NCBI GenBank assembly: GCA_965219905.1
Contig: CBDCOS010000004.1
Coordinates: forward strand, 48,696-112,695
Direction of reading: 5' to 3'
DNA: 64,000 nucleotides
Origin: an uncultured Candidatus Binatia bacterium
GTDB taxonomy: Bacteria > Desulfobacterota > Binatia > UBA9968 > JAJDTQ01
The notes under the pieces are model-generated. The model did no database searches, had not been told where the DNA came from, and saw only the letters and a program-made list of their open reading frames with translations. The position numbers and the translations under genes were made by a program. This document shows positions 1 through 64,000 of the stretch, in pieces. How positions within the stretch are numbered: position 1 is the first letter of the stretch; each line of letters opens with the position of its first letter.

Positions 1-357
1 CAGCATCGGTGTGACCGTCTCGTGCAGGAAGAGCACGGCCAGCGCGGTGCCGAACAGGGGATTGGTGGACTGGACGGTGCTGGTGACGCTGGCTCCGAGG
101 CGGGCCACCCCGTGATAGGCGAACAGGCGGGTGCCGAGCTGGATCCAGCCGCCGGCCACGAAGCAGAGGGTCGCCACCAGGGGAACGTCGGGGATGCCGC
201 CGGTGAGGAAGACGATCGTCCACAGGATGGAGGTGTTGACGGCCAGCGCCACGTAGGCGGCGGTGCTGGGCGTCGAGTACACCAGTCCCCGCCGGGTGGC
301 CAGGAAGCAGCCGGCGTAGAAGAACGAGGTCACCAGCGCGAGAAATTGGGGCGACAT
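1..357 (-). CDS. EamA/DMT-family transporter, N-terminal part (gene runs off the left edge)
   Basis: Reverse-strand ATG at 355-357 opens a frame with no stop down to position 1, so it is absent from the ORF track. My translation is MSPQFLALVTSFFYAGCFLATRRGLVYS...GVARLGASVTSTVQSTNPLFGTALAVLFLHE: consecutive hydrophobic helices with an EamA-repeat-like ending. Confidence 0.6.
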   Translation of the reverse strand, partial: MSPQFLALVTSFFYAGCFLATRRGLVYSTPSTAAYVALAVNTSILWTIVFLTGGIPDVPLVATLCFVAGGWIQLGTRLFAYHGVARLGASVTSTVQSTNPLFGTALAVLFLHETVTPML

Positions 358-380
358 GAACGCGTGCGGTGCCGGTTCGC

Positions 381-1196
381 CTAGTCTTCCGCCAGGTCCC
401 TGCTGACCCCGATGCGGTCCACCAGGGGAAGCTTGAGCGCGGGCCGGGCCACGTCGAGGCCGAACACCAGTCCGAGCAGGTTGATCTCAAGCCCTTCCTG
501 GACTGCTGCCGCCGCGCCCAGCAGGCCGTAGAGGGAGAGTTGCCAGCCGGTGCCGCTCGGGGTCCGGGCCAGGAACTGCCCCTGGTCGAGGTAGTCCTTG
601 CCGAGAGCGTTGGACGGAAGCGCCGCCTCCAGCTCGGGGACCCGCCGGGCCACGTAGGCGGTGAAGGTGTTGCTGTTGGGGCCGGGCCAGAGCCGGTAGG
701 AACTCGGATAGGGATAGCTCTCGGCGGCCCTGCGTATGGCCGGAATCGCCCGCTCGGCCGCCGCTCCGCGGACGTCCGCCAGGATCGCCGGCCGGCTGTC
801 GAACCAAAGCCGGTCGGGAATATCCTCCCGCGCCACCACCACCGGGAGGCCGCGGTACAAGCGCCAGCCCACCACCTGGTAGACCACGTACGTCCGGGCT
901 CCGGGCTCCTTGGCGGCGATCCAGGTGTGCACGCCGAAGATGCCGCGCCAGTTGAAGGCGCGGGCGGCATAGAGCTGCACCACGGCCTCGGGGGTGCGGG
1001 CGGGATCCGGGGCGATGCCGGCACTTTCCCGGCTGGCGCTGCGCCAGTCCCGGTTCCACGCGCCGGAGGCGCCGACGACGAATACGGAGACGAGCGCCAG
1101 CGACAGCAGGATCAGGGAGATGGTCAGGATGTTCCGCAACGGGTTGCCGTATGGGCGTCCCGTCCATGGGACGCGGCCCCGCGCACTTCTTGACAC
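381..1196 (-). CDS. DUF3750-like protein with an N-terminal membrane anchor
   Basis: 271-aa ORF with a hydrophobic segment ILTISLILLSLALVSVFVV. The body (HTWIAAKEPGARTYVVYQVVGW...WPGPNSNTF) reads like the DUF3750 family from memory. The competing ORFs at the same locus are R/G/P-rich junk. Confidence 0.5.
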   Translation of the reverse strand: MSRSARGRVPWTGRPYGNPLRNILTISLILLSLALVSVFVVGASGAWNRDWRSASRESAGIAPDPARTPEAVVQLYAARAFNWRGIFGVHTWIAAKEPGARTYVVYQVVGWRLYRGLPVVVAREDIPDRLWFDSRPAILADVRGAAAERAIPAIRRAAESYPYPSSYRLWPGPNSNTFTAYVARRVPELEAALPSNALGKDYLDQGQFLARTPSGTGWQLSLYGLLGAAAAVQEGLEINLLGLVFGLDVARPALKLPLVDRIGVSRDLAED

Positions 1197-1283
1197 CCAA
1201 TCCCAGGGTTCGTTACTAGTGCTGGTGTGCGGGGTGGTGAAGCTTCATACGAGTCTAGGTGAAATCGGCCGAGGAGACAAACC

Positions 1284-2372
1284 ATGGCACGGAACGGACA
1301 CCCTTTGGTGGTGGATGCCGACGCTCACGTCATCGAAACCGAACGGACCTGGGACTACCTTGAAGGCTCCGACAGGAAGTACCGGCCGGCGCTCTTCGGC
1401 GCTCCGGACGTGGGCCGGCAGTACTGGGTCATGGACGGAAAGATCCGCGGGGTGCGCTTGCCCACCCTGAACGAGCAGCAGCTCGAGGAATTGTCGGAAA
1501 AGACCGGCCGCAGGCTTACCACGCCCCAGGCCTCGCGCGAGCTTGACGACGTGGACCTGCGCGTGGCCCAGCTCGACGACTTGGGAGTGGACGTCCAGGT
1601 AATGCACAACACGCTGTGGATCGAGCGCGTGGCGGACCGGGAGGACGCCGAGACGGCGCTGTGCCTGGCGTGGAACCGCTGGATGGCCGATGTCTGGAAG
1701 GCCGGAAAGGGAAGGCTGCGGTGGTCCTGCGTCGTCCCCGCCATGACCATGAACGAGGCGCTGCAGCAGATCCGCTTCGCGCGCGAGCACGGCGCGGTGG
1801 CGGTGTGCATGCGCCCCTTCGAAGGCGACCGCCACCTGGTGGACCCCTACTTCTACCCGGTGTTCGAGCTCGCCACCGAGCTGGACATGGCCATCGGGGT
1901 GCACATCGCCAACGGCAGTGCCGGGCTGATTTCCCACTTCCGGCCCCGCTACGACCGGACCGGCGGCTTCGCGCCGTTCCGGGTGCCCACGGTGCTCACC
2001 TGCCTTCAGCTCATCATGAGCGAGGTGCCGGAGGTCTTTCCCAAGCTCCGCTGGGGCTTCATCGAGTCGTCCGCCCAGTGGGTCCCCTGGATCGTCAACG
2101 AGGCGAGACGGCGCGCGGGCAAGTCCGACTATCCCGACAATCCCCTGAAGGAGTTCAACATCTACGTCACGGCCCAGACCGATGACGACTTCCCGTTCGT
2201 GCTCAAGTACGCGGGCGAGGACAACCTCGTCATCGGCACCGACTACGGCCACGTCGACGCGTCCAGCGAAATAGACGCCATCACCCGGTTCAAGGCGGAC
2301 CCGACGGTAGAGGACGGACCCAAGCGCAAGATCCTGAGCGACAATCCCATGGCGCTCTACGGCATCGCATGA
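1284..2372 (+). CDS. Amidohydrolase-2 family (PF04909-type metal-dependent hydrolase/decarboxylase), paralog 1
   Basis: N-terminal VVDADAHVIE (HxH-type metal motif) and C-terminal GTDYGHVD. GAGGAG lies 8 nt upstream of the ATG. Confidence 0.8.
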   Translation: MARNGHPLVVDADAHVIETERTWDYLEGSDRKYRPALFGAPDVGRQYWVMDGKIRGVRLPTLNEQQLEELSEKTGRRLTTPQASRELDDVDLRVAQLDDLGVDVQVMHNTLWIERVADREDAETALCLAWNRWMADVWKAGKGRLRWSCVVPAMTMNEALQQIRFAREHGAVAVCMRPFEGDRHLVDPYFYPVFELATELDMAIGVHIANGSAGLISHFRPRYDRTGGFAPFRVPTVLTCLQLIMSEVPEVFPKLRWGFIESSAQWVPWIVNEARRRAGKSDYPDNPLKEFNIYVTAQTDDDFPFVLKYAGEDNLVIGTDYGHVDASSEIDAITRFKADPTVEDGPKRKILSDNPMALYGIA

Positions 2373-2407
2373 CGGCGAGCGATCGCACGGGCGAAAGGAG
2401 AACGGCA

Positions 2408-3496
2408 ATGTCCGGCAATGGAACGCACATGGTAGTGGACTCGGACGCCCACGTGGTGGAGACCGAGCACACGTGGGACTATCTGGATGCCTCGGAGAAG
2501 AAGTTTCGCCCGCAGCTCTTCGGCGGCCCCGAGGACCTGACCACGCAGTATTGGGTGCTGGACGGCAAGGTGCTGGGGTTCCGGTTCCAGAGCCTGAGCG
2601 AGCAGCAGCTCGACGAGGTGTCGGAGAAGGCCGGCAGGCACATGCAGACGCCCAAGGAGGCGCGCGAGCTGCGGGACGTGCAGTTGCGGGTCGATCATCT
2701 GGACGAGCTCGGCATCGACGTCCAGGTCCTGTACAACACCATGTGGATCGAGCAGGTGACGGACCACGCCGACGCCGAGATCGCCCTGTGCGGAAGCTGG
2801 AACCGCTGGATGGCGGACGTGTGGAAGCAGGGCGGCGGACGCCTCCGGTGGGTCTGCGTGGTGCCGGCCATGACCATGAACGAGGCGCTCGAGCAGATCC
2901 GCTTCGCCCGGGAGAACGGCGCGGTGGGCGTGTGCCTCCGTCCCTTTGAAGGCGGCCGGCACCTGGTGGATCCGTATTTCTATCCGATCTTCGACGAAGC
3001 CCAGCGTCTCGACATGATGATGGGCATCCATATCGCCATCGGCAGCCCCAGGATGGCCTCGCAGTTCCGGCCGCGCTACGACAGCGGCGGCGGACTGCCG
3101 GTGTTCCGCATCCCCACGGTCTCCCAGTGCTTCACGGTGATGATGAGCGAGGTGCCCAAGGTCTTTCCGGACCTGCGCTGGGGATTCATCGAGTCCTCCG
3201 CCCAGTGGGTGCCGTGGGTGGTGAACGAGACCATCCGGAGGTCCGGGACCGCGGAATACCCCAGGGACCCCATGAAGGCGTTCAACATCTACGTTTCGGC
3301 CCAGACCGACGACGACTTCCCCTATGTCCTCAAGTACGCGGGCGACGACAACATCGTCATCGGCACGGACTACGGCCACACCGACGCCTCCAGCGAAGTG
3401 GACGCGTTCACCATCTTCAACGGCAACGACACCATCTCCGCGGAACAGAAGCGGAAGATCCTGAGCGACAACGGCCGGGCGTTGTACGGCCTGTAG
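2408..3496 (+). CDS. Amidohydrolase-2 family, paralog 2 (tandem duplicate of 1284-2372)
   Basis: Collinear with paralog 1, roughly two thirds identical by eye (VVDSDAHVVETEHTWDYL..., GTDYGHTDASSE). I chose ATG 2408 because AAAGGAG sits 6 nt upstream. The track ORF starts at 2369, an ATGA overlap with the upstream stop. Confidence 0.8.
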   Translation: MSGNGTHMVVDSDAHVVETEHTWDYLDASEKKFRPQLFGGPEDLTTQYWVLDGKVLGFRFQSLSEQQLDEVSEKAGRHMQTPKEARELRDVQLRVDHLDELGIDVQVLYNTMWIEQVTDHADAEIALCGSWNRWMADVWKQGGGRLRWVCVVPAMTMNEALEQIRFARENGAVGVCLRPFEGGRHLVDPYFYPIFDEAQRLDMMMGIHIAIGSPRMASQFRPRYDSGGGLPVFRIPTVSQCFTVMMSEVPKVFPDLRWGFIESSAQWVPWVVNETIRRSGTAEYPRDPMKAFNIYVSAQTDDDFPYVLKYAGDDNIVIGTDYGHTDASSEVDAFTIFNGNDTISAEQKRKILSDNGRALYGL

Positions 3497-3537
3497 GGCG
3501 GGAGGGGGATACGCCTGTAGTGCGGAAGGGGGATACT
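3490..3537. repeat. 24-bp tandem duplication spanning the stop codon of the upstream gene
   Basis: cctgtagggcgggagggggatacg (3490-3513) is followed by cctgtagtgcggaagggggatact (3514-3537), 21/24 identical. Confidence 0.8.
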
Positions 3538-3540
3538 CTC

Positions 3541-3649
3541 CTCCATCATTTCTACCCCCTCCATCATTTCTACCCCCTCCATCATTTCTACCCCCTCCAT
3601 CATTTCTACCCCCTCCATCATTCCTGCCCCCTCCATCATTCCTGCCCCC
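3541..3649. repeat. 18-bp tandem repeat array
   Basis: ctccatcatttctacccc occurs four times exactly (3541, 3559, 3577, 3595). Two variants ctccatcattcctgcccc(c) follow at 3613 and 3631. A seventh unit, ctccgtcattcccgc, runs into the palindrome. Confidence 0.95.
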
Positions 3650-3651
3650 CT

Positions 3652-3752
3652 CCGTCATTCCCGCGAAAGCGGGAATCCAGGGGTGGCGGGGGGTGCGGCG
3701 GTCGAGGCACCCGGCCCCACCCTGCCTGGATTCGCTTTCGCGGGAATGACGG
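3652..3752. repeat. REP-like palindromic element, copy A
   Basis: ccgtcattcccgcgaaagcgggaatccagg (3652-3681) is mirrored by cctggattcgctttcgcgggaatgacgg (3725-3752) around a G-rich centre. Inverted copies of the 18-mer unit follow at 3751-3800. The element lies between convergent genes. Confidence 0.85.
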
Positions 3753-3815
3753 AGGGGGGCAGGAATGACCGACGGGGGCGGGAATGACGGAGAAGGGCGG
3801 CGGCGGTTCGCCTAC

Positions 3816-4382
3816 TCAGCCCCTGAACGGGCTCGTGACCTGGTAGCAGAAGCTGTTGAAGAGGGGGGTGGTGGTGAGGCCGCTCCAGGCGAAGAGCTTG
3901 CCCTCGGCGAAGAAGATGTGCATGCCGCAGTCGAACACCAGCACGACCCCGGCCAGGACGGCCACGGTGATGGAGATGACCGTGAGCCAGCGTTCGCCGG
4001 CGCTCTTGAGATAGAGCAGCGTCGCCAGCCCGATTCCGAACTGAAAGCCCACGAGCCAGATGGCGGCGGCGAACCCGAGGATCCAGCCGATGATGGCGGT
4101 GGTGCGGCGCCGTTCCTCGGCCGGGTCCAGGGGCTCCGCCTCCCGCTCCGCCAGCGACGGGTCCAGGAGTCCCGGCTCGTCCGCCTCGGCCGGGACGGTC
4201 CGTTCCGGCCGTCCTGCGATCTCCCGCGCAAGCTGGACCGCCAGGAGCGCCGCCGTGGGCAAGCCGATGAGCCAGGCCATGAGGCTGGCCTGCAATTCCC
4301 AGGCGGAGGCCTCCCAGAGCGCCCAGGCCATCACCAGGAACAATCCGCCGGTGAAGGCGATGGAGAGCCGCCGGGAGCTCAT
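3816..4382 (-). CDS. tctB: Tripartite tricarboxylate transporter small membrane subunit TctB
   Basis: Small four-helix hydrophobic protein directly downstream of tctA. ATG 4380-4382 overlaps the tctA stop (ATGA). The longer track ORF (to 4457) adds only an R/P-rich leader. Confidence 0.7.
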   Translation of the reverse strand: MSSRRLSIAFTGGLFLVMAWALWEASAWELQASLMAWLIGLPTAALLAVQLAREIAGRPERTVPAEADEPGLLDPSLAEREAEPLDPAEERRRTTAIIGWILGFAAAIWLVGFQFGIGLATLLYLKSAGERWLTVISITVAVLAGVVLVFDCGMHIFFAEGKLFAWSGLTTTPLFNSFCYQVTSPFRG

Positions 4383-6001
4383 GGCGCGGTCCCGGCCGCC
4401 CGCTGGCGGCGGCGGTCGCGGATCACCGGAAAGGCGATGCTGGCCAGGATGACGCACAGGATGATCAGCACCCCCGGCCGTGTGATGAAGCCGAAGTCGT
4501 AGCGCGAGTAGGTGATCCAGAGGTAGTTGTCAGCCAGCCGCCCAAGCACCAGTCCCAGCAGCAGCGCCGGCCGCGACCAGTCGAACACCACCATGAGCCA
4601 GCCCAGGGCGCCGAAGACCAGGGTGACGAGGATGTCGCCGAAGCTGTTGGTGTGGGTGTAGGAGCCCAGGTAGATGAACAGCAGCAGCGGCGGTATCAGC
4701 AGCGTTCCCTTGATGCGCGTGAGCCGCGCCAACTGGTTCAGGAACAGGAAGCAGACCGACACGGTGATGACGTTGGATACCACCAGCACCCACACCAGCG
4801 AGAAGGTGACGTCCAGGTCCTTGGTCAGCATGGAGGTGCCGGGACGGAGGCCCAGGACGAGGAACGCCCCCAGCAGGATGGCCGTGGTGACGTTGCCGGG
4901 GATGCCGAAGGCGATGGTGGGGATGAGCGCGCCCCCGAGGGTCGAGTTGTTGGCCGCGCCCGGGCCCACGACCCCCTCGATGACGCCGGTCCCCACCCGG
5001 TCGTGCTTGCCCGAGGACTGCATCGCGTGGGCGTACGCCACCCACTGGGACACCGGCCCGCCCATGCCCGGGATGATGCCGATGTAGGTGCCCATGGCGC
5101 TGCACCGGGCCACCAGCCACCAGTGCCGGAGCGCGTCCTTCACCCCCTGGAGCACGCCGCCGAGGCGGCCCACGTGGGCTTGGGCGATGCTGCCCCCCTT
5201 GGTGGCCAGGTCGATGATCTCCGGGATGGCGAACAGCCCCACCGTGGCCGGCACCAGTCCGATGCCGGCGCCGCCGGTCTCGCCGCCGCCCCAGAGGTAC
5301 ATGGTGCCGAAGGTAAAGCGCTCGGTGGCGGTCTGCATGTCCAGCCCCACCAGCGAGAAGATGAAGCCCAGGCCGCCCGCGGCCAGCCCCTTGATCACGC
5401 TTCCGCCGCTCAGGGCGCCCACGAAGGTCACGCCGGCGACCGTGAGCATGAAGAACTCCGGGGTGCCCAGGGCCAGCACCAGGGGCGTCACGATGGGGAT
5501 GGCCACGGCGATGGCGCCGGCGCCGATGAGCGCCCCCATGAGGGAACTCATGAGCGAGGCGCCCAGGGCGCGGCCGGCCTCGCCCTTCTTGGCCATGGGG
5601 TGGCCTTCCACGATGGTGGAGGCGGTGGAGCCTTCGCCGGGGATGCCGAAGAGGATGGAGGTGATGTCGCCGGTGGTGGCGGTGACGGCCATCATCCCGA
5701 GCAGGAACGAGAACGCCTCCACCGCGTCCATCTTGAGCTGGAACGCGAACCCCAGCATGAGGGCCATGGTGACGGGTCCGCCCAGACCCGGCAGCATGCC
5801 CACCGCGAATCCGATGAGGTTGCCCAGCAGCAGGTAGCCGAACGCCGGCCAGGAGAAGACCCGGGCGAACCCTTCCAGAGAGGCCGCGCCGATCTTTCCG
5901 GCCATCCCCTGGGCCAGGAAGATCCAGACCGCGAGGACCGCCAGGAAGACGAGCCAGCTCAGGCTACGTTTGAGGTTCACGATAAGGGGATCCGGTGACA
6001 C
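4379..6001 (-). CDS. tctA: Tripartite tricarboxylate transporter large permease TctA
   Basis: 540-aa polytopic protein with GMLPGLGGPVTMALMLGF and IIPGMGGPVSQWVAYA motifs typical of TctA. An alternative start at 5905 (MAGKIG) is possible. Confidence 0.85.
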   Translation of the reverse strand: MSPDPLIVNLKRSLSWLVFLAVLAVWIFLAQGMAGKIGAASLEGFARVFSWPAFGYLLLGNLIGFAVGMLPGLGGPVTMALMLGFAFQLKMDAVEAFSFLLGMMAVTATTGDITSILFGIPGEGSTASTIVEGHPMAKKGEAGRALGASLMSSLMGALIGAGAIAVAIPIVTPLVLALGTPEFFMLTVAGVTFVGALSGGSVIKGLAAGGLGFIFSLVGLDMQTATERFTFGTMYLWGGGETGGAGIGLVPATVGLFAIPEIIDLATKGGSIAQAHVGRLGGVLQGVKDALRHWWLVARCSAMGTYIGIIPGMGGPVSQWVAYAHAMQSSGKHDRVGTGVIEGVVGPGAANNSTLGGALIPTIAFGIPGNVTTAILLGAFLVLGLRPGTSMLTKDLDVTFSLVWVLVVSNVITVSVCFLFLNQLARLTRIKGTLLIPPLLLFIYLGSYTHTNSFGDILVTLVFGALGWLMVVFDWSRPALLLGLVLGRLADNYLWITYSRYDFGFITRPGVLIILCVILASIAFPVIRDRRRQRAAGTAP

Positions 6002-6085
6002 CCGCCCCTAAGGGTGGTCGCTCCTTGCCGGCAACGAGAAACCCTTGCGGGGCGGGCAGTACCCGGGCGAAGGCCGCGACCCGGT

Positions 6086-7165
6086 TCAGGGCTTCTTGGC
6101 CATGGCCTTCAGGATCTCCAGGGCTTCCGGGTCGCGCTTCTGGATCTCCACGACCTTGTCGATGATGGCCTGGGCCGCGGGCGCGTTGAGCGACACCAAC
6201 TGGAAACCGATGGCCTTCTTGAAGTGGGCGATCATCTCCTTGTCCTTCAGGAACCGGTCGAAGCTCGCCGCCATGGTGTTGAAGACGTTCTTGGGGACCC
6301 GCGCCGCGTAGATCCAGCCGCGCCGGACGCCGCCCAGGTAGGCCAGAAGCTCCATGGCGCGGTAGTTGGGGTCCTTCCTGATGGACTCGCCCTTGAGCTC
6401 CAGGACGATCTCGTAGTAGGTGGGCAGGTCCGGCAGACGCGGGTCGCGGATGATCTTGCCGTCCTGGACGGTGCCTTCCTGGGCGATGGGCACCACCGCG
6501 CCTTCCTCGACCATCGGCAGCACCGCCGCGAAGTAGCCGCTCTGGCTGTCGTTGGTCATGTTCAACTCGCCCCGGCGGATGGCCGCGCGCATGTCGCCGC
6601 TGCTGCCGTAGCCGGTCACCAGCTTGTGGTCCTTGCCCAGGATCTTCAGGAGCAGCCGCGGGATCATGGACCGCGGGCTCTGGATCGAGGTGGTGCCGAA
6701 GAAGAGCTTCTTCTTGACCGCGCCCAGCTCGGTGCCCTTGGTGATGCCCAGGTCCTTGCTGACGAAGGTGACGGTGGTCTCGCGCACGCCCCCCAGCCAC
6801 TGGAGCTTCGCGAGCTCGAACTTGACCTTGTCGGGCTTGAAGATGGTGTCGGTCACCGAGGTGGAGAACTGCCCGATGACGGTGCCGTCGGCGGGCGCCG
6901 AGTTGTACACCCAGTTCTCGCCCACGATGCCCCCGCCGCCGGGCATGTTCTTGATGATGGTGGTGGGGTTGCCCGGGATCTGCTTCCCGATGAACGGCAG
7001 CATCTGGCGCGCCATGATGTCGGCGGCTCCGCCCACGGAGTAGGGGATCAGGATGGCGACCGTCTTGCCCTTGAAAGAGACATCCGCGGCCCCTCCGGTG
7101 GAGGTTCCGAGGACTATGAACAGGGCGGCGGCTGCGGCTACAAGGGCAATGGAACGTCGATTCAT
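6086..7165 (-). CDS. tctC: Tripartite tricarboxylate transporter substrate-binding protein TctC (Bug family)
   Basis: Signal peptide MNRRSIALVAAAAALFIVLG, then ILIPYSVGGAADIMARQ and NMPGGGGIVG motifs. GGAAGGAG lies 6 nt upstream of ATG 7165. Confidence 0.85.
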   Translation of the reverse strand: MNRRSIALVAAAAALFIVLGTSTGGAADVSFKGKTVAILIPYSVGGAADIMARQMLPFIGKQIPGNPTTIIKNMPGGGGIVGENWVYNSAPADGTVIGQFSTSVTDTIFKPDKVKFELAKLQWLGGVRETTVTFVSKDLGITKGTELGAVKKKLFFGTTSIQSPRSMIPRLLLKILGKDHKLVTGYGSSGDMRAAIRRGELNMTNDSQSGYFAAVLPMVEEGAVVPIAQEGTVQDGKIIRDPRLPDLPTYYEIVLELKGESIRKDPNYRAMELLAYLGGVRRGWIYAARVPKNVFNTMAASFDRFLKDKEMIAHFKKAIGFQLVSLNAPAAQAIIDKVVEIQKRDPEALEILKAMAKKP

Positions 7166-7285
7166 GGCGTGCTCCTTCCTGAGTGGGTCCAATGTTCGAG
7201 TATCGTGTTCCGCAAAGACCGTAGGCCCCTACTTATTTCGTGTGGACTCCGCCTGTCAACCGCAAACGCTCGCGCCCGCGCCGAT

Positions 7286-7314
7286 TTGACAACCTCCGGT
7301 GCTTCGGTTAAGAA
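7286..7314 (+). promoter_or_regulatory. Candidate sigma70-like promoter for the UbiD gene
   Basis: TTGACA (7286-7291), a 17-nt spacer, then TAAGAA (7309-7314) in the tctC/UbiD divergent region. The -10 is weak. Confidence 0.25.
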
Positions 7315-7373
7315 CCCCTAGACTTCGAGGGGTAGCAGGCTTCGAAGCGCAGGATCTTCGGAGATTCCGACGC

Positions 7374-7400
7374 GTATCCACTACACAGGTATCCACTACA
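7374..7400 (+). promoter_or_regulatory. Exact 12-bp direct repeat (possible operator) just upstream of the UbiD start
   Basis: gtatccactaca at 7374-7385 and again at 7389-7400 (period 15 bp), ending 17 nt before ATG 7418. Confidence 0.4.
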
Positions 7401-7417
7401 TTCGAGAGAGGTGACAC

Positions 7418-8863
7418 ATGCCCAAGAGCCTGGGATCGTTTCTGGAAGACTGCCGTCGGGAGATTCCCAACGAGGTGGTCCACGTAACCAAGCAGGTGGA
7501 CCCGGCGCACTACGACGTGAGCGCGCTCATCAAGCACCTGGATGAGTTGAGGAAATTCCCCATCCTGGTCTTCGACAATCCGCTGAATCTTCACGGGCAG
7601 CCGTCGGACATCAAGCTGACCATGAACTGCGAGATCTCCCAGGGCAAGACCCAGGTGGCGCTCGGGCTCGACAGGGACACGAGCCGGGAGGTCATGACCG
7701 ACATATGCCTGGAGCGCGAGGAGCACCGCATCGAGCCGGTGGTCATCGAGCACGACCAGGCGCCGATCATGCAAAACTCCCAGACCGGCAAGGACGTGGA
7801 CATCTACCAGATCCCGGTGATGCGGCACCACTACATGGACGGCGGTCCCTACATCGTCATGTCCACCATCACCAAGGAGCGGCAGTCCGGCATCTACAAC
7901 TGCTCGTACCACCGCATGGAGGTCAAGTCGCCCCAGAGCACGGCGCTGTACGCCTCGCCGCGCCACCTGTGGAAGATCTTCAAGGACTACGAGGACAACA
8001 ACATGGAGTGCCCCGTGGCCACCGTGCTGGGGCATCACCCGGCCTACCACATGGGCGCGTGCTACAGCGGCGCGTTCGAGGTGAGCGAGTTCGACATCAT
8101 CGGCGGCTACATGCAGGAGCCCCTGCGGCTCACGCCGTCCGCCACCTGGGGGGACAACTTCCTCATCCCGGCGGACGCCGAGGTGGTCATCGAAGGGCTG
8201 CTCCAGCCCAACAAGCGGGTGGTGGAAGGGCCCTTCGGCGAGGCTCCGGGCTATCTCGGGCCGCAGCGCTACACCACCTGCGTGGAGTACAAGGTCACGG
8301 CCATGAACTGGCGCAAGGGGGCCATGTTCCAGTCCATCATCACGCCGGAAGGCGACAAGCCGTGGATGGACCTGCCGCGGGAAGGCGCCTATCTCCGGCG
8401 TTGCCGCGAGGCGGTGCCCGGCGTGACCGCGGTGTGCAAGATGGGCCGCCATGCCCACTACAACGTCTTCATCGCCATGAAGAAGCTCTCGGAAGGCGAC
8501 CCGGGCCGGGCGGCGGCCGCGGCCCTGACCTTCGACCACACCAAGAACGTCTTCGTGTTCGACGACGACATCAACGTGTACAACCCCACGGATATCTTGT
8601 GGGCGCTGGCCACGCGCGTGCAGCCCCACCGCCAGGTGTCGATCCTGAAGCCGCTGTTCCGCGGCAACTTCCTCGACCCCTCCCTGGTGGACGAGATCAA
8701 GACTTCCGGGATGATCGTGGACGCCACCCGTCCGCTGGACCGGCCGTTCTCACCGGTGTCCAAGGTGCCGGACGAGGCCATGGACCGGATCAAGATCGAG
8801 GATTTCATCCCCGGCGAGATCCTCTCGCACATTCCTATCGACCGGACCACCTACTGGTCGTAG
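7418..8863 (+). CDS. UbiD-family (prFMN-type) decarboxylase, paralog 1
   Basis: 481 aa with GGPYIVMS, YNCSYHRMEV, VVEGPFGEAPGY and VFDDDINVYNPTDILWALATR motifs. GAGAGAGG RBS. Confidence 0.85.
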   Translation: MPKSLGSFLEDCRREIPNEVVHVTKQVDPAHYDVSALIKHLDELRKFPILVFDNPLNLHGQPSDIKLTMNCEISQGKTQVALGLDRDTSREVMTDICLEREEHRIEPVVIEHDQAPIMQNSQTGKDVDIYQIPVMRHHYMDGGPYIVMSTITKERQSGIYNCSYHRMEVKSPQSTALYASPRHLWKIFKDYEDNNMECPVATVLGHHPAYHMGACYSGAFEVSEFDIIGGYMQEPLRLTPSATWGDNFLIPADAEVVIEGLLQPNKRVVEGPFGEAPGYLGPQRYTTCVEYKVTAMNWRKGAMFQSIITPEGDKPWMDLPREGAYLRRCREAVPGVTAVCKMGRHAHYNVFIAMKKLSEGDPGRAAAAALTFDHTKNVFVFDDDINVYNPTDILWALATRVQPHRQVSILKPLFRGNFLDPSLVDEIKTSGMIVDATRPLDRPFSPVSKVPDEAMDRIKIEDFIPGEILSHIPIDRTTYWS

Positions 8864-8880
8864 GGGTGGTGCCGCGCCGG

Positions 8881-8921
8881 CTCTGTGAAACCGAATGAAA
8901 GCTCTGTGAACCGAATGAAAG
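8881..8921. repeat. About 21-bp tandem duplication upstream of the mini-ORF
   Basis: ctctgtgaaaccgaatgaaag (8881-8901) followed by ctctgtgaaccgaatgaaag (8902-8921). Confidence 0.85.
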
Positions 8922-8930
8922 GAATGCCCG

Positions 8931-9077
8931 ATGGGTCAGGCTGTTGAAGTGACGTGTCCGAGATGCGGTGGGAAGTTCGTCGTGAACCCGCACATGCTGG
9001 GTTCCGGCATGGAGTTTCACTGCCCCTTCTGTGACGCATACTTCCCCGAGGAAGAGAGCCCCAGGATCTGGAAATAG
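8931..9077 (+). CDS. 48-aa zinc-ribbon mini-protein
   Basis: Below the ORF-track length cut-off. My translation is MGQAVEVTCPRCGGKFVVNPHMLGSGMEFHCPFCDAYFPEEESPRIWK, with CxxC-N19-CxxC. AAGGA lies about 8 nt upstream. The stop is 6 nt before the next gene. Confidence 0.55.
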   Translation: MGQAVEVTCPRCGGKFVVNPHMLGSGMEFHCPFCDAYFPEEESPRIWK

Positions 9078-9083
9078 GAGAGC

Positions 9084-10034
9084 TTGTCACCCCACGACTT
9101 CTTCGATTTAGGGCGTCTCTTCCGGTTCCGTGAGGCGCTGGCACGGATTGAAGCCGCCGATGCCCCCGAGGCCGTTCTGCTGGACGGCGCCGGCCGCATC
9201 GAGAGCGGTCGCGTAGGCATCCTGCCGGGCTCCTTCAACCCGCCCACCGTCGCCCACCTGCAACTCGCCGCCGAGGCCCGGCGCCGGTTCCGGCTGGACC
9301 GCGTCGTCTTTTCCCTCAGCAGCGTTATCGTCGACAAGGAACGGCTCGAGGGCCTGTGCCGCGAGGACCGGCTGCTGCTGTTGTATCTGATGGGGCAGGA
9401 GCGCCCCTGGTCCGCCGTGGCGGTTACGAACCGCGGCCTTTACTCCGAGCAGGCGCCGGCATTCCAGGCCCGTTTCGGCAGCGGCGTGGAACTCTGGTTC
9501 GTGGTCGGCATGGACAAGGTACTCCAGATCTTCGATCCGAAGTACTACCGTGACCGTGACCGCGCTCTGGACGCGCTGTTCGCCCACGCGCGCCTCATCG
9601 GCGCCAACCGGGAGGACCGGGGCGGCGAGGATCTGGCGGCGCTGCTGGCGCGGCCGGAGAACCTGCCCTACCGGGACCGGGTCCGCCCGCTGGTGCTTCC
9701 CGCCCATCTCAAGGACCAGTCGTCCAGCGCGGTCCGGCACGGGGTCGCGGGCGATTCGTCATGGGAGGAGTCGCTCCCCGAGGTGGCCCGCGACTTCGTC
9801 GCCGCCACGGGCGCGTTCCGGGACCGGTACGGGTTGCGGGCGGCGGCCATCGACGTGCTCTATCCCCTGAGGCAATGGGCGGAAACCGAGGTGGCGTTGG
9901 AGCGCCTCCTGGCCCGGGGCGCGGAGCCGGGGGCGGCCGGAGAGGCGGTGCGTGAAGTGTTGTGCAGGCCGATGACGCCCGAGTCCCTCATGGACCGGCT
10001 TCGAAGTCTCGGCCTGACGCGTTCCGGTAGTTGA
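9084..10034 (+). CDS. Cytidylyltransferase-fold nucleotidyltransferase (NadD/NMNAT-like) with a C-terminal extension
   Basis: GSFNPPTVAHL matches the (T/H)xGH nucleotidyltransferase signature. TTG start; there is no in-frame ATG before the motif. Confidence 0.6.
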   Translation: MSPHDFFDLGRLFRFREALARIEAADAPEAVLLDGAGRIESGRVGILPGSFNPPTVAHLQLAAEARRRFRLDRVVFSLSSVIVDKERLEGLCREDRLLLLYLMGQERPWSAVAVTNRGLYSEQAPAFQARFGSGVELWFVVGMDKVLQIFDPKYYRDRDRALDALFAHARLIGANREDRGGEDLAALLARPENLPYRDRVRPLVLPAHLKDQSSSAVRHGVAGDSSWEESLPEVARDFVAATGAFRDRYGLRAAAIDVLYPLRQWAETEVALERLLARGAEPGAAGEAVREVLCRPMTPESLMDRLRSLGLTRSGS

Positions 10035-10047
10035 AATCTGCACGACA

Positions 10048-10902
10048 CTAGAACGCCGTGACCGCTTCTTCCCCCTCGACGATGTGGCAGACGGGCATCT
10101 CTTCCGCGTTGTGGGCGTAGCCCACGACGCCCATGCGATCCACCAGAATGACCCCGGCCTGCCCGCCGGTCCGCCGCGCCAGCAGGTCAACGGCCTGCCG
10201 GGCCGCCTCCATGGGGGCCCGTCCCGAGGTCAGCAGGTCCACCGAGGTCTTGGCCAGCACCACCTTGATGATCGCCTCTCCCTGACCGGTGCAGGAAGCC
10301 GCCCCGTCGCCGTTGCCGTAGGTGCCGCAGCCGATCAGCGGCGTGTCCCCGACGCGGCCGGGGAGCTTCAGCGGCGTGCCGCCGGTGGATGTGCCGGCGG
10401 CCAGGCGGCCGGCCCGGTCCAGCGCCGCGCAGCCCACCGTGCCGTGGCTCTGCTTCCAGCGTTCGTGCTGCGCCGGGGTCACGAGGGTCTCGGGCGGGAC
10501 TGAAGGGATGCCGGCGTCGCGTGCGAAATCGCCGGCGCCCCGGCCCGCCAGCAGCACGTGGCGCCCGTCCTCCAGAATCTTCCGCGCCAGCCGTATGGGA
10601 TTCCGGATGCCCGAGACCGCGGCCACCGCTCCAGCTTCCAGGGTGTCCGACATGATCGCGGCGTCCGTCTCGACTTCTCCGGCCCGGTTCAGCGACGATC
10701 CGGTGCCGGCGTTGAACAACGGATCGTCCTCCAGCGCGGCCACGGCCGCTTCGACCGCGTCCAGCGCCGTCCGCCCGGTTTCAATGGCCTTCCAACCGAT
10801 GGCGGCGGCCTTCAGGCATCCGGCGAGCCTCGCCTCGCGCCACTCGCCGGAGCCGCGGCCGGCGCCGCCATGAACGATGATGGCGGGTCGGGGTCCGGTC
10901 AT
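10048..10902 (-). CDS. Isoaspartyl peptidase / L-asparaginase (Ntn hydrolase)
   Basis: IIVHGGAG, DPLFNAGTGS, the autoprocessing site HGTVGCAALD, and GCGTYGN. The real start is MTGPRP at 10902, which overlaps the upstream stop (ATGA). The 726-aa track ORF is an artefactual extension. Confidence 0.85.
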   Translation of the reverse strand: MTGPRPAIIVHGGAGRGSGEWREARLAGCLKAAAIGWKAIETGRTALDAVEAAVAALEDDPLFNAGTGSSLNRAGEVETDAAIMSDTLEAGAVAAVSGIRNPIRLARKILEDGRHVLLAGRGAGDFARDAGIPSVPPETLVTPAQHERWKQSHGTVGCAALDRAGRLAAGTSTGGTPLKLPGRVGDTPLIGCGTYGNGDGAASCTGQGEAIIKVVLAKTSVDLLTSGRAPMEAARQAVDLLARRTGGQAGVILVDRMGVVGYAHNAEEMPVCHIVEGEEAVTAF

Positions 10903-11969
10903 GCCGCCAGTTCGCCGCCGTGGCCGGCGGTGATGTGCCCGAGATGATAGCGGGGGCCGTCGACCGTATACCCGTGGAGCACCGGGTCCTCGGCCAGCAG
11001 CAACGGGGTGTCGAGGTCGATCCATCGGAAGGCGCCGGTGCCGGCGGCCATGTGCGCGCTGAACCCCATGGCCAGCCGTGTCTCCACCATGCCGCCGATC
11101 ATGAGTCCGAGGCCGGAGGCCCGGGCGATGGCGATGATCTCCAGGGCTTGCGCCACGCCGCATTTTGCCAGCTTGATGTTGATCACGTGGGCGAGCCCGT
11201 CCCGGGCGATGTGCAGGGCGTCCTCCGACGTGCGGCAGGACTCGTCCGCGGCTACCGGGACTCCGGCTTCGCGCACCAGACGGGCCTGGCCGTCGCGGTC
11301 GTCCCGCGGGAGCGGTTGCTCCAGGAGCGCGGGCTCCAGCCCCTTTCGGCGGAGCGTCTGCAGCACGGCGAGAGTCTGCGCCACGTCGTAGCCCTCGTTG
11401 GCGTCGAGGATGAGGTCGCTTGTGGGATGGCCTTCGCGGATGGCCTTGACGCGCGCGATGTCGGCGTCCATGTCGGCGCCGACCTTGGTCTTCACGGTGG
11501 TGAATCCCAGGGCGCGGTACTCGGCGGCGAGCCGGCCGGCTTCTTCCGGCGCACAGATGGGAATGGTGATGTCGGTGACGACATGGGCGGCGGCGCCGCC
11601 GAAGAAAGTGAAGAGGGGAATGCCCCAGTTGCGCGCCAGGGCGTCGAAAAGGGCCATTTCCATGCCCGCCCGTACGGTCGGCGCTTCCGGCAGGACGCGG
11701 GCCAGGTCCGCCGCCAGCGGCCTCCATCGCAGGGCGTCCCGGCCGCTCCACTCCGGCGCCGCCCGCCGCACCGCCTCGAGGGCCGTGGTCTGGTCTTCCG
11801 GCGTCACCGTGGGCAGGGTCGGGATCTCGCCCCAGCCGCCGGCGCCGTTGTCGAGCTCGAGCCGGACGGCGACGTTGCGCACCGCGGCCAGCCGGGCGCC
11901 GGCGATGGCAAAGGGAGCCTTGAGGGAGGCGTTCAGGACGCGTGCCTCGATGCGGGTGATCTGCGGCAA
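10899..11969 (-). CDS. Dipeptide epimerase (L-Ala-D/L-Glu epimerase-like, enolase superfamily)
   Basis: Catalytic lysines in TVKTKVG and INIKLAKCG. Metal ligands in DANEGY, LEQP and AADES. Confidence 0.8.
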   Translation of the reverse strand: MPQITRIEARVLNASLKAPFAIAGARLAAVRNVAVRLELDNGAGGWGEIPTLPTVTPEDQTTALEAVRRAAPEWSGRDALRWRPLAADLARVLPEAPTVRAGMEMALFDALARNWGIPLFTFFGGAAAHVVTDITIPICAPEEAGRLAAEYRALGFTTVKTKVGADMDADIARVKAIREGHPTSDLILDANEGYDVAQTLAVLQTLRRKGLEPALLEQPLPRDDRDGQARLVREAGVPVAADESCRTSEDALHIARDGLAHVINIKLAKCGVAQALEIIAIARASGLGLMIGGMVETRLAMGFSAHMAAGTGAFRWIDLDTPLLLAEDPVLHGYTVDGPRYHLGHITAGHGGELAA

Positions 11970-11999
11970 GGTCGGCTTCCGGTGAAAACGTCGCGTTTT

Positions 12000-12023
12000 C
12001 GAATGAACCAGGACACGACACTA
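12000..12023. repeat. Probable solo remnant of the right arm of the 163-bp hairpin element
   Basis: cgaatgaaccaggacacgacacta compared with cgaattaaccagacaccacacta at 58616-58638; followed by gcgc in both places. Confidence 0.4.
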
Positions 12024-12145
12024 GCGCGATTGCGCGGAATAGACCAGCGGGCGGTGCGTGTCGTCGCTTCCTTCGGTCCAATCTGGTACGTTTGCAGCAC
12101 GGCGCGCCGGAGGCGCGCCACCAAGGTCTTGAAGGAGGGTCGGAC

Positions 12146-12943
12146 ATGATCTCCGAAGTCGAGTTCGCTCCGGGCAAAAAGGGCTTCCTGGCGAGAGGGG
12201 ACGAGAGCGGCCGCGCGCCGGCGGTCATCCAGCTCCACGAGCGCTACGGTATCGTCCAGCATACCACCGACATCGCCGAACGGTTGGCCGACAACGGCTA
12301 CGTGGCCCTGGCCCCCGACATGTTCTCGAGGTTCACCGGCGATCGGGAAGCTCTCGCCCGCGGCGACATCGGCGTGGGCATCCGGGACGACCAGGCGCTG
12401 GTGGACCTGGACGAGTGCATCGCCTATCTGCGGGGGCTGGATTACGTGGACGGCAGCCGGATCGCCGTGATGGGGGTTTGCCAGACCGGGCGTCAGCCGC
12501 TGCTGGCGGCGGCCCACCGGGATGATCTGCGCTGCGCCGTGGTGTTCTACGGCGGGATCTACCAGCGGGACTGGGAGCCCCACGAGGAACGTCCGACGCC
12601 GGTGGGCGAGTTCATCGAGCGGTTGTCCTGCCCGGTGCTGGGAGTGTTCGGCGACAGCGACCATATCATCTCGGTGGACGACGTGTTGCGCTTCAGGCGC
12701 GCGCTGGAAGACTCCTGGAAGAACTACTCCATACGTATCTTCAGGGACGCGCCCCACGGCTGGCTCAACGACACCATGCCCGGGCGTTACCGTCCGGAAG
12801 CGTCCGAGGCGGCCTGGAGATTGCTGTTCCGCTTCCTCGATCAGCACCTGGGCGCGGAGGAGCACGGGTCCCGGGTGGCGTGGGAATTCGAAGGCGACAT
12901 TCCCGCGGACTATGACTTCTCGAAAACCGTACGCCTTGCCTGA
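12146..12943 (+). CDS. Dienelactone hydrolase family protein
   Basis: VIQLHERYGI, GYVALAPDMF, VMGVCQTG (nucleophile elbow with Cys) and DAPHGW. GAAGGAGGG RBS before ATG 12146. Confidence 0.75.
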   Translation: MISEVEFAPGKKGFLARGDESGRAPAVIQLHERYGIVQHTTDIAERLADNGYVALAPDMFSRFTGDREALARGDIGVGIRDDQALVDLDECIAYLRGLDYVDGSRIAVMGVCQTGRQPLLAAAHRDDLRCAVVFYGGIYQRDWEPHEERPTPVGEFIERLSCPVLGVFGDSDHIISVDDVLRFRRALEDSWKNYSIRIFRDAPHGWLNDTMPGRYRPEASEAAWRLLFRFLDQHLGAEEHGSRVAWEFEGDIPADYDFSKTVRLA

Positions 12944-13004
12944 CGGGCGCCGCCTGTTTGGATTACCGGTGGGGATTGGGGTAGATTGTCCGGGTCGGAT
13001 CGTC

Positions 13005-13631
13005 ATGGAGAAGACATCGAACCACAGCACCAGCACACAGCCGGGGCCGGGCCGCTGGCGGCTCCTTGCGGCCCTGCTCGTGATCGGCTGCCTGGCCGGT
13101 ACCGGCATCGCCGCGGAAGGCCCGGGACCGGCAGTCGACCGGGCGTTGCAGCAGAGCGTCGCGATCCTCGGTGATTCGAGTCTGGGGGAGAAGGCGAAGC
13201 TGGACCGTCTCCGCACGGTCGTCCTGCCGCTCTTCGACTTCGCCGAGATGTCCCGGCGTTCGCTGGGTTCCCATTGGCGCCGCCGTACCCGCGAGCAGCG
13301 CGAAGAGTTCACCGTGCTTTTCACCCGCTTGCTGGAACATACCTATACGAAACGGATCTCCGCCTACAACGGTCAGCGGACACGGGTGGTGGGAGAGGAT
13401 ATCGACGATCGTTTCGCCCGGGTCGATACCGAGATCGTGGATCGGGACGGACGCAGATTCAAGGTCGACTACCGCATGCACCGCACGGGAGAACCCGCCC
13501 AATGGCGCATCTACGACGTCGTCATCGAGGAGATCAGCCTGGTCAACAACTATCGCGCTCAGTTCAACCGCGTTATCAACCGGAAATCCTTCGAGAACCT
13601 GGTGGAGAGACTGCGAAGCCAGGCCGGCTGA
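13005..13631 (+). CDS. MlaC/Ttg2D-like phospholipid-binding periplasmic protein
   Basis: Signal peptide WRLLAALLVIGCLAG, then FDFAEMSRRSLGSHW, EFTVLFTRLLEHTY and IYDVVIEEISLVNNYRAQF. Confidence 0.7.
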   Translation: MEKTSNHSTSTQPGPGRWRLLAALLVIGCLAGTGIAAEGPGPAVDRALQQSVAILGDSSLGEKAKLDRLRTVVLPLFDFAEMSRRSLGSHWRRRTREQREEFTVLFTRLLEHTYTKRISAYNGQRTRVVGEDIDDRFARVDTEIVDRDGRRFKVDYRMHRTGEPAQWRIYDVVIEEISLVNNYRAQFNRVINRKSFENLVERLRSQAG

Positions 13632-13680
13632 GACCGGGTGCGCGGCGGTCTCCGTCCTGAGGAAAGCATGCTGAGGGTCC

Positions 13681-14400
13681 ATGCCGGATAAGGCCGTTCC
13701 CAGAAGAGCCTCCACCATCGTCCTGGCACGACCGACGGGAGACGGCGTCTTCGAGATCTTCATGACGCGCAGGCCCCGGGAGATGCGTTTCCTGGGGGGG
13801 TTCTTCGTCTTTCCCGGCGGAAGCGTCAAGCGCGCCGACGCGTCTCCGGCCATGCTGGAGCGCTGCCGGGGACTCTCTCCGGACGAGGCCCGGAGCCGGC
13901 TGGGGGACGGGTTGAGCGCCGAGGACGCTATGGCGCACTGGGTGGCCGCCATCCGGGAGCTGTACGAGGAGGTGGGAGTGCTGCTGTGCGTGAGCCAGGA
14001 CAACGGCGCGGCGGTGGAACCGGACAGGCGGGACCGGGTGGTGGCCCGGCGGACCGCCCTGCTGAGCGGCGACGTGGGCTTTGCCGAGCTGCTGGCCTCC
14101 GAGAGGCTCTGCTGCGACGTCGGCAGCCCCGTCTACTTCTACCACCGGACCACTCCCGAGCGGTACGCCATGCGGTTCGATACGCGGTTCTTCCTGGCGC
14201 CCCTCCCGGAGGGCCAGGTGCCGCTGGACGTGTCCGAGGAGGTGACGGAAAGCCTCTGGATCACCCCGGGGGAAGCGCTCCAGCGGGCCGAGCGGGGTCG
14301 CATGGCCGTGATACCGCCGACGTTGGCGACCCTGCGGACCCTGGCCGGGCTCGGTACCTGGGAAGCCCTGTGCCGCGAGTTCGCCCTGGGCGGACCCTAG
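13681..14400 (+). CDS. NUDIX hydrolase family protein
   Basis: FPGGSV...AAIRELYEEVGV reads as a Nudix box (GX5EX7REUXEEXGU-like). Confidence 0.65.
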   Translation: MPDKAVPRRASTIVLARPTGDGVFEIFMTRRPREMRFLGGFFVFPGGSVKRADASPAMLERCRGLSPDEARSRLGDGLSAEDAMAHWVAAIRELYEEVGVLLCVSQDNGAAVEPDRRDRVVARRTALLSGDVGFAELLASERLCCDVGSPVYFYHRTTPERYAMRFDTRFFLAPLPEGQVPLDVSEEVTESLWITPGEALQRAERGRMAVIPPTLATLRTLAGLGTWEALCREFALGGP

Positions 14401-14488
14401 GAGCCGAGTCCGGAAACCTTCGTTCGATCAAGAGGTTGCAACCGCCGGACCCGGTTCCCGGACACGGTGGGAGGGAGCAGTCGATACC

Positions 14489-16135
14489 ATGAGAACGGTG
14501 GATGTGATCGCCCATATCCTGAGGCGCGAGGGAGTTGACTATCTGAGCGCGTTTCCGACCTCGACCCTGATCGAGGCGGCGGCGGAGAGCGGCATCCGCC
14601 CGGTCATCTGCCGCCAGGAGCGGGTGGGCGTGGGCATCGCCGACGGCTACAGCAGGGTCAACAATGGCCGCCCCCCGGGGGTTTTCGCCATGCAGTTCGG
14701 TCCGGGCGCGGAGAACGCCTATGCCGGGGTGGCCACGGCATACTCCGACGCCGTCCCGGTGCTGCTTTTGCCCCTGGGGCATACGCGGGAGCGCGACGGC
14801 GTGTTCCCCCAGTTCAGCTCGCTGAAGAACTACGCTCCCATCACCAAGTTCGTGGAGCAGGTCACCACGGCCGACCGGGTCGTCGACACCATGCGGCGCG
14901 CCTTCGCCAGGCTCAAGATGGGGCGCCCGGGCCCGGTGATGGTGGAGATTCCCGCCGACGTGGCCGGGGAACAGCTCGACCCCGCCGTGCTGGAGGCCTA
15001 CCGGCCGGTCAAGGCCACGGTCTCGGAGGCGGATCCGCGGGACGTCATGGCCGCGGCCAAGGCGCTGCTGGACGCCCGGGACCCGGTGATTCACGCGGGC
15101 CAGGGCGTGCTCTACGCCGAGGCGGCGCCCGAGTTGCTGGAGCTGGCGGAGCTTACCGGCATCCCCGTGATGACCACCATGGGCGGCAAGAGCGCGTTCC
15201 CGGAAACGCACCCGCTGTCGCTGGGCAGCGCCTCGGGCGTGATGAACCGGCCGGTGTACCACTTCCTCAAGCAGGCGGACGTGGTCTTCGGGCTGGGCAC
15301 GAGCCTGACCCGCCACCCCATGACCACCCCCATGCCGCCGGGGAAGACCTTCATACAGGCGACGGACGATCCCATCGACATCGGCAAGAACTACCACGTC
15401 GACCATCCCATCGTCGGCGATGCAAGGCTCGTGCTGAGGCAGTTCGTCGAAGCCGTCAAGGAGTTGTCGAACGGCGGCTCGCGGACCGGACGGTCTCCCG
15501 CGGCGAAGATCGCCGAAGTGCGGGCGGGCTGGCTTCAGGAGTGGGCCCCGAAGCTGACTTCCGACGAGGTGCCCATCAACCCGTACCGGGTGATCCGGGA
15601 GTTCATGGACGCCGTGGACCCGGCCGAGGCCATCGTCACCCACGATTCCGGGAGCCCGCGGGACCAGCTCATGCCGTTCTACCGGTCCGCCGGGCCGCGC
15701 TCTTACCTGGGATGGGGCAAGTCCCATGGCCTGGGCACCGGGCTGGGGTTGAACCTGGGGGCCAAGCTGGCGGCACCCGACAAGTTCGTGGTCAACTTCA
15801 TGGGGGACGCGGCCTTCGGCATGACCGGCCTGGACTTCGAGACCGCGGTGCGGTCGAATCTGCCCATACTGACCATCGTGCTCAACAATTCCACCATGGC
15901 GGTGGAGACCCGCCACATGGCGCTGTCGCACGAGCGTTACGGCACCAGGGACCTCGGCGGCAACTACGCGGACATGGCCCGGGCCATGGGCGGCTGGGCG
16001 GAGCGGGTGGAGGACCCTGCCGACGTGGGGCCCGCCATCGTCCGCGCCCGGCGGGCGACGGAGGACGGCAAGGCCGCCTTGCTGGAGTTCATTACCGGCC
16101 CGGAGATCGAGTACTCCCACAAGGGCGCATTTTAG
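14489..16135 (+). CDS. Thiamine-diphosphate-dependent enzyme (acetolactate-synthase-like fold)
   Basis: N-terminal Pyr domain (GVGIADGYSR, GPGAENA) and C-terminal PP domain (NFMGDAAFGMTG...VLNNS). Confidence 0.8.
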   Translation: MRTVDVIAHILRREGVDYLSAFPTSTLIEAAAESGIRPVICRQERVGVGIADGYSRVNNGRPPGVFAMQFGPGAENAYAGVATAYSDAVPVLLLPLGHTRERDGVFPQFSSLKNYAPITKFVEQVTTADRVVDTMRRAFARLKMGRPGPVMVEIPADVAGEQLDPAVLEAYRPVKATVSEADPRDVMAAAKALLDARDPVIHAGQGVLYAEAAPELLELAELTGIPVMTTMGGKSAFPETHPLSLGSASGVMNRPVYHFLKQADVVFGLGTSLTRHPMTTPMPPGKTFIQATDDPIDIGKNYHVDHPIVGDARLVLRQFVEAVKELSNGGSRTGRSPAAKIAEVRAGWLQEWAPKLTSDEVPINPYRVIREFMDAVDPAEAIVTHDSGSPRDQLMPFYRSAGPRSYLGWGKSHGLGTGLGLNLGAKLAAPDKFVVNFMGDAAFGMTGLDFETAVRSNLPILTIVLNNSTMAVETRHMALSHERYGTRDLGGNYADMARAMGGWAERVEDPADVGPAIVRARRATEDGKAALLEFITGPEIEYSHKGAF

Positions 16136-16195
16136 CGACCCGTATCGAAGCCGGCGGTCCCTGCGCGGAGGCCGCCGGTACGTGAAGAGGATTCC

Positions 16196-18901
16196 ATGCG
16201 AAAATCCATCGGCCTGATCCTGCTGGGTGCTTTTTTGGTGTTCTCGCTCCTGGGCGAGGCCATCTATCTCTACACGGACTATCTCTGGTTCGGTGAGATC
16301 GGCTATTCGGGCGTGTTCACCAAGACCCTGTGGATCAAGGTGCTGCTGGGCGTGATCTCGGGCCTGCTGTTCTTTGCCCTCGTCTACGTCAACATCAAGC
16401 TTGCAGCGCGCATTCGCGAAGGCGTGGTGCCGCTCAAGAGCACGAACCCGGAAGTGCCCGGGCCCGAGGAGCTGGATCCCCTCATCCGGCGGCTGCTGCT
16501 GCCGGTGGCCCTGGTGCTGGGATTTCTGGCCGCGCCCCAGGCGGCGATGCACTGGGAGTCGGCGCTGCTGTATTTCAACGGCGCCCCCTTCGGCATCCAG
16601 GACCCGCTTCTGGGCAAGGACATCGGCTTCTACCTCTTCCAGCTCCCGGGTCTCGACGCGATCTACCGGTGGTTCCTGGTGTCTCTCGGGCTCGTGCTCG
16701 TGGCCACCGCTTTCATCTACCTGCTGTACGGCGGGATCCAGTACGGGGAGGACGGACTGTCCGTCCACGGCGCGGCCAAGGTCCATCTTTCCCTGCTGCT
16801 GGCCCTGTTGCTGGTGGTGCAGAGCGGAGGTTATCTCCTGGATGCCTACAAGCTGCTCTACTCGCACAACGGGGTGGTGTTCGGCGCCGGCTACACCGAC
16901 ATACACGCCAGACTTCCGGCCCTCCGGGTGCTGGCGGTGTTGGCCCTGATAGCGGCCGTGGTCTGCCTGTTTCAGATGCGCCGGCCCGGTCTCAGGTACC
17001 TCGTCATCGGGATCGGGGCGCTGGCAGTGGCCCACGGCATCGGCATGTTCGCCTATCCGTCGTTCCTGCAGCAGTTCCACGTGGTCCCCAACGAGCTGGT
17101 GGCCGAGACGCCCTACATCCAGCGCAACATCCGCTCCACCCGCCACGCCTACGGCCTCGACCGGGTGGAGGCCCAGGAGTTTCCGGTCAACGAGGTGTTG
17201 ACGGCGGAGGACCTTCAGGAGAATGACGCCACGGTCAAGAACATCCGGCTGTGGAACTACATGCCGCTGTTGTCCACCTACGCCCAGCTCCAGCAGATCC
17301 GCACCTACTACGAGTTCGTGGACGTGGACAACGACCGCTACCACATCGACGGGAACTACCGCCAGGTGATGCTCTCGGCCCGCGAGCTGTCCCACGAGCA
17401 GTTGCCGAGCCGTATCTGGATCAACGAGCACCTGGTGTACACTCACGGCTACGGCGTGGTGTACAGCCCCGTGAACCAGATCAGCAAGGAAGGGCTGCCC
17501 GAGTTCTTCGTCAAGGACATCCCGCCGGTATCCAACGGTTTCATCAAGGTGACCCGGCCGGAGATCTACTTCGGCGAGGTGGCCAACGACTACGTGTTCG
17601 TGAAGACGCTGGCGCAGGAGCTGGACTACCCGGCCGGCGACCAGAACATCTACACCACCTACGAGGGCGAGGGCGGCGTGCCGTTGCGCTCGTTCTGGCG
17701 CAAGCTCCTGTACTCGGCCCGTTTCGCGACCCTGCGGATCTCCCTGTCCAACGACATCACGCCGGAAAGCCGCATTCTCTACTACCGCAAGATACAGGAC
17801 CGGGTGCAGAAGCTGGCGCCGTTCCTGACCTTCGACGAGGATCCGTACCTCGTGGTCACGCCGGAGGGGCGCCTCTTCTGGATCGTCGACGGCTACACCA
17901 CCTCGGACCGCTATCCGTACTCCGAGCCCAGGGAGGGCGTCGGCAACTACATCCGGAACTCGGTGAAGACGGTCGTGGACGCCTACAACGGCACCGTGGA
18001 CTTCTACATCGCCGATGCCGACGACCCGGTGGTGCAGGCCTATTCCAGGGGCTTCCCCGGCCTGTTCAAGGAGATGGAGGCCATGCCCGAGGCCTTGCGC
18101 TCCCACGTCCGCTATCCCCAGGACCTGTTCAAGGTGCAGGCGGGGATGTACGCCACCTACCACATGCGGGATCCGCAGGTCTTCTACAACAAGGAAGACC
18201 TCCTGAGCATTCCCATGCGCACGGTGGACGAGCAAGAGCAGGAGATGGAGCCCTACTACACCATCATGCGCCTGCCCGGAGAGGAGAAGGAAGAGTTCGT
18301 CCTGCTCCTGCCGTTCACCCCCAACAATCGCGACAACATGCGGGCATGGCTCGCCGCACGGAGCGACGGGACCCACTACGGCAAGCTGCTGGCGCTCAAC
18401 TTCCCCAAGGCGAGGCTCGTCTACGGGCCCAAGCAGGTCGACGCCCGCATCGACCAGGACGCGTTCATCTCGCAGCAGTTGAGCCTATGGGGCCAGCGCG
18501 GCTCGCAGGTGATCCGCGGAAGCCTGCTTGCGATACCCATCCAGGACTCGCTGCTCTACGTCCAGTCCCTCTACCTGGCCGCGGAGCAAGGCTCCCTGCC
18601 GGAGCTCAAGCGGGTGGTGGCGGTGTTCGGCAACCGCATTGCCATGAGGGAGAACCTCGAGGACGCGCTGCGCGAGCTGTTCGGCGACACCGTGGAAGGT
18701 ACGGTGGCGGCGGCGTCGCCGGCGGTTCGGGCCGCGGCCGTGAGGGAAGAGGCCGGAACTCCGGCCGGCAGCGCGCTGGAACACTACCGGCGTTCCATGG
18801 AGCTCCTTCGGGCGGGAGACTGGGCCGGATTCGGGGAGGCGCTGCGCCGCCTGGAACAGTCGCTCCAGGCCATGCAGACACCGTCTGCGCCGGCGCCGTA
18901 G
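16196..18901 (+). CDS. UPF0182-family large membrane protein
   Basis: 901 aa. N-terminal multi-TM region with YTDYLWFGEIGY, and a large soluble C-terminal region with YYTIMRLPGE and SLWGQRGSQVIRG motifs. Confidence 0.8.
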   Translation: MRKSIGLILLGAFLVFSLLGEAIYLYTDYLWFGEIGYSGVFTKTLWIKVLLGVISGLLFFALVYVNIKLAARIREGVVPLKSTNPEVPGPEELDPLIRRLLLPVALVLGFLAAPQAAMHWESALLYFNGAPFGIQDPLLGKDIGFYLFQLPGLDAIYRWFLVSLGLVLVATAFIYLLYGGIQYGEDGLSVHGAAKVHLSLLLALLLVVQSGGYLLDAYKLLYSHNGVVFGAGYTDIHARLPALRVLAVLALIAAVVCLFQMRRPGLRYLVIGIGALAVAHGIGMFAYPSFLQQFHVVPNELVAETPYIQRNIRSTRHAYGLDRVEAQEFPVNEVLTAEDLQENDATVKNIRLWNYMPLLSTYAQLQQIRTYYEFVDVDNDRYHIDGNYRQVMLSARELSHEQLPSRIWINEHLVYTHGYGVVYSPVNQISKEGLPEFFVKDIPPVSNGFIKVTRPEIYFGEVANDYVFVKTLAQELDYPAGDQNIYTTYEGEGGVPLRSFWRKLLYSARFATLRISLSNDITPESRILYYRKIQDRVQKLAPFLTFDEDPYLVVTPEGRLFWIVDGYTTSDRYPYSEPREGVGNYIRNSVKTVVDAYNGTVDFYIADADDPVVQAYSRGFPGLFKEMEAMPEALRSHVRYPQDLFKVQAGMYATYHMRDPQVFYNKEDLLSIPMRTVDEQEQEMEPYYTIMRLPGEEKEEFVLLLPFTPNNRDNMRAWLAARSDGTHYGKLLALNFPKARLVYGPKQVDARIDQDAFISQQLSLWGQRGSQVIRGSLLAIPIQDSLLYVQSLYLAAEQGSLPELKRVVAVFGNRIAMRENLEDALRELFGDTVEGTVAAASPAVRAAAVREEAGTPAGSALEHYRRSMELLRAGDWAGFGEALRRLEQSLQAMQTPSAPAP

Positions 18902-18909
18902 CCCCGAGC

Positions 18910-19959
18910 GTGAGGAGGACTCCACCGGTATCCGCCCGGCGGCTGGCGAGCCTGGTCCGGGATTTTCCCAAACGCCGGCTGCTGGTGGTGGGCGACGCGA
19001 TCCTCGACCGCTTCATCTGGGGCGACGTGGAGAGGATCTCCCCGGAGGCACCGGTGCCGGTGGTCCGGGTGGCGTCGGAGGAGCTCCGTCCCGGCGGCGC
19101 GGCCAATGTAGCGGCCAATATCCAGGCCCTGGGGGGCTGGGCGGTGGTCGGTTCCGTGGTCGGGGCGGATGACGCGGGGAGGTGGCTGACCGCCCATCTT
19201 GAAGCCGCCGGCGCTCTCACGCAAGGGATCTTCCCGGTTTCCGGGGTCCGCACCACCGAAAAGAGCCGGGTCATGGGCCGCCCCCGCCTCCAGCAGATCG
19301 TGCGTCTCGACTACGAGGGGGAGAAGACCCTGCCGCGCCATGCGGCCCGGCGATTGCGGCGTTTCGTCGAACAGCAGGCTCCGCGGGTTGACGGCATCGT
19401 GGTGTCGGACTACGGCAGGGGGAACATCGACCCCGAGATGCTGGACCTGATCGGCGGTCTGGCGGGGAGCAAAGGGGTCCTCGCGGTGGTGGATCCCAGG
19501 CGGGACAACTATGAACACTATCGCGACGTCACGCTGGTGACGCCCAACCAGGCCGAAGCCGCCGACGCGTCCGGAGTCGCCATCGACAACCGGACGTCGC
19601 TCCGGAGGGCGGCCGCAACGCTGTTGGAGAAGTGGCGCTGCAAGGCGATTCTGGTTACGCTTGGGCCGGACGGCATGAGCCTCTTTCGCCGGGACGGCTC
19701 GGCCAGCCGCTTTCCCGCGGCCGCGCGTCAGGTGTTCGACGTCACCGGCGCGGGCGACACGGTGGCGGCCACGTGTACACTGGCACTTGCCGCCGGCGGC
19801 TCCTTCGAGGAGGCGGCGACCCTGGGGAATCTGGCGGCCGGCACCGTGGTGGGCCGGCTCGGGACGGTGCCCGCCGACCTGAGGCAACTCCGATCGGCGA
19901 TGCGCGGCGTGGTGAAGGGAAACCGGCGTGGTGAAGGGACACTAGCGGGGGGCTTATGA
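18910..19959 (+). CDS. D-glycero-beta-D-manno-heptose-7-phosphate kinase-like (RfaE domain I, PfkB family)
   Basis: VVGDAILDRFIWGDVERISPEAPVPVV, GGAANVA and VFDVTGAGDT. GTG 18910 is the first in-frame start after the upstream stop. No adenylyltransferase domain is attached. Confidence 0.75.
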   Translation: MRRTPPVSARRLASLVRDFPKRRLLVVGDAILDRFIWGDVERISPEAPVPVVRVASEELRPGGAANVAANIQALGGWAVVGSVVGADDAGRWLTAHLEAAGALTQGIFPVSGVRTTEKSRVMGRPRLQQIVRLDYEGEKTLPRHAARRLRRFVEQQAPRVDGIVVSDYGRGNIDPEMLDLIGGLAGSKGVLAVVDPRRDNYEHYRDVTLVTPNQAEAADASGVAIDNRTSLRRAAATLLEKWRCKAILVTLGPDGMSLFRRDGSASRFPAAARQVFDVTGAGDTVAATCTLALAAGGSFEEAATLGNLAAGTVVGRLGTVPADLRQLRSAMRGVVKGNRRGEGTLAGGL

Positions 19960-20792
19960 GAAGCATGACCGGTTTTGGTCAGGCGATCCTCCAGGACCGG
20001 CAGGTCAAGGTTTCCGTGCAGATCCGCAGCGTCAATCACCGGCACGCGGACATTCACCTGCGCGTGCCGAAGCTCTACATGAGCCTTGAAGACGAGCTGC
20101 GCGAGCAGGCGCGGATGATGATCCACCGGGGCCGGGCCGACGTCTATATCGACCGCACGCCGCTCAAGGGGCGGGGTTATCGTCTGGAGGTGGACGACGC
20201 CCTCATGGAGCAGTACTGCGAGGCGCTGCAGCGCATCAAGAAACGGTTTCGGCTTCAGGGCGACATCGAGCTCCAACTGGTGCCGCGGCTGCCCGACCTG
20301 TTCCAGTTCAAGGAGCCCGACCATATCGAGGGCAGCGAGAAGCGCCTGGTGCTGCGGGCGCTGGATACCGCCCTGAAGGGTCTGACCCGGTCCCGGGACC
20401 GGGAGGGGCGCAATCTCCGGCGGGACATGACGGCGGAGGCGCGCCGGTTGCGGGGCGCCTCCCGCAGCCTGGGACGATGCGCCGGGGCCATCGACCGGCG
20501 GTTGCAGGAACAGGGGGCCGCGGCCAATCCCCTGGGCGAGGCGGGCAGCGGGACCTTCAAGGGAAGCATCAACGAAGAGGTGGTGCGGCTGGGTAGCCAC
20601 GTGGAGATGCTCTCCGGCCTCATGCGCGAGCGGGAACCCGTCGGCAAGAAGATCGACTTTCTGCTCCAGGAGATTCAACGGGAGCTCACCACCATCGGCG
20701 CCAAGGCTCCGCAACTGGAGGTGGTGCGGCTGGTGCTGGGCGGCAAGGAAAGCGTGGAAAAGATCCGCGAACAGGTTCAGAACGTGGAATGA
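19956..20792 (+). CDS. yicC: YicC/YloC-family protein
   Basis: MRSMTGFGQA, IRSVNHR, and the C-terminal DFLLQEIQRELTTIGAK...EKIREQVQNVE. ATGA overlap with the upstream stop. Confidence 0.85.
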   Translation: MRSMTGFGQAILQDRQVKVSVQIRSVNHRHADIHLRVPKLYMSLEDELREQARMMIHRGRADVYIDRTPLKGRGYRLEVDDALMEQYCEALQRIKKRFRLQGDIELQLVPRLPDLFQFKEPDHIEGSEKRLVLRALDTALKGLTRSRDREGRNLRRDMTAEARRLRGASRSLGRCAGAIDRRLQEQGAAANPLGEAGSGTFKGSINEEVVRLGSHVEMLSGLMREREPVGKKIDFLLQEIQRELTTIGAKAPQLEVVRLVLGGKESVEKIREQVQNVE

Positions 20793-21409
20793 CGGTTTCG
20801 ATCCAAAGCTTCACCAAGCGCCGCTCCGGGATCGTGTTCATCGTGTCGGCGCCGTCCGGCGCGGGCAAGACGACGTTGACGCGGAAGGTCCTCGGCATCT
20901 ATCCGGAGATGAGCCTGTCGGTGTCCTGCACCACCCGGCGTCCGAGGGAAGGCGAGAGGCCGGGCGAGGACTACCACTTCGTCTCGGAGAAGCGCTTCCG
21001 GCGGATGCTGGAGGCCGGAGAGTTCGCCGAGTGGGCGGAGGTGCACGGCAGCCTCTACGGCACGCCGCGTGGGGTGCTCGAACGGAAGCTCGGGCGCCGG
21101 CGGGACGTGTTGCTGGACATCGACGTGCAAGGAGCGCGCCAGATCAAGGGACACTTCCCCGGCGCCGTCTCCATATTCGTGCTGCCGCCGTCCCTGAAGG
21201 AGTTGCGTCACCGCCTGTCGGCCCGCGGCACCGATGCGCGCGAGACGATCCAACAGCGTTCGCACAACGCCGAGCGTGAAATTGACGAAATACGGATGTA
21301 TGATTACCGTATCGTCAACCGGGACGTGGATGACGCGGTGAAAAGTCTTGCCGCCATCATCGCGGCTGAAAGGCTCAAGGTGTGCAGATACACCCTGAAA
21401 CAGAGGTAG
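20789..21409 (+). CDS. gmk: Guanylate kinase
   Basis: P-loop SAPSGAGKTT, TTRRPREGE, YHFVS and GSLYGT. Confidence 0.9.
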   Translation: MTVSIQSFTKRRSGIVFIVSAPSGAGKTTLTRKVLGIYPEMSLSVSCTTRRPREGERPGEDYHFVSEKRFRRMLEAGEFAEWAEVHGSLYGTPRGVLERKLGRRRDVLLDIDVQGARQIKGHFPGAVSIFVLPPSLKELRHRLSARGTDARETIQQRSHNAEREIDEIRMYDYRIVNRDVDDAVKSLAAIIAAERLKVCRYTLKQR

Positions 21410-23586
21410 GGACCCGGCGACGGCCGAAACGGCCCACGGCCAACAGCGCCGTCACCGAGCTGCTCGACAAGGTCCTGCAGTATCAGCCCACGGCCGACGT
21501 CGACCAGCTGCGCGCGGCCTACGAGTTTTCGTCGCGTGTGCACAAGGGACAGAAGCGCCTTTCCGGCGAGCCCTTCCTGACCCATCCCCTGGCGGTGGCG
21601 AGCCTCTTGGCGGACCTGAAGCTCGACCTTCCCAGCGTCATCGGCGGAATGCTTCACGACACGGTGGAGGACACGCTGGCCACGCTGCCGGAGGTGGAGG
21701 CAGCCTTCGGCGACGAGGTCGGCGAGCTGGTGGACGGGGTCACCAAGCTGAGCCGCGTGGATTTCACCAGCCACGAGGAAAAGCAGGCCGAGAACTTTCG
21801 CAAGATGATCCTGGCCATGGCCAAGGACATCCGCGTGGTCCTCATCAAGCTGGCCGACCGCACCCACAACATGCGCACGCTCCAGTATCTTCCGCCGGAG
21901 AAGCAGCGGCGCATCGCCCAGGAAACGCTCGACATATACGCTCCCATCGCCCACCGGCTGGGGATCTACTGGATCAAGAGCGAACTCGAGGACCTGGCGC
22001 TCAAGCACGTCCGTCCGGAGATCTACACGCAGTTGAAGCGCGACGTGGCGCAAAAGAAGAAGCACCGGGAGAAGTACACGAACGACGTGATCTCCCGCCT
22101 GAGCAAGGCGCTGGCGGAAGAGGGCATCGACGCGGAGGTGAGCGGCAGGCCCAAGCATTTCTACAGCATCTTCCGGAAGATGGAGAACCAGGCCCTCGAC
22201 TTCAGCCAGGTCTACGACCTGGTGGCGTTCCGCATCGTGGTGGACACGGTGCGCGAGTGCTACGAGTCGCTCGGCGTCGTTCATGCCAAGTGGCGGCCGG
22301 TGCCGGGCCGGTTCAAGGACTACATCGCGTTGGCCAAGCCGAACATGTACCAGTCCCTGCACACCACCGTCATCGGGCCCAACGCCCAGCGCATCGAGAT
22401 CCAGATCCGCACCCACGACATGCACCGGGTGGCCGAGGAGGGGATCGCCTCCCACTGGCGCTACAAGAAGGGAAAGGACCTGCAGGTAACCGACATCCAG
22501 CGATTCGCATGGCTCCGGCAGCTTCTCGAATGGCAGCAGAACCTATCGGATCCCCAGGAATTCCTCCACAGCATCAAGGAGGACCTGTTCCCGGACGAGG
22601 TGTACGCGTTCACCCCCAACGGGGACCTGCAAAGCTTTCCCAAGGGCGCGACGGTCATCGATTTTGCCTACCGCATCCATTCCGACATCGGCCAGCACTG
22701 CTCGGGAGCCCGGGTGAACGGGAGACTGGTGCCGTTCAAGTACATCCTGCGGAGCGGCGACACCGTGGAGATCATCACGACCCAGGAGCAAACGCCGAGC
22801 CGCGACTGGCTGAAGATGGTCAAGACGCCACGGGCCCGGTCGCGCATCAGGGCCTGGATGGCCTCCCAGCAGCGGGAACGGAGCGTGGCTCTGGGACGCG
22901 AGATCCTGGAAGCGGACTTCAGCCGTCACGGGTTGGAGTATCGCGACCTGGAGCGGCAAGGCACGTTGAAGACGCTGGGGCGGGAGTTGGGGGTCAAGAA
23001 CGAGGAGGGATTGCTGGCGGGCGTCGGCTACGGCAAGGTGATGTCGCACCAGGTCCTGGCAAAGCTGGTTCCGGCGGACAAGATCACCGGCGACAAGAAG
23101 CAGCTCGAAGGGGGACTGGAGCGGCTGTTCCGGCTGGTCGGCTCCCGGGACCGAGGGGTCCGGGTCAAGGGCATCGACGACGTGCTGGTGCGGTTCGCCC
23201 GGTGCTGCCACCCGTTGCCCGGCGAGGACATTGCCGGGATCATCACCCGCGGAAGGGGCGTCACGGTGCACGTGGCGAGTTGTCCCACGGGGCTGGACAA
23301 CGATCCCGAGAGAAAGGTGGAAGTGAGCTGGTCGGACAATGCGCAGATGCCCCGTGCGGTGAAGATCGAGGTGAGCTGCGCCGACAAGCCGGGCCTTTTG
23401 GCGGCCATCAGCGCGGCGATCTCGGAGGCGGGAGTGAACATCGCCCGCGCTCATATACGAACGTTCGACGACAAGGCCGTCAACACGTTCGAGATCATGA
23501 TCGGAAGCTCCGACCAACTGAGGCAGGTGCTACAGGACATCTCCAGGGTGAAGGGGGTGTACCAGGCGAGCCGGGTCCAGGGTTAG
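21382..23586 (+). CDS. rel: Bifunctional (p)ppGpp synthetase/hydrolase (RelA/SpoT homolog)
   Basis: HD domain (HKGQKRLSGEPFLTHP, HDTVEDT), synthetase domain (GRPKHFYSIFRKM, YQSLHTTV), TGS domain, and a C-terminal ACT domain. The GTG start at 21382 overlaps gmk by 28 nt, so the exact start is uncertain. Confidence 0.85.
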   Translation: MQIHPETEVGTRRRPKRPTANSAVTELLDKVLQYQPTADVDQLRAAYEFSSRVHKGQKRLSGEPFLTHPLAVASLLADLKLDLPSVIGGMLHDTVEDTLATLPEVEAAFGDEVGELVDGVTKLSRVDFTSHEEKQAENFRKMILAMAKDIRVVLIKLADRTHNMRTLQYLPPEKQRRIAQETLDIYAPIAHRLGIYWIKSELEDLALKHVRPEIYTQLKRDVAQKKKHREKYTNDVISRLSKALAEEGIDAEVSGRPKHFYSIFRKMENQALDFSQVYDLVAFRIVVDTVRECYESLGVVHAKWRPVPGRFKDYIALAKPNMYQSLHTTVIGPNAQRIEIQIRTHDMHRVAEEGIASHWRYKKGKDLQVTDIQRFAWLRQLLEWQQNLSDPQEFLHSIKEDLFPDEVYAFTPNGDLQSFPKGATVIDFAYRIHSDIGQHCSGARVNGRLVPFKYILRSGDTVEIITTQEQTPSRDWLKMVKTPRARSRIRAWMASQQRERSVALGREILEADFSRHGLEYRDLERQGTLKTLGRELGVKNEEGLLAGVGYGKVMSHQVLAKLVPADKITGDKKQLEGGLERLFRLVGSRDRGVRVKGIDDVLVRFARCCHPLPGEDIAGIITRGRGVTVHVASCPTGLDNDPERKVEVSWSDNAQMPRAVKIEVSCADKPGLLAAISAAISEAGVNIARAHIRTFDDKAVNTFEIMIGSSDQLRQVLQDISRVKGVYQASRVQG

Positions 23587-23629
23587 CTCGCTTCATGCGT
23601 GGCCGGCGTCTCGGCGCGTGATACGTTTC

Positions 23630-23821
23630 TCAAGCGACCTTTTCGACTTTTCCCGACCTCAGACAACGCGTGCAGACACGAATGCGCCGCACCTCGCCGT
23701 TCACGCGTGCCCGGACCTGCTGCAGGTTCGGGAGCCAGCGGCGCCTGGTCTTGTTGTTCGCGTGGCTAACGTTGTTTCCGACGGAAGGTCCCTTGTCGCA
23801 AATGATACATATTCTGGCCAT
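23630..23821 (-). CDS. rpmB: 50S ribosomal protein L28
   Basis: [34 protein letters not shown] is a textbook L28 N-terminus. Confidence 0.9.
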
Positions 23822-24082
23822 GGCTGCTGTTTTCGAGTCCTTTCAATGGGTTCTGCGGCGCAATAGTCCGTTACTCGGCAGAGGATATCACAGGGAGCCC
23901 GATTTGCGAAACAGGTGAGGCAATCCACCGCGGGGTGAGTAATCCACCGTTTCCAGGGTGGCGATGCAGGGTCTTGATCCTGGATGTTGTCATCACGTCG
24001 GGACCGGAAGAACGGCACGTATCCAATTGTCTTTTGAATGGTATCATGCTAACGGTTACACAATCATTCAAGAGGGGGAAAA

Positions 24083-24463
24083 ATGGTCCTGGATTTGAGG
24101 GTCAGCGTCAAAAGGCAGCTCGACCGTTTGCGCAAGGACTTGGCCGCCGCCACGGAGCGCGTCGGTGCGTTGCGCGACGAGATCAGGCGGCATGAACAGA
24201 TCTACGGGATGCTGGAAGGAAACGCCGGGAAGGGCAGGCGGGCCGGTCGACCCCCGGGAGGTCAGAAGCGGGGTCCGCAAGGTTCGATGATCGACTGGAA
24301 CGGGATCTTCGAGACCCTGCCCGCCGAGTTCACCCTGGATACGCTCGGCGCCAACAAGACCGCAAGGGAGAAGCCCCGCGCCTACCTGCGGCAGGTGGTC
24401 GTGCGGTGGTCGAAGGAAGGCCGGATCGAGCGTACCGGGAGAGGCAAGTATCAGAAGGTCTGA
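24083..24463 (+). CDS. Hypothetical protein: coiled-coil N-terminus, G/R/P-rich linker, winged-helix-like C-terminus
   Basis: GAGGGGG RBS and G/C-rich third codon positions. The C-terminus YLRQVVVRWSKEGRIERTGRGKYQK looks like a recognition helix plus wing. I recognise no family. Confidence 0.5.
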   Translation: MVLDLRVSVKRQLDRLRKDLAAATERVGALRDEIRRHEQIYGMLEGNAGKGRRAGRPPGGQKRGPQGSMIDWNGIFETLPAEFTLDTLGANKTAREKPRAYLRQVVVRWSKEGRIERTGRGKYQKV

Positions 24464-24520
24464 CCCCGCGGGTCCGGGCCGTTGAAGCGTGTGACGGAAG
24501 GGAAATCACTGGAGGTAACG

Positions 24521-25960
24521 ATGCAATTCAATGACTGTCGCGAGTGGATCGACAAAGCGGATGCGATGGGAGAGCTCAAGACCCTGAAGGGCTGCGATTG
24601 GGATCTCGAGATCGGTGCCATCACCGAGATGGTGATGCGCAGGGAAGACGGCCCGGCGGTGCTGTTCGACGAGATCAAGGACCACCCCAAGGGTTACCGC
24701 GTCCTGTCCAACTCGCTGAGCTCCCGGAAGCGGATCGGTTTGACGCTGAACCTGCCGCCCGGCGACAGCAAGATGGAGTTCGTCAATACGTGGCGCGAAC
24801 ACTACAAGAAGATCAAGCCCATTCCCGCGAAGGTGCTGAAGGACGGTCCGGTGTTCGAGAACGTCTTCGAGGATGGCAACATCGATCTGCTCAAGTTTCC
24901 CACGCCCAGGTGGCATGAGCGGGACGGCGGCCGCTACATCGGCACCGGCAGCATCGACATCACCGCCGACCGCGATGAAGGCTGGACCAACTGGGGCACG
25001 TATCGCGTCATGGTCCACGACTCCGACACGGTGGGATTCTACATCTCTCCGGGCAAGCACGGCCGGATCCACCGGGACAAGTACCAGCAGACGGGAGAAT
25101 CCTTCAAGATGGCCATGTCCTTCGGCCACGACCCGCTGGTCTTCCTCGGCGGCAGCATCGAAGTGCCTTACGGGGTGCCCGAGTACGACTTCATCGGGGG
25201 TATTCGGGGAGAGCCCCTGGAAGTCGTCAAGGCGCCGTACTCCGGCCTGATGGTTCCCGCCAACGCCGAGATCGTCGTGGAAGGCGACGTGGTCTTCGGC
25301 GAGGACCGGGTGGAGGGCCCGTTCGGTGAGTGGACCGGCTACTACGCCAGCGCGGAGCGGAACGAGCCCATCGTGAAGATCAAGCGGATGTACCACAGGA
25401 ACGATCCCATCATCCTGGGCTCGCCTCCGGGAAGACCCCCCGCCGAGCTGGGCTGGTACCGGTCGTATCTGCGTTCGGCGCTGATCTGGGACGAGATGGA
25501 GAAGGCGGGGGTTCCCGACGTGAAGGGAGTGTGGTTGATGGTGGCCGGCGGAAGCCGCCTGGTCATGGTGGTCTCCATCAAGCAGCGCTATCCCGGACAC
25601 GCGCGCCAGGCCGCCGTGGTGGCCTCCCAGTGTCACGCGGGCGCCTACCTGGGCCGATACGTCATCGTGGTCGACGATGACATCGATCCCTCCAACACCG
25701 ACGATGTGATCTGGGCCATGGCCACGCGTTCGGATCCGGACGCCGACATCGACATCATCCGCCGGGCCTGGAGCGGACCCCTGGACCCGATCGTGCATCC
25801 CACGAAGAAGGGGTTCAATTCCCGCGCCATCATCGACGCGTGCCGCCCGTACGAATGGATGAGCGAGTTCCCGCCGGTGGCGGAGTCGAGCCCGGAAGTG
25901 CTCGACGCCACCGCGAAGAAATGGGGCAAGGTGCTGTTCAGCAGCAACGGGGCCGGCTGA
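24521..25960 (+). CDS. UbiD-family decarboxylase, paralog 2
   Basis: GGRYIGTG, WGTYRVMV, RVEGPFGEWTGYY and VVDDDIDPSNTDDVIWAMATR. GGAGG lies 6 nt before ATG 24521; the track ORF starts at TTG 24482. Confidence 0.85.
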   Translation: MQFNDCREWIDKADAMGELKTLKGCDWDLEIGAITEMVMRREDGPAVLFDEIKDHPKGYRVLSNSLSSRKRIGLTLNLPPGDSKMEFVNTWREHYKKIKPIPAKVLKDGPVFENVFEDGNIDLLKFPTPRWHERDGGRYIGTGSIDITADRDEGWTNWGTYRVMVHDSDTVGFYISPGKHGRIHRDKYQQTGESFKMAMSFGHDPLVFLGGSIEVPYGVPEYDFIGGIRGEPLEVVKAPYSGLMVPANAEIVVEGDVVFGEDRVEGPFGEWTGYYASAERNEPIVKIKRMYHRNDPIILGSPPGRPPAELGWYRSYLRSALIWDEMEKAGVPDVKGVWLMVAGGSRLVMVVSIKQRYPGHARQAAVVASQCHAGAYLGRYVIVVDDDIDPSNTDDVIWAMATRSDPDADIDIIRRAWSGPLDPIVHPTKKGFNSRAIIDACRPYEWMSEFPPVAESSPEVLDATAKKWGKVLFSSNGAG

Positions 25961-25977
25961 TACCCACGGGTTGAAAG

Positions 25978-26829
25978 TCAGGGTTTTTCTTGAGACGGCG
26001 GGCCCACCACGATCGTGACGGGCTCGCCGTCTCTTTGTATGTGGAGCATTCGTGCCCGGGTTTCCGGGCGTGGGCCGAGGATTCTCTTCAGCTCGCGGAT
26101 GTTTCTGACGGCCCGCCGATCCACGCCGGTGATGACGTCGCCGCGACGCACGCCGTATCTCGAAGCCGGGCTGTCGCGTTCGACGTGCGCCACCAGCACC
26201 CCTCCCTGCCTCCGGGTGGCGAACAGCCGCGCCAGTTCCGCGGTCATGTCCTGCACGTGCATCCCCAGCAGGGATGCAACTCTGTCGTCCGGTCGCAACG
26301 CGGGATGATCGAGGCTGACGCTCTGTTCCAGCACCTCGGCCGTGGCATAGATGGGTGTGCCGGTCCGCAGCGCGACGGCGATGGCGTCGCTGGGACGCGA
26401 ATCCATCTCGATCCCGCCCCGGGCGGTCTTCAGCGTGATGACCGCGAAGAAGGTGTTCTCCCGCAGTTCCGTGATGGTGACCCGCTCGGGTTTCGCCCCC
26501 AGGCGTTCCAGCAGGTTGCCGATCAGGTCGTGGGTATCGGGCCGGGAGAGACGCTCTCCCGCGAGGGCGCGCGCGATGGAACTCGCCTCGGCGGTGCCGA
26601 TCCAGATGGGCAGCACCCGCCCGGCGCCAGCCAGCACCACCACCGGAGTCCGGTTCACCGGATCCATGGCGACCTGCCGCACCTCCATGCGGACCGCCTC
26701 TTCCGACGCGTCGACGCCGTGAAGGGGCAGCAGCAGGCAGAGGCCCACCAAGGCTCCCAGGAAGCCCGAACCGAGTGCCGCCCGAAGGCCATCTCCGGCG
26801 ACCTGGTCCGCCCGGCGCGGGTTCGTCAT
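25978..26829 (-). CDS. Bifunctional-nuclease (BFN/DUF151) domain fused to a C-terminal PDZ domain, with N-terminal signal/anchor
   Basis: Hydrophobic GFLGALVGLCLLLPL; BFN motifs LPIWIGTAEASSIA, RPDTHDL and DSRPSDAIAVAL; PDZ-like GVLVAHVERDSPASRYGVRRGDVITGVD. Confidence 0.7.
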   Translation of the reverse strand: MTNPRRADQVAGDGLRAALGSGFLGALVGLCLLLPLHGVDASEEAVRMEVRQVAMDPVNRTPVVVLAGAGRVLPIWIGTAEASSIARALAGERLSRPDTHDLIGNLLERLGAKPERVTITELRENTFFAVITLKTARGGIEMDSRPSDAIAVALRTGTPIYATAEVLEQSVSLDHPALRPDDRVASLLGMHVQDMTAELARLFATRRQGGVLVAHVERDSPASRYGVRRGDVITGVDRRAVRNIRELKRILGPRPETRARMLHIQRDGEPVTIVVGPPSQEKP

Positions 26830-26990
26830 GGGCCGAGCTTATCCAGCCCGGGTTCGCGGTGTCAACAGAGGTCGCGTGTTGACCGGCGCGAGTCGGAGCG
26901 GTTAGTTTCCGGGAGCTTCACGGGCGGACGCCGCCTCCGGCGGACCGGCAGGCAGACCGGGGATTTCGGCGGAGTCCGAGGGGAATCTCG

Positions 26991-28742
26991 ATGAAGATCG
27001 CATTGCTCGCGGACAACCTGATCGATCGTATCGCCGCCGGCGAGGTGGTCGAGAGACCGGCGTCCGTGGTGAAGGAGCTGCTGGACAATGCCATCGATGC
27101 CGGCGCCGGCGAGATCTCCGTCCTGGTGGAGGGTAACGGGACGTCGCTCATCAGGGTGAGCGACGACGGCGAGGGGGTCGTGTCCGAGGATGTCCCGCTG
27201 GCCTTCGAGCGGCATTCCACGAGCAAGATCCGGAGCGAGGCGGATCTGGCGGATATCGCCACCATGGGGTTCCGGGGGGAGGCCTTGCCCAGCATCGCCT
27301 CGGTGGCGGCCGTGGAGATGACGTCGCGTACGCGGTCACAGGAACACGGCTGCCGGTACCGTGTCGAGAACGGACGCAAGGGGAGCCCCGCGGCCGCCGG
27401 TTGTCCCGCGGGCACCAGCGTGGAGGTGCGGGACCTCTTCTACCACGTGCCCGCCCGGCTCAAGTTCATGAAATCCCCGCGTACGGAGATCAAGTATGTC
27501 AGCGACGTGGTGAACCGGGCCGCGTTGGCGCACCCGTCGGTGCATTTCCGGCTCCACCACGGGGGCAAGCGGCTGGCCGAATACGTGGCGACGGACCGCC
27601 TTCAGGAGCGCGTGCGGCAGGTGATGGGAGACGCCGGCAGCGAACTGGTGGCGTTTTCTCTCGGAGGGGAACGGCTCCGCTGCGCGGGTTTCGCCAGTCA
27701 GGCGCCCAAGTCCTTCGGCAACTCCCGCTACATGGTGACGTTCGTCAACCGCCGCTTCGTGCGCGACAGGGTGCTGAACCACGCCATGCTCCAGGCCTAC
27801 GACACGCTGCTCATGAAGGGCCGCTTCCCCGCCGTGATCCTCTACCTGGAGATGCCCCCGGACCGCGTGGACGTGAATGTCCATCCGGCCAAGACCGAGG
27901 TGCGTTTCCGGCGCCAGAACGAGATCTACGAAACGGTCCTGGCCGCCGTGCGGGGAAGCCTGGGCTCCGCCGCCAGGGGAAGCGCGCCGTCCGGGTTCGA
28001 AGCGGCCCCGGCCCCGGCGCCGGCGGGAGGAGGCGGCGGGGTTGCAGACCCGTCCCCTCCGTACGGCGGCCCGGCGGTTCATCCCGGTCTGCCGTTCCAG
28101 CCCCGCCACGCTCCCGGCGGAGTCTCGGCCCCCGAGGGCAGGGCGCCGGAGGAGGTCGGCCGGTTCTCGTCGCTCACCGTCGTGGGACAGGTGCTGGGGT
28201 GTTACATCCTCTGCCACGGCGATCCGGGCATGGTGCTGATCGATCAGCACGCCGCGCACGAACGCGTCGCCTACGAAAGCATGCGAGAGGACCTGGAACG
28301 CGGGCGCATCGAGCGGCAGGAGTTGCTGATGCCGCAACTCCTGGAGCTGCCGGTGACCGAGGCCATGGTGCTGGAAGAACAGCTTGGCGCGTTGGAACGG
28401 GCGGGGTTCTCCCTGGAGTCGTTCGGCCGCAACACCTTCTCCTTGAGGGCGGTGCCGGCCCTGCTTGCGGAGGGCGACTACCGCGATGCCGTGCGGGCCA
28501 TGGTGAGCGAGCTGGCCGAAACCGGCCGTTCGGGAGAGCTGCACCGGGGCTATCAGGAGCGTCTCATGACCATCGCCTGCCACAGCGTCATCCGGGCGAG
28601 CCGGACGCTGCGAAAGGAAGAGATGGAGGCCCTTCTGCGGAAGCTCGACGAGACCGAGTTCGCCACCCAGTGTCCCCATGGACGGCCCGTGATGGTCCGT
28701 TTCAGCCGCTCCCAACTGGAGCGGATGTTTCGGCGCGCCTGA
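26991..28742 (+). CDS. mutL: DNA mismatch repair protein MutL
   Basis: IDRIAAGEVVERPASVVKELLDNAIDAG, GFRGEAL, and the C-terminal QHAAHERV. Confidence 0.92.
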   Translation: MKIALLADNLIDRIAAGEVVERPASVVKELLDNAIDAGAGEISVLVEGNGTSLIRVSDDGEGVVSEDVPLAFERHSTSKIRSEADLADIATMGFRGEALPSIASVAAVEMTSRTRSQEHGCRYRVENGRKGSPAAAGCPAGTSVEVRDLFYHVPARLKFMKSPRTEIKYVSDVVNRAALAHPSVHFRLHHGGKRLAEYVATDRLQERVRQVMGDAGSELVAFSLGGERLRCAGFASQAPKSFGNSRYMVTFVNRRFVRDRVLNHAMLQAYDTLLMKGRFPAVILYLEMPPDRVDVNVHPAKTEVRFRRQNEIYETVLAAVRGSLGSAARGSAPSGFEAAPAPAPAGGGGGVADPSPPYGGPAVHPGLPFQPRHAPGGVSAPEGRAPEEVGRFSSLTVVGQVLGCYILCHGDPGMVLIDQHAAHERVAYESMREDLERGRIERQELLMPQLLELPVTEAMVLEEQLGALERAGFSLESFGRNTFSLRAVPALLAEGDYRDAVRAMVSELAETGRSGELHRGYQERLMTIACHSVIRASRTLRKEEMEALLRKLDETEFATQCPHGRPVMVRFSRSQLERMFRRA

Positions 28743-28764
28743 ACCCGGGCGGGAGCGTTGCCCC

Positions 28765-29700
28765 GTGAGCCCCGGATTCAAGGTCATCTTCATCGTGGGC
28801 CCCACCGGAGTCGGCAAGACCGACGCCGCCCTGAGCTTGGCATCCCGGCTCGACGCGGAAATCATCAGCGCCGACTCCATGCAGGTCTACCGCTACATGG
28901 ACATCGGCACCGCCAAGCCGACGCCGGCGCAACGGCGGCAACGGCCGCACCATCTCCTGGACGTGGTGGACCCGGACGGGGAATTCAATGCCGCCCTCTT
29001 CAGGGAACACGCCATGGATGCGATGGAAGGCATCCGGGCCCGGGACCGGAACGTGCTGGTCGCCGGCGGCACCGGACTGTACGTGAAGGCGCTGGCCCGG
29101 GGACTGTTCGCCGGCCCGGCGCGAAATGCCGAGATCCGGGCGGGGCTGGAACGGACCCTGGCGGAACACGGTCCGGAGCCCCTCTTCGAGCGTCTGAAAC
29201 GGGTGGACCCGGACGCGACCGCCCGCATCCACCGCCGCGACCGGGTCCGCATCGTACGGGCATTGGAGGTCTTCCAGGCCACCGGGAAACCCTTGAGCCG
29301 GTGGCAGCGGGAGCACCGCTTCGGCGACCGTCCCTTCGGTTCCCTGGTGCTGGGCCTGGAGCGGCCCCGCTCCGAGCTGTACGAACGCATCGATGAGCGT
29401 TGCCGGCGGATGATGGAGGCCGGACTGCTGGATGAGGTCAGGCGACTGCTGGACAGGGGCTACGCCCCGAGCCTCCGCAGCATGCAAGGCGTGGGTTATC
29501 GCCAGGCGGTCGAGTGCCTCACGGACCGGCTGAGCGAAGCCGGCGCGCTGACGTCCATGCAGCAGGCCACGCGCCGGCTGGCCAAGCGCCAGCTCACCTG
29601 GTTCCGGGCGGACCCGACGCTCCACTGGCTGCACCCGGACCGAATGGATGCCGCCGGCGAGCTCTGCAGCCACTTTCTCGAAGGCGCCGCAGTTGACTAG
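28765..29700 (+). CDS. miaA: tRNA dimethylallyltransferase
   Basis: IVGPTGVGKT, ISADSMQVYRYMDIGTAKP and QRRLAKRQLTWFR. GTG start. Confidence 0.9.
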   Translation: MSPGFKVIFIVGPTGVGKTDAALSLASRLDAEIISADSMQVYRYMDIGTAKPTPAQRRQRPHHLLDVVDPDGEFNAALFREHAMDAMEGIRARDRNVLVAGGTGLYVKALARGLFAGPARNAEIRAGLERTLAEHGPEPLFERLKRVDPDATARIHRRDRVRIVRALEVFQATGKPLSRWQREHRFGDRPFGSLVLGLERPRSELYERIDERCRRMMEAGLLDEVRRLLDRGYAPSLRSMQGVGYRQAVECLTDRLSEAGALTSMQQATRRLAKRQLTWFRADPTLHWLHPDRMDAAGELCSHFLEGAAVD

Positions 29701-29715
29701 ACCGGGGTTTGATGT

Positions 29716-29878
29716 TAGTGTCGCGTCCCGTGAGTTCCTGCCATAAGTCGCTGGTCCTTTTCGCCGTCGGCTGCGTTGCTCTTCCTCGCGTGGTGCCCGC
29801 CACTGCTCGTCATCGCGCCTTGCCGACGACAAAAATTCCTGCGCGACTTATGGCAGGAACTCACGGGACGCGACACTA
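29716..29878. mobile_element. 163-bp MITE-like long-hairpin element, copy 1
   Basis: 29716-29751 is the exact reverse complement of 29843-29878 (36 bp). There is an inner stem at 29758-29771 / 29822-29835. The core is nearly identical to 58514-58600. No coding capacity of note. Confidence 0.85.
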
Positions 29879-29885
29879 GCAGCCT

Positions 29886-30851
29886 GTGAACATGATGAAA
29901 TCGGCCGATTTCGTCGAGGCCCGGCGGAGGCTCGAGGCCAAGCCCCAATCCACCGGTGAGAAGCTCACCACCCTGTCAGACGCCGTCGAGAGGGTCCAGG
30001 ACGGCGACCATATCGCCATTGGAGGATGTCTCTTCTCGCGCAGCCCCCTGGCCGCGTTGATGGAAGTGTTGCGCCGGCGCAGACGCGGCCTGACGCTGTC
30101 GCGGAACCTCATGTGCTACGAGGGCGAGCTGTTCATGGCGGCCAAGGCCGTGGACGGGCTGATGACGAGCTGGTTCGACATCGCCCTCCCCTGGGGTCTC
30201 TCCCTCAAGCTTCGCGAGGAGGTCGAAGGGGGGCGGATCCGGTTCGAGGAGTGGAGCCATCTGGGGCTCGGGCTCCGTTACCGCGCCGGCGCCATGGGGG
30301 TCCCCTTTCTGCCCACCCTCACCATGCTGGGTTCGGACCTGATGGGGGTCACCGACACCAAGACCATGACCTGCCCGTTTACCGGAGAGACGCTCTGCCT
30401 CGTGCCGGGGCTTTTCCCCGAGGTGGCGCTGATCCACGTGCATCGGGCCGACCGTTTCGGCAACTGCCAGATCGACGGCTACCCGCACATGGACACGGAT
30501 ATCGCCAAGGCCGCCGCCACCGTGATCGTCACGGCCGAGGAGATCATCGACGAAGAGGAGGTGCGCCGCCGTCCGGACCGTACCGTGATCCCCGGGCTGG
30601 TGGTGGACGCGGTGGTGGAGGTGCCCTACGGCTCCTTTCCGCACGAGTGCTACGGCTTGTACGAAGCCGACTTCGCCCACTTCGAGGCCTACACCGACGC
30701 CGTCAAGGCACGGGGAACCGGCGCCATCAACGACTATCTCGACCGCTACGTCTACGGCGTCTCCAGTCACCGGGAATACCTGGCGTTGTTCGGAGAAGAG
30801 TCGCTGGCGCGGCAGAGACGGTGCGCCGAGGAGCTCCTGGGAGCGCGATGA
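29886..30851 (+). CDS. Family I CoA-transferase, subunit A (glutaconate-CoA-transferase-like)
   Basis: DGDHIAIGG, the subunit A/B pair architecture, and PFLPT. The start may be GTG 29886 or ATG 29892/29895. Confidence 0.75.
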   Translation: MNMMKSADFVEARRRLEAKPQSTGEKLTTLSDAVERVQDGDHIAIGGCLFSRSPLAALMEVLRRRRRGLTLSRNLMCYEGELFMAAKAVDGLMTSWFDIALPWGLSLKLREEVEGGRIRFEEWSHLGLGLRYRAGAMGVPFLPTLTMLGSDLMGVTDTKTMTCPFTGETLCLVPGLFPEVALIHVHRADRFGNCQIDGYPHMDTDIAKAAATVIVTAEEIIDEEEVRRRPDRTVIPGLVVDAVVEVPYGSFPHECYGLYEADFAHFEAYTDAVKARGTGAINDYLDRYVYGVSSHREYLALFGEESLARQRRCAEELLGAR

Positions 30852-31609
30852 GCTATTCCGCCACCGAGCTTCTGGCGGTGGTCGCCGCCCGGCAACTCGC
30901 CGGCGTGACTTCGGTGTTTGCCGGCGTGGGGGTGCCGCTGGTGTCGGCGGTGCTGGCGCAGAAGACCCGGGCGCCGGATCTGGTCATCGTGGTGGAGGGC
31001 GGCAGCATGGGCCCGCAGATGGTGCCGGGGCGCCTGCCGTACTCCACCAACGAGATGCGCACCGCGCCCAGGGCGCAGATGCTGCCGGGCATCACCGACA
31101 CCTTCCTGTTCGCCCAACGGGGTTTCCTGGACGTAGGTTTCGTGGGCGGAGCGCAGATCGACTGCCACGGCAATCTCAACTCGAGCGTCATCGGCGGCTA
31201 CGACCGCCCCAAGGTGCGCCTGCCGGGCAGCGGCGGCGCCAACGACATCATCTCGCTGTGCCGCAAGGTGATGGTGGTGACCATGCACGAGCGGCGGCGG
31301 TTTGTGCCCCAGGTGGATTTCGTCACCAGTCCGGGATTTCTGGCGGGTGGGGATTCGCGCCGCAAGGCGGGCCTCCTGTTCGGCACCGTGAGCCGCATCG
31401 TGACCCACCTGGGCACGCTGGCGTTCGACGGCGAGACCCGGCGGCTGCGGCTGGAGAGCCTCCACCCGGGAGTCACCGTCCAGGAGGTACTGGACAACAC
31501 CGGGTTCGATCTGCCCGTGCCCGACGACGTGCCGGTCACGGAGCCCCCCAGCGGGGAAGAGCTGGCGACCTTGCGTAGCATCGACCCGGAGAGGAACTTT
31601 CTCGGGTAG
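30848..31609 (+). CDS. Family I CoA-transferase, subunit B
   Basis: GVGVPL, LPGSGGANDI. ATGA overlap with the subunit A stop. Confidence 0.75.
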   Translation: MSYSATELLAVVAARQLAGVTSVFAGVGVPLVSAVLAQKTRAPDLVIVVEGGSMGPQMVPGRLPYSTNEMRTAPRAQMLPGITDTFLFAQRGFLDVGFVGGAQIDCHGNLNSSVIGGYDRPKVRLPGSGGANDIISLCRKVMVVTMHERRRFVPQVDFVTSPGFLAGGDSRRKAGLLFGTVSRIVTHLGTLAFDGETRRLRLESLHPGVTVQEVLDNTGFDLPVPDDVPVTEPPSGEELATLRSIDPERNFLG

Positions 31610-31636
31610 TCCGAAACATTGATGGAGTCGTAATTC

Positions 31637-32578
31637 ATGCCGGTACAGTTTGGAGTCGCCATTCGCAATTTCGTCGGTCCTGGGGAGACCCCGGACGTGG
31701 ACGGGTTGATACGTTATTCCCAACGCGCCGAGGAGCTGGGGTTCGAGTCGCTATGGGCCTGGGACCACGTCCTGCTGGGGGTGGACCCGAGCTTTCCGGT
31801 GCTGGACTCGCTGACCATCCTCACCGCCATCGCCGTCCGCACCGAGCGCATCCGGCTGGGCACCGGGGTGATGGTGCTGCCGCTCCGCAACCCGGTGGTG
31901 ACCGCCAAGGTCCTGGCCAGTCTCGACCAGATCTCGGGCGGGCGCCTGCTGCTCGGGGCGGCGTCGGGCTGGTACGCCCGGGAGTTCGACGCCGTGGGCA
32001 TCTCCTTCAAGGACCGCGGCCGCATCTTCGAGCGCAACCTCGATCTGCTGGTGCGGCTCTGGACCGAGGACATGGTCACCGAGCAGGTGGACGAGCTGAA
32101 CCTCCGGTCGGCGGTGCTTCTGCCCAAGCCGGTCCAGAAGCCCCATCCGCCCATCCTCATCGGCGGCTACATCGACCGGGTGTTGCGCCGGGCGGGCCGC
32201 AAGGGGGACGGCTGGCTCACCTACTTCTACACTCCGGAGGGCTTCTCCCGGAGCTGGGCCAAGGTGCTGGACGCGGCGGAGAAGGCGGGCCGCGACCCGT
32301 CGAAGCTGACCGCCACCAACCAGCTCGCCATCTACGTGGGCCCCTCCAGGGAGGCGGCGGACGAACCCATGCGCCACTGGCTCACCACCGAGTGGGACAT
32401 CGCCAAGTGGAGCGACTCCACCATCGAGCACGCCATCCGCGGCACCGCCGACGAGTGCGCGGAGCAGCTCCAGGCCCACGTGGACGCCGGCGTTCACCGG
32501 ATCATCCTGATCCCCTACCGGTACCAGCCGGAGCAGGTGGAGAGGATCGCCTCGGAAGTGATTCCCAAGTTGAGGTGA
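31637..32578 (+). CDS. Luciferase-like (LLM class) flavin/F420-dependent oxidoreductase
   Basis: GFESLWAWDH, RIRLGTGVMVLPLRNP and GGRLLLGAASGW. Confidence 0.75.
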   Translation: MPVQFGVAIRNFVGPGETPDVDGLIRYSQRAEELGFESLWAWDHVLLGVDPSFPVLDSLTILTAIAVRTERIRLGTGVMVLPLRNPVVTAKVLASLDQISGGRLLLGAASGWYAREFDAVGISFKDRGRIFERNLDLLVRLWTEDMVTEQVDELNLRSAVLLPKPVQKPHPPILIGGYIDRVLRRAGRKGDGWLTYFYTPEGFSRSWAKVLDAAEKAGRDPSKLTATNQLAIYVGPSREAADEPMRHWLTTEWDIAKWSDSTIEHAIRGTADECAEQLQAHVDAGVHRIILIPYRYQPEQVERIASEVIPKLR

Positions 32579-32600
32579 GGGATGTGCCGAGGGGGAGCAC

Positions 32601-33494
32601 ATGCGGTTTGACTATTTCGAGCCGGCGACGCTGGAGGAAGCGGGCGAGCTGCTGCGGGAAGGGAAGGGCGCCCGCAAACCGCTTGCCGGCGGCACCGACA
32701 TCGTCATACAGTTGCGCCGTCGCGTGGTCAGCACCCAGGGCCTGGTGAACCTGAAGCGGATACCGGAGCTTTGGGGCTGGGCGCGCGAGCCCGGCGAGGG
32801 GCTCCGGCTCGGAGCGTGCACGCCCATGCGCGACCTGGAGACCGCCGCCGCCGTGGGTGAGCGTTTTCCCTCCATCACCGAGGCGCTTCGGGTGGTGGGG
32901 TCGCTGCAGTTGAGGAACATCGCCAGCGTGGGCGGCAACCTGTGCAACGCCTCGCCATCGGCGGACACGGCGCCGCCGCTGGTGGCGCTCGGAGCCACGG
33001 CCAGCGTGACGACCCCTGAATCCGGGCGGGAAACGGTGCGTGTGGAGAATTTCTTCGAGGGGCCCGGCGTGTCGGTGCTGGGCACGGGCGGACTGCTCCT
33101 GGGGGTGGAGGTGCCGGAGCCGGAGCCGTGCACCGGGGACGCCTTCGAGCGCTTCACGCCGCGGTCGGCCATGGACATCGCCATCGCCAGCGCCGCGGCG
33201 GCGGTGACGCTGGATGCGGCCGGCGAACGGGTGGCGGCCGCGCGGATCGCGCTCGGCGCGGTGGCGCCCACGCCCGTGAGGGCTCTCAGGGCGGAGGAGT
33301 TCGTGCAGGGGAAGGAACTGACGCCCGAGGTGCTGGAGCGGGCGGGCCGGGCGGCCATGGACGAGTGCCGGCCCATCGACGACATCCGCGGGTCGGCGGC
33401 CTACCGCAGGGAGCTGGTGGCGATTCTCGTGAAACGCGTGCTGCGGCAGGCAATGGAGCGGGCCCGGGCGCGCTCCGGCATGGAAACGGCATGA
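32601..33494 (+). CDS. Molybdenum hydroxylase FAD-binding subunit (CoxM/XdhB-like)
   Basis: LAGGTDIVIQL, GGNLCNASPSADT and IRGSAAYRRE. Confidence 0.85.
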   Translation: MRFDYFEPATLEEAGELLREGKGARKPLAGGTDIVIQLRRRVVSTQGLVNLKRIPELWGWAREPGEGLRLGACTPMRDLETAAAVGERFPSITEALRVVGSLQLRNIASVGGNLCNASPSADTAPPLVALGATASVTTPESGRETVRVENFFEGPGVSVLGTGGLLLGVEVPEPEPCTGDAFERFTPRSAMDIAIASAAAAVTLDAAGERVAAARIALGAVAPTPVRALRAEEFVQGKELTPEVLERAGRAAMDECRPIDDIRGSAAYRRELVAILVKRVLRQAMERARARSGMETA

Positions 33495-33967
33495 GACAAC
33501 GCTACGCACTACGGGTGAACGGGGAGGCCAGGGAAACCGAAGCCGAGCCCCACGAGTCGTTGCTGGACGTGTTGCGGGAGAACCTTCGGCTCACCGGCAG
33601 CAAGAAGGGTTGCAACGAGGCCGAATGCGGCTCGTGCACGGTGTTGCTGAACGGCCGGCCGGTGGTGTCCTGCCTGGTGTTGGTTCCGGACGCCGTGGGC
33701 CGGGAGATCGTCACCATCGAAGCCCTGGCCGAAGGCGGGACTCCACACCCCGTGCAGCGGCAGATGGTGGAGCAGGGCGGCGTCCAGTGCGGCTACTGCA
33801 CTCCCGGGATGATCATGAGCGCCTACGCGCTGCTCCGGGGGAACCCGAATCCCACGGACGAAGAGATCCGATTCGCCATATCCGGAAACATCTGCCGCTG
33901 CACGGGATACGGCAAGATCGTCAAGGCCGTCCGCGCCGCCGCGGAAGAGCTCGGAGGAGCGTCGTGA
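33491..33967 (+). CDS. Molybdenum hydroxylase [2Fe-2S] subunit (CoxS-like)
   Basis: GCNEAECGSCTVLLNG and QCGYCTPGMIMS...NICRCTGY. ATGA overlap with the upstream stop. Confidence 0.9.
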   Translation: MRQRYALRVNGEARETEAEPHESLLDVLRENLRLTGSKKGCNEAECGSCTVLLNGRPVVSCLVLVPDAVGREIVTIEALAEGGTPHPVQRQMVEQGGVQCGYCTPGMIMSAYALLRGNPNPTDEEIRFAISGNICRCTGYGKIVKAVRAAAEELGGAS

Positions 33968-35271
33968 GCGAGGATACGTCCCGGGAGAAGGCCGGCGCGT
34001 ACCACTGGATCGGGAAGAACGTCACCAAGCCCGACGCGCTGGAGAAGGCGCTGGGGGCCACCGAATACGTGGGCGACATGGTGGTGCCCGGCATGCTCCA
34101 CGCCAAGATCCTGTGGGCGGGAACGCCCCACGCGGTGATCCGCAACATCGACACCGGGGATGCGGCCCGGGTGCCGGGCGTGGCCGCGGTGCTTACCGCG
34201 CCGGACGTGCCCGGAACCAACCGTTACGGACTGGCCGTGCAGGACCAGCGGGCGCTGGCCGACGACAAGGTAAGGTCCGCGGGCGACGCGTTGGCGCTGG
34301 TGGCGGCCGAGGACGAGGAGGCGGCCGAGGAGGCGGTGGCGAAGATCAAGGTGGACCTGGAGCCGTTGCGCCCCATCCTCACCTACAAGGATGCCCTGGA
34401 CCCCGATGGGCCTCCGATCCACGAGGGCGGCAACGTGTTCCAGCACACCACGGTGCGCAAGGGCGACCTGGAGAAGGGTATCCAGGAGTCGGACGTGATC
34501 GTGGAGAACAGCTACCACACGCACCGGATGGATCACGTCCCCATGGAGCCGGAGGCGGGTCTGGCCTACGTCGATCCCTCCGGTGTTCTGAACATCCTGG
34601 TGGGGACCCAGTACCCCTACCGGGACCGGCGTCAGATCGCCCCGGCCCTGGACCTGGCCATGAACAAGGTGCGGGTCATCCAGGCCCCCATCGGCGGCGG
34701 CTTCGGACGCAAGGACGACATCACCGCCGAGATCCACGTGGGCCTGCTGGCGCTGAAGACGCGGCGGCCGGTGCGCCTGGTCTATACCCGGGAAGAGTCC
34801 CTCATCGCCAACACCAAGCGCCACCCCATGGCCATGAACTTCCGCACCGGCGCCCGCTCGGACGGCCGGCTGACCTTTCTCGACGGCGATATCTACGGCG
34901 ACACGGGCGCGGGAGTCTCCCTCGGCGCCTATGTCATCAAGAAGGCCGGCATCCACGCCACCGGCCCCTACGACGTGCCCAACATCCGGGTGGACACCTA
35001 TACGCTCTACACCAACAACCTCGTCTCCGGCGCCATGAGAGGCTTCGGAGTGATGCAGGCGGCGGTGGCCCACGAGTCGCAGATGGACCAGTTGGCTCAC
35101 CGGCTCGGCATGTCGCCGCTGGAATTCCGGATCAAGAACTGCCTCAAGCCGGGGCTCGCCTCCTCCACCGGACAGTTGATGAACGAGGGTTGCGGCATCG
35201 AGGCGACGCTGCAGCGGATCAAGGACTACATGAGCGCGCACGACCTGCGCTTCAACCGTCCGGGACACTAG
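33964..35271 (+). CDS. Molybdenum hydroxylase molybdopterin subunit, N-terminal part (L-like)
   Basis: GKNVTKPDALEKALGATEYVGD, QAPIGGGFGRK and SGAMRGFG. It ends at TAG 35269-35271, in the same frame as the next ORF. Confidence 0.85.
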   Translation: MSEDTSREKAGAYHWIGKNVTKPDALEKALGATEYVGDMVVPGMLHAKILWAGTPHAVIRNIDTGDAARVPGVAAVLTAPDVPGTNRYGLAVQDQRALADDKVRSAGDALALVAAEDEEAAEEAVAKIKVDLEPLRPILTYKDALDPDGPPIHEGGNVFQHTTVRKGDLEKGIQESDVIVENSYHTHRMDHVPMEPEAGLAYVDPSGVLNILVGTQYPYRDRRQIAPALDLAMNKVRVIQAPIGGGFGRKDDITAEIHVGLLALKTRRPVRLVYTREESLIANTKRHPMAMNFRTGARSDGRLTFLDGDIYGDTGAGVSLGAYVIKKAGIHATGPYDVPNIRVDTYTLYTNNLVSGAMRGFGVMQAAVAHESQMDQLAHRLGMSPLEFRIKNCLKPGLASSTGQLMNEGCGIEATLQRIKDYMSAHDLRFNRPGH

Positions 35272-35277
35272 ACGGCC

Positions 35278-36291
35278 ATGGCGATCAGAAAAGGCCTGGG
35301 CATCGGCTCCATGTACTACGGCATCGGCTACGGCTTCAGCCGGGCCGACATCGGCTCGGCCGAGATCGAGATGGCCGAGGACGGCACCACCACGGTCTAC
35401 TCGGGGGCGTGCGACATGGGCCAGGGGGTCATGACCGTGGTGACCCAGGTGGCCGCGGAGGAGTTGGGCATCGAGCCGGACCAGATCCGCGTGGTGGCCG
35501 CCGATACCGGCAGCACGCCGGACGCGGGGCCCACCTCGGGCAGCCGCGCCACCTTCGTCCAGGGCGTGGCGGTGCAGAACGCGGCCCAGGAGTTGCGCGG
35601 GCAGATCCTGGACATGGCCTCGCGCATGCTGGAGTGCCCCAAGGAGAACCTGCACGTGCGGCGGGGCGAGGTGTGCGAGGTCGGCACCGACCGGCCGCTG
35701 GTGTCGGTGGGCAAGGTGGCACACCAGCTCCACTTCCACGGGCGGCGGGCGGCGGCCTGGGGCTGGCATGACAACACCACCGCCGACGTGGACCCGGAGA
35801 CCTCCCAGGGCGACGCCTACGCCACCTACGGCTGGGCCACGCAGTTGGCGGAGGTGGAGGTGGACACCGAGACCGGCCGCATCCGGCTGACCAAGCTGGT
35901 GTCGGCCACCGACGCCGGCAAGGCCATCAACCCGGTGGCGGTGGAGGGGCAGATCGAGGGCGGCGCCGCCATGGGCCTGGGCTACGGCCTCTACGAGCAG
36001 CACATCCTGGAGAACGGCGTGCCGCGCACGGCCTCGCTGGCATTCTATCTCGTGCCCACCTCCATGGACGTACCCGACATCGAGTGCGAGATCGTGGAGG
36101 TGCCCGATCCCCGGGGCCCGTTCGGCGCCAAGGGCGTGGCCGAGCCGGCCACCATTCCCACGACGCCGGCCATCCTCAACGCCATCTATGACGCCATCGG
36201 CATCCGCATCACCGAGACGCCCATCACGCCGGAACGGGTCTTCTTCGCCATCCAGGAGGCCAGGGCCCGGGGCGAGTTCGAAGAAGACTGA
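35278..36291 (+). CDS. Molybdenum hydroxylase molybdopterin subunit, C-terminal part (M-like)
   Basis: GIGSMYYGIGYG, CDMGQGV, DTGSTPDAGPTSGSR and PFGAKGVAEPA. ATG lies 6 nt after the in-frame TAG. Confidence 0.85.
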   Translation: MAIRKGLGIGSMYYGIGYGFSRADIGSAEIEMAEDGTTTVYSGACDMGQGVMTVVTQVAAEELGIEPDQIRVVAADTGSTPDAGPTSGSRATFVQGVAVQNAAQELRGQILDMASRMLECPKENLHVRRGEVCEVGTDRPLVSVGKVAHQLHFHGRRAAAWGWHDNTTADVDPETSQGDAYATYGWATQLAEVEVDTETGRIRLTKLVSATDAGKAINPVAVEGQIEGGAAMGLGYGLYEQHILENGVPRTASLAFYLVPTSMDVPDIECEIVEVPDPRGPFGAKGVAEPATIPTTPAILNAIYDAIGIRITETPITPERVFFAIQEARARGEFEED

Positions 36292-36307
36292 AACGGGAGG
36301 AAAGGAA

Positions 36308-36997
36308 TTGGGTCATCGCGTCGGACTGCTCGTCCCCTCGTCCAACACGGTCATGGAGGTGGACTTCTACCGCCACCTGCCGGCGTCGGCCACGGTCCAC
36401 ACCGGCCGGATGTACATGGAAGCCACCACGGTCAAGGGCGAGGAGGAGATGCTCGACAAGCACTGCCTGCCGGCGTCGGCCGACGTGGCCACCGCCAAGC
36501 CGGACCTGATGGTGTTCGGCTGCACCAGCGCCGGGGCGTTGCGGGGCAATGCCTACGACGCCGAGCTGTGCCGCCGCATCTCCGATGTCGCCGGCAAGCC
36601 CACCGTCAGCGTCATCGAGTCGGTGCGGCGCAAGCTGATGTCGCTGGAGGCGCGGCGGGTGGCGGTGCTCACGCCCTATATCGAGGACCTCAACGTCCGC
36701 ATCAAGGCCAGCGTGGAGGACGACGGCATCGAGGTGGCCTCGATCCACGGCATGGGCATCAGCGTCAACTTCAACCTGGCGCTGGTGGAGCCGCCGGAGA
36801 TCCTGGCCTTCGCCCGGGAGAAGCTGGGCGCCCGTCCGCGGGTGGACGCCCTGTTCATCTCCTGCACCAACTACCAGGCGGTGGCGACGCTGCCGGAGTT
36901 GAAGAAGCTGTACGACATGCCCATTGTAACCAGCAACCAGGCCGCCCTCGAGGCGGTGGGCCGGGCGCTGGACCTGGAGCTGGTGGGCATGGGATGA
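36308..36997 (+). CDS. Asp/Glu-racemase-superfamily enzyme, maleate cis-trans isomerase-like (alternatively arylmalonate decarboxylase-like)
   Basis: VGLLVPSSNTV plus two candidate catalytic cysteines in FGCTSAG and FISCTNY. TTG start with GGGAGGAAAGG upstream. Confidence 0.65.
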   Translation: MGHRVGLLVPSSNTVMEVDFYRHLPASATVHTGRMYMEATTVKGEEEMLDKHCLPASADVATAKPDLMVFGCTSAGALRGNAYDAELCRRISDVAGKPTVSVIESVRRKLMSLEARRVAVLTPYIEDLNVRIKASVEDDGIEVASIHGMGISVNFNLALVEPPEILAFAREKLGARPRVDALFISCTNYQAVATLPELKKLYDMPIVTSNQAALEAVGRALDLELVGMG

Positions 36998-37102
36998 ATG
37001 CTGGCCGCTGCCGTAACGGTGACACCGGGGATAGGGGCGACCGGCGTTCGCCCTCCGGGACCGGAGACGACGTGAGGAACAACACCAGGAGGAGGAAACC
37101 CC

Positions 37103-37975
37103 ATGGAATTCATGAAGCTCGACGGCGCCGTGGACCTGCACGTGCACTCCTATCCGTGCGTGTTCCAGCGGCGGGTGGATGACCGGGAGGCGGTGAAGGC
37201 CGCCTCGGAGGCGGGGATGGCGGCCATCGTGCTGAAGTGCCATCACGAGAGCACGGTGAGCCGGGCCTACCTGATCCAGAAGGAGTTCCCGGACATCAAG
37301 GTGTTCGGCGGCGTGGTGATGAACCAGTTCGTCGGCGGCATCAATCCGGCCGCGGCCGAGGTGGCCCTCCGGCTCGGCGCCAAGGAGGTCTGGATGCCCA
37401 CTATCGACGCCGCCCACCACGTGGATATCCACGGCGCCCGGGGCAGCTACGACACCCAGACCAGCGGCTCGGACTTCGTCTGGGGCGACCCCATCTCCGC
37501 GGTGAAGGACGGCAAGGTGGTGAACGAGGCCTTGGTGGTGCTGGAGCTCATCGCCAAGCACGACGCCATCCTGGGCACCGCGCATCTCTCCCTGGGAGAG
37601 ATCGAGCTGCTGGTGAAGGCGGCCCACGAGCGGGGGGTGAAGAAGATCCTGATCACCCACCCCTACTTCCGGGTGCCCGCGGGCATGAACCTGGACTTCC
37701 TGAAGCAGATGATGCGCTACGGCGCCATCGGCGAGTTCGGCTACTGCACCATCTCGCCCATGTGGGCCTACGTGAACCTGGAGTTCACCAAGGGCATCAT
37801 GGACTCCATGGGCTTCGACAACTGCCTGGTCATGAGCGACACCGGCCAGTCCCACAACCCGCTGCCCCCGGAGGCGCTGTGGCTCTATGCCCAGGGCCTG
37901 TACGAGAAGGGCGTCTCGCCCCGCAACGTCGAGAAGCTCATCGTCGACAACCCGCGGGCGATGCTGGGCATCTGA
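37103..37975 (+). CDS. Metal-dependent hydrolase-like protein (amidohydrolase/PHP-like fold, DUF6282-like)
   Basis: DLHVHS near the N-terminus, then further His clusters (KCHHES, AAHHVDIHG, ITHP). AGGAGGAGG RBS. The family name is from memory only. Confidence 0.5.
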   Translation: MEFMKLDGAVDLHVHSYPCVFQRRVDDREAVKAASEAGMAAIVLKCHHESTVSRAYLIQKEFPDIKVFGGVVMNQFVGGINPAAAEVALRLGAKEVWMPTIDAAHHVDIHGARGSYDTQTSGSDFVWGDPISAVKDGKVVNEALVVLELIAKHDAILGTAHLSLGEIELLVKAAHERGVKKILITHPYFRVPAGMNLDFLKQMMRYGAIGEFGYCTISPMWAYVNLEFTKGIMDSMGFDNCLVMSDTGQSHNPLPPEALWLYAQGLYEKGVSPRNVEKLIVDNPRAMLGI

Positions 37976-38009
37976 GGCTGCGAACGCCCACACGGGAGAG
38001 AGGACAGCC

Positions 38010-39044
38010 ATGACCGATTGGGCATCCCGAGGACGGATCGCGGAGGACATCACTGAGGCGGCGGGGCTGACGCCGCTGCTGCGGCTGCGCAAGGTGGCGG
38101 CGGGACCGCAGGCGTTGTGCGGCAAGCTCGAATTCATGAACCCGTCGTCGAGCCTCAAGGACCGGATCCTGCGGCGCATGGTGCGGAGCGCGGAGGAGCG
38201 GGGGGATCTCAAGCCCGGCATGACCATCCTGGAAGCCTCCACCGGCAGCACCGGCATCGCCACCTCCATGATCGGCGCGGTGTGCGGCTACCCGGTGGTG
38301 GTGGTGATGCCCGAGGGCATGAGCGAGGAGCGCAAGGCGTCCATGCGCGCCTACGGCGCGGAGTTGGTGCTGACCCCCGGGGCGGAGAGCGACGTGGACC
38401 TGTGCCTGGAGAAGGTGGAGGAACTCAAGCGCGCCGAGCCGGACCGCTACTGGGAACCCGGCCAGTTCTCCAACCGGGACAACATCGCCGCCCACTACGA
38501 GACCACGGGGCCGGAGATCTGGCACCAGACCGGCGGCGAGGTGGACGTGTTCGTGGCCTCGCAGGGCAGTGGCGGTACCGTGTCCGGCGTCGGCAAGTAC
38601 CTGAAGGAGCAGAACCCGGAGGCGAGGATCTACGCCGTGGAGCCCGAGGAATGTCCGATCCTGTCGGGCGGCGCCTGGGGCCCCCACGCCATCGAGGGAA
38701 TCGGCGACGGCTTCATCCCGGAGAACCTGGACCTGGACTACGTGGACGGCGTGGTGACGGTTTCCTCCGAGGACTCCATCGCCATGGCCCGGCGCCTGGC
38801 GCGGGAAGAGGGCGTTCTTTGCGGCATCTCGTCCGGCTGCAACGTGTCGGCGGCCAACAAGCTCTCGGCGGCGTTGCCGTCCACGAAGATGATCGTGACC
38901 ATGATCAACGACACCGGCATGCGGTACTTCTCCACGCCGCTGTTCGGAAAGGATCAGACCACCGAGATCCCCGACCGCGAGCACCCCGTTCGTGACGAAG
39001 ACAAGGCCAATCTGGCGCGCCGGAAACTGCACATCGTGCGGTGA
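38010..39044 (+). CDS. Cysteine-synthase-like fold-type-II PLP enzyme (CysK/SbnA-like beta-replacement family)
   Basis: PLP lysine in NPSSSLKDR, plus EASTGSTG and SQGSGGTVSG. Confidence 0.75.
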   Translation: MTDWASRGRIAEDITEAAGLTPLLRLRKVAAGPQALCGKLEFMNPSSSLKDRILRRMVRSAEERGDLKPGMTILEASTGSTGIATSMIGAVCGYPVVVVMPEGMSEERKASMRAYGAELVLTPGAESDVDLCLEKVEELKRAEPDRYWEPGQFSNRDNIAAHYETTGPEIWHQTGGEVDVFVASQGSGGTVSGVGKYLKEQNPEARIYAVEPEECPILSGGAWGPHAIEGIGDGFIPENLDLDYVDGVVTVSSEDSIAMARRLAREEGVLCGISSGCNVSAANKLSAALPSTKMIVTMINDTGMRYFSTPLFGKDQTTEIPDREHPVRDEDKANLARRKLHIVR

Positions 39045-39062
39045 CGTCGCAATGCCCTCGCG

Positions 39063-40322
39063 ATGCCCCTTCCCGAAAGCCTGACCTGCGTCCTTTGCGG
39101 CGCCGTGTACCGGGAAGGTCCCAGCCAATACAGTTGTCCCCAATGCGGCGAGCTCGGCACCCTGCGGGTGGCGTACGACTATGACCGGATCCGGGCGTCG
39201 GCCAGCCGCGACGCCGTGGCTGCCGCGCCGTTCCGGGATCACTGGCGCTATCTGCCGCTGCTGCCGCTGGCCGCCGGCCGGGTCGATTTCCCGCTGGCGG
39301 TGGGAGGGACGCCGCTCTATCCGGTGCCCGGCCTGCGAAAGGCCCTCGGCCTGGAGCACCTGTGGGTCAAGGACGACACCGCCAACCCCTCCGCTTCGCT
39401 GAAGGACCGGGCCAGTTCCGTGGTGCTGCTCAAGGGGCAGGAGCTGGGCCGCCGGGAGTTCGCCACGGCATCCACGGGCAACGCCGGTGCGTCCCTGGCG
39501 TGCCTTTCCGCGGCCCTGGGACTGCCCTGTCACATCTTCGTGCCCGAGACGGCGCCTCGGGCCAAGGTGGCGCAGCTCCTGATCTTCGGCGCCGACGTTC
39601 TTCCCGTCCGCGGCAGCTATTCCGAAGCCTTCAGCCTCTGTGTCGAGGCCGGCGACCGCTTCGGGTGGTACAACCGCAACACCGGCTACAACCCTTACAC
39701 CGTGGAGGGGAAGAAGACCGTGGCGCTGGAGATCGCCGAGCAGCTTGGCTGGGAGCCGCCCGACACGGTCATCGTCGCCACCGGCGACGGCTGTATCCTG
39801 AGCGGCGTCTGGAAGGGGTTCACGGACCTCCACCGGCTGGGATGGATCTCCCGGCTGCCGCGGCTGGTGGCGGCCCAGGCCGAGGGCTCCCAGTCCATCA
39901 AGCAGGCCTTCGATGGCGACGGCACCATCCGTCCCGTGGTGGAAGACACCCTGGCGGACAGCATCAGCGTCGCGTTGCCGCGGAACGGTGTGATGGCGCT
40001 GCAGGATCTGAAGGCTTCCGGCGGGTGTCCGGTAAGCGTGTCCGACGGCGAGATCCTCGAAGCCATGGCGCTGCTGGGCAAGACCGCCGGACTCTTCGCG
40101 GAGCCCGCCGCCGCGGCGGCCGCCGCGGCGCTCGTGAAGCTCGTGGATCAGGGCGAGGTTTCCTGCGACGAGCGCGTCGTGGTCCTGTCCACGGGCCACG
40201 GTCTCAAGGACGTTGATGCGGCATTGTGTGCCGTCGATCCGCCGGAGCCGTTGGACTGCAACATCAATGCGGTAGAGGAAAGAGGACGTTTGTCCGGTAC
40301 GGTGCCACTCTCTCATGGATGA
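39063..40322 (+). CDS. Threonine-synthase-like fold-type-II PLP enzyme with N-terminal zinc ribbon
   Basis: CVLCG...CPQCG ribbon, PLP lysine in NPSASLKDR, ASTGNAG and VLSTGHGLKD. Confidence 0.75.
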   Translation: MPLPESLTCVLCGAVYREGPSQYSCPQCGELGTLRVAYDYDRIRASASRDAVAAAPFRDHWRYLPLLPLAAGRVDFPLAVGGTPLYPVPGLRKALGLEHLWVKDDTANPSASLKDRASSVVLLKGQELGRREFATASTGNAGASLACLSAALGLPCHIFVPETAPRAKVAQLLIFGADVLPVRGSYSEAFSLCVEAGDRFGWYNRNTGYNPYTVEGKKTVALEIAEQLGWEPPDTVIVATGDGCILSGVWKGFTDLHRLGWISRLPRLVAAQAEGSQSIKQAFDGDGTIRPVVEDTLADSISVALPRNGVMALQDLKASGGCPVSVSDGEILEAMALLGKTAGLFAEPAAAAAAAALVKLVDQGEVSCDERVVVLSTGHGLKDVDAALCAVDPPEPLDCNINAVEERGRLSGTVPLSHG

Positions 40323-41710
40323 TGGGAGGCAAGGAGAATCGTGTGCCACAGGACTTGCAGAGTTTCTTGAAGCGATTGAAGGATGAATGCCCCGAGCAGT
40401 TCCTCGAGGTAGAGGAGCCGGTGTCCCGGGAGTTCGAGGCCACGGCCCTGGTCATGGAGGCCGAGCGGCTGCCGACCTGCCCGGCGGTGATGTTCCGGAA
40501 CGTCACCGGGAGCGGATTCACCATGGCGGCCAACGTGCTGGCGCACCGTCCGCGGCTGGCCTGGGCCTTCGGGACCTCGGAGGAGAGGCTGGTGCACGAG
40601 TTCAAGGAGCGCATCCAGCGACCCGTGCCGCCCAAGGTATTGAAGGATGCTCCCTTCCAGGAGAACAGCCGGCAGGGTGACGCGGTGGATCTGGGAGAGC
40701 TCCCCATCCTGACCCATTTCGAGCAGGACGGCGGCCCCTACGTGACCGCAGGGCTGGTGGTGGCGCGGGACCCGCAGTCGGGCATGAGCACGGTGGGATT
40801 CCATCGGATGCAACTCAAGGGGCCGCGCAAGCTGGGAGTGAGCCTGCACTCCCGGCGGCGCATGTTCGAGTACTTCCGGCGTTCGGAGGAAAAGGGCGAG
40901 TCCCTGGAAGCCGCGGTCTGCATCGGCGTGCACCCGCTGGTCTCCCTGGGTGCCTTGACGTTGCCGCCGGCGGGGACGGAGAAGTTCGCGCTGCAGGGAG
41001 GGTTGTTGGGCGAACCCCTGGAGTTGACGCCCTGTGCCACCGTGGACGTCGACGTGCCCCGATGGTCGGAGATCGTCATCGAGGGGCGGATCCTCAAGGA
41101 CGTGCGGGAAAAGGAAGGGCCGTTCGGCGAGTTCACCGGCTACGCTTCGAGCCGGAGCACGGAGAACGTCTTCGAGGCCACCGCCCTGCATTACCGAAAC
41201 GGCGCCGTCTACCAGGACATCAACGGCGGCGACAGCATGGAGCATTGCCGCTGCCTGTCCATGCCCCGGGAGGTGGAGTTCACCAACGTGCTGGGGAAGA
41301 CCATTCCCAACCTCAAGGCGGTGCACGTGCCGGTGCGGTCGGGCATCGGCAGCTTCCACTGTTACGTGTCCCTGCGGAAGACGGCCGAGGGGCAGGGGAA
41401 GCAGGCGATCTTCAGCGTCATGGGCGCCGACCACTACGTCAAGCTGGTGGTGGTGGTGGACGACGACGTCGACATCTTCGACGAGGAGCAGGTGCTGTGG
41501 GCCATCGCCACACGGATGCAGGCCAACCGGGATGTCTTCATCATCGACGAGGCCATGGGCACGCTGCTGGACCCGTCGGCCACCGACGCCATCACCGCGA
41601 AGATGGGCATCGACGCCACCAAACCCTTGGGCGAGTTCGCCTCGACCCTGTCCATCGAGCCGGGGGCGGTGGAGCGCGCCCGGCAGCTCATGGGCAAGTT
41701 GACCGGCTGA
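40319..41710 (+). CDS. UbiD-family decarboxylase, paralog 3 (first of a tandem pair)
   Basis: GGPYVTAG, VGFHRMQL, EKEGPFGEFTGY and VVDDDVDIFDEEQVLWAIATR. ATGA overlap with the upstream stop. Confidence 0.85.
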   Translation: MMGGKENRVPQDLQSFLKRLKDECPEQFLEVEEPVSREFEATALVMEAERLPTCPAVMFRNVTGSGFTMAANVLAHRPRLAWAFGTSEERLVHEFKERIQRPVPPKVLKDAPFQENSRQGDAVDLGELPILTHFEQDGGPYVTAGLVVARDPQSGMSTVGFHRMQLKGPRKLGVSLHSRRRMFEYFRRSEEKGESLEAAVCIGVHPLVSLGALTLPPAGTEKFALQGGLLGEPLELTPCATVDVDVPRWSEIVIEGRILKDVREKEGPFGEFTGYASSRSTENVFEATALHYRNGAVYQDINGGDSMEHCRCLSMPREVEFTNVLGKTIPNLKAVHVPVRSGIGSFHCYVSLRKTAEGQGKQAIFSVMGADHYVKLVVVVDDDVDIFDEEQVLWAIATRMQANRDVFIIDEAMGTLLDPSATDAITAKMGIDATKPLGEFASTLSIEPGAVERARQLMGKLTG

Positions 41711-41714
41711 CGGG

Positions 41715-43304
41715 ATGGGGACTTTCCGGACCTTCCTGGACGATCTGCGGAGCGCCGGCGAGCTGGTGGACATCTGCAAGCCGGTGGACGTCCGGCACAT
41801 CGCGGCCCTGGTGGACCAGGCGTCCACCGCGCTGTTGTTCCACAGGGTGCACGGCTACGAGATGCCCGTGGTCTCCGGGCTGTTGAACGACCGCAAGCGC
41901 ATCGCCCTGTCGGCCGGCTGCGACTACGCGCAGATGGAGCGGCGCCTCAGCCACGCCCTCGACCATCCCATCGATCCGATTGAAGTCAGCGACGGCGGCG
42001 AGCGGACATGGTATCGGGAGGGGGCCGCCGTGGACCTCTTCGACCTGCCGGTGCCGGTCTTCTCCGAGTTCGACGGCGGCCCCACCATTACCGCCGGCGT
42101 TACCCTGGCCCGCGATCCCGAGCACGGCCTGAACGCGGGCACGTACCGTTTCCAGATAAAGGAGCGCGCCCTCACCGGCATCGACATCGTCACGCCCAAC
42201 AACCTGCGCAGGCTGGCGGAGAAGGCCCTGGCGGCCAACGCGCCGCTGCCCGTCTCCATCAACATCGGCACCCACCCGGTGGAGCTGATGGCGTCCCTCT
42301 ACAAGGCGCCCCTGGGGCGCGACGAGCTGGCCATCGCCGGCGGCATGCTGGGGCGGCCGGTGCGCCTGGGCGCCTGCAAGACCATCGACACTCCCTGCCT
42401 GGCGGATGCCGAGATCGTGCTGGAGGCGGAGATCCTCCCCACCGGCTGGACCCGTCAGGAAGGCCGCTTCGGCGAGATGACGCGCCTCATGGGCGACGTG
42501 CACTACAACCCGCACGTGCGGGTGAAGGCCATCGCGCGCCGCCGGGACGCCATCTACTACGCGCTGCACATGCCCTGGGAGAACATCTGGATCAAGGAGC
42601 ACGGTTTCCAGGCGGTGCTCAGGCGGGTCCTCGACGCGGCCGGGGTGACGGTGACCGCGGTGAACGTCACCCCCGGAGGCTGCTGCCACTGGCACGCCGT
42701 GATCGCCATCCGGAAGCAGCCGGGCGATCCCCAGAACGCCATCATGGCGGCGCTGTCGGTGGCGGACCTCAAGCACGTGGTGATCGTGGATGACGAGATC
42801 GATGTCTACGACGCCATGGAGGTGGAATGGGCCATGGCCACCCGGGTGCAGGCGGACCGCGACATTACCATTCTCTCGGACGCCCGCTCGAAGCCCCTGG
42901 ACCCGAGTCTGCCGTTGTCGGAGGGCATCCCCACCACCGCCAAGTGCGGCATCGACGCCACCATCCCCGACGGCGTCCCCAGGGCGCGGTATCAGCGCAT
43001 CACCTATCCTCACGCGGATGAGCTGGACCTCGGCGCCTACCTGGGCGAAGCGGAACCCGGCGATGTGGCCCCCGAGGCCGCGGGGGGCGCCGCCGGCGTC
43101 GCAAGCGTCGGAGATGTCGCGGCGGCCATACGGGAACGGCTCGCCGGCCGCTCCTTGTACTTCAGCGAGATCGCGGACAGCTTTCCTGGAACCGGCCTGA
43201 AGTCCACGGCTCGCGCCATGGGCGAGTTGCACGCGGCCGGGGAGATCGATCAGGACGCGGAGGGACGCTACCGGCTCGTTGACAGCCCCCGAGGGCTGCG
43301 ATAA
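41715..43304 (+). CDS. UbiD-family protein, paralog 4 (divergent, with an approximately 90-aa C-terminal extension)
   Basis: GGPTITAG, AGTYRFQI, QEGRFGEMTRLMG (TGY lost) and IVDDEIDVYDAMEVEWAMATR. It starts 4 nt after paralog 3 ends. Confidence 0.8.
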   Translation: MGTFRTFLDDLRSAGELVDICKPVDVRHIAALVDQASTALLFHRVHGYEMPVVSGLLNDRKRIALSAGCDYAQMERRLSHALDHPIDPIEVSDGGERTWYREGAAVDLFDLPVPVFSEFDGGPTITAGVTLARDPEHGLNAGTYRFQIKERALTGIDIVTPNNLRRLAEKALAANAPLPVSINIGTHPVELMASLYKAPLGRDELAIAGGMLGRPVRLGACKTIDTPCLADAEIVLEAEILPTGWTRQEGRFGEMTRLMGDVHYNPHVRVKAIARRRDAIYYALHMPWENIWIKEHGFQAVLRRVLDAAGVTVTAVNVTPGGCCHWHAVIAIRKQPGDPQNAIMAALSVADLKHVVIVDDEIDVYDAMEVEWAMATRVQADRDITILSDARSKPLDPSLPLSEGIPTTAKCGIDATIPDGVPRARYQRITYPHADELDLGAYLGEAEPGDVAPEAAGGAAGVASVGDVAAAIRERLAGRSLYFSEIADSFPGTGLKSTARAMGELHAAGEIDQDAEGRYRLVDSPRGLR

Positions 43305-43332
43305 CAGCCTGTGGGGCGAAAGGAGAAGGCGG

Positions 43333-44421
43333 ATGCCAACCATCAACGACGCCGACGGCCACATCAACGATTACTTCTTCGGCGACGAGATCGCCAGGTA
43401 CATGCCCGCGGGGAACCAGTTCAGCCAGTTGTTCCCCGTGTTCGACCATCTCCACTTCCGCTACCTGATGAAGAACCGCGTGCCCAAGTACGTCGGCGGC
43501 AGCATGAAGACCGCGCCGGGACCCGAGGAGTGGCTGGCGTTCATCGACGAGACCGGCATCGCCTGGAGCGTGCTCTATCCCAGCGCCGGGCTGGGAGTCG
43601 GGCGCATGGTGTCGGTGGAGTGGGCCATCGCCGCCTGCCGGGCCTACAACAACTGGCTCCACGACCGTTTCACCAGCACCACCCCGCGCCTCAAGGGCGT
43701 GGGCCTCATTCCGATACAGGACGAAGAGGCGGCGGTGGCGGAGCTGCATCGTTGCGTCCGGGAGCTGGGCATGGTCGGCGCCATGCTGCCGTCCAACGGC
43801 GAGGCCATCAAGGGCCAGCTCGGAGCCAAAGCCTACTGGCCGATCTACGAGGAAGCGGAGAAGCTCGGCTGCTGCCTCACCGTGCACGGCGGCGCGCACC
43901 ACCATCTCGGTCTCGACGGCTTCAGCGTCTACTATCCGGTGCACGCCCTGGGCCATCCCTTCGGAGTCATGGTGCAGGCGGCGGCGATGCTGAGCCACGG
44001 CATCTTCGAACGCTTCCCCGGGCTGCGGGTGGGTTTTCTCGAAGGGGGCGCCACCTGGGTGCCGTTCTTCATGGACCGGCTCGACCGCTCGTACAACGAG
44101 GGACACCTCCAGATCGACCTGGCGGGAGACCCCGTCCCAGGCCCACAGCCGGGCGAGAAGGCCAGCGAGCACTTCAAGCGCCACGTCCGGGAGGGGCGGA
44201 TCTTCGTCGGCTTCGACTGCGACGACGCCGGGCTCGCCTTTGCGGTGCAGCAGGCCGGCGCCGAGCCTTTCCTTTTCGCCAGCGACTTCCCCCACGAGAT
44301 CTTCGATGCCGCTACCTGCCGGCACGAGATCGATGAGCTGCTGAAGCGGGAGGACCTTACGCAAGAGCAGAAGGAGGCGGTGCTGGGCGGGAACGCGGCA
44401 CGCCTCTACGGTCTCGCGTAG
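43333..44421 (+). CDS. Amidohydrolase-2 family protein (ACMSD-like hydrolase/decarboxylase fold)
   Basis: INDADGHIND, LTVHGG and ASDFPHE. AAAGGAGAAGG RBS before ATG 43333. Confidence 0.75.
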   Translation: MPTINDADGHINDYFFGDEIARYMPAGNQFSQLFPVFDHLHFRYLMKNRVPKYVGGSMKTAPGPEEWLAFIDETGIAWSVLYPSAGLGVGRMVSVEWAIAACRAYNNWLHDRFTSTTPRLKGVGLIPIQDEEAAVAELHRCVRELGMVGAMLPSNGEAIKGQLGAKAYWPIYEEAEKLGCCLTVHGGAHHHLGLDGFSVYYPVHALGHPFGVMVQAAAMLSHGIFERFPGLRVGFLEGGATWVPFFMDRLDRSYNEGHLQIDLAGDPVPGPQPGEKASEHFKRHVREGRIFVGFDCDDAGLAFAVQQAGAEPFLFASDFPHEIFDAATCRHEIDELLKREDLTQEQKEAVLGGNAARLYGLA

Positions 44422-44431
44422 GTGCCTGGAC

Positions 44432-45430
44432 ATGCTCTTTCTCACGGAAGAAGACGTTCTCCGGGCCATCCAGGACCGTAACGCATACGGAGAGGCGGTT
44501 TCGGTCATCGAGGAGGTGCTGCGGCAGCAGTCCGAGGGCAGCACCTTCCATCTCAAGCGCCTCACCATGGAGCACCCCGACCACCCGGGCCACCTTTGGC
44601 ACAACATCCGTATCCTGCCGGGCATGGTGCCGGAGCTGGGCTACGCGGCGGTGCGGGTCTACTCGGGATACCAGGGGACCAACCGCTCCGAGGTCATCTG
44701 CCTGTTCGACTGGAAGGACATGGAGATGACGGCCATCATCTCGGACTACCACCTGCACGCCATCCGGACCGCGTCGCCTTACGGCGTGGCGGCCAAGTAC
44801 CTGTCGCGGGAGGACGCGCAAACCCTGGGGGTCATCGGCACCGGCCGCTACGCCAAGGGCTTCGTCCAGGCCTGCTGCGCGGTGCGCGACATCCGCCGCA
44901 TCAAGGCCTACAGCCGGAGCGCGGAAAACCGGCGGCGCTTCCGAGAGGAGATGACGGCGGTACTGGGCATCGAGGTCGTGACGGTGGACTCCGGCCGGGA
45001 AGCCGTCGAAGGAACGGACATCATGCTGCTGGCCACCTCCGGCAACACCATCGTGTTCGAGGGGGACTGGCTGGAGCCCGGGGCGCTGGTCATGTCCCTG
45101 GCCCCCGGCGAGTTCGACGAGGCGACGGTGGAGGGGTCGCGCGTTTTTCTGTCCGGCACCGACCAGGTGCTGGGCGACAGCCCGCCGCGGAAACCGTTCC
45201 CTTCGCTGCTGGCCGCTGGCAAGTTCTCGAAGGACCACGTGGCGGCGGAGTTCTGCGACGTGGTCTCCGGCAAGAAGCCCGGACGGCAGGGCGACGACGA
45301 GGTCATCCTCTACGAGTCGCCGGGCATGGGCATCCTGGACGTGGGGGTCGCGAGCTGGATCTACCGGCTGGCCCGGGAAAAGGGCCTGGGAACCGAGCTG
45401 CCCTTCGGGGAAGAACCCGCGGAGGAGTGA
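44432..45430 (+). CDS. Ornithine cyclodeaminase / mu-crystallin family NAD(P) enzyme
   Basis: AIRTASPYGVAAKYL, Rossmann motif VIGTGRYAKG, and the family's typical ~330-aa length. Confidence 0.75.
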   Translation: MLFLTEEDVLRAIQDRNAYGEAVSVIEEVLRQQSEGSTFHLKRLTMEHPDHPGHLWHNIRILPGMVPELGYAAVRVYSGYQGTNRSEVICLFDWKDMEMTAIISDYHLHAIRTASPYGVAAKYLSREDAQTLGVIGTGRYAKGFVQACCAVRDIRRIKAYSRSAENRRRFREEMTAVLGIEVVTVDSGREAVEGTDIMLLATSGNTIVFEGDWLEPGALVMSLAPGEFDEATVEGSRVFLSGTDQVLGDSPPRKPFPSLLAAGKFSKDHVAAEFCDVVSGKKPGRQGDDEVILYESPGMGILDVGVASWIYRLAREKGLGTELPFGEEPAEE

Positions 45431-45431
45431 C

Positions 45432-46919
45432 ATGCGTACGTTGATTCGCGGCGGTTGGGTCGTCGCCTATCAGGGGCAGAGTCACGCCCTCCTCCGGGAC
45501 GGCGTGGTCGTGTTCGAGGGCGGTCGCATCCTGCACGTGGGGACGGGTTTCGACGGGAACGTGGACCGGGAGATCGACGCCCGCGGGATGCTGGTGGCGC
45601 CGGGGTTCATCGACATGCACGTCCACGGCGGCCACCGCGCGTCGCACCGGCTGATCACCGACGTCGGCCGGCCGGACTACTTCGGGCAGCCCTTCCTGGA
45701 GATCAGCGTGCCGCGGGAGGGCAAGCGTCCGGCGGGCGACCCTCGCTACACCCGGCCCGACCAGGCCGGTGCGACCGAAGGCACCGACCTGCATTCCACC
45801 TTCACCGTGGCCGAGCTGCTGCGCAACGGCGTCACCACCTTCATGGAAATCGGCAGCCAGCTCCGGGTCCAGGAGGGGCTGCTCAAGGAAGTGGACCGGC
45901 TCGGCGCCCGCGCCTACCTGGGCCCCGGTTTCGACTCGGGCCGCTGGGTGGCGGACGACAAGGGCCGTCTCAAGCGGGCGCTGGACGAGGCCGCGGGCTG
46001 GCGGGAGTTCGAGGGCGCCGTGGACTTCATCAAGCGCGTGGACGGCAGTTGCGGCGACCGGGTCCGGGGGATACTGATCCCGCGGGAGGCCGAGTCCTGC
46101 ACGCTGGATCTGCTGCGGGCCACGCGGAAGGCCGCCGACGAGCTCGAGGTGCCGATTTCGACCCACGCGGCCTACAACGTCATCGAGTTCTACGAGCTGG
46201 TGACGGAGCACCGCATGACCCCGGTGGAGCTGCTGGAGTCGGTGGGCCTGCTGGGGCCCGACCTCACCATCGGCCACGGGAATCTGGTGGCGGAAAACCC
46301 CCAATTGAACTTCTCGGGAGGCCGGGACATCGAGCTCATGGGAGGATACGGCGTGTCCATCTCCCACTGTCCGGTGAACATCGCCCGCCGGGGGCGATGC
46401 CTCGATTCCTGGGAGAAGTACCGCAAGGCCGGCGTCAACATCGCGCTGGGCAGCGACACCTACCCGCGGGACTTCATGATGCAGATGCGCATCGCCTCCT
46501 ACTTCGGCAAGGTCATCGGCCGCAACCTGCGGGCGGCCACGGCGGCGGAAGTTTTCGAAGCGGCCACGCTGGGCGGGGCCCGGGCCCTGGGACGCGACGA
46601 CCTCGGACGCCTGGCGCCTGGCGCCCGGGCGGACATCATCATCGTCGATCTCTCCGGCCGCGGCACCCTCAGGTACGGGCCGGTGCGCGATCCCATCAAG
46701 GGCGTGGTGGAGTGCGGCATCGGGGACGACGTCCGCACCGTCATCGTCGACGGCAAGCTATGCGTGGAGCAGGGGCAGATCCCGGGGGTGGACCTGGAGG
46801 ACCTGCGAGCACAAGCGCAGGAGGCGGCGGAGTCCGCCTGGAATCACCTGTCGGATTGGGACGCGCTGGGCCGGACCGCCGAGGAGATGAGCCCCTGGTC
46901 CTTCCCGCTCATGAAATGA
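45432..46919 (+). CDS. Amidohydrolase-1 family (deaminase/chlorohydrolase-like)
   Basis: LVAPGFIDMHVHG (HxH), HAAYN, ISHCP and ALGSDT. Confidence 0.75.
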   Translation: MRTLIRGGWVVAYQGQSHALLRDGVVVFEGGRILHVGTGFDGNVDREIDARGMLVAPGFIDMHVHGGHRASHRLITDVGRPDYFGQPFLEISVPREGKRPAGDPRYTRPDQAGATEGTDLHSTFTVAELLRNGVTTFMEIGSQLRVQEGLLKEVDRLGARAYLGPGFDSGRWVADDKGRLKRALDEAAGWREFEGAVDFIKRVDGSCGDRVRGILIPREAESCTLDLLRATRKAADELEVPISTHAAYNVIEFYELVTEHRMTPVELLESVGLLGPDLTIGHGNLVAENPQLNFSGGRDIELMGGYGVSISHCPVNIARRGRCLDSWEKYRKAGVNIALGSDTYPRDFMMQMRIASYFGKVIGRNLRAATAAEVFEAATLGGARALGRDDLGRLAPGARADIIIVDLSGRGTLRYGPVRDPIKGVVECGIGDDVRTVIVDGKLCVEQGQIPGVDLEDLRAQAQEAAESAWNHLSDWDALGRTAEEMSPWSFPLMK

Positions 46920-46935
46920 ACCGATCCGCCAAGCC

Positions 46936-47045
46936 GCCTCCGTCATTCCCGCTCCCTCCTCCGTCATTCCCGCGGAAGCGGGAATCCAGGGGTAGCGGTG
47001 TGGCGGCTCCATTGCGCCGGCCCCACCCCGCCTGGATTTCCGCTC
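46936..47045. repeat. REP-like palindromic element, copy B
   Basis: Two ctccgtcattcccgc units, then cggaagcgggaatccagggg, a G-rich centre ending ccggccccacccc, and gcctggatttccgct. Collinear with 3650-3740. Confidence 0.8.
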
Positions 47046-47097
47046 CTGATCGGGGTCGAAGACAATCTTGTGCGAGAATGGCGGATTCACGGCATGA

Positions 47098-47973
47098 TCA
47101 GCTGCTCCGGCGCTGCAAGATGATTCCCCCCACGATCAACGCCAGCCCCGCCACGGTGCTCGGGTAGATGGGCTCTCCCACGATCAGGGAGATCAGCAGG
47201 AGCGAGAGGAAGGGCGTCAGGTAGATGATCTGGCCCACCTGCGCGGTGGTGCGGGAGAGCTTGAGCGCCCGGAGCCAGGCGACGAAGGCGATGCCCATCT
47301 CGAAGATGCCGATGTACGCGGCCCCGGCCAGCCCCCGGACCTCCGGTGTCTCCAGGGTGCCCGCGAGCCACAGGTAGGCGCCCGAGAAGCCGCACCCGAA
47401 GACGAAGTTGACCAGCAGCCGGGTCGCCGGGTCGCGGTTGTCCTTCACCCCGTAGATCCAGTAGAGGGCCCAGATCAGTGTGCTTCCCAACGCCAGCGCC
47501 ACGCCTTGCGGGTTGGCCAGGTCGAGCGCCAGGAGATCGCCCCGGGTGGCGATCACCGCCACGCCGGAGAAGCTGATGGCCAAGGCCCCCACCGCGCGGA
47601 GGCTGATGGTTTGCCGGAGCAGGAGAACGGAGAACAACGCGAGCACAATGGGCCATGCGAAGTTGAGCGTCAGCGCTTCCTGGGCGGGCAGGAGGTCATA
47701 GGCCCTGAAGAGCACGAGGTAGTAGAGGAAGGGGTTCAGGAACCCCAGGCAAAGGGAGGCGCGGAGGTCGCGGCCGTTCCATTGCCGGAGTTGCCGCACC
47801 CGTCCGGTGGCCAGGTTGATGCAGAGCAGCACCGCGGCGGAAAACAGCGAGGAGTAGAACACCAGCACGCCGGCGCCGACATGCCGCAGGGAGAGCTTGA
47901 ACGCGGTCGCGACGGTGGACCAGCAGGCCACGGCGGCGGCGGCGTAGAGATAGGCCTTGGTCTGGTTCTGCAT
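47098..47973 (-). CDS. EamA/DMT-family transporter
   Basis: 291 aa with ten predicted helices and two EamA-like halves (AAAAVACWSTVATAFK..., TLIWALYWIY...). Confidence 0.8.
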   Translation of the reverse strand: MQNQTKAYLYAAAAVACWSTVATAFKLSLRHVGAGVLVFYSSLFSAAVLLCINLATGRVRQLRQWNGRDLRASLCLGFLNPFLYYLVLFRAYDLLPAQEALTLNFAWPIVLALFSVLLLRQTISLRAVGALAISFSGVAVIATRGDLLALDLANPQGVALALGSTLIWALYWIYGVKDNRDPATRLLVNFVFGCGFSGAYLWLAGTLETPEVRGLAGAAYIGIFEMGIAFVAWLRALKLSRTTAQVGQIIYLTPFLSLLLISLIVGEPIYPSTVAGLALIVGGIILQRRSS

Positions 47974-48139
47974 GGACGCTTTGCCGTAGCGGCAAGGGTA
48001 CCATGATTTCGGTCCGGCATCGACGCCGCCCCGACCGCCGGCAACGAGGACAAAAACCTTTGGTGACGCGGAGTTGCAATTGCACCGGCATTCAGTTAAC
48101 GTAGCCTTTCGTTCCTAGTCCATCCCCTCGAGGTTTTCA

Positions 48140-49216
48140 TTGAGCCGTAGAGAATCGGTAGATGCCCTCCGAAAAAAGATCGACCGAGTTGATTCCAGGA
48201 TTGTAGAGCTTCTCAACGAGAGAGCATCCCTTGCCCTGAAGATCGGGCAACAAAAGAATCAAGCAGGAAGGCCCGTCTACGTGGCCAGCCGCGAGCGGGA
48301 GGTCTACCGGCGAATCTCCGAAGGCGCCACGGGCCCGTTGCCCACGGCGTCCGTCCACGCCGTCTTCCGGGAAGTGTTGTCGGCATGCCGCGGCATCGAG
48401 GCCCCCATGAAGGTGGCCTTCTTCGGGCCCGAGGCGACCTTCACCCACATGGCCGCCCGGCGGCATTTCGGCAGCACCGTACAATACTCCCCCGAGCCCA
48501 CCATCGACGACGTCTTCCGGGACGTGAGCGCGGGCAACGTGGACTACGGCGTGGTGCCCATCGAGAATTCCACCGAAGGGGTGGTGACCCACACCCTGGA
48601 CCTGCTGCAGGAGTCGGACGTTCAGATCTGCGGCGAGGTCAGCATCGACATCGAGCTCTGCCTGCTCTCGCGGTCGGGCCGGGGGAAGGACGTTCGCCGC
48701 ATCCTTTCCCACCCTCATGCCCTGGGCCAGTGCCGGCGGTGGATTGCCGCCCACCATCCCGACGCGGCGGTGGAGGAGGTGGCCAGCACCGCGCAGGCGG
48801 CCAAGGAAGCGCGTTCGGACCGGGCCGTGGCGGCGGTTTCCAGCCGGTTGGCGGGCGACCTCTACGGGCTCAGGCTCGTGCAGGCCAACATCGCCGACAA
48901 TCACGACAACATCACGCGGTTTTTCGTGATCGGGGACGATGCCCCCACGCCCACGGGCGAAGACAAGACCAGCATCGTCTTTGCCGCCAAGGACCGTGTC
49001 GGCGTGCTCCACGACATGCTGGCGCCCTTTGCGAAACACCGAATCAACCTGACCAAGATCGAGTCCCGTCCGTCCCGCCAGAAGGCATGGGAGTACGTCT
49101 TTTTCATCGATTTCAGAGGCCATCAACAGGAACCTCGAGCGAAGCGGGCTCTCGGCCAACTGGCCGAGAGCTGCGTCTTCCTCAAGGTCCTCGGATCCTA
49201 TCCCCGCAGCCTATGA
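48140..49216 (+). CDS. pheA: Bifunctional chorismate mutase / prephenate dehydratase
   Basis: CM domain LRKKIDRVDSRIVELLNERASLAL, PDT domain VAFFGPEATFTH and ENSTEGVV, ACT domain TSIVF. TTG start. Confidence 0.88.
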   Translation: MSRRESVDALRKKIDRVDSRIVELLNERASLALKIGQQKNQAGRPVYVASREREVYRRISEGATGPLPTASVHAVFREVLSACRGIEAPMKVAFFGPEATFTHMAARRHFGSTVQYSPEPTIDDVFRDVSAGNVDYGVVPIENSTEGVVTHTLDLLQESDVQICGEVSIDIELCLLSRSGRGKDVRRILSHPHALGQCRRWIAAHHPDAAVEEVASTAQAAKEARSDRAVAAVSSRLAGDLYGLRLVQANIADNHDNITRFFVIGDDAPTPTGEDKTSIVFAAKDRVGVLHDMLAPFAKHRINLTKIESRPSRQKAWEYVFFIDFRGHQQEPRAKRALGQLAESCVFLKVLGSYPRSL

Positions 49217-50319
49217 GCATCATCGAAAAGGTTCCGGACCATATCCGCCGCATCGTTCCGTACGTGCCGGGCAAGCCCATCGACGAGGTGGAGCGGGAAT
49301 ACGGCATCCAGGGATCGGCCAAGCTGGCTTCCAACGAGAACCCCCTGGGGCCGTCGCCCAAGGCGTTGGCCGCCTTGCGGGAGCGGCTGGACGAGCTCCA
49401 CCTCTACCCCGACGGCGGCTGTTTCCACCTCCGTCACGCCCTGGCCGCGAAGCTTGGGGTCGACCCCGAGCAGTTGATCTTCGGCAACGGCTCCAACGAG
49501 CTTATCGAGCTGGCGGTGCGGACGTTCCTGCGCCCGGGGGACGAGGCGCTGATCTCCCGGGGCTCCTTCGTGGCCTACGGGCTGGCCCTCGATGCCATGG
49601 GCGCCACGGTCCGGACGGTGCCGCTCAAGGACTACGGATTCGATCTGGACGCCATGGCCCGGGCGTTGACGCCCGAGACGCGCTGCGTCTTCCTGGCCAA
49701 CCCCAACAACCCCACGGGCACCATCTACCGGAGGCCCGAATGGGAGGAGTTCCTCGAGCGGGTGGGCCCCGAGGTGCTGGTGGTAGCGGACGAGGCCTAC
49801 TTCGAGTACGCCGCCGACCCGGACTACCCGGACTCCCTGGATGACCGGCGCCGGGACCGCACGGTGCTGACCCTCAGGACCTTCTCCAAGGTCTACGGCC
49901 TCGCGGGACTCCGCATCGGATACGGCATCGCGCCACCCGAGGTGGTGGCGATGATGAACCAGGTGAGGGAGCCCTTCAACGTCAATGCCGCCGCCCAGTG
50001 GGCGGCAACGGCGGCCGTGGACGACACCGAGCACCTGCGCCGAAGCATCGAGGTCAACCGGCAGGGCCTGGCCTTTCTCACCGACGGCCTGAAGGCCCTC
50101 GGCGTCGAGTCGGTACCGAGTGAAGCCAATTTCATCCTGGTGCGCACCGGCCAGGTGGGTCGTGTCTTCGAGGAGCTGATGCGCCGGGGCGTCATCGTGC
50201 GGCCCGTGGGCCCGGACTTCCCCGAGCATGTGCGGGTGACCGTGGGGACCCCGGACGAGAACCGCAAGTTCCTGGAAGGCCTTTCCGAGGTCCTGGAGGC
50301 GGACGGGGGCCGGCGCTGA
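49213..50319 (+). CDS. hisC: Histidinol-phosphate / aromatic aminotransferase (class II)
   Basis: KLASNENPLGPSP, NPNNPTG and RTFSKVYGLAGLRIGY (PLP lysine). Confidence 0.8.
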   Translation: MSIIEKVPDHIRRIVPYVPGKPIDEVEREYGIQGSAKLASNENPLGPSPKALAALRERLDELHLYPDGGCFHLRHALAAKLGVDPEQLIFGNGSNELIELAVRTFLRPGDEALISRGSFVAYGLALDAMGATVRTVPLKDYGFDLDAMARALTPETRCVFLANPNNPTGTIYRRPEWEEFLERVGPEVLVVADEAYFEYAADPDYPDSLDDRRRDRTVLTLRTFSKVYGLAGLRIGYGIAPPEVVAMMNQVREPFNVNAAAQWAATAAVDDTEHLRRSIEVNRQGLAFLTDGLKALGVESVPSEANFILVRTGQVGRVFEELMRRGVIVRPVGPDFPEHVRVTVGTPDENRKFLEGLSEVLEADGGRR

Positions 50320-51173
50320 TGTTTCGGACCATGGTGATCGCGGGCGTGGGGCTCATCGGCGGCTCGCTGGCGCTGGCGGCCAGGGAGCGCGGCCTGGTGG
50401 AGCGGGTCGTCGGATACGGCCGCAACGAGAAGACCCTGCGGCGGGGACGGAAGATAGGCATCCTGGACGGCTATTTCCTCAGCCCGGAGGAGTTTCCCAC
50501 GGATGCCGATCTCCTGGTGCTGGCTACGCCGGTCGGCGCCATCGCGCCGGTGACCCGATCGTTTCTCCCGCGGATCCACCCGGGATGCCTCATCAGCGAC
50601 GTGGGCAGCGTGAAGCGCCGGGTGGTGGCGGACATGGAGCGGTTGCTGAAGGGGGGTCCGCCGTTCGTGGGCGCGCATCCCATCGCCGGCAGCGACCAAT
50701 GGGGTCCCGACGCGGCCAGGGCGGACCTGTTCGTTCGCCGTCGCTGTATCCTGACCCCCACGGTACGAAGCGACCCTCGGGCGGTGAGGAGGCTGCGGGT
50801 GTTCTGGCGCCGGGTCGGGGCCAGGGTCGAGCTGATGGACGTACGGCTTCACGATCGGATCCTGGGCGTGGTCAGCCATTTGCCTCACGTGGCCGCCTCG
50901 GCCCTGGTGAACGCCCTGGAGCGCACCAGGATCGAGTCCCTGGACCTGGCGGAATACTGCGGGTCGGGATTCCGGGACACCACCCGCATTGCCGCCGGGC
51001 GCCCGGAGTTGTGGCGCGATATCTGTCTGCTCAACCGCGAGGCCGTGCTCAAGGGGCTTCGCGAGTACGTCCGGGCCCTCGAGAGGATCTCGGACAGCAT
51101 CCGTCGCGACGACGGGCCGCGATTGGAGCGGGAGCTCGAGCAGGCGTTGGTGACTCGCAAGAGGATGTCGTAG
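50319..51173 (+). CDS. tyrA: Prephenate dehydrogenase
   Basis: IAGVGLIGGS, DVGSVK and GAHPIAGS. Confidence 0.82.
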   Translation: MFRTMVIAGVGLIGGSLALAARERGLVERVVGYGRNEKTLRRGRKIGILDGYFLSPEEFPTDADLLVLATPVGAIAPVTRSFLPRIHPGCLISDVGSVKRRVVADMERLLKGGPPFVGAHPIAGSDQWGPDAARADLFVRRRCILTPTVRSDPRAVRRLRVFWRRVGARVELMDVRLHDRILGVVSHLPHVAASALVNALERTRIESLDLAEYCGSGFRDTTRIAAGRPELWRDICLLNREAVLKGLREYVRALERISDSIRRDDGPRLERELEQALVTRKRMS

Positions 51174-51176
51174 CGC

Positions 51177-52457
51177 ATGACCGTCAGGATCGAACAGGTG
51201 AAGCAGCCCCTTCGGGGCGAGCTGGAGGTGCCCGGGGACAAGTCCATCGGGCATCGCGCCGTGATCCTGGGGGCGGTGGCGCGCGGTGAGACGCGCATTG
51301 CCAACCTGTCCCGGGGGGCCGACAACTCCAGCACGGTGGCGGCGTTCAGGGGCATGGGCGTGCGGTTTCGGCGCGAAGCCGACGCGTTGTGCATCGAAGG
51401 CAAGGGTTGGGACGGACTGCAGCCGCCCGGTGAAACCATCGACTGCGGCAACTCCGGCACCACCATGCGACTGCTGGCCGGGGTGCTGGCGGGGCGGCCC
51501 TTCGAGACCTGCCTCGACGGCGACGGTTCCCTCCGCACCCGGCCGATGAAACGGGTCATCGAGCCGCTCACGCGAATGGGGGCCCGGGTGACCGGCAAGG
51601 ACGGCCGCGCGCCCCTGGAGATTCACGGCCGGCAACTCCACGGCATCGAGTACGCCTCTCCGGTCGCCAGCGCCCAGGTGAAGTCGGCGGTGCTGTTGGC
51701 GGGTCTGCAGGCCGGCGGTGAGACTTGTCTGGAGGAACCGCACCGGTCACGGGACCACACGGAGATCATGGCGCGGGGGTTCGGCGCCTCGGTGGAAAGC
51801 AGCGGCCGGCGGGTCAGGGTGCGCGGCGGCCAGGAGCTTTCGGGGACGCGGCTCAGGGTTCCGGGAGACGTGTCATCGGCCGCGTTTCTGTTCGTGGCCG
51901 CGGCCACCATAGCGGATTCCGACGTGTCCATCCGCGGCGTAGGCTGCAATCCCACGCGTGGGGGCGTGATCGATGTGCTGCGGGGAATGGGCGCCGACAT
52001 CGAGTTGACGCGGACCTGGGAGGAGGCGAACGAGCCGGTGGCCGACTTCCGGGTGCGGGGCGGCGTGCTGCGGGGCACCGAGGTGCCGCCGGAGCTGGCC
52101 CCCCGGACCATTGACGAGTATCCGGTGCTGTTCGTGGCGGCGGCGCTGGCCGAGGGCTCCACGCTGTTTCGCGACGTGGGCGAGTTGCGCTTCAAGGAGT
52201 CCGACCGCATCGCCACCATGAGCCGCGAGCTTTCGAAGATGGGCGTGAAAGTGGACGTGCGCGGTGACGACGTGCTTGTCGAGGGCGCCGGCGTACTCGA
52301 GAGTGCGTCGGTGGAGAGCCACGGTGACCATCGGGTGGCGATGGCGCTGGCGGTCGCCGGCCTGTCGACGCCGGGCGGGGTCCTCCTTTCGGACGAGGAA
52401 TGCGTCAAGGTTTCCTTCCCGGGCTTTTTCGAGAGCCTGGCGCAAATCCGCGCCTGA
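51177..52457 (+). CDS. aroA: 3-phosphoshikimate 1-carboxyvinyltransferase
   Basis: PGDKSIGHRA, CGNSGTTMRLL, LRTRPM, KESDRI and GDHRVAMA. Confidence 0.92.
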   Translation: MTVRIEQVKQPLRGELEVPGDKSIGHRAVILGAVARGETRIANLSRGADNSSTVAAFRGMGVRFRREADALCIEGKGWDGLQPPGETIDCGNSGTTMRLLAGVLAGRPFETCLDGDGSLRTRPMKRVIEPLTRMGARVTGKDGRAPLEIHGRQLHGIEYASPVASAQVKSAVLLAGLQAGGETCLEEPHRSRDHTEIMARGFGASVESSGRRVRVRGGQELSGTRLRVPGDVSSAAFLFVAAATIADSDVSIRGVGCNPTRGGVIDVLRGMGADIELTRTWEEANEPVADFRVRGGVLRGTEVPPELAPRTIDEYPVLFVAAALAEGSTLFRDVGELRFKESDRIATMSRELSKMGVKVDVRGDDVLVEGAGVLESASVESHGDHRVAMALAVAGLSTPGGVLLSDEECVKVSFPGFFESLAQIRA

Positions 52458-52525
52458 GAGGGTTGGCGTGCGAAGTTCGGTTCCGGGCCACCGGTTGTGC
52501 CTGGTGACGAGTGAGGATAGGATAG

Positions 52526-53209
52526 TTGATCGTGGCCATCGACGGCCCGGCGGGCGCCGGTAAGAGTACCGTGGCCAAGGCCGTGGCGAAGCGCATGGGA
52601 TACCGGTATATGGATACCGGGGCCATGTATCGGGCGCTGGCATGGAAGGTCATGTGCCGGGGCGCCGATGCCGGCGACGAGAACGCCTTGGGGAATATCC
52701 TCGACAGCACGGTGGTGGATCTCGGAGACGACGCGGACGCGCCGACGGTGATGTTGGACGGCGCGGACGTGAGCGGAGCCATCCGCACGCCGGAGGTGGG
52801 CCAGATGGCTTCCCGGGTATCCGGGATGAAGATCGTAAGGCGAAGGATGGCCGATCTGCAGCGCGCCATGGGCCGCAGCGGCCGCATCGTGGCCGAAGGG
52901 CGCGACATGGGGACGGTGGTGTTCCCCGACGCCGACGTGAAGATATACCTGGATGCGTCACCCGAGACCCGCGCGCTCAGGCGCTTCAAGGAGCTCGCCG
53001 GCCAGGATCCGGCGCTGACCCTGGAGCAGACCCTGGCCGACGTCATGCGCCGGGACCGCCGGGACAAGGAGCGGGAGGCGGCTCCGTTGCGGAAGGCCGA
53101 GGACGCGTTGTTCGTGGACTCGACGACGCTGTCGGTGGCGGCGGTGGTGGAGAAGATACTGCGAGAGATCGATACGAAATCAAATGAGGATGGGAGAACT
53201 GTTTCATGA
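52526..53209 (+). CDS. cmk: Cytidylate kinase
   Basis: IAIDGPAGAGKST, YMDTGAMYRA and EGRDMGTVVFPDA. TTG start; the exact start is uncertain. Confidence 0.88.
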   Translation: MIVAIDGPAGAGKSTVAKAVAKRMGYRYMDTGAMYRALAWKVMCRGADAGDENALGNILDSTVVDLGDDADAPTVMLDGADVSGAIRTPEVGQMASRVSGMKIVRRRMADLQRAMGRSGRIVAEGRDMGTVVFPDADVKIYLDASPETRALRRFKELAGQDPALTLEQTLADVMRRDRRDKEREAAPLRKAEDALFVDSTTLSVAAVVEKILREIDTKSNEDGRTVS

Positions 53210-54963
53210 CGGAAGGCGAGGCTGACAAGAACCAGGAAACATCGACTGCCGAGGACGACTTCGAGTCTTTGTTCGAGGAAAGCCTGCAGGCGGTGCAGCC
53301 CGGCGGCGTGGTCACCGGCAAGGTAGTCGATATCAACCCCACCCACGTGGTGGTGGACGTGGGCTACAAGACCGAGGGCCGGATTTCGGTGCAGGAGTTC
53401 CAGGACCGCGAGGGAGCGCTGCAGGTGAACGTCGGCGACGACGTGGATGTCTTCTTCGAGTCTCCCGAGGGGGACCGGGGAGAGATCGTGCTCTCCCGCC
53501 AGAAGGCCGAGAGCATCAAGGTCTGGGACCGGATCGAGAAGGCGTACGAGCAGATGACGCCCGTCGACGGGACCATCGTCGCGAGGGTCAAGGGCGGGTT
53601 CAAGGTGGACGTGGGGGTGGATGGCTTCCTTCCCGGATCCCACGTGGACATCCGGCCCACCCGGAATCTCGACCAGTTCGTGGGCAAACAGGACCGGTTC
53701 ACCATCCTCAAGTACAACAGGATGCGCGACAACGTCGTGGTCTCCCGCAAGGTGCTGCTCGAGAAGGAACGGGAAGTGCTCAAGAAGGAGACCCTTGCCG
53801 TCCTCGACGAGGGAGTGATCCTGGAAGGCGTCGTCAAGAACATCACGGACTACGGCGCTTTCGTGGACGTGGGGGGCATCGACGGGATCCTGCACATCAC
53901 CGACATGTCGTGGGGACGGGTCAACCACCCGAGCGACCTGCTCAGCATCGGTGAGACCATCCGGGTGGTGGTGCTCAAGTTCGACAAGGAGCGGGAGCGG
54001 ATCTCGCTCGGCATGAAGCAGATCACCCCCGATCCCTGGGAGTCGGTGTCGGAACGGTACCCGGTGGACTCCAAGATCACCGGCAAGGTGGTGGGTCTCA
54101 CCGACTACGGCGCCTTCGTGGAGCTGGAGAAGGGAGTCGAGGGACTCATCCACGTGTCCGAGATGTCCTGGGCGAAGAAGCTCTCGCACCCCTCGAAGGT
54201 GGTCCAGGTCGGCGAGACCGTGGAGGCCATGGTGCTGAACGTGGACCCGGGACGGCGGCGCATCTCGCTGGGGCTGCGCCAGGTGCTGCCGAACCCGTGG
54301 TTTCTGGCGAAGGAGAAATACCCCGAGGGCAGCGTCGTCAAGGGGCCGGTACGCAACATCACGGACTTCGGGGTGTTCGTCGGCGTCGAGGAAGGCATCG
54401 ACGGCTTGATTCACATCTCGGACCTGGACTGGACCAAGAAGATCAAGCACCCCTCGGAGCTGTACAAGAAGGGCGACATGGTGGAAGCCAGGGTGCTCGG
54501 GGTCGACCCCCAGGTGGAGCGCTTCTCGCTCGGGGTGAAGCAGTTGACCATGGACCCCTGGGAACGCGTGGTCAACGAGCATCCGCCCGGTTCCCGGGTC
54601 ACCGGCGAGGTCGTCCGGGTACTGGATTTCGGCGTCTTCGTACGCGTGGCCGAAGGAGTGGAGGGGCTGATCCACGTGTCTCAACTGAGCACGGAGCACG
54701 TCGACAAACCTTCGAGTCTCCACCAGGTGGGCGACGTCGTCGAGACGGAGGTGGTCAACGTCGACCTCCAGGAACGGAAGATCGGGCTCAGCATCCGGGC
54801 GCTCAAGCGGTCGGAAGAGAGAGAGGAGCTGGAGACCTATCTCAAACGCGAGAAGGAGGCCGGACGGTTCTCGTTCGAGACCATCCTGAACGAGGAGTTG
54901 AAGCTGGACCGGGAAGGCCGGTCCGAGGCGACGACGGAAGACGGCGACAAGGAAACGGAATAG
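53206..54963 (+). CDS. rpsA: 30S ribosomal protein S1
   Basis: Six S1 repeats, for example GVVKNITDYGAFVDVGGIDGILHITDMSW. Confidence 0.93.
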   Translation: MTEGEADKNQETSTAEDDFESLFEESLQAVQPGGVVTGKVVDINPTHVVVDVGYKTEGRISVQEFQDREGALQVNVGDDVDVFFESPEGDRGEIVLSRQKAESIKVWDRIEKAYEQMTPVDGTIVARVKGGFKVDVGVDGFLPGSHVDIRPTRNLDQFVGKQDRFTILKYNRMRDNVVVSRKVLLEKEREVLKKETLAVLDEGVILEGVVKNITDYGAFVDVGGIDGILHITDMSWGRVNHPSDLLSIGETIRVVVLKFDKERERISLGMKQITPDPWESVSERYPVDSKITGKVVGLTDYGAFVELEKGVEGLIHVSEMSWAKKLSHPSKVVQVGETVEAMVLNVDPGRRRISLGLRQVLPNPWFLAKEKYPEGSVVKGPVRNITDFGVFVGVEEGIDGLIHISDLDWTKKIKHPSELYKKGDMVEARVLGVDPQVERFSLGVKQLTMDPWERVVNEHPPGSRVTGEVVRVLDFGVFVRVAEGVEGLIHVSQLSTEHVDKPSSLHQVGDVVETEVVNVDLQERKIGLSIRALKRSEEREELETYLKREKEAGRFSFETILNEELKLDREGRSEATTEDGDKETE

Positions 54964-54993
54964 CTTGCGCCGAAGATCTTTTCGGGGAGCTGC

Positions 54994-55296
54994 ATGACCA
55001 AGCGAGACCTGATCGAAGAAATCAATGACCGGTTTTCCCACCTGTCGCGGTTTGATGCGGAGGTGATCGTCAACTCCGTCTTCGATTCCCTGATCGCGGC
55101 TCTCCAGCGCGAGGAACGGATCGAGATCCGGGGCTTCGGCAGTTTCGTGGTCAAGCACAGGCGGGCCCGGGACGGACGCAACCCCAAGACCGGGGAGATC
55201 GTATCCGTGTCCTCCAAGAGAGTCCCTTTCTTCAAGGTCGGCAAGGAGTTGCGCCTGCGGGTGAACCAGAGCCCCGCCGTCGAGGACGGCGGTTAG
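54994..55296 (+). CDS. ihfB: Integration host factor beta subunit (HU/IHF family)
   Basis: ERIEIRGFGSF...RNPKTGE...VPFFKVGKELR closely parallels E. coli IHF-beta. The position after cmk-rpsA matches the classical arrangement. Confidence 0.85.
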   Translation: MTKRDLIEEINDRFSHLSRFDAEVIVNSVFDSLIAALQREERIEIRGFGSFVVKHRRARDGRNPKTGEIVSVSSKRVPFFKVGKELRLRVNQSPAVEDGG

Positions 55297-55414
55297 CGGC
55301 CCGCGCCACCCGGGCGTACATCACGCGTGGTTTGGTTTACGGACTTCCGAGACCCCTCACCGGACTCCGAGGAAAACCGCAACGGCACAAAATGGCTTGG
55401 CAGGAGGTACTGGC

Positions 55415-56812
55415 GTGCAATCCATCAAGACCCTGGACGAACTGAAACGAAGCGGCATGGCGGTGCGCTCTGTGCGCGACGAGATGCGCGACAATCTCAT
55501 GAGACGTCTCAAGTCCGGCGAAAGGATCCTGCCGGGCATCGTGGGCTACGACGAGACCGTGATTCCGGAAATCGAGAACGCGATCCTGTCGGGTCATCAC
55601 ATGGTCTTCCTCGGAGAGCGGGGCCAGGCCAAGTCGCGCATCATCCGCGGCCTTACGACGTTGCTGGACGAAAAGACCCCGAGGGTGAAAGGGTGCGAGA
55701 TCAACTGCGATCCCTGCAACGTGATATGCGCTCCGCGCCGGTGCCCGCTGGCCGCGAAGGGAGACGATCTTGAAGTGGAGTGGATCGGCCGGGAACAGCG
55801 GTACGGCGAGAAGCTGGCCACCCCGGACGTTTCCATCGCCGACCTGATCGGCGAGATCGATCCCATCAAGGTCGCGGAAGGACGGTACCTGGCGGACGAG
55901 GAGACCATCCACTACGGTCTCATCCCCCGCACCAACCGCGGCATCTTCGCCGTCAACGAGCTCCCGGACCTCACGGAGAAGGTCCAGGTGGGGCTGTTCA
56001 ACCTGATGGAGGAGAGGGACGTCCAGATCAAGGGATACAAGATCCGTCTGCCCCTGGATGTGGTCATCGTGGCCAGCGCGAACCCGGAAGACTACACCAG
56101 CCGGGGACGCATCATCACCCCGCTCAAGGACCGCTTCGACGTCCAGATCCGGACCCACTATCCGCGCACGGTCGAGCACGAAATCGATATCATGGAGCAG
56201 GAATCCGCACCCATCGACAACCGCAGCCATGGAGTGATGATTCCGGACTTCATGAAGGAGGTGCTGGGCCACCTGACGTTCGAGGCCCGGAATTCGAGCG
56301 AGATCAACCAGTCCTCCGGAGTCAGCGTCCGCGTCAGCATCAACAACTACGAGAGCATGATCAGCAACGCGGAAAAGCGCGCGTTGCGTGTCGGCGAGAC
56401 CGCCATCGTGCCGCGGGTCAGCGACCTCCACGCGGTCCTGCCGTCCACCTGCGGAAAGATCGAGGTGGAGTACGTAGGCGAGGAAAAGAACGAGGAGGAT
56501 CTCATCGAACGGCTCCTGAACCGGGCGATTCTCAAGACCTTCGATGGCCGCTTCGACGTCAACTCCCTGCAAAGCGTCATCGAGTACTTCAACTCGGGCT
56601 GGGGGGTGGAGGTTTCCGACGAGATGCGCTCCGAGGACTACCTCGAAGGCATCAAGGAGATCCCGGGTCTGCAGGAAGCCATCCGTTCCCTGGGGGACGT
56701 CGACTCGCCCGAGTTCCTGGCTTCAGCCACCGAATTGGTGCTGGAAGGCCTGCATCTGCACCAGAAGCTCAACAAGGAGGCCGAAGGGGGCCGGATCACC
56801 TATGGGAAGTGA
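55415..56812 (+). CDS. ChlI/Mg-chelatase-like AAA+ ATPase (uncharacterised subfamily)
   Basis: Walker A FLGERGQAKS, Walker B-like IFAVNELPD, and sensor region VIVASANPEDY. AGGAGG lies 7 nt before GTG 55415; the track ORF starts at TTG 55397. Confidence 0.75.
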   Translation: MQSIKTLDELKRSGMAVRSVRDEMRDNLMRRLKSGERILPGIVGYDETVIPEIENAILSGHHMVFLGERGQAKSRIIRGLTTLLDEKTPRVKGCEINCDPCNVICAPRRCPLAAKGDDLEVEWIGREQRYGEKLATPDVSIADLIGEIDPIKVAEGRYLADEETIHYGLIPRTNRGIFAVNELPDLTEKVQVGLFNLMEERDVQIKGYKIRLPLDVVIVASANPEDYTSRGRIITPLKDRFDVQIRTHYPRTVEHEIDIMEQESAPIDNRSHGVMIPDFMKEVLGHLTFEARNSSEINQSSGVSVRVSINNYESMISNAEKRALRVGETAIVPRVSDLHAVLPSTCGKIEVEYVGEEKNEEDLIERLLNRAILKTFDGRFDVNSLQSVIEYFNSGWGVEVSDEMRSEDYLEGIKEIPGLQEAIRSLGDVDSPEFLASATELVLEGLHLHQKLNKEAEGGRITYGK

Positions 56813-56885
56813 TTGCCGGCTCAAGGGCCGCAAGCTGCCTGCAGGGACCGCTGCCTCGCGCGGCGCGGGCCGCGGTTGACCCGTC

Positions 56886-58478
56886 ATGATACACGCCCGC
56901 TACAGTCGCTGGAACGGAGCCGGGGAAAGGTCGGTCAGGTCGGACGACGTGTTCGACCAGCTCAACGAGCACCTGGACGAGACCGGCGACCTGCAACAGT
57001 CCATGCGCCGTCTGATGCAGCGCGGCATGGGCGAGGACGAGGAGCGGGTGGCCGGCCTCGACGACCTGTTGTCACAGGTGGCCCGGGAAAAGCGGCGGAT
57101 GTACGAGCAATACCAGATCCGGTCGGCCCTCGACGAGATCCAGGAGGCGCTGCAGGACATCGTCGCCCGAGAACGGGACACTCTGAAACAGAAACCCGAC
57201 CGGGCCGAGGCCGAGAAGAAGGACGAGTTCCTCCAGCACCTGCCGCCGAAGCTGAGCGACGCCATCGAGCGGCTGGCCGGCTACGGTTTCGAGAACCCCG
57301 AGGCGAAGCAGGACTTCGAGGAGATCCTGTCCCAACTGGACAAGATCCGCCGTCTGGAAAACTACATTCGACGTGAAGGAAACCTGTTCAGAGGCCAGGA
57401 ATCGTTGAATTTCGAGGAAGCCTCGGAGCTTCAGGAACGCATGGAGGGCCTTCAGAAGCTGGAGGGCCAGTTGTCCAGCAGCCAGCCCAAGGACGTGGAC
57501 ATGGACCTGCTCAACAGCCTTCTCGGAGCCCAGGCCCAGGAGGACTACGAGGGCGTCATGCGGCTGGAGTCGTCCCTGGAGGACGGCGGATACGTGGTGG
57601 ACAAGGGCGACCACTTCGAGCTGACGCCCCGCGGGGTGCGGCGCATCGGCCAGATCGCCTTGAGGGACATCTACAAGCAGTTGAGCCGGGACGCCGCCGG
57701 GCGGCACCAGATCGCCCGCCACGGCTCCCAGGAGATGGTCCCCGAGTCCAGCAGGCCCTACGTCTCCGGCGACCCGTTGAACCTCAATCTCAACGAGACC
57801 CTCAGGAGCGCCCTGCGGCGCGACGCGACGCTGCCGCTCAACCTGGAGCCCAGGGACTTCATGGTGTTCGACTCGCAGTACTCCACCCGGGCCGCCACCG
57901 TGTTGCTGCTGGACATGAGCTGGTCCATGAGCTGGGACGGCCGCTTCGCGGCGGCCAAGAAGGTCGCCCTGGCCATGGAGTCCCTGTGCCGCTCCAAGTA
58001 TCCTCAGGACTATTTCGGCATCGTCGGCTTCTTCACCCGCGCGGTGGAGTTGAAGGCGAAGGATCTGCCGGAAGCCACCTGGAACATGGGAGACCCCTTC
58101 ACCAACCTTCAGGACGGTCTCCATCTGGCCATCGACATGCTGAAGAAGCGGAGCTCGACCCGCAACCAGCAGATCATCGTGATCACCGACGGCCAGCCCA
58201 CGGCGTATTGCCGTCAGGGGCGGCTTTACTGCGAATGGCCGCTGAGCTTCGGGGGCATCAGCCAGCGCGCGGCCGAAGAGACCCTGAAGGAAGCGAAACG
58301 GGTCACCCAGCGGGGCATCACCATCAACACGTTCATGCTCGACGACAGTCCGGTGTTGAAGGGCTTCGTGGACGAGATGACCCGACTCAACAAGGGCCGC
58401 GCCTTCTACACCCGTCCCGATCGTCTGGGACAGTACCTCCTGGTGGACTACCTGCTGGGCCAGCGGCGCAAGGTTTAG
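56886..58478 (+). CDS. von Willebrand factor A (vWA) domain protein with a long coiled-coil N-terminal region
   Basis: MIDAS-like LLLDMSWSM, TNLQDG and IVITDGQPT. The N-terminal 300 aa are E/R/L-rich helices. Confidence 0.8.
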   Translation: MIHARYSRWNGAGERSVRSDDVFDQLNEHLDETGDLQQSMRRLMQRGMGEDEERVAGLDDLLSQVAREKRRMYEQYQIRSALDEIQEALQDIVARERDTLKQKPDRAEAEKKDEFLQHLPPKLSDAIERLAGYGFENPEAKQDFEEILSQLDKIRRLENYIRREGNLFRGQESLNFEEASELQERMEGLQKLEGQLSSSQPKDVDMDLLNSLLGAQAQEDYEGVMRLESSLEDGGYVVDKGDHFELTPRGVRRIGQIALRDIYKQLSRDAAGRHQIARHGSQEMVPESSRPYVSGDPLNLNLNETLRSALRRDATLPLNLEPRDFMVFDSQYSTRAATVLLLDMSWSMSWDGRFAAAKKVALAMESLCRSKYPQDYFGIVGFFTRAVELKAKDLPEATWNMGDPFTNLQDGLHLAIDMLKKRSSTRNQQIIVITDGQPTAYCRQGRLYCEWPLSFGGISQRAAEETLKEAKRVTQRGITINTFMLDDSPVLKGFVDEMTRLNKGRAFYTRPDRLGQYLLVDYLLGQRRKV

Positions 58479-58638
58479 TGTGGTGTCTGGCTAACTCGCA
58501 GCATAATCTGCGGGTCTTTTTCGCCGTCGGCTGCGTTGCTCTTCCTCGCGTGGTACCCGCCACTGCTCGTCATCGCGCCTTGCCGACGACGAAAAATCCT
58601 CCGCATCTTATGCTGCGAATTAACCAGACACCACACTA
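58476..58638. mobile_element. 163-bp MITE-like long-hairpin element, copy 2
   Basis: Arms 58476-58513 / 58601-58638 pair at 34 of 38 positions. The core matches copy 1. Its first three nt (TAG) are the stop codon of the vWA gene. Confidence 0.85.
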
Positions 58639-58736
58639 GCGCCCGCTCATCATCCCGCGTTCTTCACTCGTTCCTCCGAAACCGGGGCGGATGGTCCGGC
58701 GCCCTGCCGCTGCTGACCGCTCCGGTCAAAGATAGC

Positions 58737-58766
58737 TTGAAAGTAATATAGGCCGAATGCTATATT
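58737..58766 (+). promoter_or_regulatory. Candidate sigma70-like promoter in a locally AT-rich patch
   Basis: TTGAAA (58737-58742), an 18-nt spacer, then TATATT (58761-58766), about 65 nt upstream of the XRE gene. Confidence 0.3.
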
Positions 58767-58829
58767 GCTTTGAGGATCGGTTGGCCGTCGAGCGCATCGG
58801 CCGCCGTCCGGAGATGCTGAAAGGACGGG

Positions 58830-59201
58830 ATGACGGCAATGGCTCTGAAGGAAAAGGTGTCGCAGTTCACTCCCGAACGTCGCCGACGGATCGAGGAGGA
58901 AGCCGAGCGGCTGCATCAGGAGTATCTGACCCTGCAGGATCTACGGAAAGCGAAGGCGCTCACCCAGACCCAGTTGGCGGAAACCCTGGGCATACGCCAG
59001 TCGACCGTAGCCCAGATGGAGAAGCGCAACGACCTGCTGATTTCCACCTTGCGGGGTTACATCGAGGCCATCGGCGGGCGTCTGGACCTGGTGGTTGCGT
59101 TTCCTGACCGGGTGCCGGTCCACATCGGCGGGCTTGGCGAGGCCGACGGGCTGGAAAAGATCCCTCGGACCCTGGAAGGGGATGTGGCCGGGGGGTCATG
59201 A
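58830..59201 (+). CDS. XRE-family helix-turn-helix protein (HigA-like antitoxin architecture)
   Basis: LTQTQLAETLGIRQSTVAQMEKRN (HTH), then LISTLRGYIEAIGGRLDLVVAFPD. The alternative start is ATG 58839. Confidence 0.75.
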   Translation: MTAMALKEKVSQFTPERRRRIEEEAERLHQEYLTLQDLRKAKALTQTQLAETLGIRQSTVAQMEKRNDLLISTLRGYIEAIGGRLDLVVAFPDRVPVHIGGLGEADGLEKIPRTLEGDVAGGS

Positions 59202-61795
59202 TGGAGCGGACGCAGCCCACGCCCATGATGCACCAATACCTGGAGATCAAGGACCGCCACCAGGATGCGATCCTGTTCTTCCGGCTCGGCGACTTCTACG
59301 AGATGTTCTTCGAGGATGCGGAAAAGGCGTCCAAGGTCCTGGACATCGCCCTGACGAGCCGCAACCGCAACAACGGTGCGCCGGTTCCCCTGTGCGGCGT
59401 GCCCCACCACGCGGCCACCCCCTACATCGGCAAGCTCCTGTCCGCCGGATTCAAGGTGGCGGTCTGCGAGCAGACCGAGGACCCCAAGCTGGCCAAGGGC
59501 GTGGTGCGGCGCGAGGTCATCAAGGTCATCAGCCCCGGCACTCTCACGGAGGGGGAAGGGCTCGAGTCCGACGTCAACAACTTCCTCGTGGCGGTTACCG
59601 GTTCCCGCGACGAATACGGGCTGTCCTTCACCGACGTCACCACCGGCGAGTTCCGGTTCACCCAGCTTACCGGGTACACGGCTCTGGCCAACGAGCTCGG
59701 GCGGATTCAGCCCCGGGAGCTGCTGGTCCCGGAGGCCCGGTCCGCCTCCCTCGGACGCCTTCGGGAGGACTATGCCGAGGTGCACTGCACCACCGGTCCG
59801 GACTCGTGGTTCTCTGCCGCCGCGGTCCAGAAACTGAACAGCGCCGGCATCTACCAGGGGCCACATGACGAGTGGCCGCTGGGAGTCCGCGCCGCCGGCG
59901 CCATCCTGGCCTATCTGGAAGACCGTTCCCCCGGGGCGGCGAAGGTGTTGACCTCCCTGGAGCCGTACCGGGCGTCGCGCTTCCTCATGCTGGACGAGAC
60001 CACCCAGGCCAATCTCGAGCTCCTGCGCAGCTTCGACGGCGGCAGGCGCGCCTCCCTGCTGGGGGTCCTGGAGCCGGCGCGCACGGCCATGGGGGCGCGG
60101 GAGCTGCGCAAATGGATCCTCTTTCCGCTGCTGGACGAGCAGGAGATCCGCCGCCGGCAGGAGGCCGTCGAGGAGCTGCTGGACGACCCGGGGCTGCGGC
60201 GGCGGTTGCGGGACGCCCTGGGCGGGGTTCAGGACCTGGAGCGTCTCTCCGGGCGCGTGGCATCGCGGTCGGCAACGCCCCGGGACCTCACCGCCGTCAA
60301 GGACACGTTGCTTGCGCTGGAGGGGGTGCGCGGGGAGCTGCAGCCGTGCGGCAGCGAGTTGCTCGCGGGGCTGCGGTCGGGGTTGGGCTCGGTGCCGGAA
60401 GTGGTGGAGCTGGTGGAACGGGCGGTGGTGGACGAGCCGCCGGCCACGGTCCGGGGCGGCGGCTTCGTGCGCCCGGGCTTCGATGACGAGCTGGATTCCC
60501 TGGCGGCGGTCCGCAGCAATGCCAAGGGCTGGATCGCCGAGCTTCAGCACCAGGAACGGCAGCGCACCGGGATACAATCCCTGAAGGTCCGTTACAACAA
60601 GGTGTTCGGGTACTACATCGAGGTGACCAAGGCCAACCTGCCCAACGTCCCGGAGGACTACATCCGGAAGCAGACCCTGGCCAACGGCGAGCGCTACATC
60701 ACCCCCGAGCTCAAGGACTACGAGGCTCGGGTGCTGGGCTCGGACGAAGAGATACTCAAGATCGAGGCCCGGATCTTCGCGGATCTGCTCGACCGCATCG
60801 GCGCCTACTATCGCCCCATGAAGGAATCGAGCCTCGCCCTGGCGAAGCTGGACACTCTCTTGGCGCTGGCGGAGACGGCCGAAACGCGGCGTTTCGTCCG
60901 GCCCCGGGTGGATTCCAGCCTGACCCTGTCCATGAGCGCGGCACGCCATCCCGTGGTGGAGGCCGCGTTGGGCCGGGGCGGCTTCGTGCCCAACGATTGC
61001 GGGATGGACCCCGAGACCACGCAGATCAAGCTGCTGACCGGGCCCAACATGGCCGGCAAGTCCACCTACATGAGGCAGGTGGCGCTGGTGGTGGTCCTGG
61101 CCCAGATGGGCAGCTTCGTGCCCGCGGATGCCGCCCACGTGGGACTGGTGGACCGCCTGTTCACCCGTTTCGGCGCCACCGATGCTCTGGCGTCCGGCGA
61201 ATCCACCTTCATGGTGGAGATGAAGGAGACGGCCCGCATCCTCAGGCTCGCTACCCCCCGGAGCCTGATATTGCTGGACGAGGTGGGACGCGGGACCAGC
61301 ACCTTCGACGGCATCTCCATCGCCTGGTCCCTGGCCGAGTTCCTGCACGAGTCGCCGCACCGGCCGCGGACCCTGTTCGCGACCCACTACCACGAGCTTA
61401 CGAGCCTGGCCCGGACCCGGCAGCGCGTGAAGAACTTCAACTTCGCGGTCAAGGAGTGGCAGGGGGAAGTGATCTTCCTGCGCACCCTGAAGGAGGGTCC
61501 GGCCAGCCGCAGCTACGGCATTCAGGTGGCCGGGCTCGCGGGGTTGCCGCGTCCCCTGATCGAGCGGGCCAGGGAGATCCTCGGGAATCTCGAGGGCGAG
61601 GAGCTGAACGCCTGGGGGCAGCCGCGGCTGGCGGGCGCCGAACCGGCGTCGGAAGGGGCTCAGTTGATGTTGTACGAGTCCCGGCGGGACCGGTTGCGCG
61701 AGAAGCTCGAGGCCGTCGACATCAATGCCCTTACCCCCCTGGAGGCGCTGAACCTCCTGGAGGGGCTCGTGGCGGAGGCGAGACGAGGAGGCTGA
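59198..61795 (+). CDS. mutS: DNA mismatch repair protein MutS
   Basis: TPMMHQYLEIK, FFRLGDFYEMF, Walker A GPNMAGKSTYMRQ and DEVGRGTSTFDG. Confidence 0.93.
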   Translation: MMERTQPTPMMHQYLEIKDRHQDAILFFRLGDFYEMFFEDAEKASKVLDIALTSRNRNNGAPVPLCGVPHHAATPYIGKLLSAGFKVAVCEQTEDPKLAKGVVRREVIKVISPGTLTEGEGLESDVNNFLVAVTGSRDEYGLSFTDVTTGEFRFTQLTGYTALANELGRIQPRELLVPEARSASLGRLREDYAEVHCTTGPDSWFSAAAVQKLNSAGIYQGPHDEWPLGVRAAGAILAYLEDRSPGAAKVLTSLEPYRASRFLMLDETTQANLELLRSFDGGRRASLLGVLEPARTAMGARELRKWILFPLLDEQEIRRRQEAVEELLDDPGLRRRLRDALGGVQDLERLSGRVASRSATPRDLTAVKDTLLALEGVRGELQPCGSELLAGLRSGLGSVPEVVELVERAVVDEPPATVRGGGFVRPGFDDELDSLAAVRSNAKGWIAELQHQERQRTGIQSLKVRYNKVFGYYIEVTKANLPNVPEDYIRKQTLANGERYITPELKDYEARVLGSDEEILKIEARIFADLLDRIGAYYRPMKESSLALAKLDTLLALAETAETRRFVRPRVDSSLTLSMSAARHPVVEAALGRGGFVPNDCGMDPETTQIKLLTGPNMAGKSTYMRQVALVVVLAQMGSFVPADAAHVGLVDRLFTRFGATDALASGESTFMVEMKETARILRLATPRSLILLDEVGRGTSTFDGISIAWSLAEFLHESPHRPRTLFATHYHELTSLARTRQRVKNFNFAVKEWQGEVIFLRTLKEGPASRSYGIQVAGLAGLPRPLIERAREILGNLEGEELNAWGQPRLAGAEPASEGAQLMLYESRRDRLREKLEAVDINALTPLEALNLLEGLVAEARRGG

Positions 61796-62917
61796 TTGGC
61801 ACGTCTGCTGGCCCTGCTGCTTCTGCCATGCGTCCTGGGGACGGCGTGGGATGTCCACGCCGCCGTGTCCACGGCGCGTCTTACGGGCGTGCGTTTCCTC
61901 TCCTCGGCCAACTATACCCGGGTGATTCTCGATCTCAGCGGCCGGGTGAAGTTCACCATCCGGACCCTTGCGGCCTCACGCCAGAAGAACCTTCCGCCGA
62001 GGATCTACATGGACCTCGTGGGCGCCCGCCTGGCCATGCGGCGGCACCGTGTCGACGTCAAGGACCGGCTGATACGGCGGATCCGCCTCGGTCAGAGGAA
62101 GGCGGACGTGGTACGGGTGGTGCTGGATCTCAAGCATCCCGGCAACCACGATGCGGTGCTGATGACCAACCCCCACCGGCTGATGGTGGACGTGGAGCGG
62201 CGGGGCCGGTCTCCCACGCGCCGGCAACTGGCGGTCCGCAAGATCGTGCTGGACCCGGGGCACGGAGGAAAGGACCCCGGCGCCATCGGGGCCGGGGGCC
62301 TCAGGGAGAAGGACGTGGTGCTGCGGGTGGCCAGGAAGCTGGCGCCGATGCTGCGCCGCAGAATGGGAATGGATGTGGTGCTTACCCGGAACACCGACGT
62401 CTTCATCCCCCTCAAGGGACGGACGGCCGTGGCCAACGCCGAGCGGGCGGACCTGTTCCTTTCCATTCATGCCAATGCGAGTCACAACCGCAGGGCCGGC
62501 GGCCTCGAGACCTACTACCTGGACAAGACCACCGACGAAGCCACCATGAAGCTGGCCGCGAGGGAGAACGGGACGGCCCGCAGGAACCTCACGGACTTGC
62601 AGATCATGTTGAGCGACCTCAAACTGAACGTGTATCTGCCGGATTCCATCAGCCTGGCCAGTCACCTGCAGTCGTCGCTGGTGAAGAAGACCCGGCCGCA
62701 CTATTCGCGGGCCAAGAACCTCGGGGTCAAGAAGGGACTGTTCTATGTGCTGGTGGGCGCGCGAATGCCGGCGGCGTTGACGGAGCTGTTCTTCGTCAGC
62801 AATCGCCGCGAGGCCCGGGCGCTGCGGCGTCCGGAGTTCCAGGACGCCATCGTCGGCGGACTGTTCCTCGGCATCAAGAACTATGCCGACAGGCTGCGGA
62901 AGAGAGGGACCCCCTAG
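61796..62917 (+). CDS. N-acetylmuramoyl-L-alanine amidase with N-terminal AMIN domain (AmiC-like)
   Basis: Signal peptide LLALLLLPCVLG, AMIN-like RVILDLSG...RVVLDL, and Amidase_3 motifs VLDPGHGGKDPGA and SIHANA. TTG start after a GAGGAGG RBS. Confidence 0.8.
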   Translation: MARLLALLLLPCVLGTAWDVHAAVSTARLTGVRFLSSANYTRVILDLSGRVKFTIRTLAASRQKNLPPRIYMDLVGARLAMRRHRVDVKDRLIRRIRLGQRKADVVRVVLDLKHPGNHDAVLMTNPHRLMVDVERRGRSPTRRQLAVRKIVLDPGHGGKDPGAIGAGGLREKDVVLRVARKLAPMLRRRMGMDVVLTRNTDVFIPLKGRTAVANAERADLFLSIHANASHNRRAGGLETYYLDKTTDEATMKLAARENGTARRNLTDLQIMLSDLKLNVYLPDSISLASHLQSSLVKKTRPHYSRAKNLGVKKGLFYVLVGARMPAALTELFFVSNRREARALRRPEFQDAIVGGLFLGIKNYADRLRKRGTP

Positions 62918-62946
62918 TGACGATACCGGAGGCAGGAGGCGGCAAC

Positions 62947-64000
62947 ATGCATGACCCGGCGCTACCGAACGAAACCCTCGCGTCCTGGCGCGGCCTTGCG
63001 GCCGAGCAGATCCGGAGCGCCAGGACCGGGGAGGGCGTCCGGGGCTACCTCGACCTGGGACGGCGGCGTCTTCTGGAGGCCCATCGCGCCGGCGCTTCGG
63101 GCACGGAGGTGGTGCGGGCGTACGGGGAGATGACGGACTGCCTCCTCCAACGCCTCTTCGAGATGGCCGACGAGGAACAACGCGCGCGCCGCCCTTGGTT
63201 CAAGGGACGGTGCGCCGTGGTCGCCCAGGGGGGGTACGGCAGGGATGAGCTGAACCCCTATTCGGACATCGATATCCTCTTCCTCTACGGCTGGCGCGCC
63301 GGCCCCTACGTGGAGTTCGTCACCGAGAGGATCCTCTATCCCCTGTGGGACGCCGGTCTGACCATCGGCCACGCCACCCGCACCGTGGCGGAGTGTGCGC
63401 GGCACGCCCGCGGCGACCACGTAATCCAGACGGCGCTGGTGGATGCGCGCCATATTTGCGGCGACGAGCGGTTGTCCCGGGACCTGGAGCGGGTGGTCTG
63501 GCGGCAACTCAGCGGCAACGCCCGGGACCGCTTCGTCAAAACGAAGATCGGCGAGCACGGCCAGCGCCACCAGCGGTACGGGGAATCGGTGTTCCTGCTG
63601 GAGCCCGACATCAAGGAGGGCCAGGGAGGCCTGCGGGACATCCACACGGCCATGTGGATCGCCCGAGCCAAGTGCGGCGCGGTCAAGCTCCACGACTTGC
63701 CGGAAGCGGGGTTGCTGGAGGCCAGGGACGCGGCGGCGCTCGAGCGCGGCCGGGATTTCCTCTGGCGTACCCGGAACGAGCTGCACTTCCTGGCGGGCCG
63801 GCACCAGGACCGGCTGACCTTCGAGTCACAGGAGCAGGCGTCCCGGCGACTGGGTTATGCGGCGGAGGGGAAGCTGAGCGAGGTGGAGACCTTCATGCGC
63901 GCCTACTACCTTCACGCCGAGGAGGTCAGCCGGCTGTCGTCCCTGGTGATCCACCGCTCGGTGGATCACGACCCGTCTCAACGCCGGAAGCCCCGGTCTG
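62947..64000 (+). CDS. glnD: [Protein-PII] uridylyltransferase, N-terminal part (runs off the right edge)
   Basis: Open frame from ATG 62947 to the window end, so it is absent from the ORF track. My translation contains VVAQGGYGRDELNPYSDIDILFLY, LWDAGLTIGHATRT and FLLEPDIKEGQGGLRD. Confidence 0.8.
   Translation, partial: MHDPALPNETLASWRGLAAEQIRSARTGEGVRGYLDLGRRRLLEAHRAGASGTEVVRAYGEMTDCLLQRLFEMADEEQRARRPWFKGRCAVVAQGGYGRDELNPYSDIDILFLYGWRAGPYVEFVTERILYPLWDAGLTIGHATRTVAECARHARGDHVIQTALVDARHICGDERLSRDLERVVWRQLSGNARDRFVKTKIGEHGQRHQRYGESVFLLEPDIKEGQGGLRDIHTAMWIARAKCGAVKLHDLPEAGLLEARDAAALERGRDFLWRTRNELHFLAGRHQDRLTFESQEQASRRLGYAAEGKLSEVETFMRAYYLHAEEVSRLSSLVIHRSVDHDPSQRRKPRS

Follow-up and report, generated by a model that had tools for sequence, protein, structure and literature searches.

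A 163-bp hairpin family of class Binatia, very probably an IS630-type MITE, with an unusually invariant centre

IS630-derived bacterial MITEs include RUP of Streptococcus pneumoniae, which is associated with IS630-Spn1, and Nezha of cyanobacteria. By description, MITEs of this type are small, non-coding, intergenic elements that fold into hairpins, occur in many copies per genome, carry terminal inverted repeats matching those of an IS630 element and are flanked by a TA duplication. A TA is also duplicated by the Correia elements (CREE/NEMIS) of Neisseria, which are described as units of ~100–200 bp in which inverted repeats enclose a conserved core. Correia elements adjoin genes, fall into end subtypes and give rise to hairpin transcripts (PMC2649163, PMC10969869); promoters, an IHF site and RNase III processing are documented for them, and they have no identified cognate transposase. 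Members of the IS630 family transpose by cut-and-paste into TA, generating a 2-bp duplication (PMC2170065), and the part of the same paper that refers to Tenzen & Ohtsubo 1991 describes IS630 as favouring TA within CTAG. REPINs, in turn, are long hairpins in which two-sided compensatory changes are common and in which the hairpin, rather than the exact sequence, appears to be the replicative unit (PMC3116915); they have conserved ends and a variable spacer, depend on single-copy tyrosine transposases and do not duplicate TA.

The window, i.e., the whole stretch of 64,000 nt analysed here from an uncultured Binatia genome (contig CBDCOS010000004.1), contains two long hairpins that share the listed features of RUP/Nezha-type MITEs. 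Judged by analogy, RUP/Nezha-type IS630 MITEs and Correia elements are probably the closest functional analogues of the family to which these hairpins belong. By description, the Binatia family differs from RUP and Nezha in that conservation peaks in its centre and is lowest in the interior of its arms, and in its discrete self-complementary arm subtypes, its strong C/T-TA-G target, the location of ~37% of copies on TAG stop codons and its uncultured Binatia host. Unlike for Correia elements, a cognate IS family was identified, and neither a promoter or terminator motif nor an orientation bias was found. Like REPINs, the family forms long hairpins with frequent two-sided compensatory changes, but its IS630-type ends, TA duplication and invariant spacer (the loop) place it outside the REPINs. 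Compared with IS630 and ISY100, the 163-bp element encodes nothing and carries a 105-nt central module, composed of an inner stem and a loop, that is absent from the IS. The features of the two copies, read here as those of a very probable MITE, and of their surroundings are as follows.

28765–29700, plus strand: miaA, the context 5' of copy 1 (Pfam IPPT, 288 bits)
29716–29878, plus strand: MITE copy 1, consisting of TA, the 159-bp element and TA (from empty orthologous sites; orientation set by the loop)
29716–29717, no strand: left copy of the duplicated target TA (filled versus empty sites; target ...GATGT-TA-GCAG...)
29718–29751, plus strand: left arm of copy 1 (match to the IS right end TAGTGTCGCGTCCCGCAAATA; pairing)
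29757–29771, plus strand: 5' half of the copy 1 inner stem, TTTTCGCCGTCGGC (fold, 82-copy alignment)
29772–29821, plus strand: invariant 50-nt loop of copy 1 (identity across copies; absent from the IS)
29822–29836, plus strand: 3' half of the copy 1 inner stem, GCCGACGACAAAAAT (fold, 82-copy alignment)
29843–29876, plus strand: right arm of copy 1, fully complementary to the left arm (arm pairing)
29877–29878, no strand: right copy of the duplicated target TA (filled versus empty comparison)
29886–30851, plus strand: CoA-transferase gene, heading a long co-directional gene run (start 7 nt past copy 1)
58476–58638, plus strand: MITE copy 2, arm subtype GGTGTCTGG..., T-TA-G site (comparison with copy 1, fold)
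58476–58478, plus strand: TAG stop of the vWA-domain gene 56886–58478 (duplicated TA plus the element's first base G)
58532–58581, plus strand: invariant loop of copy 2 (sole difference from copy 1 at element position 80, A versus G)

The original prediction, made from the letters of the window, had described copy 1 as a hairpin whose first 36 nt (29716–29751) are the perfect reverse complement of its last 36 nt (29843–29878), and this match was reproduced, extending with flanks to 39 nt at 97%. The predicted inner stem and its loop of ~50 nt were recovered both by folding and in the alignment; 29757–29771 pairs with 29822–29836 in the register i+j=163, and the C.A mismatches of the inner stem correspond to G.U on the minus strand. 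The second element of the same length and orientation is indeed present at 58476–58638, with arms of 38 nt that are 89% complementary and in which both single mismatches are C.A on the plus strand. Both copies begin with TAGTGT and end with ACACTA, as had been noted, and the reported contrast between a near-identical centre and diverged arms holds: the central ~80 nt differ at 2–4 positions, whereas the arms are about half identical. A 37-nt core probe matched the window exactly twice and none of 100 shuffles, and fold z-scores of −12.6, −13.3 and −14.6 were obtained, no shuffle being as stable. In the left arm of copy 1, the outer ~20 nt correspond to an IS630-type terminal inverted repeat (GTGTCGCGTCCCG...) and the remainder to a MITE-specific stem. 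Copy 1 was correctly placed 7 nt before a start codon, namely the GTG at 29886; the gene encodes a CoA-transferase, and the identical GTG start is called in relatives that lack the insertion.

The two copies had been taken for members of a larger family, and genome and metagenome searches bore this out, with more than 150 copies retrieved from at least 19 Binatia assemblies and from metagenomes. Among species-representative genomes, a 20-nt loop pattern detected at least 116 stretches across at least 19 assemblies, and another loop pattern yielded 80 further metagenome stretches, many of them at contig ends. The host MAGs are named Binatia or are labelled Deltaproteobacteria, Thermodesulfobacteriota or Syntrophobacterales, and they carry the same element. 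From the genome set, 82 non-redundant canonical 163-nt copies were extracted, followed later by 29 more; the retrieved loci exclude the source genome of the window, and their orthologous genes are ~70–80% identical to those of the window. Viral contigs gave no match to either of the two core patterns, and no description of MITEs in Binatia was found in the prior literature. On every count that could be tested, the family is a MITE of IS630/Tc1-mariner type. The element measures 163 nt with both TAs and contains only short ORFs that run into the arms, and its terminal inverted repeats are 36–38 nt long, 89–100% complementary in the window and 93% paired over the 82 copies. Annotation of Binatia genomes should treat these hairpins as a MITE family and mask them; for assembly, the copies break contigs, as the many matches at contig ends indicate.

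A comparison of filled and empty sites was used to define the insertion. In the relatives that lack copy 1 (L126–L129), whose MiaA is 84–86% identical to that of the window, the spacer between miaA and the CoA-transferase gene is 33 nt long and contains a single TA, reading ...GGGTTTGATGT-TA-GCAGCCTGTG... (or GATGC-TA-GCAG). The filled spacer, present in the window and in a 96% relative (L125), reads ...GATGT-TA-GTGT...ACAC-TA-GCAGCCTGTG..., so that copy 1 is an insertion of 161 bp that duplicated the TA. In three more filled/empty pairs, the TA, element and TA of the filled genome correspond to exactly 2 nt in the empty one; abutting elements have one TA in common, and insertion polymorphism, i.e., a site filled in one genome and empty in the other, occurs between genomes at 92–95% identity. 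The target is C/T-TA-G: the base at −1 is C in 69 and T in 11 of the 82 copies, the base at +1 is G in 76 of 82, and the metagenome set replicates this preference (C at −1 in 27/30, G at +1 in 25/30). A 4-bp YTAR duplication of IS5 type was considered and rejected, since position 161 is C in every copy, including the 11 with T on the left flank, and since only one T-TA-G is present at the empty site. The prediction had offered two readings of the terminal TA. A target duplication as in IS630/Tc1-type MITEs is borne out by the empty site of copy 1, the C/T-TA-G target and an IS630-family IS with matching termini, and a mere continuation of the palindrome is excluded by the empty sites.

The prediction had also suggested searching for a transposase with matching ends, and a 1,153-bp IS630-family IS was found in two of the retrieved loci (L047:6517-7669 and L086), in both of which, within one genome, it adjoins MITE copies. 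The IS is bounded by TAGTGTACTGTCCCACAAATA ... TATTTGCGGGACGCGACACTA, its termini are as in the MITE, and over 21 nt its right end shows no difference from MITE arms of the same genome. Its ORF of 363 aa scores 254.8 bits on NF033545 (NCBIfam IS630 family transposase, cutoff 100) and contains DDE_3 (PF13358) together with HTH_23, HTH_29 and HTH_32. The partner IS resembles IS630 and ISY100 in its DDE_3 plus HTH transposase (NF033545), its insertion into TA and its 2-bp duplication, and it has in common with IS630 the CTAG preference and a transposase stop codon inside the terminal repeat and target (PMC2170065), the stop being formed here by the terminal TA and the flanking G. Eight IS copies of four related transposases, 77–91% identical to the L047 protein, have C-TA-G flanks and alike termini (TAGTGTnnnGTCCC...ATA). 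The left end of an IS differs from its right end at positions 7–9 and 15, the very positions, with the same variants, that separate the MITE arm subtypes.

From the matching termini we infer mobilisation of the element by a transposase of this type. The outer ~20 nt of each arm would constitute the terminus recognised by the IS630-family transposase, and the element would be non-autonomous, moved in trans by IS630-family (Tc1/mariner-type DDE) transposases. That the hairpins are copies of a MITE family in class Binatia mobilised in this manner is very probable. In the window itself, the predicted absence of a transposase was confirmed, as tblastn with the transposase of the family found no copy there. 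Within 1.68 Mb of retrieved DNA, the partner IS occurs in one genome only, in two copies, and apart from one fragment no further transposase was found in these loci. For the commonest arm subtype (GGTGTCTGGTTAATTCG), an IS with such ends was absent both from the eight IS copies and from the 1.68 Mb of loci. An origin of the core from the interior of the IS was rejected, only chance 7–9-mers matching.

None of the 82 copies lies inside a gene, and in 30 of them (~37%, against 3–4 in control frames) a terminal TAG serves as the stop of a neighbouring gene, with equal use of the two element ends (17 versus 15). Copy 2 sits in this way on the TAG stop of the vWA-domain gene 56886–58478. Because the first base of the element is G, TA plus G rebuilds the TAG stop after insertion. 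CTAG is 14-fold depleted in the window, with 14 observed against ~196 expected occurrences, compared with 135–422 for other palindromic tetramers, and two of the 14 were created by the elements themselves. The intergenic, gene-end placement can thus be attributed to the rebuilding of the TAG stop together with the scarcity of CTAG: targets are rare, many of them are stop codons, and harmful insertions are purged. Such stop-preserving insertion, combining a TA target and a leading G in a CTAG-depleted genome, would allow spread with minimal harm to the host.

The substitutions in one arm had been predicted to be matched in the other, and this was substantiated on the gap-free alignment of the 82 copies, in which 92.9% of cells are paired, compared with 30–51% in slid controls. 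Both sides change in 29 of the 36 outer-stem pairs and in 5 of the 15 inner-stem pairs, and none of 500 shuffles reached the observed pairing and covariation. All four Watson–Crick pair types interchange, and G.U makes up less than 1% of cells. Relative to nearest relatives, 136 compensated double changes, including 75 transversions, were counted beside 126 single changes; the replicate set contains 41 compensated transversions and 28 transitions. Compensated transversions and the rarity of G.U fit the copying of one arm onto the other and do not fit stepwise RNA evolution via wobble intermediates, and the arm covariation therefore looks like a DNA-level phenomenon. An individual case is position 32, where the window's copy 1 has a G that yields the perfect 36-bp stem, whereas its ortholog in the 96% relative has the family-typical mismatched T.

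The centre of the element behaves differently from the arms: across copies, the mean pairwise identity of the loop (positions 57–106) is 97.6–98.6%, compared with ~63% at arm positions 7–36. Hypermutability of the arms in situ was considered and rejected, as the window and the 96% relative differ at 3/163 positions of the element and at 25/936 of miaA. Since the element evolves no faster than its flanks in situ, the arm differences are old, which in turn implies that the loop is under purifying selection in lineages that keep transposing. The element is ordinary in kind, with an unusually invariant centre. The invariant 50-nt loop and the GC-rich inner stem may form a cis-acting module needed for propagation, with DNA bending, host-factor binding and cruciform nucleation as candidate roles, and such a module could aid the synapsis of two ends that are only 159 bp apart; this proposed function is a guess. 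As an internal transposase-binding site, the loop was rejected, since 230 of 2000 dinucleotide shuffles matched the terminus GTGGTGTCCCGC as well as GTGGTG-CCCGC did. A sigma-54-like motif seen by eye in the loop has a spacing that is one off and was dropped.

The mismatches that remain in the stems are distributed unequally between the strands. Among residual transition mismatches, the outer stem has 46 distinct states with plus-strand C.A and 17 with G.T, and in the inner stem, where C49.A114 is fixed in 70 of the 82 copies, the numbers are 20 and 2; a plus-strand C.A is a G.U or G.T wobble on the minus strand. When polarised against nearest relatives, the ratio is 65 to 20 (p = 1e-6), with the bias present in both arms, and it was replicated on the 29 independent copies (28/6 and 42/5; polarised 34/11, p = 8e-4). 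On the plus strand, changes persist in the order T>C (38), G>A (27), A>G (18) and C>T (2), an order that tracks how much each costs thermodynamically in the minus-strand hairpin. In addition, RNA parameters give the minus strand the more stable fold in 107 of 111 copies, and DNA parameters do so in 106 of 111. Read-through transcription from the host was rejected as the source of the asymmetry, the bias being alike in both transcription contexts (18/3 and 21/7), as was the replication strand, no association with GC skew being seen (mean −0.0001, 60/108 positive). The invariant loop and this strand asymmetry are the noteworthy features of the element, and the asymmetry suggests that the minus strand plays a part, as a single-stranded hairpin, in the life cycle of the element itself.

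Several explanations of these hairpins were weighed. The hairpins could be structured RNAs selected by the host, with a covariation that reflects RNA structure; they would stabilise the mRNA or, as the original prediction had proposed, terminate it downstream of miaA, form a structured 5'-UTR, or serve as an RNase III or promoter module. Their great stability, strong covariation and frequent position 0–50 nt from start codons or on stop codons would agree with this, as would the precedent of Correia elements for promoter, IHF-site and RNase III roles (PMC2649163, PMC10969869). The covariation itself, however, does not look like that of an RNA, with plus-strand G.U below 1% and transversion pairs compensated as often as transitions, and the invariant loop gives no covariation support. 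Neither orientation is favoured relative to neighbouring genes in any configuration (gene 3' ends 27/30, 5' ends 37/31, between co-directional genes 16/17), the mismatch bias is alike whichever way host transcription runs, and the insertion is absent from the same locus in close relatives. A consensus scan around copy 1 detected neither a sigma-70-like promoter nor an intrinsic terminator; no U-tract follows the stem, and the T-run and A-run flanking the inner stem are in the wrong order for a terminator. Against Rfam 15, nothing in the whole window reached gathering scores, and 29650–29950 lacked a match even at E<=10. The proposed host RNA roles are accordingly very improbable; individual copies may affect their hosts, but nothing points to selection for such effects, and copies on stops or next to starts could pass for regulatory RNAs or terminators. 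Even less probable, to the point of being hardly credible, is a REPIN- or PATE-like hairpin moved as ssDNA by a tyrosine HUH transposase (RAYT or IS200/IS605 TnpA), with the resemblance to IS630 ends being coincidental. Long hairpins with frequent compensatory changes as in REPINs (PMC3116915), the strand asymmetry, and many copies per genome with few autonomous partners would be expected of it, but IS200/IS605-type elements duplicate nothing, whereas a 2-bp TA duplication is seen at empty sites; a C-TA-G target is what IS630 typically uses, the termini match those of a genuine IS630-family IS in the same genome at all of 21 nt, both insertion orientations occur without bias relative to GC skew, and no RAYT was seen near any copy in the retrieved loci.

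Within the preferred reading of an IS630-mobilised MITE, the question is what maintains the arms. Transposase binding alone does not explain their perfect symmetry, because a single IS tolerates unlike ends. The arms would stay complementary mainly via DNA-level copying of one onto the other, by gene conversion or by template switching at the quasi-palindrome. Template switching, in which one arm templates the other, is known to make quasi-palindromes more perfect (PMC7202029), and it fits both the compensated transversions of the family and the change at position 32 of copy 1. It is, though, a mutational process rather than an element, and it predicts no strand-asymmetric survival of wobbles. 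DNA-level maintenance of the palindrome, which the prediction had named as an alternative to a functional transcript, therefore stands for most of the data and falls short on the strand asymmetry of the residual mismatches: pure DNA-level perfecting is insufficient because of the fixed inner-stem C.A mismatches and the strand-asymmetric mismatch spectrum. Purifying selection for a stable hairpin may also act in lineages that are still transposing. A stronger version, in which the IS630 transposase moves the family but propagation needs a strand-specific minus-strand hairpin with the loop as its functional module, and in which the covariation is selected and not only copied, is possible and on balance doubtful. 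It would account for the excess of minus-strand wobbles and its replication on 29 copies, its independence of host transcription context and local GC skew, the persistence order, the better folding of the minus strand, and an inner stem that is paired and compensated although not derived from the IS; moreover, cleavage of an ISY100 mini-transposon requires supercoiling (PMC2170065), and supercoiling favours cruciform extrusion. Yet no single-stranded step is known in IS630/Tc1-mariner transposition (PMC2170065), the mismatch events are partly non-independent owing to shared ancestry, and an element-intrinsic deamination bias may be the cause, a weak trend in the same direction being visible in the loop. 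If such a structure exists, ssDNA or a cruciform arm is likelier than RNA, because no internal promoter could yield a full-hairpin RNA and the context of host read-through has no effect. Slightly more tentative still is an IS630-end MITE that has acquired a REPIN-like need for a strand-specific minus-strand hairpin or cruciform arm, the loop being recognised in that form. If true, this would represent a hybrid of double-strand cut-and-paste and structure-dependent mobilisation, and it would account for an invariant centre with drifting, compensated arms as well as for the wobble excess on one strand; a strand-specific hairpin need would, more generally, add an extra structural step to the mobilisation of IS630/Tc1-mariner-type MITEs.

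With more than 100 copies, including subtypes, chimeras and filled and empty sites, the family forms a natural data set. It can address what keeps the arms complementary although the transposase tolerates unlike ends, and why genomes with orthologous genes at only 70–80% identity share an invariant non-coding centre. A small ORF on the minus strand, running from an ATG in the loop to the terminal TAG (~33 codons), was judged non-coding: its C-terminus would change with the arm subtype, the loop lacks variation of the synonymous type, and the terminal frame stems from the C-terminus of the transposase (...GTRH*). Beyond the canonical copies, the family includes truncated copies, copies with other small repeats inserted into the loop and a few one-off minis without the core. 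In two chimeric copies (L108 and L009), the two arms derive from different subtypes, which shows recombination through the shared core.

Three pairs of retrieved loci (L044 versus L050, L076 versus L092 and L094 versus L109) have seemingly orthologous flanks, with the same gene end or spacer, yet the copies that fill the site in the two genomes differ in arm subtype; for the pair L094/L109, about 9 nt separate the two points of insertion. This pattern suggests that the same small set of permissive TA sites was hit repeatedly by independent insertions, or replacement of the arms in situ. Across the whole 64-kb window, CTAG is about 14-fold rarer than expected from base composition (14 observed versus about 196), while palindromic tetramers with the same composition occur 135-422 times each. 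Two of the 14 CTAG sites are created by MITE ends.

Some copies carry a left arm of one subtype and a right arm of another, joined at the shared core, with 9-11 stem mismatches; these chimeras are evidence for recombination between MITE copies. Mini-palindromes that retain the MITE termini without the core, each found once, look like internal-deletion derivatives. In several other copies, a small repeat (…CTGAGCGTAGCGAAGCGGAGTCGAAGGA…) of 26-55 nt is inserted in the loop, at one shared position after CTGCTCGTC, and the loop is either the target of this repeat or a location where it is tolerated. The copies and mini-palindromes concerned are as follows (coordinates within each locus).

L108:464-626, chimeric copy
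L009:7287-7449, chimeric copy
L037:2405-2441, core-less mini-palindrome, 37 bp
L062:7441-7514, core-less mini-palindrome, 74 bp
L063:4532-~4585, core-less mini-palindrome, about 50 bp
L006:4847-5032, copy with loop insert
L008:3609-3795, copy with loop insert
L041:6335-6545, copy with loop insert
L071:1918-2104, copy with loop insert

At window 3522-3777, about seven 18-bp units (CCTCCATCATTTCTACCC) lie in tandem ahead of two copies of a REP-like palindrome (CCGTCATTCCCGCGAAAGCGGGAATCCAGGGG) that are inverted relative to each other; a third is at window 46954-46998. This palindrome is a second small-repeat family, unrelated to the MITE; it is regarded as separate because the same palindrome directly adjoins, on the left, the MITE of a different Binatia genome (L078). 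At window 1397-3468, a segment of ~1.1 kb is duplicated in tandem with a spacing of 1127 nt and an identity of 72-76%, which suggests two adjacent paralogous genes.

The genes relevant to the setting of the two window copies are listed below.

26991-28742, gene preceding miaA, classed as mutL-like from its synteny with L127-L131
28765-29700, miaA
59198-61795, full-length mutS, just downstream of copy 2

With the mutL-like gene before miaA and mutS after copy 2, both window MITEs flank mismatch-repair genes, an arrangement that is probably coincidental. The region downstream of miaA is variable, since a relative with an 84% MiaA match (L130/L131) has no CoA-transferase operon there; its place is taken by fragments of type I restriction-modification genes (HSDR_N, N6_Mtase) together with a nucleotidyltransferase.

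Follow-up and report, generated by a model that had tools for sequence, protein, structure and literature searches.

Sixteen consecutive plus-strand genes spanning 17 kb, resolved by ORF listing and GC3 analysis in the window (the whole 64,000-nucleotide stretch of Binatia DNA that we analysed), form a real operon assembled around a core, g4-g9, whose pathway is widely shared among bacterial phyla and matches none that has been published. Our preferred reading, held with about even confidence, is a composite catabolic operon that is built on this undescribed core and acts on an N-heteroaromatic carboxylate using oxygen from water and not from O2. The earlier note had called the cluster undescribed, and we likewise found no account of it, nor any matching pathway, in the literature.

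The gene layout claimed at the outset, with its gaps and four overlaps, agrees exactly with the ORF coordinates (Table 1). Intergenic gaps are, in order, 27, 22, 6, 16, 105, 34, 18, 4, 28, 10 and 1 nt, and 4-nt start/stop overlaps occur at 30848, 33491, 33964 and 40319. GC3 of the 16 genes is 0.83-0.96, and g8 begins with TTG downstream of a strong RBS. Pfam and NCBIfam profile searches upheld all of the protein families originally named and detected no stand-alone regulator or transporter among the 16 genes, as had been stated, although g13 does carry a winged-helix-like C-terminal domain. No UbiX gene is present among the annotated ORFs of the window.

Table 1 Genes of the operon and its flanking repeats.
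Feature	Position	Strand	Assignment	Basis or remarks
g1	29886-30851	+	Family-I CoA-transferase subunit A, glutaconate CoA-transferase (GctA)-like	Pfam CoA_trans; best PDB match 1POI_A, 142 bits
g2	30848-31609	+	CoA-transferase subunit B, GctB-like	Pfam; 1POI_B, 150 bits; catalytic Glu kept
g3	31637-32578	+	Luciferase-like (LLM) oxidoreductase, F420-dependent subfamily	Pfam Bac_luciferase; TIGR03619
g4	32601-33494	+	Molybdenum hydroxylase FAD subunit, NdhF/CoxM-like	Pfam, NCBIfam
g5	33491-33967	+	Molybdenum hydroxylase 2x[2Fe-2S] subunit	Pfam, NCBIfam
g6	33964-35271	+	Molybdenum hydroxylase large subunit, N-terminal half, NdhL-like	Ald_Xan_dh_C, MoCoBD_1; 3HRD_A
g7	35278-36291	+	Molybdenum hydroxylase large subunit, C-terminal half, NdhM-like	MoCoBD_2; 3HRD_B
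g8	36308-36997	+	Asp/Glu/hydantoin-racemase-superfamily enzyme, AMDase/maleate-isomerase-like	Pfam, NCBIfam; C72, C186
g9	37103-37975	+	DUF6282, divergent metal-dependent amidohydrolase superfamily member	Pfam; AF2 model; fold matches
g10	38010-39044	+	CysK-like PLP enzyme, cluster-specific subtype	Pfam; cysK model; [ST]TGSTG motif
g11	39063-40322	+	ThrC-like PLP enzyme, N-terminal CxxC...CxxC ribbon	Pfam; PRK08197
g12	40319-41710	+	UbiD-family decarboxylase, HmfF-like	Pfam; 6H6V; EGPFGE motif
g13	41715-43304	+	Second UbiD paralog, HmfF-like, C-terminal winged-helix-like domain	Pfam; extension modelled and fold-searched
g14	43333-44421	+	Amidohydrolase-2 family; decarboxylase or dimetal oxygenase type	Pfam
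g15	44432-45430	+	Ornithine cyclodeaminase (OCD)/mu-crystallin family enzyme	Pfam, NCBIfam
g16	45432-46919	+	'Chlorohydrolase family' aminohydrolase	PRK06151
Repeat A	29715-29893	.		Between miaA and g1; second copy 58475-58653
Repeat B	46936-47045	.		After g16; CCTCCGTCATTCCCGC unit and hairpin GTCATTCCCGCGGAAGCGGGAATCC; REP/MITE-like

The search for conserved gene order that the earlier note had proposed recovered the whole operon in about 11 Binatia loci from MAGs, with gene order unchanged across all 16 genes and amino-acid identities of 82-99%. In these loci it lies between mutL-miaA on one side and an EamA gene on the other. Conservation of this order implies an arrangement beyond chance. 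Both repeats thought to bracket the operon do exist at its flanks, but they do not mark its boundaries. Repeat A has a conserved core flanked by self-complementary arms of roughly 37 nt, and the arm sequences differ between its two copies with self-complementarity kept in each; segment 46954-46998 of repeat B has a second copy at 3645. Copies of repeat A occur at other positions in L009, L010, L014, L042 and L049, and in other Binatia genomes the repeats are found in different places that include intergenic gaps within this same operon. Repeats A and B are dispersed Binatia elements, repeat A is not specific to the operon, and their bracketing of it is incidental.

Conservation does not treat the 16 genes as a single block: a core, a reductase set, an add-on and a tail can be told apart. 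The core, consisting of an NdhFSLM-type molybdenum hydroxylase, a two-cysteine AMDase/maleate-isomerase-like enzyme and DUF6282, occurs in six or more phyla, with Binatia, Dehalococcoidia, Anaerolineae, Chloroflexia, Actinomycetota and Bacillota among the groups represented. DUF6282 (g9) is its anchor gene, and a g8-type enzyme is the constant neighbor. Moorella naiadis AZ13.I and Moorellaceae AZ2 are core-bearing bacteria available in culture. Among 52 non-redundant DUF6282 loci outside Binatia, an AMDase-like gene lies within 10 kb in 36, a molybdenum large subunit in 30 and both, completing the triad, in 27. These 27 loci divide by reductase into LLM (7), PreA-like (6), Frd-like (4), PreA plus Frd (1) and none (9, including short contigs); by Pfam identity, LLM never accompanies a PreA-like or Frd-like flavoprotein. 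The core is paired with one of three swappable sets: the GctAB-like CoA-transferase and F420-type LLM of the Binatia operon, a PreA-like flavoprotein or an Frd-like flavoprotein. Actinomycetota, Chloroflexota and Binatia have the LLM version and Bacillota the PreA version; the Chloroflexia version has two family-III CoA-transferases in place of the GctAB-like pair. A ThrC-like PLP enzyme often accompanies the core, and the UbiD pair is a recurrent add-on in several phyla, adjoining it in L028, L029, L045, L050 and one Methylomirabilales contig.

The molybdenum hydroxylase had been likened to NicAB/PicA. Judged by PDB sequence matches, the nearest solved relative of g6 and g7 is instead a nicotinate dehydrogenase, split into four subunits, from the anaerobic pathway of Eubacterium barkeri (g6, 384 bits to 3HRD_A, next match 200; g7, 238 bits to 3HRD_B, next match 182), and g4, unlike 4-hydroxybenzoyl-CoA reductase, has no 4Fe-4S insertion. 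The g6 protein is 44% identical to E. barkeri NdhL, but all cluster versions are equally far from it, at 42-47%, and the substrate cannot be read from this subunit. Nor is g8 a maleate isomerase in particular, as it is equally far from maleate isomerase, AMDase and EutA; both half-site cysteines are present, with C72 kept in 57 and C186 in 58 of 62 relatives. For g9 we found no PDB sequence match and no published account of DUF6282. Its AF2 model (pLDDT 88.6) matches lactonases, LigI and dihydroorotase (TM 0.55-0.62) and predicts a TIM-barrel fold of the amidohydrolase type, in which the HxH/H/H/D residues are invariant (D11, H13, H15, H161, H186 and D246).

Among the remaining genes, E50 of g2 (VIVVEGG) corresponds in alignment to the Glu in GctB 'IIVESG', a position occupied by N/S in AibB, and g3 scores 207 bits against TIGR03619 (cut-off 167). 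In g10, [ST]TGSTG replaces TSGNTG and is conserved in the cluster-specific subtype; g10 scores 354 bits against the cysK model (cut-off 351), and g11 reaches 294 bits against PRK08197, below the cut-off of 303, with relatives at 44-52% identity in Chloroflexia and Bacillota clusters. Both UbiD paralogs (31% identical to each other) are nearest among PDB sequences to HmfF, a 2,5-furandicarboxylate decarboxylase, with g12 scoring 291 bits against 6H6V; modelling and fold searching suggest that the extension of g13, roughly 60 residues, is winged-helix-like.

We propose the following scheme. All of its catalytic steps are inferred, from enzyme families that share 25-45% identity with characterised members. 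First, g12 and g13 would strip one carboxyl adjoining the ring heteroatom of a dicarboxylate. Next, the molybdenum hydroxylase could act on the carbon beside the ring nitrogen to give a pyridone/lactam. The CoA-transferase would then form a CoA thioester and the LLM enzyme reduce a ring C=C, roles that the PreA-like or Frd-like flavoprotein could fill in other phyla. However, another locus has CoA-transferase and LLM genes at a distance of 4.5 kb from a g12-like UbiD, and the 20 kb examined there contain no molybdenum hydroxylase; this trio may therefore serve another step. Subsequently, g9 could ring-open the cyclic amide and g8 provide the right stereo- or geometric isomer. Finally, g11 and g10 would turn an alpha-amino (di)acid into a 2-oxo/2-hydroxy dicarboxylate for central metabolism. 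The g14-g16 tail, found with the core in Binatia only, probably widens the entry-substrate range to hydroxy-, amino- or saturated analogues. Alternatively, the three may be passengers with no functional tie to the pathway. Of all the genes g14 is conserved least, and several Binatia operons lack it. Genes closely related to g16 (564 bits against PRK06151, cut-off 416) sit in unrelated gene contexts, without core linkage outside Binatia. The description of g14 as a 'PicC-like' decarboxylase also needs revision, as g14 is equally close to dimetal oxygenases and to decarboxylases.

Of the possible skeletons we weakly favor, as a tentative and rather doubtful choice, a heterocycle-2-carboxylate, passing from dipicolinate to picolinate, 6-hydroxypicolinate, a reduced lactam and 2-amino/2-oxoadipate. 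Several hints, drawn from what is known of the enzyme families, point this way. HmfF decarboxylates its substrate alpha to the heteroatom, OCD-family substrates are cyclic 2-imino and 2-amino acids, and Fold-type-II PLP enzymes and Asp/Glu-type racemases require an alpha-amino acid; in Bacillota, the core neighbors LarA-like, 2-oxoacid:ferredoxin oxidoreductase, Iso_dh and aconitase-family genes. In the simplest scheme, the reduced enamide intermediate would be achiral and would spontaneously lose ammonia, leaving no obvious need for the racemase-like and PLP enzymes. A purine/pyrimidine-type substrate is a live rival. Streptosporangiaceae versions of the core carry NCS1 nucleobase/hydantoin-type permease, PucR, arginase-family and DUF1989 genes, which point towards ureide-type rings and away from pyridines. 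The earlier note had left open a small-molecule biosynthetic module as well as a catabolic one. The cluster does look catabolic, for an N-heterocyclic or aromatic carboxylate, and a biosynthetic role looks unlikely because in other phyla PucR and IclR regulators flank the core, as do uptake systems (TRAP DctP/Q/M, Liv-type and Dpp-type ABC, and an NCS1 permease).

The ring-cleavage dioxygenase, deformylase and maleamate amidase of the aerobic nic/pic routes are missing from the operon, as had been noted. The proposed logic has a published precedent in the 2,8-dioxopurine pathway, in which a molybdenum enzyme is followed by a ring reductase, amidohydrolases and a PLP lyase. The same enzyme order also fits the upper steps of nicotinate fermentation in E. 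barkeri, and a nicotinate-type substrate is likewise a live rival to the 2-carboxylate skeleton.

We read the sixteen-gene operon (g1–g16) as a composite route for the O2-independent catabolism of an N-heteroaromatic carboxylate with water-derived oxygen, and we put the chances of this class-level reading at about even. Operon structure, the family identities of the products, the co-conservation of a core (g4–g9), the mutual exclusion of the reductases and a catabolic setting are direct observations. As the earlier note had it, the genes form one plus-strand run, which is borne out by the ORF listing and by a third-position GC of 0.83–0.96; the four 4-nt start/stop overlaps match that note exactly, and Pfam and NCBIfam uphold each gene family it named (table). 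The intergenic gaps measure 27, 22, 6, 16, 105, 34, 18, 4, 28, 10 and 1 nt. Gene g8 starts with a TTG preceded by a GGGAGGAAAGG ribosome-binding site, and g14 with an ATG that has AAGGAG upstream. Housekeeping genes (mutL, miaA) form the upstream flank, and an EamA transporter gene on the minus strand, followed by pheA, an aminotransferase gene, tyrA, aroA, cmk and rpsA, forms the downstream one; mutS lies about 30 kb from mutL–miaA, with the operon and the aromatic amino-acid genes between. GC in the window is 63–71% and unbroken at the operon ends, and a compositional island was rejected on that ground. An Rfam search of the window gave zero matches, and a promoter/terminator scan (0 promoters; 3 terminator-like sites versus 7.1 expected) is uninformative at a genome GC of 67%.

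Positions and family assignments of the operon genes and of other features in the window
Feature	Position (nt)	Strand	Assignment	Source or score
Operon, g1–g16	29886-46919	plus
Start/stop overlaps	30848; 33491; 33964; 40319	plus
g1/g2		plus	CoA_trans A/B	Pfam/NCBIfam
g3		plus	luciferase-like oxidoreductase	F420-linked TIGR03619 passed, 207 bits vs cut-off 167
g4–g7		plus	molybdenum hydroxylase subunits: FAD, 2x[2Fe-2S], MoCoBD_1, MoCoBD_2	Pfam/NCBIfam
g8	start 36308	plus	AMDase-family protein	Pfam/NCBIfam
g9		plus	DUF6282	Pfam/NCBIfam
g10		plus	CysK-like PLP enzyme	Pfam/NCBIfam
g11		plus	ThrC-like PLP enzyme	Pfam/NCBIfam
g12, g13		plus	UbiD proteins	Pfam/NCBIfam
g13 C-terminal extension	43017-43301	plus	residues ~435-529
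g14	start 43333	plus	Amidohydro_2 protein	Pfam/NCBIfam
g15		plus	OCD/mu-crystallin protein	Pfam/NCBIfam
g16		plus	PRK06151 'chlorohydrolase family' aminohydrolase	564 bits vs cut-off 416
mutL–miaA	26991-29700
mutS	59198-61795
Repeat A	29715-29893; 58475-58653
Repeat B	3522-3777; 46936-47045
Second putative aromatic-acid module	1284-8863
Tandem Amidohydro_2 paralogs	1284-2372; 2369-3496
TctB/TctA/TctC-like genes	3816-7192	minus
Fourth UbiD paralog	7418-8863
TPP-enzyme gene	14489-16135
Region of third UbiD paralog	24083-25960
Third UbiD paralog	24482-25960

Scanning genomes with a DUF6282 alignment gave 78 loci, headed by Candidatus Binatia MAGs in which g9 is 99% identical (some older records carry the labels Deltaproteobacteria or Syntrophobacterales). 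When the 16 products were searched by tblastn, all 16 genes appeared in the same order and at 82–99% identity in 11 Binatia loci (L004–L007, L009, L019, L021, L022, L033, L038 and L042), so the gene order described in the earlier note is conserved. These complete operons usually have mutL/miaA upstream, and EamA lies downstream in every flank that is long enough. Elsewhere in the class the operon lacks g13 and g14 (L015–L018 and L020) or g14 (L014), g16 too is missing from some copies, and in L012 the cluster occupies a different genomic position. We conclude that the operon is real and inherited, with a 3′ part that varies even inside the Binatia.

The two repeat families that flank the operon had been seen as its brackets, a role they do not have: both are dispersed intergenic elements of Binatia, and in other Binatia they lie inside the operon. 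Repeat A (~170 nt, upstream of g1 and of mutS) consists of a ~75-nt core, near-identical between copies, and ~37-nt arms that differ between copies and are complementary inside each copy, with compensatory changes; it recurs at varied positions in loci L009, L010, L014, L042 and L049, has no Rfam match, and a MITE and a structured RNA element are both candidate identities. Repeat B combines tandem 18-nt CCTCCATCATTTCTACCC units with the hairpin GTCATTCCCGCG(A/G)AAGCGGGAATCC. In other Binatia it occupies operon intergenic gaps: L011 and L013, for example, have a copy immediately upstream of the gene for DUF6282, and in L004, L006 and L007 one lies inside the operon, ~3.2–3.4 kb downstream of the start of that gene.

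The core extends into other phyla. ORFs were called at all loci, overlapping frames were resolved by cross-locus similarity and the products were then clustered; the counts across phyla refer to 52 non-redundant non-Binatia DUF6282 loci. An AMDase-like gene is present at 36 of the 52, a molybdenum large subunit at 30, a PALP enzyme at 22 and a UbiD at 6, and relatives of g14, g15 and g16 at none. The triad of molybdenum hydroxylase, AMDase-like protein and DUF6282 is complete at 27 loci, which differ in their reductase set: an LLM protein, usually with CoA_trans A/B (7 of 27; Dehalococcoidia, Actinomycetota and an Anaerolineae-like contig); a PreA-like flavoprotein with DHO_dh and two [4Fe-4S] domains (6 of 27; the Bacillota Moorella and Peptococcaceae, and one unclassified MAG); or an Frd-like FAD_binding_2/Succ_DH_flav_C flavoprotein with a small Fer2_3 partner (4 of 27; Chloroflexia, Anaerolineales-type and one Peptococcaceae MAG). 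One locus, from Moorella naiadis (L074), has both the PreA-like and the Frd-like set, and no reductase was seen at the remaining nine, several of which are short contigs. Across the 27 loci LLM is mutually exclusive with both other sets. The Chloroflexia version includes two extra family-III CoA-transferases, UbiD pairs follow the core in L028, L029, L045 and L050, and a Methylomirabilales contig of 20,704 nt carries DUF6282 (protein P0032) and a g12-like UbiD (P0263) together. Identities between phyla are 80–86% for g9, 72–81% for g6 and g7 and 74–80% for g10. These are high values, which point to strong constraint on the cluster, to its lateral transfer, or to the two together. Since the core is carried by the cultured isolates Moorella naiadis and Moorellaceae AZ2, the substrate question is directly testable; Syntrophaceticus schinkii has PreA and DUF6282 only.

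This distribution bears on whether the operon encodes one pathway at all. The segments g1–g3, g4–g11 and g12–g16 could be two or three unrelated modules, joined in Binatia by nothing but a promoter, as their differing phyletic patterns, the unrelated contexts of g16 relatives and the loss of g13, g14 or g16 from some Binatia operons would allow. So would an Acidobacteria contig (JACQSX010000038, locus L086), on which a CoA_trans A/B and LLM trio like g1–g3 (15825-18556) lies away from any such core: a g12-type UbiD, 73% identical, is found 4.5 kb from it, and the 20 kb examined holds neither molybdenum hydroxylase nor DUF6282. This trio near a UbiD without a molybdenum enzyme is also a weak point of the N-heteroaromatic reading. 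However, independent phyla show UbiD pairs, CoA-transferases and reductases joined to the core again and again, in gene orders that differ, and the module borders are bridged by translational coupling (overlap of g11 with g12, gaps of 1–28 nt). We regard a mere concatenation as very unlikely.

The neighbours of the core in other phyla indicate what kind of pathway it serves. PucR-family regulators flank the Bacillota and Actinomycetota versions, and an IclR regulator is found at some Chloroflexota and Actinomycetota loci. Uptake genes near the core encode Dpp/Opp-type ABC transporters in Chloroflexota and Liv-type ABC and DctPQM TRAP systems in Bacillota, and the Streptosporangiaceae versions are followed by an NCS1 cytosine/purine/allantoin-type permease. 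Further neighbours are LarA-like, 2-oxoacid:ferredoxin oxidoreductase, Iso_dh and aconitase-family genes in Bacillota, and arginase-family, Amidohydro_2 and DUF1989 genes in Actinomycetota. Regulators and importers beside the core are the signature of an inducible catabolic cluster rather than of biosynthesis. For a biosynthetic module, which would start from a heterocyclic precursor and use SbnA/SbnB-type chemistry to build a cofactor, a metallophore or a non-proteinogenic amino acid, one can point to the CysK-like, ThrC-like and OCD enzymes, given that CysK-like and OCD pairs make 2,3-diaminopropionate in siderophore pathways, and to the lack of an uptake system and a regulator inside the Binatia operon. 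Nevertheless, we rejected the SbnA and SbnB readings of g10 and g15, whose weak matches (203 and 106 bits) fall far below the cut-offs of 350 and 327; moreover, NRPS, ligase and exporter logic is absent, and OCD is missing from the core outside Binatia. Such a module is highly improbable.

The same neighbours raise the alternative of a cyclic ureide, that is, a purine, pyrimidine, imidazole or hydantoin-type ring, degraded by a variant of the 2,8-dioxopurine and reductive pyrimidine pathways in which the UbiDs would decarboxylate an imidazole or pyrimidine carboxylate intermediate. A further weak point of our preferred reading is the Actinomycetota neighbourhood, where the genes for the NCS1 permease, PucR, arginase-family proteins and DUF1989 suit a ureide ring more than they do a pyridine. 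In favour of a ureide, the reductase of the PreA-like set is a member of the dihydroorotate/dihydropyrimidine dehydrogenase family, dihydroorotase is one of several enzymes that DUF6282 resembles in fold, the logic parallels that of the 2,8-dioxopurine pathway, the top NCBIfam models for g4–g6 are XdhB, PucD and Se-dependent XDH, and g16 has a weak match to SsnA models (80–81 bits versus cut-offs of 444–455). The NCBIfam scores of g4–g6 are far under the equivalog cut-offs, however. PucR regulators also occur outside purine catabolism, the genes that define the 2,8-dioxopurine pathway (YgfK, HyuA, YgeY, YgeW, YqeA and YgeX) are all absent, and the CoA-transferases, TRAP transporters and HmfF-like UbiDs indicate carboxylic acids. 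On balance a ureide substrate seems unlikely.

The molybdenum hydroxylase is the part of the operon closest to a solved system. The products of g4–g7 (297, 158, 435 and 337 aa) have Pfam domains that match the four-polypeptide NdhFSLM layout, with the molybdopterin subunit split between L and M. The best PDB match of g6 is 3HRD_A, the NdhL of E. barkeri (384 bits versus 200 for the next solved molybdenum enzyme), and that of g7 is 3HRD_B, NdhM (238 versus 182 bits). The L subunits of the cluster versions are 50–56% identical to one another across phyla and uniformly 42–47% identical to NdhL, so that NdhL appears to behave as a related outgroup and not as an orthologue. A 4-hydroxybenzoyl-CoA reductase was also considered and rejected, because g4 has no 4Fe-4S insertion and its match to the beta-subunit model is confined to residues 3–116.

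Nicotinate, or another pyridine-3-carboxylate, is the substrate that this likeness would suggest, the core then being a variant of E. barkeri nicotinate fermentation that does without B12. Nicotinate would pass through 6-hydroxynicotinate to tetrahydro-6-oxonicotinate, DUF6282 would open the ring in place of the enamidase, the GctAB-like transferase would take up the resulting 2-formylglutarate or C5 dicarboxylate, and the UbiD pair would feed in quinolinate or 2,5-pyridinedicarboxylate. The nearest solved molybdenum enzyme is indeed nicotinate dehydrogenase, which is split into the same four polypeptides, the closest match of the CoA-transferase is a C5-dicarboxylate enzyme, and a PreA-like reductase suits reduction of a C=C bond beside a lactam carbonyl. 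Against these points stand the uniform, outgroup-like identity to NdhL and the absence from the operon of every downstream E. barkeri family (the Amidohydro_1 enamidase, the B12 mutase and the dimethylmalate lyase). Furthermore, opening a 3-carboxylate ring yields no alpha-amino acid, which leaves the two PLP enzymes, the racemase-type protein and the OCD protein without a role. We therefore consider a nicotinate-type substrate quite unlikely.

The two products that complete the core are further removed from characterized enzymes. The g8 protein stands at much the same distance from maleate isomerase, arylmalonate decarboxylase (AMDase) and EutA, which qualifies the maleate isomerase echo heard in the earlier note. 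Both half-site cysteines are retained by most relatives (C72 in 57 of 62, C186 in 58 of 62). AMDase has a single catalytic Cys, the first half-site Cys being replaced by Gly, and a true arylmalonate decarboxylase was rejected for g8 on its two-cysteine racemase/isomerase pattern. For g9, a PDB sequence search found no match, and the AlphaFold (AF2) model is a (beta/alpha)8 barrel (pLDDT 88.6) that Foldseek aligns at TM 0.55–0.62 with phosphotriesterase-like lactonases, LigI (2-pyrone-4,6-dicarboxylate lactonase), dihydroorotase and ACMSD-type enzymes; PTE is also among its fold matches. Residues D11, H13, H15, H161, H186 and D246 are invariant in 19 DUF6282 sequences and follow the amidohydrolase superfamily pattern of HxH after strand 1, His after strands 5 and 6 and Asp after strand 8. 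Fold and invariant residues together suggest that DUF6282 is a divergent, metal-dependent enzyme of that superfamily. At 50% identity the family falls into ~915 clusters (E <= 1e-30; 1.84 billion representatives searched), and the literature searched contains no mention of it. Distant members (33–45% identity) occur on plasmids and Nitrospinota-like contigs in varied contexts that do not narrow the chemistry. One protein, P0420, is a fusion in which a TPP-dependent enzyme, with its N, M and C domains all present, is followed by a C-terminal DUF6282 domain; TPP-enzyme genes also occur in the window and, in L082 and L087, beside UbiD or g16 relatives.

The UbiD pair and the CoA-transferase connect the operon to carboxylic acids. 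Although only 31% identical to each other, g12 and g13 are both closest to HmfF (6H6V; 291 and 277 bits, versus 174 and 163 for the next-best different enzyme), a 2,5-furandicarboxylate decarboxylase that takes off the carboxyl on the carbon beside the heteroatom and counts H297 among its specificity residues. Each has the three UbiD domains and an acid pair (EGPFGE in g12, EGRFGE in g13), which we take to be the ExxxxE pair by comparison with Fdc1 E277/E282. UbiX is absent from the annotated ORFs of the window, another weak point of the N-heteroaromatic reading. The C-terminal extension of g13 is modelled at pLDDT >90 as helix-helix-helix-strand-strand, a fold shared with the winged-helix domains found in YodB, Zur, IclR and ArsR-type regulators (E 0.01–0.08, rmsd 1.2–2 A over ~55–60 residues). 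It is conserved in other Binatia and, to a lesser degree, in L028 and L045, and it may serve in DNA binding or oligomerisation. The best PDB matches of g1 and g2 are 1POI_A and 1POI_B, glutaconate CoA-transferase (GctAB), and E50 of g2 aligns with the catalytic Glu of GctB in the motif IIVESG, where AibB has N or S. An AibAB decarboxylase or IpdAB ring hydrolase, the second and third PDB matches, is less likely, since this Glu is present and the GctAB score is nearly double theirs.

In total, the window contains four UbiD genes and three of the Amidohydro_2 family. Two tandem Amidohydro_2 paralogs (67% identical to each other, 25% to g14), TctB/TctA/TctC-like genes and the fourth UbiD paralog make up a second putative aromatic-acid module. 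The third UbiD paralog lies between relA/spoT and a bifunctional-nuclease/PDZ gene, and the ORF that precedes it (126 aa) has no match in Pfam.

That both UbiDs are nearest to HmfF, and that close relatives carry the JGI label '2,5-furandicarboxylate decarboxylase 1', invites a furan pathway from 2,5-furandicarboxylate through 2-furoate to furoyl-CoA, with hydroxylation of the hmf/Trudgill type and DUF6282 as lactonase. A CoA-activating enzyme with a molybdenum hydroxylase would mirror HmfD and HmfABC, and lactonases and LigI are among the top DUF6282 fold matches. Yet a furoate pathway has no need for a ring reductase, a PLP enzyme, an OCD protein or a deaminase, the operon lacks an HmfD-type ligase, an HmfE hydratase and HmfG/UbiX, and UbiD and CoA-transferase are both missing from many core versions. 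A furan substrate is, in our judgement, extremely improbable.

The PLP enzymes and the 3′ genes differ in how closely they follow the cluster. Gene g10 scores 354 bits against the CysK model TIGR01139 (cut-off 351), but its substrate loop differs: every cluster-linked copy has [ST]TGSTG where CysK has TSGNTG. Relatives above 57% identity come only from Binatia, Dehalococcoidia, Anaerolineae and one unclassified MAG, and relatives of g11 at 44–52% identity sit in Chloroflexia and Bacillota clusters. Dimetal oxygenases with an amidohydrolase fold (8SM9, PtmU3, AibH) and ACMSD are the best PDB matches of g14, all at 75–82 bits, so that its assignment, as judged from sequence, is ambiguous between these types. 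The g16 family is large and highly conserved, with 72–77%-identical members in Methylomirabilota and other groups beside Tct/ABC transporters in unrelated contexts. Genes g14–g16 may be passengers.

We chose our scheme for N-heteroaromatic carboxylate catabolism because the conserved parts fit together most simply as the strategy by which anaerobes are known to attack such rings, each catalytic step being predicted from the family of the gene product. The HmfF-like UbiDs g12 and g13 would act first, trimming a dicarboxylate, and g4–g7 would hydroxylate the carbon beside the ring nitrogen. Next, g1–g3 (PreA-like or Frd-like proteins elsewhere) could reduce the resulting pyridone or lactam ring, and DUF6282 (g9) would hydrolyse the cyclic amide. 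Meanwhile, g8 may supply the isomer accepted by the hydrolase or the PLP enzymes. To hydroxylate, reduce the ring and hydrolyse is also the upper part of nicotinate fermentation in E. barkeri. The same three-step logic is found in the 2,8-dioxopurine pathway (bioRxiv 10.1101/2025.04.24.650524).

Several hints as to the substrate converge. Fold-type-II PLP enzymes and Asp/Glu-type racemases need an alpha-amino acid, which ring opening provides only from a 2-carboxylate, and the substrates of the OCD family are cyclic 2-imino and 2-amino acids. Together with HmfF and the 2-oxo- and 2-hydroxy-acid genes of Bacillota, these hints point to a carboxylate beside the heteroatom. Dipicolinate is the most abundant natural compound of this kind. 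The one catabolic route described for it depends on O2 and works without the molybdenum cofactor (PMC11472048). For both reasons we favour a sequence from dipicolinate through picolinate, 6-hydroxypicolinate and a reduced lactam (as CoA ester) to 2-amino/2-oxoadipate, although in this specific form its probability is low. The roles of g8, g10 and g11 are explained least, because a 4,5-reduced enamide has no stereocentre and would lose ammonia spontaneously. We hold it rather unlikely that Binatia, Chloroflexota, Actinomycetota, Methylomirabilota and spore-forming Bacillota share a previously undescribed, UbiD-fed and O2-independent pathway for dipicolinate or picolinate-type acids.

There are several implications. 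If the class-level reading is true, water-dependent degradation of N-heterocyclic acids has gone unrecognised in at least six phyla, mostly in uncultured lineages from soil, groundwater and sediment; DUF6282 would gain its first function; three unrelated reductase systems would fill one pathway slot according to the cofactors of the host (F420 or flavin/Fe-S); and the HmfF branch of UbiD would reach beyond furans. If the substrate is dipicolinate or picolinate, DUF6282 would be a new ring-opening lactam hydrolase, and CoA-transferase with F420 LLM a new form of heteroaryl ring reduction. In soils and sediments the pathway would then be the anaerobic sink so far missing for dipicolinate from spores, with a bearing on the fate of a large spore-derived pool of carbon and nitrogen.

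The operon belongs to none of the E. barkeri, aerobic nic/pic, hmf and 2,8-dioxopurine systems, and in outline it resembles the first and the last of these. With nicotinate fermentation in E. barkeri it shares a four-polypeptide molybdenum hydroxylase whose molybdopterin subunit is split at the same place, as well as hydroxylation with water, reduction of a pyridone ring and hydrolysis of a cyclic amide. In contrast, identity to NdhL is ~44%, the hydrolase is DUF6282 rather than an Amidohydro_1 enamidase, the reductase is an F420-type LLM with a CoA-transferase, and PLP, UbiD, OCD and racemase-like genes are extra. The gene list attributed to Alhapel et al. 2006 reportedly comprises the enamidase, 2-(hydroxymethyl)glutarate dehydrogenase and dehydratase, the B12 2-methyleneglutarate mutase, methylitaconate isomerase, dimethylmaleate hydratase and dimethylmalate lyase; the downstream families are absent from the 16 products and the flanking genes.

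The 2,8-dioxopurine pathway of gut anaerobes (XdhAC/DOPDH, YgfK, SsnA, HyuA, YgeY, YgeW, YqeA and YgeX) likewise proceeds from a molybdenum hydroxylase-family enzyme to a ring reductase, amidohydrolase-superfamily openers and a fold-type-II PLP lyase (bioRxiv 10.1101/2025.04.24.650524), and PucR-type regulation recurs in some versions of the present cluster. The families in common are only the XDH-type molybdenum enzyme and the weak SsnA match of g16, and CoA-transferase, UbiD and racemase-like genes set the operon apart. The aerobic nicAB...nicX and picA–G routes also begin with a molybdenum hydroxylase and include an AMDase/maleate-isomerase-superfamily gene and an Amidohydro_2 gene, the last of which the earlier note had likened to PicC; in the present cluster that gene is not co-conserved with the core. 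As that note stated, 2,5-dihydroxypyridine ring-cleavage dioxygenase, N-formylmaleamate deformylase and maleamate amidase are not in the operon, which also has no flavin monooxygenase.

In the hmf system (HmfABCDE, HmfFG) an HmfF-type UbiD stands ahead of a molybdenum hydroxylase, whose step there is CoA-dependent. The operon matches it at the family level only: there are two UbiD paralogs, a CoA-transferase takes the place of the ligase, nitrogen-handling enzymes and a reductase are added, and Flavoprotein, AMP-binding and ECH domains (HmfG/UbiX, HmfD and HmfE) are absent from the operon. The dip cluster of Alcaligenes faecalis JQ135 begins with an O2-dependent monooxygenase, DipD, that yields 3-hydroxydipicolinate (PMC11472048); it may share its substrate with the present cluster if dipicolinate is the right guess, whereas the present cluster is centred on a molybdenum hydroxylase and decarboxylases. 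Our literature searches on the enzyme families, on UbiD and pyridine dicarboxylates and on 6-hydroxynicotinate reductase found no description of this cluster, which agrees with the earlier view of an undescribed module. The cluster follows a known chemical strategy, but its hydrolase comes from an uncharacterised family, its racemase-like partner is unusual, PLP enzymes are added and three reductase systems replace one another between versions.
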